Shown here piece after piece: positions 1 to 17,810 of a DNA stretch of 17,810 nucleotides. Made by a program: the position numbers and the translations under genes. Each line of letters starts with the position of its first letter. The stretch's first letter is position 1. The notes below the pieces were generated by a model. That model was not told where the DNA came from. It was given only the letters and a program-made list of their open reading frames with translations, and did not search any database. Location of the stretch: NCBI GenBank assembly GCA_031416315.1, contig JANOTL010000218.1, positions 1 through 17,810 on the forward strand, read 5' to 3'. This DNA is from Pseudomonadota bacterium (GTDB lineage: Bacteria; Bdellovibrionota_B; Oligoflexia; Oligoflexales; CAIYRB01).

Positions 1-96
1 GCGCTCGCGCGCGAGCGCGAGGCAGCGATCGACTGCCGCCGAAAAGCTCAACCGGTCGAAGGGGACTTTGCCGATGGTAAGGCGCGCGCCGGCCAA
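1..96 (-). CDS. 5' fragment of a probable WecB/TagA/CpsF-family glycosyltransferase (continues off the left edge)
   Basis: Manual translation from TTG at 96: MAGARLTIGKVPFDRLSFSAAVDRCLALARER. This resembles the family N-terminus (ILGVPxDxLTxxEAVxRI). A GAGG lies a few nt upstream, overlapping the stop of the preceding gene. Only 32 codons are visible. Confidence 0.55.
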   Translation of the reverse strand, partial: MAGARLTIGKVPFDRLSFSAAVDRCLALARER

Positions 97-103
97 CTTC
101 GCC

Positions 104-865
104 TCAGGGCATGGCCGTCGGCTTCAGGCCGATCGGGATGAAGGGCTGCGGCGGATGCGCCTCGAGCTCGGCCAGGACGAAGCCCAAAGTCGGCGCCGAG
201 AGCGCCACGAACTGCAGGCCGACGCCGGCGTGGAAGCCGTGGCGAGCGGTCGGCCGGACCCAGGCTACACGGGCTTTGCCCTTCAGCTCGCGGGGCACGT
301 CACGGGCGAAGTCGACGCCGAAGCAAAGTTCGCTGCCGACCTTGGGGAGTGCGCCTGCGACTGCGAGAAAGAGGCCGCCGGAGCCGAGCACGACCTCTCC
401 GCGGCGTCGCGCGTGCGTAAAGTCGTCGAAAGCGAGCTTCACCTGATAGATCTTTGCAGGCGTCGCACCGATGCCAGTCCAGGCCTCCTTGCGCGACCGG
501 AGCTCCTGACGAAAGCGCGTCACCATGGCGTCGAAATCCAGCGGTTTCTCGAAGATCGCAAACGCGCCCCGGTGGAAGGCATCTGCCGGCTGGATGTCGG
601 CATAGGCCGTCATGATCGCGAACTTTGGGCGCGGGCCCGGCATCTCGCCGACGCGCTCGAGGAGCTCGATGCCGTCGCCAGCGGGCATCCGCAGATCGCT
701 CAGGACGGCGTCGACCGGCTCGCGGCCGACGCGCTCGTGCGCGGCCCAGCCGCCGCTCTCGACGGAGACGCGAAAGCCTTCGCGCTCGAAACAGCGTTTC
801 AGATAATCGGTGATTCCCGCCTCGTCGTCGACGATGAGCAGGTGCGGCAGCGCTGGTTGGCTCAT
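104..865 (-). CDS. Response regulator: CheY-like receiver domain plus C-terminal degenerate PilZ-like domain
   Basis: Receiver motifs intact: LLIVDDE, phosphoacceptor in LSDLRMP, MTAY, FEKP. The C-terminal part has PilZ-barrel-like motifs (LGSGGLFL, KARVAWVRP, GVGLQF). Purine-rich GAAGAG immediately upstream of the ATG. Confidence 0.9.
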   Translation of the reverse strand: MSQPALPHLLIVDDEAGITDYLKRCFEREGFRVSVESGGWAAHERVGREPVDAVLSDLRMPAGDGIELLERVGEMPGPRPKFAIMTAYADIQPADAFHRGAFAIFEKPLDFDAMVTRFRQELRSRKEAWTGIGATPAKIYQVKLAFDDFTHARRRGEVVLGSGGLFLAVAGALPKVGSELCFGVDFARDVPRELKGKARVAWVRPTARHGFHAGVGLQFVALSAPTLGFVLAELEAHPPQPFIPIGLKPTAMP

Positions 866-889
866 CTCTTCATGTTATCAGTTATCCCA

Positions 890-2071
890 TCAGAAGGTCG
901 CGGCCGCGCTCAGCTTGATCGCCGTTCTCCGGCTCTGGCCGGTCGCGACCCCGGCGAGCGCGAGCTCCTCGACGGTGGCCGAGAGGTCGAGCTTCGTTTC
1001 GAAATCGAGAGCGTCGGCGCGCTTCGGAGGGCCTAGACCGAAGGTCAGCAAGAGCTCCGCCTCGCGGCCGACGAGGTCGGCCTCGGGAAAAGTCGACACG
1101 AGCGTCTCATCACGGCGCTCGCGCACGGAGCTGCGCGCGACGAAGCGGCGCGCGAGAAGGCGGGCGACGCCCAAGCTCAAGGCCTCGCCGGCGCGCACGG
1201 CCGCGGTCTCGACGGCGGCCGTCGAGGTTTGCCGGTCGTAGGCAACGCGGAGATTTCCGAGCTCGTCCTGGACGCTCAGACCCAGGCCATAGCTCACGGT
1301 GCTGGAGGCGTCGTCCACGCCGCCTTCGGCCGCGGCGCGTGCGAAACGGTAACCGACTTGCGCGTCGGCGGCGAGCCGGGCCGACAGCTCGCGGCGCGCC
1401 GACAACTCGGGGCCGAACGAGGCGCTGCGCGAAGTCGAGGTCGACTGACCCCCGTACACGAGGGCGAGCCGCGCGCCGAAGGTCGCCGCCTTCGCGAAGT
1501 CCAAGAACAGCTTGGCGTTGGCGAGGCGAATGATCCGGTCCATGTCGAGGAGGCCCGCATAGGACTGGAGGCCCAAGGTAAAGCGGCCATCGAGCTCGCG
1601 ACGGGCCCCGTAGCCGAGGGAGGCGCTGCGGATGTGCGAGCGCTGCGCCTCGCTCAAGAAGCGGCGGTCGTATTGCTCGCGTAAGGCGCGTGCCGTCTCG
1701 GTCCCGTGGTCGTAGGCGGCGGCGACGCTGCCGGAGAAGAAGTGCGCGGTGCGGGCGGAGGAAAGCTCGAAGGACTGCGAAAGCGTGCCCGTGACGCTGC
1801 GCCGGACGCCGCTGCCAAGAAGCGTGAGGTCGGCCACGGTCTCCGCCTTCTCCGTGCCCGTAAGCTGGGGGAGGAGAGAGAGGCGCAGTCGCGCGCCAGC
1901 GTAGGCGCGGCGGGTCTCGCTAAGGCCGGAGACGTCGCCGGCCTGGTCCACTTGTTGGGCGGAGGGCTCGACGTAGATCGTGGCGCTCGCCAGAGCCCGC
2001 AGGGGACTCAGGCACAGCGCGGCGAGCGGCGCGATCAGCAAAAGGCAGAATGGGAAACGGTGCACAGTCAC
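890..2071 (-). CDS. Predicted outer-membrane beta-barrel protein, ~393 aa
   Basis: Start moved from 2332 to GTG 2071 (or 2065), which puts a signal peptide at the N-terminus (HRFPFCLLLIAPLAALCLSPLRALA). Many amphipathic strands with alternating residues (SASLGYGAR, ADAQVGYRF, SYGLGLSVQ, NLRVAYDR) and a C-terminal Phe (IKLSAAATF) typical of BAM substrates. Confidence 0.7.
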   Translation of the reverse strand: MTVHRFPFCLLLIAPLAALCLSPLRALASATIYVEPSAQQVDQAGDVSGLSETRRAYAGARLRLSLLPQLTGTEKAETVADLTLLGSGVRRSVTGTLSQSFELSSARTAHFFSGSVAAAYDHGTETARALREQYDRRFLSEAQRSHIRSASLGYGARRELDGRFTLGLQSYAGLLDMDRIIRLANAKLFLDFAKAATFGARLALVYGGQSTSTSRSASFGPELSARRELSARLAADAQVGYRFARAAAEGGVDDASSTVSYGLGLSVQDELGNLRVAYDRQTSTAAVETAAVRAGEALSLGVARLLARRFVARSSVRERRDETLVSTFPEADLVGREAELLLTFGLGPPKRADALDFETKLDLSATVEELALAGVATGQSRRTAIKLSAAATF

Positions 2072-2243
2072 GCCATCGTTTGACTTTCGTCCAGAATAGC
2101 GCGTTTTCGCGTGTTTGGGGGCCGCCTTGGCGGCGGCCGCGACCGGCCGGGGCTCCGGCGGCTCTGCTAAGATCTCAGGGTGCCCCTTCCTCTCTCGCGT
2201 ACGAGCGTCCTGCTCGCCCTGTCGCATTCCCTCGAGACTCCTC

Positions 2244-3400
2244 ATGCCCTCCAGCACCACCGTGCCTTTCGTAGCAGGCCCGCGCGCCGCTGCGCGCCGC
2301 GTCGCCTCCGGCGTGTGCGAGGCCCGGCTCAAGGCCGCGGCGGAGGCTTTGGCGCGCGTGTGGCCGGGCGGCCTCCAGGCGCTGGGTAAGCGGGATTTTT
2401 TTTATGGACGACGCGCGGCGAAACCGACGGCCGACGAAGCGCGGCGGGAACTCGCACGCGCGCTGTCCGGCGGCTGGGACGCCCGCGGCGAAGGGACAAT
2501 GCCCTGGCGAATCGCGCTCGTCGACCTGCCGGATGGCGCGAGTCTCGTCGGCGTCGCGCTCCGGCGCGAGCGCGGGGACGAGGACGCAGTCGAGAGTCTT
2601 GTCGACGCCTTGGTCGCCATCGCGCTCGGCGCGGAGGCGGAGAAAGAGGTCGAGGCGTTGCGGCGACCCGCCCTGAGTCTCGGGAGCGGCGCGCCGCCGG
2701 AAGTGGAGCGCGGCGCTACCGGATCTTCGGCGGCGAGCCTTTGGGCCGAATCCCTGCGTCACGCACCCGTCGAAACCGGCGTGATCCCGGATCGGGCGAG
2801 GCCGGCGCGCCTCTCCGGTCTGCGGACGAGCGCCCGCGCGGCAGTGCCGGCCCAGGCGATCTTCGACGCGGCGGCGGCGATCGGCGTCTCGCCCGAGGCG
2901 TTCGTGCTGGCCGCATACGCTGCGCTGATCTTTCGCCTCGGACGCAGCGAGGATCTCCTGATCGGCGTCGAGTCGGGAGGCCCGCACGCGGCGCCGCTGC
3001 GCTTTTTCTTGAGCGGCAAGACGAGCTTTCGTGAGCTTGCCCGGACGGCCGAGGCGGAGCTCAGCGTCGCGCGCGCCCGAGCGTTGCCCCCGATCGCGGA
3101 GCTTTCGCGCCTCGCGGGCCAGACCGAAGACCCGAGCCGCCACCCCGTCCATCAGGCGAGCTTCGCCTTTCGGTCTCGCGGCGTTCCCGTCGCCGGCGCC
3201 GAGCGCATCGCGCTGCTCAGTGACGACGGCACAGAAGATCTCGCGCTCCTCGTCGCGCCGGAAGGCGACGAGCTCGCGCTCGTCCTCGCCGGCGCCAAGG
3301 ATCTGTTCGAGACGGCGACGCTCGCGCGCTTCGTCCGGCACGGCGCCGTCCTCTTCGCCGCCGCCGCGGCCGAGCCCGAGACGCCCGTCGCCCTTTTGCC
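2244..3400 (+). other. Degenerate, N-terminally eroded condensation domain
   Basis: Recognisable C-domain segments: IPDRARPA, LAAYAALIFRLGRSEDLLIGV, LRFFLSGKTSFRELAR, DPSRHPVHQASF. The HHxxxDG site aligns to RRERGDE (2562-2582). Boundaries approximate. Confidence 0.8.
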
Positions 3401-6400
3401 GCTTCTCAACGCGGTCGAGCGCGCGCACATTGTCTCGGATCTCAACGAGACCGACTGCGCCTTCCCGACCAATTTGACCTTGCCGCAGCTTCTGGAGGCG
3501 AGCGCCGCCTCGAACCCGGACGCGACGGCCTTGATCTTCGGCGACACGCTGCTCAACTACCGCGAGTTCAACGCGGAGGCCAATCGGCTCGCGCGTCACC
3601 TGCGAACGCTCGGCGTGCGCGAGGGCACGCTCGTCGGCCTCTGCCTCGAGAAATCGGCCGAGCTGATCATCAGCGTCTACGCGATCTTGAAGGCGGGCGG
3701 AGCCTACGTGCCGCTCGACCCGACCTATCCGCCCGAGCGCTTGGGCGTCATGCTCGAGGACGCGGAGCTGCGCTTCCTCGTCGCCACGACGAAGACCGCG
3801 GCGAAGCTGCCGTTGCATGCGGCCCGCGTCGTCGACCTCGAGCTGGAGCGCGAGGACATCGACGCGCATACGAACGCGGACCTCCCCGCGAGCGCGGACG
3901 ACGCGACGCCGGAGAGCCTTGCGTACATGCTCTACACCTCCGGCTCCACCGGGAGGCCGAAGGGCGTCCTGGTGCCGCACGCGACGGTGATCAACTTCCT
4001 GTTCAGCATGCGCAAGACCTGCGATTTTCGCGACGACGAGGTGACGCTCTCGGCAAACACCGTCTCGTTCGACATCGTGATTCCGGATCTCTTCCTGAGC
4101 TTCATGGTCGGCGGCACGCTGGTGGTCGCCCAGAAGGACGCCTCGCTCGACGGCGCCATGGTCTCTGAGCTGATCCAAAGGCACCGCGTCACCAACATGC
4201 TGGCGACGCCCTCGACCTGGCGGATCCTCCTCGACGCCGGCTGGGAGGGCGCGCCCGAGCTTAGGATCATTGCGGCCGGCGAGGCTTTGCCGCACGCGCT
4301 CGCGCAGGTCCTGCTCGGCCTCGGCAAGAGCCTTTGGAACGGCTACGGTCCGACCGAGGTCACGGTCATCTCGAATTTCTATCAGGTGAAGGACCTGTCG
4401 CGCCCGATGTACATCGGTCCCCCGATCGACAACGTCTTCGTCTACGTCGTCGATGAGCACATGGAGCCCGTGCCGATCGGCGTGCCGGGCGAGATCTACA
4501 TCGCCGGCGCCGGCGTGACGAAGGGCTATTTGAAGCGGCCGGATCTGACGGCCGAGCGGTTCGTCGCCAACCCGTTCTCGGCGAAATGGGGCGGCCGGAT
4601 GTATCGGACGGGCGACCTCGGTCGCTGGGCACCGGATGGCAACGTCGAGTACCTCGGCCGGAACGACGACCAGGTCAAGATCCGCGGCTTCCGGATCGAG
4701 CTCGGCGACATCGACGCCGTCCTGCTCGGCCACCCGGCCGTCGACAAGGGCGTCGTCGTCGTGCGCGAGGACCAGCCAGGCGACCGGCGCCTCGTCGCCT
4801 ACTACACGCTGCGCGCGGGGAAAGCGATCGGCGCGAGCGAGCTGCGCGCTCATTTCCGCGAGAAGCTCCCCCAGCACATGGTGCCGGCGCACTTCATCGC
4901 CGTCTTGAACATGCCGCTCAACCCGAACGGCAAGATCGACCGCAAAGCGCTGCCGAAACCCGGTCAGAGCGAGTCAGCGCCCGAGGCCTTGGCGGCGACC
5001 TACGCGGCGCCCGCGAGCGACGTCGAGGCGCTGCTCGCCTCGTTGTGGAAGGATCTTCTGGGCGTCGAGCGCGTCGGCATCGACGAGCACTTCTTCGAGC
5101 TCGGCGGCAACTCCCTCCTCGCCGTGCGCATGGTGGCGCGCTTGAAGCGGGAGCATGGGATCGTGATCCCGGTCTTGCGCGTCTTCGAGACGCCGACGAT
5201 TGCGGGACTGGCGAAAGACGCGAAGCCGGCCGGGCCTCCCGTCGCGGCGCTTTCCGCAGGCGTCGCGCCTGGTCCTAAGCCAAAGGCGCCGCCGGCAAGC
5301 GGCGACGGCCGCAAAGTCGCCATCATCGGGCTCGCGTTGCGCGTCCCCGGGGCCGAAAACGCGCGGCAGTTCTGGGAGAACCTCGCCGCCGGAGTCGAGT
5401 CGATCAGCTTCTTCGGCGAGGGGCTCGATCCGGGCGTGCCGGCGGCGCTCGCGAATAGTCCGAGCTACGTCCGCGCCCGCGGCATCGTCGACGGCGGCGA
5501 ATGCTTCGACCATGCATTCTTCGGCGTCTCGATGCGCGAGGCCGAGGTGATGGATCCGCAGCAGCGGCTTTTTCTCGAGTGCGCGTGGGCGACGCTCGAG
5601 GACGGCGGCTACACGCCCGACAGCTACGGTGGGCGCATCGGTGTCTACGCCGGTACCGGCACCAATACTTACTATCCGGAGATCGTGCGGCCGCACGCGG
5701 CCTTGATCGAGCGCGTCGGCGCTTTCACCACGATGCTCGCGAACGAGAAGGACTACATCGCCACCCGCACGGCGTTCAAGCTGAACCTCAAAGGCCCGGG
5801 CGTCAGCGTCCAGACCGCGTGCTCGACCTCGCTCGTCGCGATCCATCTCGCGGCGCAAGCGTTGCGCAACGGCGAATGCGAGCTCGCGATCGCCGGCGGC
5901 AGCTCGATCACGGCGCCGATCAAGAGCGGCTACCTGTATCAGGAAGGCGGCATGCTCTCGCCCGACGGGCATACGCGCAGCTTCGACGACGGCTGCCAGG
6001 GGACCGTGTTCTCCGACGGCGTCGCCGCCGTGCTCTTGAAGCGCTTGGACAGAGCCCTAGCGGATGGCGATCGCATCATCGCGGTCATCAGCGGGTCGGC
6101 GATCAACAACGACGGCGGCGACAAGGCGAGCTTCACGGCGCCGAGCATCGAAGGCCAGGCAGCCGTCATCCGCGCTGCGCAGCGGGACGCGGGCGTCACG
6201 CCGACGGAGGTCTCCTACGTCGAGGCGCACGGCACGGCGACGCCGCTCGGCGATCCGATCGAGCTCGCGGCCTTGGCCTGCGCCTTCGCGGGCCAAGGCG
6301 CCGTCAGCTGCGCCATCGGCTCGCTGAAAAGCAACATGGGCCACATGGTCGCGACTGCGGGCGTCGGCGGCCTCGCGAAGACGGCGCTCATGCTCGCGCA

Positions 6401-9400
6401 CCGGAAGCTCGTGCCGTCCTTGCATTTCGGCACGCCGACGACCAAGGTCGACATGGCCGGTGCCGGCTTCCGCGTCGCCACTCGCCTCGAGGACTGGCCG
6501 GAGACCGGCGCGCGGCGCATTGCGGGCGTCAGCTCTTTCGGCGTCGGTGGCACCAACGCGCACGTGATCGTCGAAGAGGCGCCCAAGGCGTCGCCGACCT
6601 CTTTGCCCCGCGGCGCGGGCATCGTCTTACCGCTGTCGGCAAAATCTGAAGCGGCCCTCGCGCGCCTGTGCGAGGCGCATTGGCAAAACCTCGGTGCCGC
6701 TTTCACAACGAACGGGGCGCTCGCCGATCTTGCTTACACGCTGCAAGTCGGGCGCAAGCCGCTCTCCTTCCGGATGGCCGCGTTCGGCCGCACGCTGGAG
6801 GAGCTTAAGGCCGCGCTCGGCGATCCGTCGTCGGCGCGCGTGAAAAAACGGCACGCCCCGAGCCGCCCGCCCGAGCTCGTCTTCCTGTTTCCGGGCCAAG
6901 GGATCCAGGCGCCGCACATGGGTCGCGAGCTCTACGAGACCGAGCCCGCTTATCGCGAGGCGTTCGACGCCTGCTGCGCGGCCTTTGCAACCGCCGCGTC
7001 TTTCGACCTGAAAGCGCTGGTCCTGCCCGAGCCGGCGCGAGAGGCCGAGGCCAGGGCGGAGCTGAATCGGACCGAGCGCGCGCAGCCGGCGATCTTCGCC
7101 GTCGAATACGCGACCGCGAAGCTGTGGATGGCGGCCGGGGTCATGCCCCGTGCTTTGATCGGCCACAGCATCGGCGAATACGTCGCGGCGACCTTGGCCG
7201 GCGTCTTCACGCTCGCGGATGCGGCACGGCTCGTCGCCGAGCGCGGGCGCTTGATGCAGAGCATGGCGCCTGGCTCGCTGCTGAGCGTCCGCTTGTCCGA
7301 GTCCGAAGTCCTGCCGCTCCTCGCAGAAGGCCTCTCGGTCGCGGCCGTGAACTCGCCGCGGCTTACGGTCGTCGGCGGGCCGACGCAGGCGATCGCGGCT
7401 CTGGCGAAAAGGCTCGAGCTGCAGGAGATCCCGGCGAAGGTGCTCGCCACGTCGCACGCCTTTCATACGGCAATGATGGATCCCGCGGTCGCGGCGATGC
7501 AGGCCCTCGCGCAGACGGTCCTTCTCACCCCGCCGCGCCTCACGATTGTCTCGACCCAGACGGGCGCCCACCTCGCTTCCGAGCAGGCGGTCGACCCGGC
7601 TTACTGGGCGCGCCAGCTCCGCGAGCCCGTGCGCTTCGCCGACGCCGTAGGCGCGCTCGAGGCCGGCGAGCCGCGCGTCTTCTTGGAGTGTGGCCCGCGT
7701 GAAAGCCTTACGAAGATGACGCGCCAGTGCTTCGGACGCGGCGCGCACTTGATCGTCGCCACGGGCGACGACGCGACGAGCTTCGCCGGCGCTTTGGCCG
7801 AGCTCTGGACGGCAGGCGTCGCCGTCGACTGGGACGCCAGGCGCGCCGGCGAGACGCGTCGGCGCCTCTCCCTCCCGACCTATCCTTTCGAACGCACCCG
7901 TTGTTGGCCAAATCTAGGAGCTATCGTCATGGCGAATCCCAAGCGCGAGGCGCAGTCCGCGAAACCTTCGAGCGCCGGCCGAAGGCCACGCCTGCTCGCA
8001 GAGCTGAAGGCCTTGCTCGAGGAGGCCTCCGGCGTCGGCGCGGCCGATGCCGAGGACGACGTCACGTTTCTCGAGCTCGGGCTCGACTCGCTTTTCCTGA
8101 CCCAGTTCGCGCTTAAGCTCCAGCGGAAATACAGCGTGAAGATCACCTTCCGCCAACTCCTCGAGCAATACGCGAGCTTCGGCACGCTGGTCGACATGAT
8201 CGACGCGCACCTGCCGCCGGAGGCCGCGCCTCCGGAGGCGCCGGCGACGCCGCTCCCCACCGCCCCGGCCGCGAGCCATGCGCAAGGCGCGGGTGCTGCC
8301 ATGAACGGCGCCGGCGGCGCCACGCCGCAGCCGAACTACGACATGCCGGCCGCGGTCGCCGTGAACGCTCCTTACCCCGCTTTTGCCCAAGCGATGCCGA
8401 TGCACGCGCCGATGCCGATGATCGCGGGCATCGACGCCATCGTCGCGCAGCAACTGCACATCATGGCGCGCCAGCTCGAGCTCCTTTCCGGCAGGCCGAT
8501 GCCGATGACCATGACGTCTTCGATGACGATGCCCGCGCAGGCGCCGCTCACGATCGTGAAGCCGACCGTGGCGGAAGCTGTCGCGGCGCCGGCACCTGCC
8601 ACGAATCCCGCGGTAACGGCGGCGCAAACCGCTGCCGCGACCGCAAGAGCCGCAAAAGAGAAGGAGGTGTACGACGCCAAGAAAGCCTTCGGCGCCGCCG
8701 CGCGGATCACGCTCTCGCAAGGAGGCAACGCCCTCTCGGCGAAGCAGCGCAAATGCTACGACGACTTCATCCAGCGCTACACGACCAAGACGCGGGAGTC
8801 GAAGCGCCTCACGCAGTTCTACCGCCCCTGGCTCGCCGATCCCCGCGTCGTCACTGGCTTCAAGCTGAACACCAAAGAGTTGGTCTACCAGATCATCATC
8901 GAGCGCTCGCGCGGCTCCCGCATGTGGGACGTCGACGGCAACGAGTATGTCGATGCGCTCTGCGGCTTCGGCATGAACTACTTCGGTTGGTCCGCCGACT
9001 TCATCACCGAAGCGGTGAAGGAGCAGCTCGACAAGGGCATCGACATCGGCCCGATGACGCCGCTCGCCGGCGAGGTCGCCAAGCTCCTCTGCGAGATGAC
9101 CGGCTTCGACCGCGCCGGCTTCTGCAACACCGGGTCCGAGGCCGTGATGGGCTGCATGCGGATCGCGCGCACGGTCACCGGTCGCGACAAGATCCTCACG
9201 TTCGCCGGTTCCTACCACGGGATCTTCGACGAGGTGATCCAGCGCGGCACGAAGACGGGCAAAGCGATCCCCGCGGCGCCGGGCATCATGTCGAACACCT
9301 CCGAGAACGTGGTGATCCTCGAGTACGGCACGCAGGAGACGCTCGACTACATCAGAAACAACGCCGGAGACCTCGCCGCCGTGATCGCCGAGACGATCCA

Positions 9401-10277
9401 GAGCCGGCGCGCCGACTATCAGCCGCGCGAGTTCTTGCAGGAGGTGCGCCGCATCACGGAGAAATCCGGTACGGCCTTCGTCTTCGACGAGGTGATCACC
9501 GGCTTCCGCCTGGCGCCGGGCGGCGCGCAGGAATACTTCGGCATCAAGGCGGACCTCGCCAGCTACGGCAAGGTCATCGGCGGCGGCTTCCCGATCGGCA
9601 TCATCGCCGGCAAGCGGGAATGGGCCGACGCCTTGGACGGCGGGCACTGGAAGTTCGGCGACGACTCGAAGCCCGAGGTCGGGGTCACCTACTTTGCGGG
9701 CACGTTCGTCCGCCATCCGCCGGCCCTGGCGGCGGCGCGCGCCGTGCTGCAAAAGCTGAAGGCCATGGGCCCAGGCCTGCAGAAAGAGATGAACGCGCGC
9801 ACCGAGAAGCTCGCCGGCGAGCTCAATGCGCACTTCCGCCGCGTTGGCCTCCCCATGCTCGCGAAGCACATGGGCTCGCTCTGGCGCTGCACCTTTACCG
9901 AAGACATGGCCTTCGGCGACGTGATGTTCGTCTGGCTACGCTCGAAGGGCTTGCACATCTGGGACGGCTTCCCGTGCTTCCTGACCACGGCCCACTCGGA
10001 GGAGGACGTGCAGTTCATCCTGCGCGTCTTCAAAGAGACGATCGCCGAGATGCAGGCTGGGGACCTCCTCCCCGGCGGCGCCAACGACGCGGCGCGAGGC
10101 CCGAGCCTAGCCACCGGAATCCCGATCGCTTCGAAGGCCGCGAAGACGAGCCGGGCGCCGAGCGGCGAAGGCGAGCCGCCGGTTCCGGGTGCGCGCTTGG
10201 GCCGCGATCCGCAGGGATTTCCGGCCTGGTACGTCGCGGACCCGGCGAATCCGGGGAAGTTCATCAAGGTGAACTGA
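2244..10277 (+). CDS. Hybrid NRPS-type I PKS: degenerate C, A, PCP, KS, AT, ACP, class III aminotransferase (~2677 aa)
   Basis: A-domain motifs YTSGSTGRPKG, YGPTE, YRTGD, QVKIRGFRIE, NGKIDR. PCP GGNSL (Ser 5112). KS VQTACSTS (Cys 5820), HGTAT (6228), KSNMGH (6342). AT GHSIG (Ser 7167) and HAFH (7455). ACP GLDSL (Ser 8088). Aminotransferase FDEVITGFR and SYGKVIGGG (Lys 9570). ATG 2244 is preferred over TTG 2115, but the start is uncertain. Confidence 0.95.
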   Translation: MPSSTTVPFVAGPRAAARRVASGVCEARLKAAAEALARVWPGGLQALGKRDFFYGRRAAKPTADEARRELARALSGGWDARGEGTMPWRIALVDLPDGASLVGVALRRERGDEDAVESLVDALVAIALGAEAEKEVEALRRPALSLGSGAPPEVERGATGSSAASLWAESLRHAPVETGVIPDRARPARLSGLRTSARAAVPAQAIFDAAAAIGVSPEAFVLAAYAALIFRLGRSEDLLIGVESGGPHAAPLRFFLSGKTSFRELARTAEAELSVARARALPPIAELSRLAGQTEDPSRHPVHQASFAFRSRGVPVAGAERIALLSDDGTEDLALLVAPEGDELALVLAGAKDLFETATLARFVRHGAVLFAAAAAEPETPVALLPLLNAVERAHIVSDLNETDCAFPTNLTLPQLLEASAASNPDATALIFGDTLLNYREFNAEANRLARHLRTLGVREGTLVGLCLEKSAELIISVYAILKAGGAYVPLDPTYPPERLGVMLEDAELRFLVATTKTAAKLPLHAARVVDLELEREDIDAHTNADLPASADDATPESLAYMLYTSGSTGRPKGVLVPHATVINFLFSMRKTCDFRDDEVTLSANTVSFDIVIPDLFLSFMVGGTLVVAQKDASLDGAMVSELIQRHRVTNMLATPSTWRILLDAGWEGAPELRIIAAGEALPHALAQVLLGLGKSLWNGYGPTEVTVISNFYQVKDLSRPMYIGPPIDNVFVYVVDEHMEPVPIGVPGEIYIAGAGVTKGYLKRPDLTAERFVANPFSAKWGGRMYRTGDLGRWAPDGNVEYLGRNDDQVKIRGFRIELGDIDAVLLGHPAVDKGVVVVREDQPGDRRLVAYYTLRAGKAIGASELRAHFREKLPQHMVPAHFIAVLNMPLNPNGKIDRKALPKPGQSESAPEALAATYAAPASDVEALLASLWKDLLGVERVGIDEHFFELGGNSLLAVRMVARLKREHGIVIPVLRVFETPTIAGLAKDAKPAGPPVAALSAGVAPGPKPKAPPASGDGRKVAIIGLALRVPGAENARQFWENLAAGVESISFFGEGLDPGVPAALANSPSYVRARGIVDGGECFDHAFFGVSMREAEVMDPQQRLFLECAWATLEDGGYTPDSYGGRIGVYAGTGTNTYYPEIVRPHAALIERVGAFTTMLANEKDYIATRTAFKLNLKGPGVSVQTACSTSLVAIHLAAQALRNGECELAIAGGSSITAPIKSGYLYQEGGMLSPDGHTRSFDDGCQGTVFSDGVAAVLLKRLDRALADGDRIIAVISGSAINNDGGDKASFTAPSIEGQAAVIRAAQRDAGVTPTEVSYVEAHGTATPLGDPIELAALACAFAGQGAVSCAIGSLKSNMGHMVATAGVGGLAKTALMLAHRKLVPSLHFGTPTTKVDMAGAGFRVATRLEDWPETGARRIAGVSSFGVGGTNAHVIVEEAPKASPTSLPRGAGIVLPLSAKSEAALARLCEAHWQNLGAAFTTNGALADLAYTLQVGRKPLSFRMAAFGRTLEELKAALGDPSSARVKKRHAPSRPPELVFLFPGQGIQAPHMGRELYETEPAYREAFDACCAAFATAASFDLKALVLPEPAREAEARAELNRTERAQPAIFAVEYATAKLWMAAGVMPRALIGHSIGEYVAATLAGVFTLADAARLVAERGRLMQSMAPGSLLSVRLSESEVLPLLAEGLSVAAVNSPRLTVVGGPTQAIAALAKRLELQEIPAKVLATSHAFHTAMMDPAVAAMQALAQTVLLTPPRLTIVSTQTGAHLASEQAVDPAYWARQLREPVRFADAVGALEAGEPRVFLECGPRESLTKMTRQCFGRGAHLIVATGDDATSFAGALAELWTAGVAVDWDARRAGETRRRLSLPTYPFERTRCWPNLGAIVMANPKREAQSAKPSSAGRRPRLLAELKALLEEASGVGAADAEDDVTFLELGLDSLFLTQFALKLQRKYSVKITFRQLLEQYASFGTLVDMIDAHLPPEAAPPEAPATPLPTAPAASHAQGAGAAMNGAGGATPQPNYDMPAAVAVNAPYPAFAQAMPMHAPMPMIAGIDAIVAQQLHIMARQLELLSGRPMPMTMTSSMTMPAQAPLTIVKPTVAEAVAAPAPATNPAVTAAQTAAATARAAKEKEVYDAKKAFGAAARITLSQGGNALSAKQRKCYDDFIQRYTTKTRESKRLTQFYRPWLADPRVVTGFKLNTKELVYQIIIERSRGSRMWDVDGNEYVDALCGFGMNYFGWSADFITEAVKEQLDKGIDIGPMTPLAGEVAKLLCEMTGFDRAGFCNTGSEAVMGCMRIARTVTGRDKILTFAGSYHGIFDEVIQRGTKTGKAIPAAPGIMSNTSENVVILEYGTQETLDYIRNNAGDLAAVIAETIQSRRADYQPREFLQEVRRITEKSGTAFVFDEVITGFRLAPGGAQEYFGIKADLASYGKVIGGGFPIGIIAGKREWADALDGGHWKFGDDSKPEVGVTYFAGTFVRHPPALAAARAVLQKLKAMGPGLQKEMNARTEKLAGELNAHFRRVGLPMLAKHMGSLWRCTFTEDMAFGDVMFVWLRSKGLHIWDGFPCFLTTAHSEEDVQFILRVFKETIAEMQAGDLLPGGANDAARGPSLATGIPIASKAAKTSRAPSGEGEPPVPGARLGRDPQGFPAWYVADPANPGKFIKVN
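3480..5220 (+). other. Adenylation domain plus peptidyl carrier protein
   Basis: Core A motifs present from LNYREFNAEANRLA to NGKIDRKAL, followed by FFELGGNSLL. Boundaries approximate. Confidence 0.92.
5310..8215 (+). other. Minimal PKS module KS-AT-ACP, malonyl-type AT, no KR/DH/ER
   Basis: C-H-H triad intact. NEKDY and VQTACSTS are typical of KS domains that accept NRPS-bound substrates. GHSIG and HAFH indicate malonyl-CoA. The post-AT motif LPTYPFER is followed almost directly by the ACP. Confidence 0.9.
7916..7931 (+). promoter_or_regulatory. Candidate internal ribosome-binding site and in-frame ATG inside the synthase
   Basis: AGGAG at 7916-7920, 8-nt spacer, ATG at 7929 in the synthase frame, in an AT-rich patch between AT and ACP. 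Confidence 0.45.
8730..10065 (+). other. PLP-dependent class III aminotransferase domain (GSA-aminomutase-like, as embedded in McyE/MycA-type synthases)
   Basis: GSRMWDVDGNEYVD, NTGSEA, GSYHG, FDEVITGFR, GKVIGGGFPIG, AGTF. Boundaries approximate. Confidence 0.92.
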
Positions 10278-10290
10278 GGACCCAGGTCGC

Positions 10291-10719
10291 CTAGACGCCG
10301 CAACGGGCGCGGATCACGAGCTCCATGTAGCCCGTGATCGCGTCCGGGGCGCGCGTGAAGGCGAGATCCAGCGCCTCGCCGAGGACGATCTCCGCCGTCG
10401 TGCGCACGCGGCAGCCTTCGAGCAGATGTCCGCCGATCATGCGGCCCTCGGCGTCGGAGGCGGCGAGGTGGAGATGCGCGGAGCCGCCGCGTGCGATCGT
10501 GCCGCCGAGCGCGACGATCTCGTAGTTGCCGGCGAGCTCCATCGGCTCGCTCTTGCCGGCGAAGCGCAGGCGCAGGAACGAGAGGCTGCCGACGACGCTG
10601 AGAACGGCGGCGGCCTCGAGATCGCGCGCCTTCGCGAAGGCGGCGAGCTCCTTTTTGAGATCGGTGCCGGGGCCTAAGCGCAATGCGTGCACGGCGAGGC
10701 GCGAGCCTTCAGTACTCAC
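10291..10719 (-). CDS. DUF296 / PPC-domain protein (AF0104/ALDC/PTD012-like fold)
   Basis: LRLGPGTDL, SVVGSLS, YEIVALGGT, HLHLAASDAEGRMIGGHLLEGCRVRTTAEIV, with HxH and GGH metal-site residues. The GTG start overlaps the end of the upstream gene by 11 bp. Confidence 0.9.
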   Translation of the reverse strand: MSTEGSRLAVHALRLGPGTDLKKELAAFAKARDLEAAAVLSVVGSLSFLRLRFAGKSEPMELAGNYEIVALGGTIARGGSAHLHLAASDAEGRMIGGHLLEGCRVRTTAEIVLGEALDLAFTRAPDAITGYMELVIRARCGV

Positions 10720-11527
10720 GACAGCCGCCGTCGCCGCCGACTTTCCCGGGCGCGCCGCCGCTGCGTAGGAGGGCGCTGCGGAGCTCGGGCGCCTCGTCGA
10801 GGCGCGTGAAGTTGAAGCCCTCTTCCTTCAACTTGGCCACGACCGTCGTGAGCATGCCGACGGTCTCGAGCCGCTCGGCGTGCATCAGCACGATGCCACG
10901 CTGGAGCTGACGGAGCGCCGTGAGATAATTCTGCGCGCAAGTGTCGGCCGTGCGGCCACGCGCCCAGCAGGCATCGTCGGGCTCGAAGCCGAGGGACTGA
11001 TCGCCCACGTCCCAGCCGATCGGGCCGACGTAGCGCGTGAGGCCCGCCCCGTTCAAGCGCTCCGCCAAGCCCGCGGGCATCGCGCCCTGCGAAGCGCTCC
11101 CGGCTCGCAAGAGGTACATGTCGCCGGTCACGTAGGGCGTGATCAGCGCATCGGTGCGTCGCATCGCCGTGATCGGATCGGCGGCGCCGTCGAGAGCCTT
11201 GCCGTCAAAGCCCCGCGAGCCGACGAGGTGTCCTTGACGCTTCAGGCGCGCGAGCTTGTCCTCGTTGCCGAAGACGCCGTCGCCCCGCACGAAGAACGCC
11301 GCACGCACCTCGTTGGCATAAAGGTAATCGCCGATCTTGCTCATGACTTCGCCCGGGCCGCCGTCGAAGCTCAGAGCCACCGCCTTGTCAGGCAGCTGGT
11401 CGCCGACGTAGGGGGCCGCCCGGAGTCCGACGCCTGCGGGGCAGGTCGATGGGGGAATGTCGAAGTAGCTGCACCCCGCGACCAGGGCCGCCAGGGGGAG
11501 GGACATCAGGAGACAAGGGGTCGACAT
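10709..11527 (-). CDS. Polysaccharide deacetylase (NodB/CE4)-fold lipoprotein, probably catalytically inactive (~272 aa)
   Basis: Start moved to ATG 11527, giving a hydrophobic leader with lipobox VAG-C. CE4 scaffold: VALSFDGGP, AAFFVRG, QGHLVGSR, GPIGWDV, GIVLMH, LKEEGFNFTRL. Confidence 0.82.
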   Translation of the reverse strand: MSTPCLLMSLPLAALVAGCSYFDIPPSTCPAGVGLRAAPYVGDQLPDKAVALSFDGGPGEVMSKIGDYLYANEVRAAFFVRGDGVFGNEDKLARLKRQGHLVGSRGFDGKALDGAADPITAMRRTDALITPYVTGDMYLLRAGSASQGAMPAGLAERLNGAGLTRYVGPIGWDVGDQSLGFEPDDACWARGRTADTCAQNYLTALRQLQRGIVLMHAERLETVGMLTTVVAKLKEEGFNFTRLDEAPELRSALLRSGGAPGKVGGDGGCREY

Positions 11528-11589
11528 GTAAAAAATCCTAGCACCTGCGGGGTGACTAGGCACGGCCGACGCCGCGCCCCCTTGTGCGT

Positions 11590-11690
11590 CGAAGTCGATA
11601 AGTATTTGTTTTATATCAATTTTCGACCAAACCCAAGCCCCGCCGCCGGATTGCCGCGGTCTTGCAATTCCCTGGGCAGGGAGGTCCGTC
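11590..11690. promoter_or_regulatory. AT-rich divergent promoter region, with GGGAGG RBS for the gene at 11691
   Basis: GATAAGTATTTGTTTTATATCAATTTT is a strongly AT-rich island in GC-rich DNA, between two divergent starts. GGGAGG lies 6 nt upstream of ATG 11691. Exact promoter elements not assigned. Confidence 0.55.
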
Positions 11691-14168
11691 ATGATCTTGC
11701 GCGTACTCATTTCCATCGGTCTCGCATTCGGCCTAACGTCCTGTCTCAAGGACGCGCCGCACGCCGCTCCGGCCTCGGCGCCTTCGTCCTTGACCCTCAC
11801 GGGCATGGTCGTCGACCTCGCCGGCAAGCCGATGGCCAACGTCGCGGTCTTCGTCGAGCAGGACCAGGCCCCCTTGGGCGCCACGGGCGAAGACGGCTTC
11901 TTCTTCGTCCGCATGGACGACGACAAGCTGACTCGCGTGAGCGGCACCGAGCGCAACACTCGCGACGCCTTCTACCTCTATTTCGAGAGCGGCACCGATT
12001 CTTCCCTGATCGGGGTCTCCGACTTCGTCCCGCTCGTGGAGCGTGGCGAGAAGCGCATGCCGACCGTCGTCATGAAGAACGCGGCGACCGTCACGGGCAA
12101 GGTCTTGGTCCTGCAAGGCGCGACGGTCGAGCCGGCCGTCGGCACGACGGTACGCATGGGCCGCGCCACGACGCTCACCGGAGCCGACGGCGCTTTCATC
12201 CTCACAAAGATTCCCGCGGGCAAGCTCACCTTGACCGCGACCGCGCCGAAGCGCTCTGCCTCGAAGCGCGACGTCGAGGTGCTCGTCGGCGAGGCTAAGA
12301 GCCTCGCTCAACCCCTCGTCCTCTTCCCGGAGATCGGCGTCACCGGCCAATTCCTCCTCGGGGCGCAACTGCCTTTGGCGGAGCTCGTCGCCGCAGGACA
12401 TCCATTCGTCCGCCGTTTCGAGGTGCAGGCCTCGCAGGCTGCGCGATTCATGCGCTTCCATAGCGACCCCGTGACCTTGACCTCGCTTCCGCCCCGTCCG
12501 ATCGAGCCGACCGTCGAATTCGACTTCCCGCGCGACGGCGGCAACACGCTCTATTACCAATTCTACAACGACGGCCTCGACAAGAGCGACATCTACAAGC
12601 TCTCCGTCGTCCTCGACCAGTTTGGCGAGACCTCGGGTTTCGTCATCGAGGACGGCACCGGCAGAGTCTCACGCCGCACCGTGCAGTTGAAGGTCGACGT
12701 CCCCGCCGCCGCGTACCGCATGCGCTTGGCCGAGTCGCGCGAGACGCTCTCGAACCGCCTTTGGGAGCCCGTGACCCCGACCAGCTTCTACACTTTCGAG
12801 ATCGCCCGAAATCCGATCACCAACGAGGCGATCGCGCAGGTCGAGACCCGCACTCTCTTCCTGCAGTTCCAGGACGCGCTCGGCCTGCCGAGCCCGATCT
12901 ACCAGGCATCGACCCAGCTCGAGCTCTTCCCGCTTCCGGTCGCCTCGGTGTTCAAGATCGAGAACGGCGCGCCGGAGACGGCTCATCGCCTCGTGCGCTT
13001 GGACATCACCGTGCCGACCAATGCCCGTGAGATGCGCGTCTTCGAGGCCGGCCTCAACGGCGGGACGCAAGAGATCATCGGCGCCGGCGGCGGGCGGGCG
13101 GATGTCCAGGACCCCCGCGTTCGCACGACCGAAGGCCTTTGGTTGCCGGCGACGCCCAACTTCTTTTTCAACTTTCCGTCCTCGGGCCTACGCACGCTGT
13201 ACGTGCAGTTCCGCACCGGTGACGGACTCTTGAGCCCAATCTTCTCGCAGATCATCCGCGTCCTCCCGTTCCAAGAGGCCGATGTCGGGTTCACGCTGAA
13301 CGGCGGCGCCCAAGCCTCGCCGACGAAGCACGTCACCCTGTCGCTGAACCCGCCGGCCGGAGCGCTCCGCTTCCGCGTCGCCGAGAGCGGCGGCGCCAAC
13401 GGCTCCGACTCGATCGACCGCGCTACTTGGCTGAGCCTCGTCCCGCACGTCCAGTTCGAGACCGAAGATACGGGTCTGCGCACCTTCTTCGTGCAGTACG
13501 CCAACGTCGACCTCGAACGCTCGCCGGTCTACACGCAGTCGATCTTCGTCGACCCTTTCGTGGCTGGACCCGGAGACTTCGTAATCAACGGTGGTGCGCC
13601 CGTCGCCCGTGACCCGCTCCTCGTCCTGCACATCGCCGCGCCCTCGACGGCGGTCAGCATGGCGGTCGTCGAGAACGCGTTCCCGACCAGCTTCCAAGGC
13701 CAAGACCTGACGCAATGGCTTGCTATTGCCCCGACTGCGACCCTCGTCGTCCGCGGCACGGGCTCGAAATCGATCCTCGTGAAGTTCAAAGACGAAGAGG
13801 GCGAGGAAAGCCCGGCGATCCAGCATGTCGTCTTCTTCGACCCTTTCCCAATCGACGGCGCTCTCAACGGCGTGACGCTCGACTCAGGCGCGCCCGCTAC
13901 GACCGCCTCGACCGTCTCGGCTGCCTTCGTCTGGTCGGCTGGCGTGCGCGAGATGCGCTTCGGTCTCGACCCGTCCGCACTCGCCACGGCCCCCTTCGTC
14001 ACGGTCGACGCCTTGGAAGAGATCGCGATTCCAGTGACCCCGGGCGTCGTCAAGGTTTACGTCCAGTACCGGCTGTCCAACGGCGAAACGAGCCCGGTCT
14101 TCTTTGACGAGATCGAGCAAGAGGCCGCGCCGGCCGCCCCCCCCGCTACGCCGCCGTCCGGTCCGTGA
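11691..14168 (+). CDS. Large surface lipoprotein: two carboxypeptidase-regulatory-like (prealbumin-fold) domains plus six ~100-aa beta-sandwich repeats
   Basis: Lipobox LTS-C (Cys18). LTGMVVDLAGKPMANVAV...TGEDGFF and VTGKV...TGADGAFILTKIPAGKLTL. Repeats follow, then a Pro/Ala tail. Good RBS. Confidence 0.85.
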   Translation: MILRVLISIGLAFGLTSCLKDAPHAAPASAPSSLTLTGMVVDLAGKPMANVAVFVEQDQAPLGATGEDGFFFVRMDDDKLTRVSGTERNTRDAFYLYFESGTDSSLIGVSDFVPLVERGEKRMPTVVMKNAATVTGKVLVLQGATVEPAVGTTVRMGRATTLTGADGAFILTKIPAGKLTLTATAPKRSASKRDVEVLVGEAKSLAQPLVLFPEIGVTGQFLLGAQLPLAELVAAGHPFVRRFEVQASQAARFMRFHSDPVTLTSLPPRPIEPTVEFDFPRDGGNTLYYQFYNDGLDKSDIYKLSVVLDQFGETSGFVIEDGTGRVSRRTVQLKVDVPAAAYRMRLAESRETLSNRLWEPVTPTSFYTFEIARNPITNEAIAQVETRTLFLQFQDALGLPSPIYQASTQLELFPLPVASVFKIENGAPETAHRLVRLDITVPTNAREMRVFEAGLNGGTQEIIGAGGGRADVQDPRVRTTEGLWLPATPNFFFNFPSSGLRTLYVQFRTGDGLLSPIFSQIIRVLPFQEADVGFTLNGGAQASPTKHVTLSLNPPAGALRFRVAESGGANGSDSIDRATWLSLVPHVQFETEDTGLRTFFVQYANVDLERSPVYTQSIFVDPFVAGPGDFVINGGAPVARDPLLVLHIAAPSTAVSMAVVENAFPTSFQGQDLTQWLAIAPTATLVVRGTGSKSILVKFKDEEGEESPAIQHVVFFDPFPIDGALNGVTLDSGAPATTASTVSAAFVWSAGVREMRFGLDPSALATAPFVTVDALEEIAIPVTPGVVKVYVQYRLSNGETSPVFFDEIEQEAAPAAPPATPPSGP
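12336..14120 (+). repeat. Six diverged protein-level tandem repeats
   Basis: Consensus F-x-I-(N/E)-x-G-A...V-x-L...P-x-x-A-x-x-M-R...W...G-x-R-T-L-Y-V-Q-(F/Y)...S-P-(I/V)...D-P-F. Instances: GGNTLYYQF, ETRTLFLQF, GLRTLYVQF, GLRTFFVQY, GSKSILVKF, GVVKVYVQY. Confidence 0.8.
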
Positions 14169-14788
14169 GCATGCAGAGCCTCGTACTCCACGATCACGTG
14201 TCGCGATGGCAGGACGACTCTGCCTTCACGTCAGACCTCGCGAGCCTGCCGCTCGTCGAGCAGGCGCGGTTGGTGCGCAAGCGCCGCGAGGCCGACAAGC
14301 GCGCCTCGACACTCGGCAAGATTCTGTTGAGGCAGGGCCTCGAGGCACTCGGCTTCGATCCGAGGCTCCTGCGGAAGTTGCAATACACGGCCTCCGGTAA
14401 GCCATTCCTCGAAGATGGGCCGAGCTTCAGCATCACGCACGCCGACGGACACGTCGTCGTCGCGCTCAGCGCCGAGGCGCCTCGTCTGGGCGTCGACTGT
14501 GAGCTCGAGGCGACCAAGACCAAGCTCGTTCTGGACGATCTCGAGGAGACCATGACCGCGGGGCAGTGGCGCGACATCCACGGCGCCGCCGATCCGGCCG
14601 CGCGCTACCTCGAGCTGTGGACCATGAAGGAGAGCATCGTGAAGCTCACCGGCCGTGGCCTCGCCACGCCCCTGGGTGAGATCGAGGGCGGGGCGGACGG
14701 CCTCCTGACGCACGGAGACGAGGCCTTTCGCGTGGCCAGGGTGGCGCTCCCCGCGTCCCTTGTGTGTCATGTGGCCCTCAAGGGCTGA
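14165..14788 (+). CDS. Sfp-type 4'-phosphopantetheinyl transferase
   Basis: GKP (YTASGKPFL), FSITH, LGVDCE and WTMKESIVKLTGRGL. The GTG start overlaps the upstream TGA (GTGA); alternative ATG at 14171. Confidence 0.92.
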   Translation: MSMQSLVLHDHVSRWQDDSAFTSDLASLPLVEQARLVRKRREADKRASTLGKILLRQGLEALGFDPRLLRKLQYTASGKPFLEDGPSFSITHADGHVVVALSAEAPRLGVDCELEATKTKLVLDDLEETMTAGQWRDIHGAADPAARYLELWTMKESIVKLTGRGLATPLGEIEGGADGLLTHGDEAFRVARVALPASLVCHVALKG

Positions 14789-14803
14789 TTCCCGCGAGCG
14801 CCT

Positions 14804-17800
14804 ATGTTAGGGTCACGCCCCGTGGCGGACCCTTTCGACACATTGTTCAAAGCCTTGCGCGAGAGCTGCACGCCGGCCGTCTGGTCGAAGGGCGTGGAGC
14901 TGGCGAGGCAGAGCCTCGTCGCGGGCGAAAAAGACGAAGGCGGCACGCTCGAGCTGCGCGTCCGCCAGGCTAGCGGCGGTGTGAGCCAGGTCGCGACCTT
15001 GAACCTCGAGGACGAAGAGTGGCTGTGCACCTGCTCGGGCGATGACGATCCGTGCGCGCACGTGGCCGCTGCGGCGATCGCGGTGCGGCGCGCCCGCGAA
15101 GCTGGCGAAGCGTTGCCCAGGGCCTCGGTCGCCGCCGGCGGCACGATCGGCTATCGCCTCAGCCGGCGCCGCGAAGGCGAGAAAACCTGGCTCATCGTCG
15201 AGCGGCGCTTCGTCCTCGAAGGCCGGGAGGCGCCCTTCTTGGGCACCGCCGCGGCGATCGCTGCTGGTAAGCCTTCGTCTCCCCTTCCCTTTCCGGTCGC
15301 CGTGGCGTCGGCGGACCTGGAGATCGAGATGGCGCTTCGGGACGCGCGCGGCGGCGCGCCCCCGATCGCGGCGATGGCCGGCGTCCTATCGGCGTTGCGT
15401 AGCGCTTCAGCGTTGAGCTTGGACGGCAGCCCGGTCCGGCTCGATCCGACGCCGGTCGGGCCGCGCATCACGGTCGAGGAAGACGGTCCGGGGGTGCGGC
15501 TCGCTCTCGTCGAGTATCCGGGCGCGCGCGAGCGCTTCGCGAATGGTGCCGTGCTCGTTGGCGACGTGCTGCATCCGGCGCAGCGTTACGAGCTCACGCC
15601 GCCTGAGCAGGAGATGTTGGCGAAACGCCGCCTCTTCGTCCCGGGCGAGTTCGGCTTTCTCGTGGCCGAGGTGATTCCGGCGCTCGAAGCGAAGCTTCCG
15701 GTCGAGGTGCGGACGGCGGCCCTGCCGCGGCGGACGAGCGGCAAGCCGCGGCTCGAGCTGGAGCTGACGAAGACGGACGGCGAGGGCATGGCCGTGCAGC
15801 CTGCGATCGTTTACGGCGAGCCGATGACGGCACGTGTCGTACGCGGCTGGCTGCACACTTTTGGCAATACGGCGCCGGTGCGTGACCTCGACCTCGAGCG
15901 TAAGCTGGCCGACGAGTTGACGCGTAAGTTTGGCTTCGGACTCGATGAAAGGCCGGTCTATCCGGCGCGGGAGGCGGTCGCGCTCGCGGCGCGCCTCGCG
16001 CGCGATGCGGCTGGCGCGTCGATCACGGGCGACGGGGTGCGGCAATTCGCTTTGTCGGCGCCCCTTCAGGCGCAAGTCGAGCTGGGGAAAACTCTCGAGG
16101 TGAGGTTCTCGAGTGCCGGTAGCGCGCCTGCGGGGCGCTTCGGCTCGGAGGATCTAGCAGGCGCCAAGAGCGGCGCCGTCGCGACGGCCTCCGCTTCCCG
16201 CGTCCTCGCCGCCTGGCGCGCCGGTGAGTCGCTGGTCTCCCTAGACGGTGGCGCAGGCTTTGCGCCCTTGCCCCTGGACTGGCTCTCGCGCTACGGAGCC
16301 CGGGTGCTGGAGCTCCTCGACGCCCGCGAGCTCGGCGGCGCCCTGCCGGCGGCTTTGGCGCCCGCCGCCGTGGAGCTGGCCGAGGACTTGGGCATCGCCG
16401 TGCCACCCGCCCTCGCGGGCCTGCGCGAGCGTCTCCTGCACTTCGAGCGTCTGCCGCCGCCGCGCGTTCCCGCGGACCTCGTCGCCACCTTGCGTCCGTA
16501 TCAGCGCGACGGGCTCGCTTGGCTGCAGTTCCTGCGCACGGAGCGCTTCGGCGCGCTCTTGGCCGACGACATGGGCCTCGGCAAGACCCTGCAAGCCATC
16601 GCTGCGATCGAAGGAAAGACTTTGGTCGTCGCACCGACGAGCGTCCTGCCCAACTGGCTCGCCGAGCTGCAGCGCTTCCGGCCTGGACTAACCGTCGAGT
16701 CGTATCACGGCGGCGGCCGCGCGCTCGACCCGAAGGCGCAGGTGACGGTGACCACGTACGCGGTCATGCGCCTCGACGTCGAGCGCCTCGCCGCGCTGCC
16801 GTGGGACATGATCGTCCTGGACGAGGCGCAGACGATCAAGAATCCGCAGAGTCAGACCGCGCGTGCCGCGTTCCGCCTCGAGGCGCGCTTCAAGGTCACT
16901 TTGAGCGGCACGCCGGTGGAGAACCGCCTCGACGATCTCTACAGCCAAATGCGCTTTCTCAACGCTGGACTCCTGGGCGACGCACGCGTCTTCCAAGAGC
17001 TCTACGCGCGGCCGATGGAGCAAGGCGGCGCCTTGGCCGAAGAAGCCGCAACGCGCCTCAAACGCCGCATCAAGCCCTTCGTGCTGCGCCGTCTGAAGCG
17101 CGACGTCGCTCCGGAGCTGCCGCCCCTGACTGAGATCGTCCTGCACGCCGAGCTGTCTCCGTCCGAGCGCGAGCGCTACGAGGCGGTGCGTCTCGCGACC
17201 CGCGCGGAAGTGATTGCGCAGCTAGGCGCAGGCGGCAACACGCTCGCGGCGCTCGAGGCGCTGCTGCGACTGCGCCAAGCGGCTTGTCATCCGGACCTCC
17301 TTCCCGGCGTCTCCGGCGAGTCCTCCGCCAAGCTCGAGCTGCTCGTGGACCGCCTCGGCGAGAGCGTGGCGAACGGCCACAAGGCTCTCGTCTTCTCGCA
17401 GTGGACGAGCTTCCTCGACCTCGTCGAGCCGGCACTCACGGCGGCGGGCTTGAGCTTTTCGCGCCTCGACGGCACCACGGTCGACCGCGAGGCCGTCGTC
17501 CGCGAGTTCCAGGCCGAGGGTGGACCGCCGGTGCTCCTGATGTCCCTAAAAGCGGGCGGCGTCGGCCTGAACCTGACCGCCGCCGATCACGTCTTCATGC
17601 TCGACCCTTGGTGGAACCCGGCAGTCGAGGATCAGGCGACGGCGCGAGCGCACCGCATCGGTCAGGAGCAGCCCGTGCTCGTGCAGCGGCTCGTCACCAA
17701 GGACTCGGTCGAAGAGCGCATCCTCGTGCTTCAGGAGAAGAAACGCGCCCTTGCCGCCGCAGCAGTCGTTTCGGGCAGCGCCGCCGGCGGCGCCACGCTG

Positions 17801-17810
17801 ACGAAAGACG
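14804..17810 (+). CDS. SWIM zinc-finger SNF2-family helicase/ATPase (3' end beyond the window)
   Basis: Absent from the ORF track because no stop is in the window. Start at ATG 14804 or GTG 14822. SWIM CTC-x6-CAH (15026-15061). In the same frame: LRPYQ, LADDMGLGKT (16559), DEAQTIKN (16820), SGTPVENRL, LVFSQW, SLKAGGVGLNLTAAD, DPWWNPAVEDQATARAHRIGQ. Confidence 0.93.
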   Translation, partial: MLGSRPVADPFDTLFKALRESCTPAVWSKGVELARQSLVAGEKDEGGTLELRVRQASGGVSQVATLNLEDEEWLCTCSGDDDPCAHVAAAAIAVRRAREAGEALPRASVAAGGTIGYRLSRRREGEKTWLIVERRFVLEGREAPFLGTAAAIAAGKPSSPLPFPVAVASADLEIEMALRDARGGAPPIAAMAGVLSALRSASALSLDGSPVRLDPTPVGPRITVEEDGPGVRLALVEYPGARERFANGAVLVGDVLHPAQRYELTPPEQEMLAKRRLFVPGEFGFLVAEVIPALEAKLPVEVRTAALPRRTSGKPRLELELTKTDGEGMAVQPAIVYGEPMTARVVRGWLHTFGNTAPVRDLDLERKLADELTRKFGFGLDERPVYPAREAVALAARLARDAAGASITGDGVRQFALSAPLQAQVELGKTLEVRFSSAGSAPAGRFGSEDLAGAKSGAVATASASRVLAAWRAGESLVSLDGGAGFAPLPLDWLSRYGARVLELLDARELGGALPAALAPAAVELAEDLGIAVPPALAGLRERLLHFERLPPPRVPADLVATLRPYQRDGLAWLQFLRTERFGALLADDMGLGKTLQAIAAIEGKTLVVAPTSVLPNWLAELQRFRPGLTVESYHGGGRALDPKAQVTVTTYAVMRLDVERLAALPWDMIVLDEAQTIKNPQSQTARAAFRLEARFKVTLSGTPVENRLDDLYSQMRFLNAGLLGDARVFQELYARPMEQGGALAEEAATRLKRRIKPFVLRRLKRDVAPELPPLTEIVLHAELSPSERERYEAVRLATRAEVIAQLGAGGNTLAALEALLRLRQAACHPDLLPGVSGESSAKLELLVDRLGESVANGHKALVFSQWTSFLDLVEPALTAAGLSFSRLDGTTVDREAVVREFQAEGGPPVLLMSLKAGGVGLNLTAADHVFMLDPWWNPAVEDQATARAHRIGQEQPVLVQRLVTKDSVEERILVLQEKKRALAAAAVVSGSAAGGATLTKD

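Follow-up and report, generated by a model that had tools for sequence, protein, structure and literature searches.

Gene Organization of the Locus

The window considered here, i.e., the whole stretch of DNA that was analyzed, is the entire 17,810-nucleotide contig C218 of the source genome, designated G000. At its center, a forward-strand gene (2244..10277) codes for a hybrid synthase which, from domain searches and motifs, has the order dead C-A-PCP-KS-AT-ACP-class III aminotransferase-C-terminal mini-domain. Divergent from it, and in agreement with an earlier note on this DNA, the reverse strand carries genes for a predicted outer-membrane beta-barrel of the EpsX/BBP2_2-like type (890..2071, start approximate), a REC regulator (104..865), and the N-terminal 32 codons of a WecB/TagA/CpsF glycosyltransferase (GT26, EpsA-like; 1..96).

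The left-edge gene had been proposed to be a glycosyltransferase, and its N-terminus does match, by eye, the WecB/TagA/CpsF proteins of two other genomes, G001 and G011. The sole PF03808 match of G000 is N-terminally cut by the right-hand edge of contig C41; synteny with G001 and G011 suggests that the codons at 1..96 and this fragment are parts of one gene, with no sequence overlap between the two contigs and no bridging contig found. In the same two genomes, orthologues of the REC regulator (54% in G001, 37% in G011) immediately precede WecB. Profile searches upheld the REC part of the regulator as described earlier, while its PilZ-like part corresponds to a TIGR02266 match under the cut-off (34.7 versus 68.7 bits).

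The beta-barrel protein has no Pfam or NCBIfam match, NCBIfam EpsX included. Its Atlas look-alikes are EpsX and BBP2_2 at 0.96-0.97, with a recognition score below threshold, and it shows weak homology (E 7e-6) to the barrel encoded in the EPS locus of G011 and, via G011, to that of G062; comparison with an EpsX-like protein by hhalign gave a probability of 0.4.

On the other side of the synthase, domain searches recovered the CE4-fold lipoprotein (10709..11527, reverse strand), the large lipoprotein with a CarboxypepD_reg-like domain (11691..14168, forward strand), and the Sfp-type phosphopantetheinyl transferase (PPTase; 14165..14788, forward strand, overlapping the stop of the large lipoprotein) that had been noted there. 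Judged against what we take to be the canonical CE4 motifs, the CE4 protein is without the metal-binding His motif, and its first motif is altered, as is also the case for its counterparts in G009 and G062. These two genomes share the divergent CE4/large-lipoprotein pair and keep the large lipoprotein beside the synthase, and a PPTase relative is present in 14 of 58 family regions. A convergent PCC/DUF296 gene (10291..10719, reverse strand), found by domain search and previously overlooked, is probably unrelated to the synthase; G009 has an MBOAT and an SGNH-like gene in this position. As stated earlier, no typical exporter or resistance gene is visible: the eight window proteins scanned against Pfam and NCBIfam gave no match to transporter or resistance families, and no tailoring family was matched in the window.

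The Hybrid Synthase

The synthase occupies an open reading frame at 2115-10277 on the forward strand, with ATG 2244 as the likely start. It opens with a degenerate condensation domain (2244..3431; Pfam E 3.5e-6), missed in the earlier note, that has Arg-Arg in place of the His-His motif. There follows a starter adenylation domain (3435..4964), which scores above the TIGR01733 cut-off for amino-acid adenylation, groups with Gly-type A domains, and has the pocket code DIPLIAGVIK, identical in G000 and G011. The remaining domains, likewise identified with Pfam and NCBIfam, are a PCP (5031..5216), a KS and an AT whose HAFH motif we read as malonyl-type (5310..7733), an ACP (8001..8201), and a class III PLP aminotransferase (8835..10064). 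Catalytic motifs from the PCP to the aminotransferase, including the PLP lysine, are intact. The G011 synthase stops early, in divergent sequence.

In agreement with the earlier description of a synthase without TE, R or terminal C domain, the domain search found none of these; it also found no fatty-acyl ligase, KR, DH, or ER in the protein. The gene ends with the aminotransferase and its tail, and fused AMT-C-A-PCP forms occur in 11 of 60 homologous proteins.

A Probable Partner NRPS with Two Hydrolases on a Second Contig

Contig C19 of the same genome carries an NRPS (C-A-C-PCP) together with two adjacent alpha/beta-hydrolase genes, and we predict that the C218 synthase opens a line of two proteins, of which this NRPS is likely the second. 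A profile of its first C domain matches 13 of the 15 synthase-bearing genomes of the class versus 1 of 116 others, several of the positive genomes having also been used in building the profile, and the Cys hydrolase matches 15 of 15 versus 12 of 116. Moreover, this C domain, intact and located off the synthase gene in G000, is the one fused to the aminotransferase in the 11 of 60 homologues.

The hydrolases have Cys and Arg, respectively, at what we take to be the nucleophile elbow, and the former has a triad (Cys114, Asp137, and His253) invariant in 22 of 22 sequences. The Arg-bearing pseudo-hydrolase is fused after the last PCP in G046, G062, G009, and L118, i.e., in the TE slot that an ordinary Ser TE fills in 15 of 60 family regions. 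No integrated Ser TE or reductase is present in either the synthase or the C19 NRPS, and the only PF00975 match over the cut-off in G000 is a stand-alone gene on C121. The label "release-less" thus holds for the synthase gene and fails for the predicted line, which, with the C19 NRPS and hydrolase pair, is probably not release-less as a whole. Since a TE is missing from the window because the line is split between genes, its absence is no evidence for transfer to a glycan.

The C19 NRPS has no internal PCP, and in its second C domain the HH motif has become HQ. Together with the scattering of the genes, a swapped starter module, and the early end of the G011 synthase, these features could describe a decaying relic, a reading that we regard as very improbable: neither the G000 synthase nor the C19 NRPS contains stops or frameshifts, all synthase catalytic motifs and the Cys triad are intact, the PCP-less NRPS is common to G000, G009, and G011, and the unusual starter code is shared by G000 and G011.

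A Candidate Docking Pair

The synthase ends in a conserved three-stranded mini-domain of about 33 residues (10164..10274, forward strand), which is found in 48 of 49 split lines and may dock onto the C19 NRPS; an N-terminal D-P-F motif is present in 39 of 42, and neither occurs in the 11 fused lines. From this co-occurrence, we propose the mini-domain and the D-P-F motif as a candidate docking pair, new here. The tail sequence has no Pfam or PDB match, and its fold gave a best Z of 2.7 and a best Foldseek E of 1.8, the 37-residue model being too small to exclude known docking or COM classes.

Glycan Gene Context

The proposal that homologues are enriched in glycan-polymer genes was corroborated: at least two core glycan families lie within 10 kb of 11 of 20 synthase loci versus 0 of 20 control stretches from the same contigs (Fisher p 1.5e-4, which overstates the case because the genomes are related and thus not independent). 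The background in G000 is 8 of 223 windows. Among the 36 loci with at least 10 kb of flank, 15 have at least two core glycan families, whereas 17 are without any; the same-class genomes G007, G046, G066, G068, and G078 have no core glycan genes near the synthase, and around the synthase of Spirosoma pSLIN02 neither a partner nor a glycan gene is annotated. Conversely, G002 has EPS genes and no synthase match. Sorted by release type, glycan context is seen at 9 of 23 hydrolase loci, 1 of 6 TE loci, and 5 of 7 loci with neither, so that the hydrolase pair is not predictive of it.

A single locus of G062, from the same order, is one where the synthase, NRPS, hydrolases, CE4/lipoprotein pair, and barrel lie together with OPX, Wzy, Wzc, Wzx, GH44, MBOAT, WecB, and a priming transferase; its best G000 matches are spread over C218, C41, C109, C160, C71, C20, and C153. 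The Wzx/Wzy set of G000 is complete (priming transferase, glycosyltransferases, Wzx, Wzy, co-polymerase, and OPX), and both it and the line are dispersed, with the NRPS and hydrolases far from WecB. The G011 synthase still adjoins WecB and Wzx, and in Variovorax paradoxus VAI-C the synthase, NRPS, PPTase, both hydrolases, OPX, Wzc, glycosyltransferases, and Wzx run in one direction. An MBOAT gene adjoins the line in G009, G645, and G765, beginning 4 bases past the synthase stop in G009; the window has none, nor do the C19 genes have one next to them, and five matches occur elsewhere in G000. A transposon screen for EPS in a Variovorax strain, which may lack the synthase, recovered EPS genes and no NRPS/PKS insertion (PMC3283707, Table 1).

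These data bear on a less likely alternative, in which the same line frees a small metabolite (a diaminoacyl-Gly acid or lactam), the hydrolase pair is an external thioesterase, and the EPS genes lie nearby because both are under common biofilm control, with no covalent link. The 17 of 36 well-flanked loci without core glycan genes, the Ser TE ending 15 of 60 regions, the distance of the G000 NRPS and hydrolases from WecB, and starter codes as diverse as those of metabolite families (Val-, Pro-, Thr-, and Ser-type, as we assign them) would all fit it. However, the window is devoid of transporter, tailoring, and resistance families, of the 7 well-flanked loci that have no TE and no hydrolase pair, 5 lie in EPS clusters, and the line is interleaved or codirectional with Wzx/Wzy genes in several phyla.

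Less probable still is a covalent link by another route, with an ATP-grasp or AsnB-type ligase joining the released amine to a uronic acid as an amide, or with the peptide being glycosylated and then exported by Wzx/Wzy as a diffusible glycopeptide, the route proposed for carenaemin. Contig C20 of G000 groups Wzx, an ATP-grasp-like protein, a GT2, and a decarboxylase, and carenaemin of Collimonas Cal35 is described as requiring an aminotransferase-bearing PKS/NRPS and a Wzy-type locus (PMC8313283). Such ligases are found in few family loci (ATP-grasp-like genes in 3 and AsnB in 2 of 58 regions), and the carenaemin line, as described in that source, is longer, TE-bearing, and of different architecture, its product structure being itself predicted (PMC8313283).

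Proposed Route and Its Significance

Related lines often lie within polysaccharide clusters, and for this reason a small amine-rich peptide tag for the sugar coat appears likely. We consider it about evenly balanced whether the two-protein line makes a short diaminoacyl-amino-acid unit, predicted to be 3,4-diaminoacyl-Gly/Ala, that is handed to a Wzx/Wzy exopolysaccharide precursor. The PPTase would prime the carrier domains, the A domain would load a small amino acid, and the KS would add malonate; the aminotransferase would then convert the beta-keto group to a beta-amine, giving a 3,4-diaminoacyl-ACP, by analogy with MycA and McyE, in which an in-line aminotransferase converts a tethered beta-keto chain to a beta-amine. 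Next, the mini-domain is predicted, from co-occurrence, to bind the D-P-F peptide with which the C19 NRPS begins; the first C domain of this NRPS would add one Gly/Ala-type residue; since there is no internal PCP and the second C domain is altered, the chain would rest on the terminal PCP. In the last and weakest step, the Cys-Asp-His hydrolase and its Arg-elbow pseudo-partner may off-load the chain by transacylation, the acceptor being a sugar nucleotide in the cytoplasm or a lipid-linked repeat unit that has yet to be flipped, and in some relatives the neighboring MBOAT may transfer it instead. Regarding the earlier suggestion of an aminoacyl substituent or anchor for a surface polysaccharide, a substituent is plausible. 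A lipid anchor is unlikely, given that the line starts with an A domain for an amino acid and has no fatty-acyl ligase, KR, DH, or ER.

More tentatively, and at somewhat less than an even chance, a widespread NRPS-PKS class would decorate exopolysaccharides with cationic 3,4-diaminoacyl-glycyl groups; its Cys/pseudo hydrolase heterodimer, of a type that also occurs in exosortase-A and amino acid:carrier ligase loci, would be a carrier-to-sugar transacylase, and an undescribed three-stranded docking domain would bind D-P-F, so that the halves work from separate genome sites. The synthase family is present in 52 of 151 genomes of one gammaproteobacterial family. If this reading is right, a family that genome mining lists among orphan antibiotic clusters would be a means of placing programmable positive charge on the sugar coat, which would explain the absence of a soluble product in the literature searched, where no paper on the product of the synthase family was found. 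In addition, TIGR03100/TIGR03101-like hydrolases would gain a function, and the tail and D-P-F pair, if binding, would offer NRPS-PKS engineering a new and small docking module. Since some carriers of the line are in culture, among them Variovorax paradoxus VAI-C, glycan decoration is directly testable.

Comparison with Known Systems

MycA and ItuA (mycosubtilin, iturin) and McyE (microcystin) contain a KS-ACP-aminotransferase-C cassette, and the present line resembles them in its malonyl extension and in-line class III aminotransferase (43-50% identity over the aminotransferase); a C domain would come next if the C19 NRPS is indeed the partner. It differs in starting from an amino-acid A-PCP module rather than a fatty-acyl ligase, in being split past the aminotransferase with a unique tail, in adding only one or two downstream residues, in having a hydrolase pair in place of the TE, and in its frequent EPS context. 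An iturin-family synthetase proper, with a fatty-acyl ligase starter and a seven-module TE-terminated line, was rejected, as the synthase starts with an amino-acid adenylation domain and strong C-domain matches in G000 are confined to two NRPS genes, counting the weak one of the synthase, and so was a TE-terminated NRPS-PKS, there being no Ser thioesterase or reductase in the synthase or the C19 NRPS.

DltABCD and AlgIJF acylate glycans by means of carrier proteins and MBOATs. The common points are an activated acyl or aminoacyl group passed from a carrier to a surface polymer and the MBOAT adjacent to the line in three genomes; here, the donor would be a multistep NRPS-PKS product, the window has no MBOAT, and the transfer is proposed to fall to a Cys hydrolase pair in the cytoplasm. 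RkpA and WcbR, the reducing lipid synthases of capsule anchors, are also type I PKSs within polysaccharide loci, whereas the present line starts from an amino acid and has no KR, DH, or ER.

The Myxococcus xanthus EPS pathway, described as comprising EpsZ, EpsA, EpsB, EpsX, EpsY, EpsV, Wzx, and Wzy, is mentioned in that description without an NRPS-PKS (PMC9601211). The linked genes have EpsZ, EpsA, EpsB, and Wzy_EPS as best NCBIfam matches, all under cut-off, along with a short OPX (~199 aa) and a predicted barrel (~400 aa); additions to that pathway are a second TPR-barrel, a pseudo-CE4 lipoprotein, and a pair of MBOAT and SGNH genes, and the G000 genes are scattered. The Myxococcus type pairs an 18-stranded EpsX barrel with a D1D2-only OPX, to which the barrel of the window compares as an Atlas look-alike.

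Exosortase A-associated hydrolases 1 and 2 (TIGR03100/TIGR03101) are the best NCBIfam matches of the C19 pair, which scores far under their cut-offs (62.8 versus 168.45 and 71.7 versus 202.75 bits) and is coupled to an NRPS terminal PCP; no established function for the family was found in the literature excerpts searched. Both groups occur in EPS loci or beside carrier-loading enzymes: the same hydrolase type adjoins an amino acid:carrier protein ligase and an ACP in G007 and, as Bcam1334, is reported in the Burkholderia Bep EPS cluster (PMC3584217). Of the exosortase A/PEP-CTERM context, a TIGR03016 barrel was seen in G857. Finally, carenaemin of Collimonas arenae Cal35 is, in the published description, a diffusible antifungal from a five-gene, TE-bearing line with an unlinked glycan locus, and, as in the present system, the PKS/NRPS bears an aminotransferase; for its output, a Wzy-type locus is required (PMC8313283).

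The synthase and its genomic setting

The window takes in the whole of contig C218, part of a genome (G000) of 6.36 Mb with 65% GC, and its central gene, an ORF at 2244..10277 on the forward strand, encodes a synthase with the domain order degenerate C, A, PCP, KS, AT, ACP, and class III aminotransferase. The carrier serines, the KS Cys, the AT GHSxG/HAFH motifs, and the PLP Lys motif are all intact, and the N-terminal C domain carries Arg-Arg in place of His-His. The synthase is real, intact, and a member of a widespread orphan family. As an earlier note had stated, it lacks TE, R, and terminal C domains: the ORF stops 70 residues past the aminotransferase.

The flanking genes are also those named in that note, i.e., a beta-barrel, a REC-PilZ-like regulator, and a probable WecB-type glycosyltransferase on one side, and a CE4-fold lipoprotein, a surface lipoprotein, and a PPTase on the other, to which a PCC gene has to be added. 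The reading of the CE4 protein as an active deacetylase was rejected, because the catalytic motifs are absent from it in G000 and in the compared genomes G009 and G062. The barrel gave a single-sequence structure prediction at pLDDT 41, its homologue search returned only itself and one relative at 81%, and its comparison with an EpsX-like protein by hhalign reached a probability of 0.4. A promoter scan found nothing. At the other end, a SWIM-SNF2 helicase gene (14804-17810), found at the same position in G009, is cut by the contig end, which overlaps contig C195 by 30 bases.

Regarding the left edge, the first 96 bases of the window encode an N-terminus that fits the sole PF03808 match of the genome, truncated at the right end of contig C41, so that the gene suspected there of being a WecB glycosyltransferase is indeed one. 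Sequence comparison makes it very likely that C41 extends the window leftwards, because of synteny in two other genomes: the order is REC-PilZ, WecB, TPR-barrel in G001, and in G011 the synthase N-terminus comes after priming transferase, TPR-barrel, WecB, REC-PilZ, Wzx, barrel, and alpha/beta-hydrolase, in that order. The gene preceding the synthase in G011 was considered as an AT3 acyltransferase and rejected, being the alpha/beta-hydrolase just listed. C41 and C218 share no overlap, and the gap was unbridged in the one sequencing run compared, where a contig starts at window position 15. C41 contributes the TPR-barrel and an EpsZ-like priming transferase, with housekeeping genes beyond them.

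A partner NRPS and a hydrolase pair on contig C19

Contig C19 encodes an NRPS of 1721 aa, organized as C-A-C-A subdomain remnant-PCP and without a TE, and two tightly coupled alpha/beta-hydrolases, with best matches to TIGR03101 and TIGR03100, both below cut-off. In the class Oligoflexia the synthase is present in 15 of 131 genomes; the first C domain of the NRPS (C1) occurs in 13 of these 15 versus 1 of the 116 others, and the Cys hydrolase is found in every one of the 15 and in 12 of the others. The two assembly-line genes are adjacent in most relatives and fused in 11 of 60. We are highly confident that the C218 and C19 proteins form one assembly line.

The PCP-less architecture is common to G009 and G011, which excludes misassembly as the explanation for the missing PCP, and the NRPS of G009 is truncated by a contig start. 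A rival explanation is that the line is in decay; the motif of the second C domain, HH in both G009 and G011, is HQ in G000, and it has to be read alongside the shared architecture and the intact motifs of the synthase. The C160 PKS of G000 was set aside as a partner, having no C domain and being Ole/Pfa-like by our own reading.

The chain end of the line varies. A pseudo-hydrolase with Arg at the elbow is fused after the last PCP in four regions, a Ser TE occupies that position in 15 of 60, and all 22 sequences of the partner of the pseudo-hydrolase retain Cys, Asp, and His. From these sequences the hydrolase pair may be read as the off-loading unit of the line and, with the line split over two loci, the missing TE in the window would require no special explanation.

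In G007 (L113) and G008 (L114) there is a second NRPS and hydrolase pair with no synthase linked to it, and a single synthase may thus work with two partners. In several synthase-free genomes (e.g., G072:C8, G075:C141, and G080:C1) the Cys hydrolase lies within open frames of 1500-1800 aa, which suggests fusion to another type of assembly line. One operon of G007 (L115:8812-17015, contig C89) contains a fused TIGR03101/TIGR03100-like hydrolase, a large glycoside-hydrolase-like gene, an amino acid:carrier protein ligase, an acyl-CoA dehydrogenase, an ACP, and an AcpS-like gene. C19 itself also encodes a secreted protein in which Cys-rich repeats of ~17 residues stand in tandem (7889-8533) and a second sugar phosphotransferase (20706-21479), which lies downstream of the two hydrolases at a distance of ~4 kb.

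A candidate docking pair

A conserved tail of ~33 residues (10164..10274 in the window) is found in 48 of 49 proteins ending after the aminotransferase versus 0 of 11 fused ones, while a D/N-P-F motif stands at the start of 39 of 42 free C1-first NRPSs versus 0 of 11 linkers in fused proteins. The pattern is broken by G011, whose end is aberrant, by G009, which is cut, and by G107 and G042. Three of the four lowest-scoring tails (n = 51), those of Variovorax paradoxus VAI-C, G042, and G107, belong to lines with a motif-less NRPS, and two of these three were left out of the profile, which possibly lowered their scores. Tail and motif are thus predicted to be a candidate docking pair. The tail is modeled as three strands at pLDDT 90; Pfam and PDB sequence searches gave no match, and fold searches with the model returned nothing significant, which is no demonstration of a new fold.

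Predicted product

Starter pocket codes across the family are of Val, Pro, Thr, or Ser type and extenders mostly of Gly type. G000 and G011 share a starter code unlike the assigned ones, and their A domain groups with Gly-type domains (FastTree tree of 79 sequences with a midpoint root, group support 0.87), which suggests a swap of the starter module. The A domain of the C19 NRPS resembles the Gly type, with alterations. The product of the line would, by analogy with MycA/McyE, be a 3,4-diaminoacyl-Gly/Ala thioester. A lipid anchor is unlikely, since there are no fatty-acyl or reducing domains. Nostoc versions (L040, L041, L048-L050, and L133) comprise a separate A-PCP, a tail-bearing KS-AT-ACP-aminotransferase, a cupin, an Acyl_transf_3 protein, and two NRPS modules terminating in a Ser TE.

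Glycan genes around the synthase family

The distribution of the family is patchy and wide: two phylum samples, of 401 and 251 genomes, gave 3 and 11 carriers, with no more than 3-5 candidates per genome being scored, and two families, of 151 genomes each, gave 14 and 52. Sixty regions were compared, consisting of all matches from the class and the two phylum samples, 6 of the 14 and 6 of the 52 from the two families, plus close matches; they were picked by score and available contig span before their neighbors were viewed. For nine glycan families, profiles were derived from clusters checked against Pfam, excluding the genome under test.

Homologous loci are enriched in glycan genes, as the earlier note requires: in 20 genomes with a control, 11 loci had at least two core families within 10 kb and 13 had at least one, versus none at all in 20 distant 20-kb control stretches; the background in G000 is 8 of 223 windows. 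After 24 of the 60 regions, including those of G000 and G009, were dropped for flanks <10 kb, the 36 well-flanked ones had at least two glycan families in 15 cases, one in 4, and none in 17. Positive loci come from Oligoflexia, two proteobacterial families, Acidobacteriota, Gemmatimonadota, and Myxococcota, related genomes not being independent.

A rival reading is that the line makes a free metabolite. Five synthase loci of the class have no glycan genes nearby, and G002 has EPS genes and no synthase match, which counts against a glycan link. Glycan context is also independent of how the chain ends, and the hydrolase pair was rejected as a marker of it, as there is no association. On balance, the synthase is probably tied to EPS.

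Individual loci display this proximity at close range. In G062, ~45 kb accommodate a complete line, the pair of CE4 protein and lipoprotein, and an entire Wzx/Wzy cluster that includes MBOAT and WecB, the best G000 matches to these genes being scattered across seven contigs; in V. paradoxus VAI-C the line lies immediately upstream of OPX, Wzc, GTs, and Wzx; and in G009 an MBOAT and an SGNH-like gene come right after the synthase. The lines of G1053, G1068, and G941 (L245-L250), with neither TE nor hydrolase pair and a last A domain without the conserved Asp, are truly release-less cases; directly after them lie genes for a GT2, a CE4, a Wzy, a PaaK-like ligase, and GT4s.

Elsewhere in G000, an OleA-like gene accompanies two very large PKS ORFs whose ACPs are in tandem (L009, C160:7294-22718), Pfa/Ole-like by our own reading, directly upstream of Wzc, Wzy, GH44, SGNH-like, and MBOAT genes. 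A further locus (L300, C20:6545-12751) encodes a membrane-anchored alpha/beta-hydrolase, a diaminopimelate-decarboxylase-like enzyme, a GT2, an ATP-grasp-like protein, and Wzx, possibly a second route adding an amine to a glycan. Four further MBOAT genes each have a possible SGNH-like partner (C55:8542-12831, which adjoins an AMP-dependent ligase, C109:102915-105234, C67:22475-24983, and C153:9218-11586). A TIGR04325 methyltransferase adjoins Wzx (C71:8272-9276), and one stands beside the synthase in both Variovorax records (L308 and L310) as well as in 9 of 58 regions of the family.

Proposed mechanism and comparison with known systems

Some Cys-nucleophile members of the alpha/beta-hydrolase fold, PHA synthase among them, are transacylases. 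We propose that the line product would be passed from its carrier onto an EPS precursor, a step to which we give about an even chance. It is favored because three observations converge on this type of hydrolase: its best families, TIGR03101 and TIGR03100, are named for exosortase-A systems, in G007 it comes after a carrier-loading system of another kind, and it is present in the Bep EPS cluster (PMC3584217). A further rival is ligase-mediated or reverse coupling, after the proposal for carenaemin (PMC8313283).

Among CC-licensed PMC articles and bioRxiv preprints, we found no paper on the product of the synthase family or on the tail. With all NCBIfam scores below cut-off, the EPS genes resemble the pathway of M. 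xanthus (PMC9601211).
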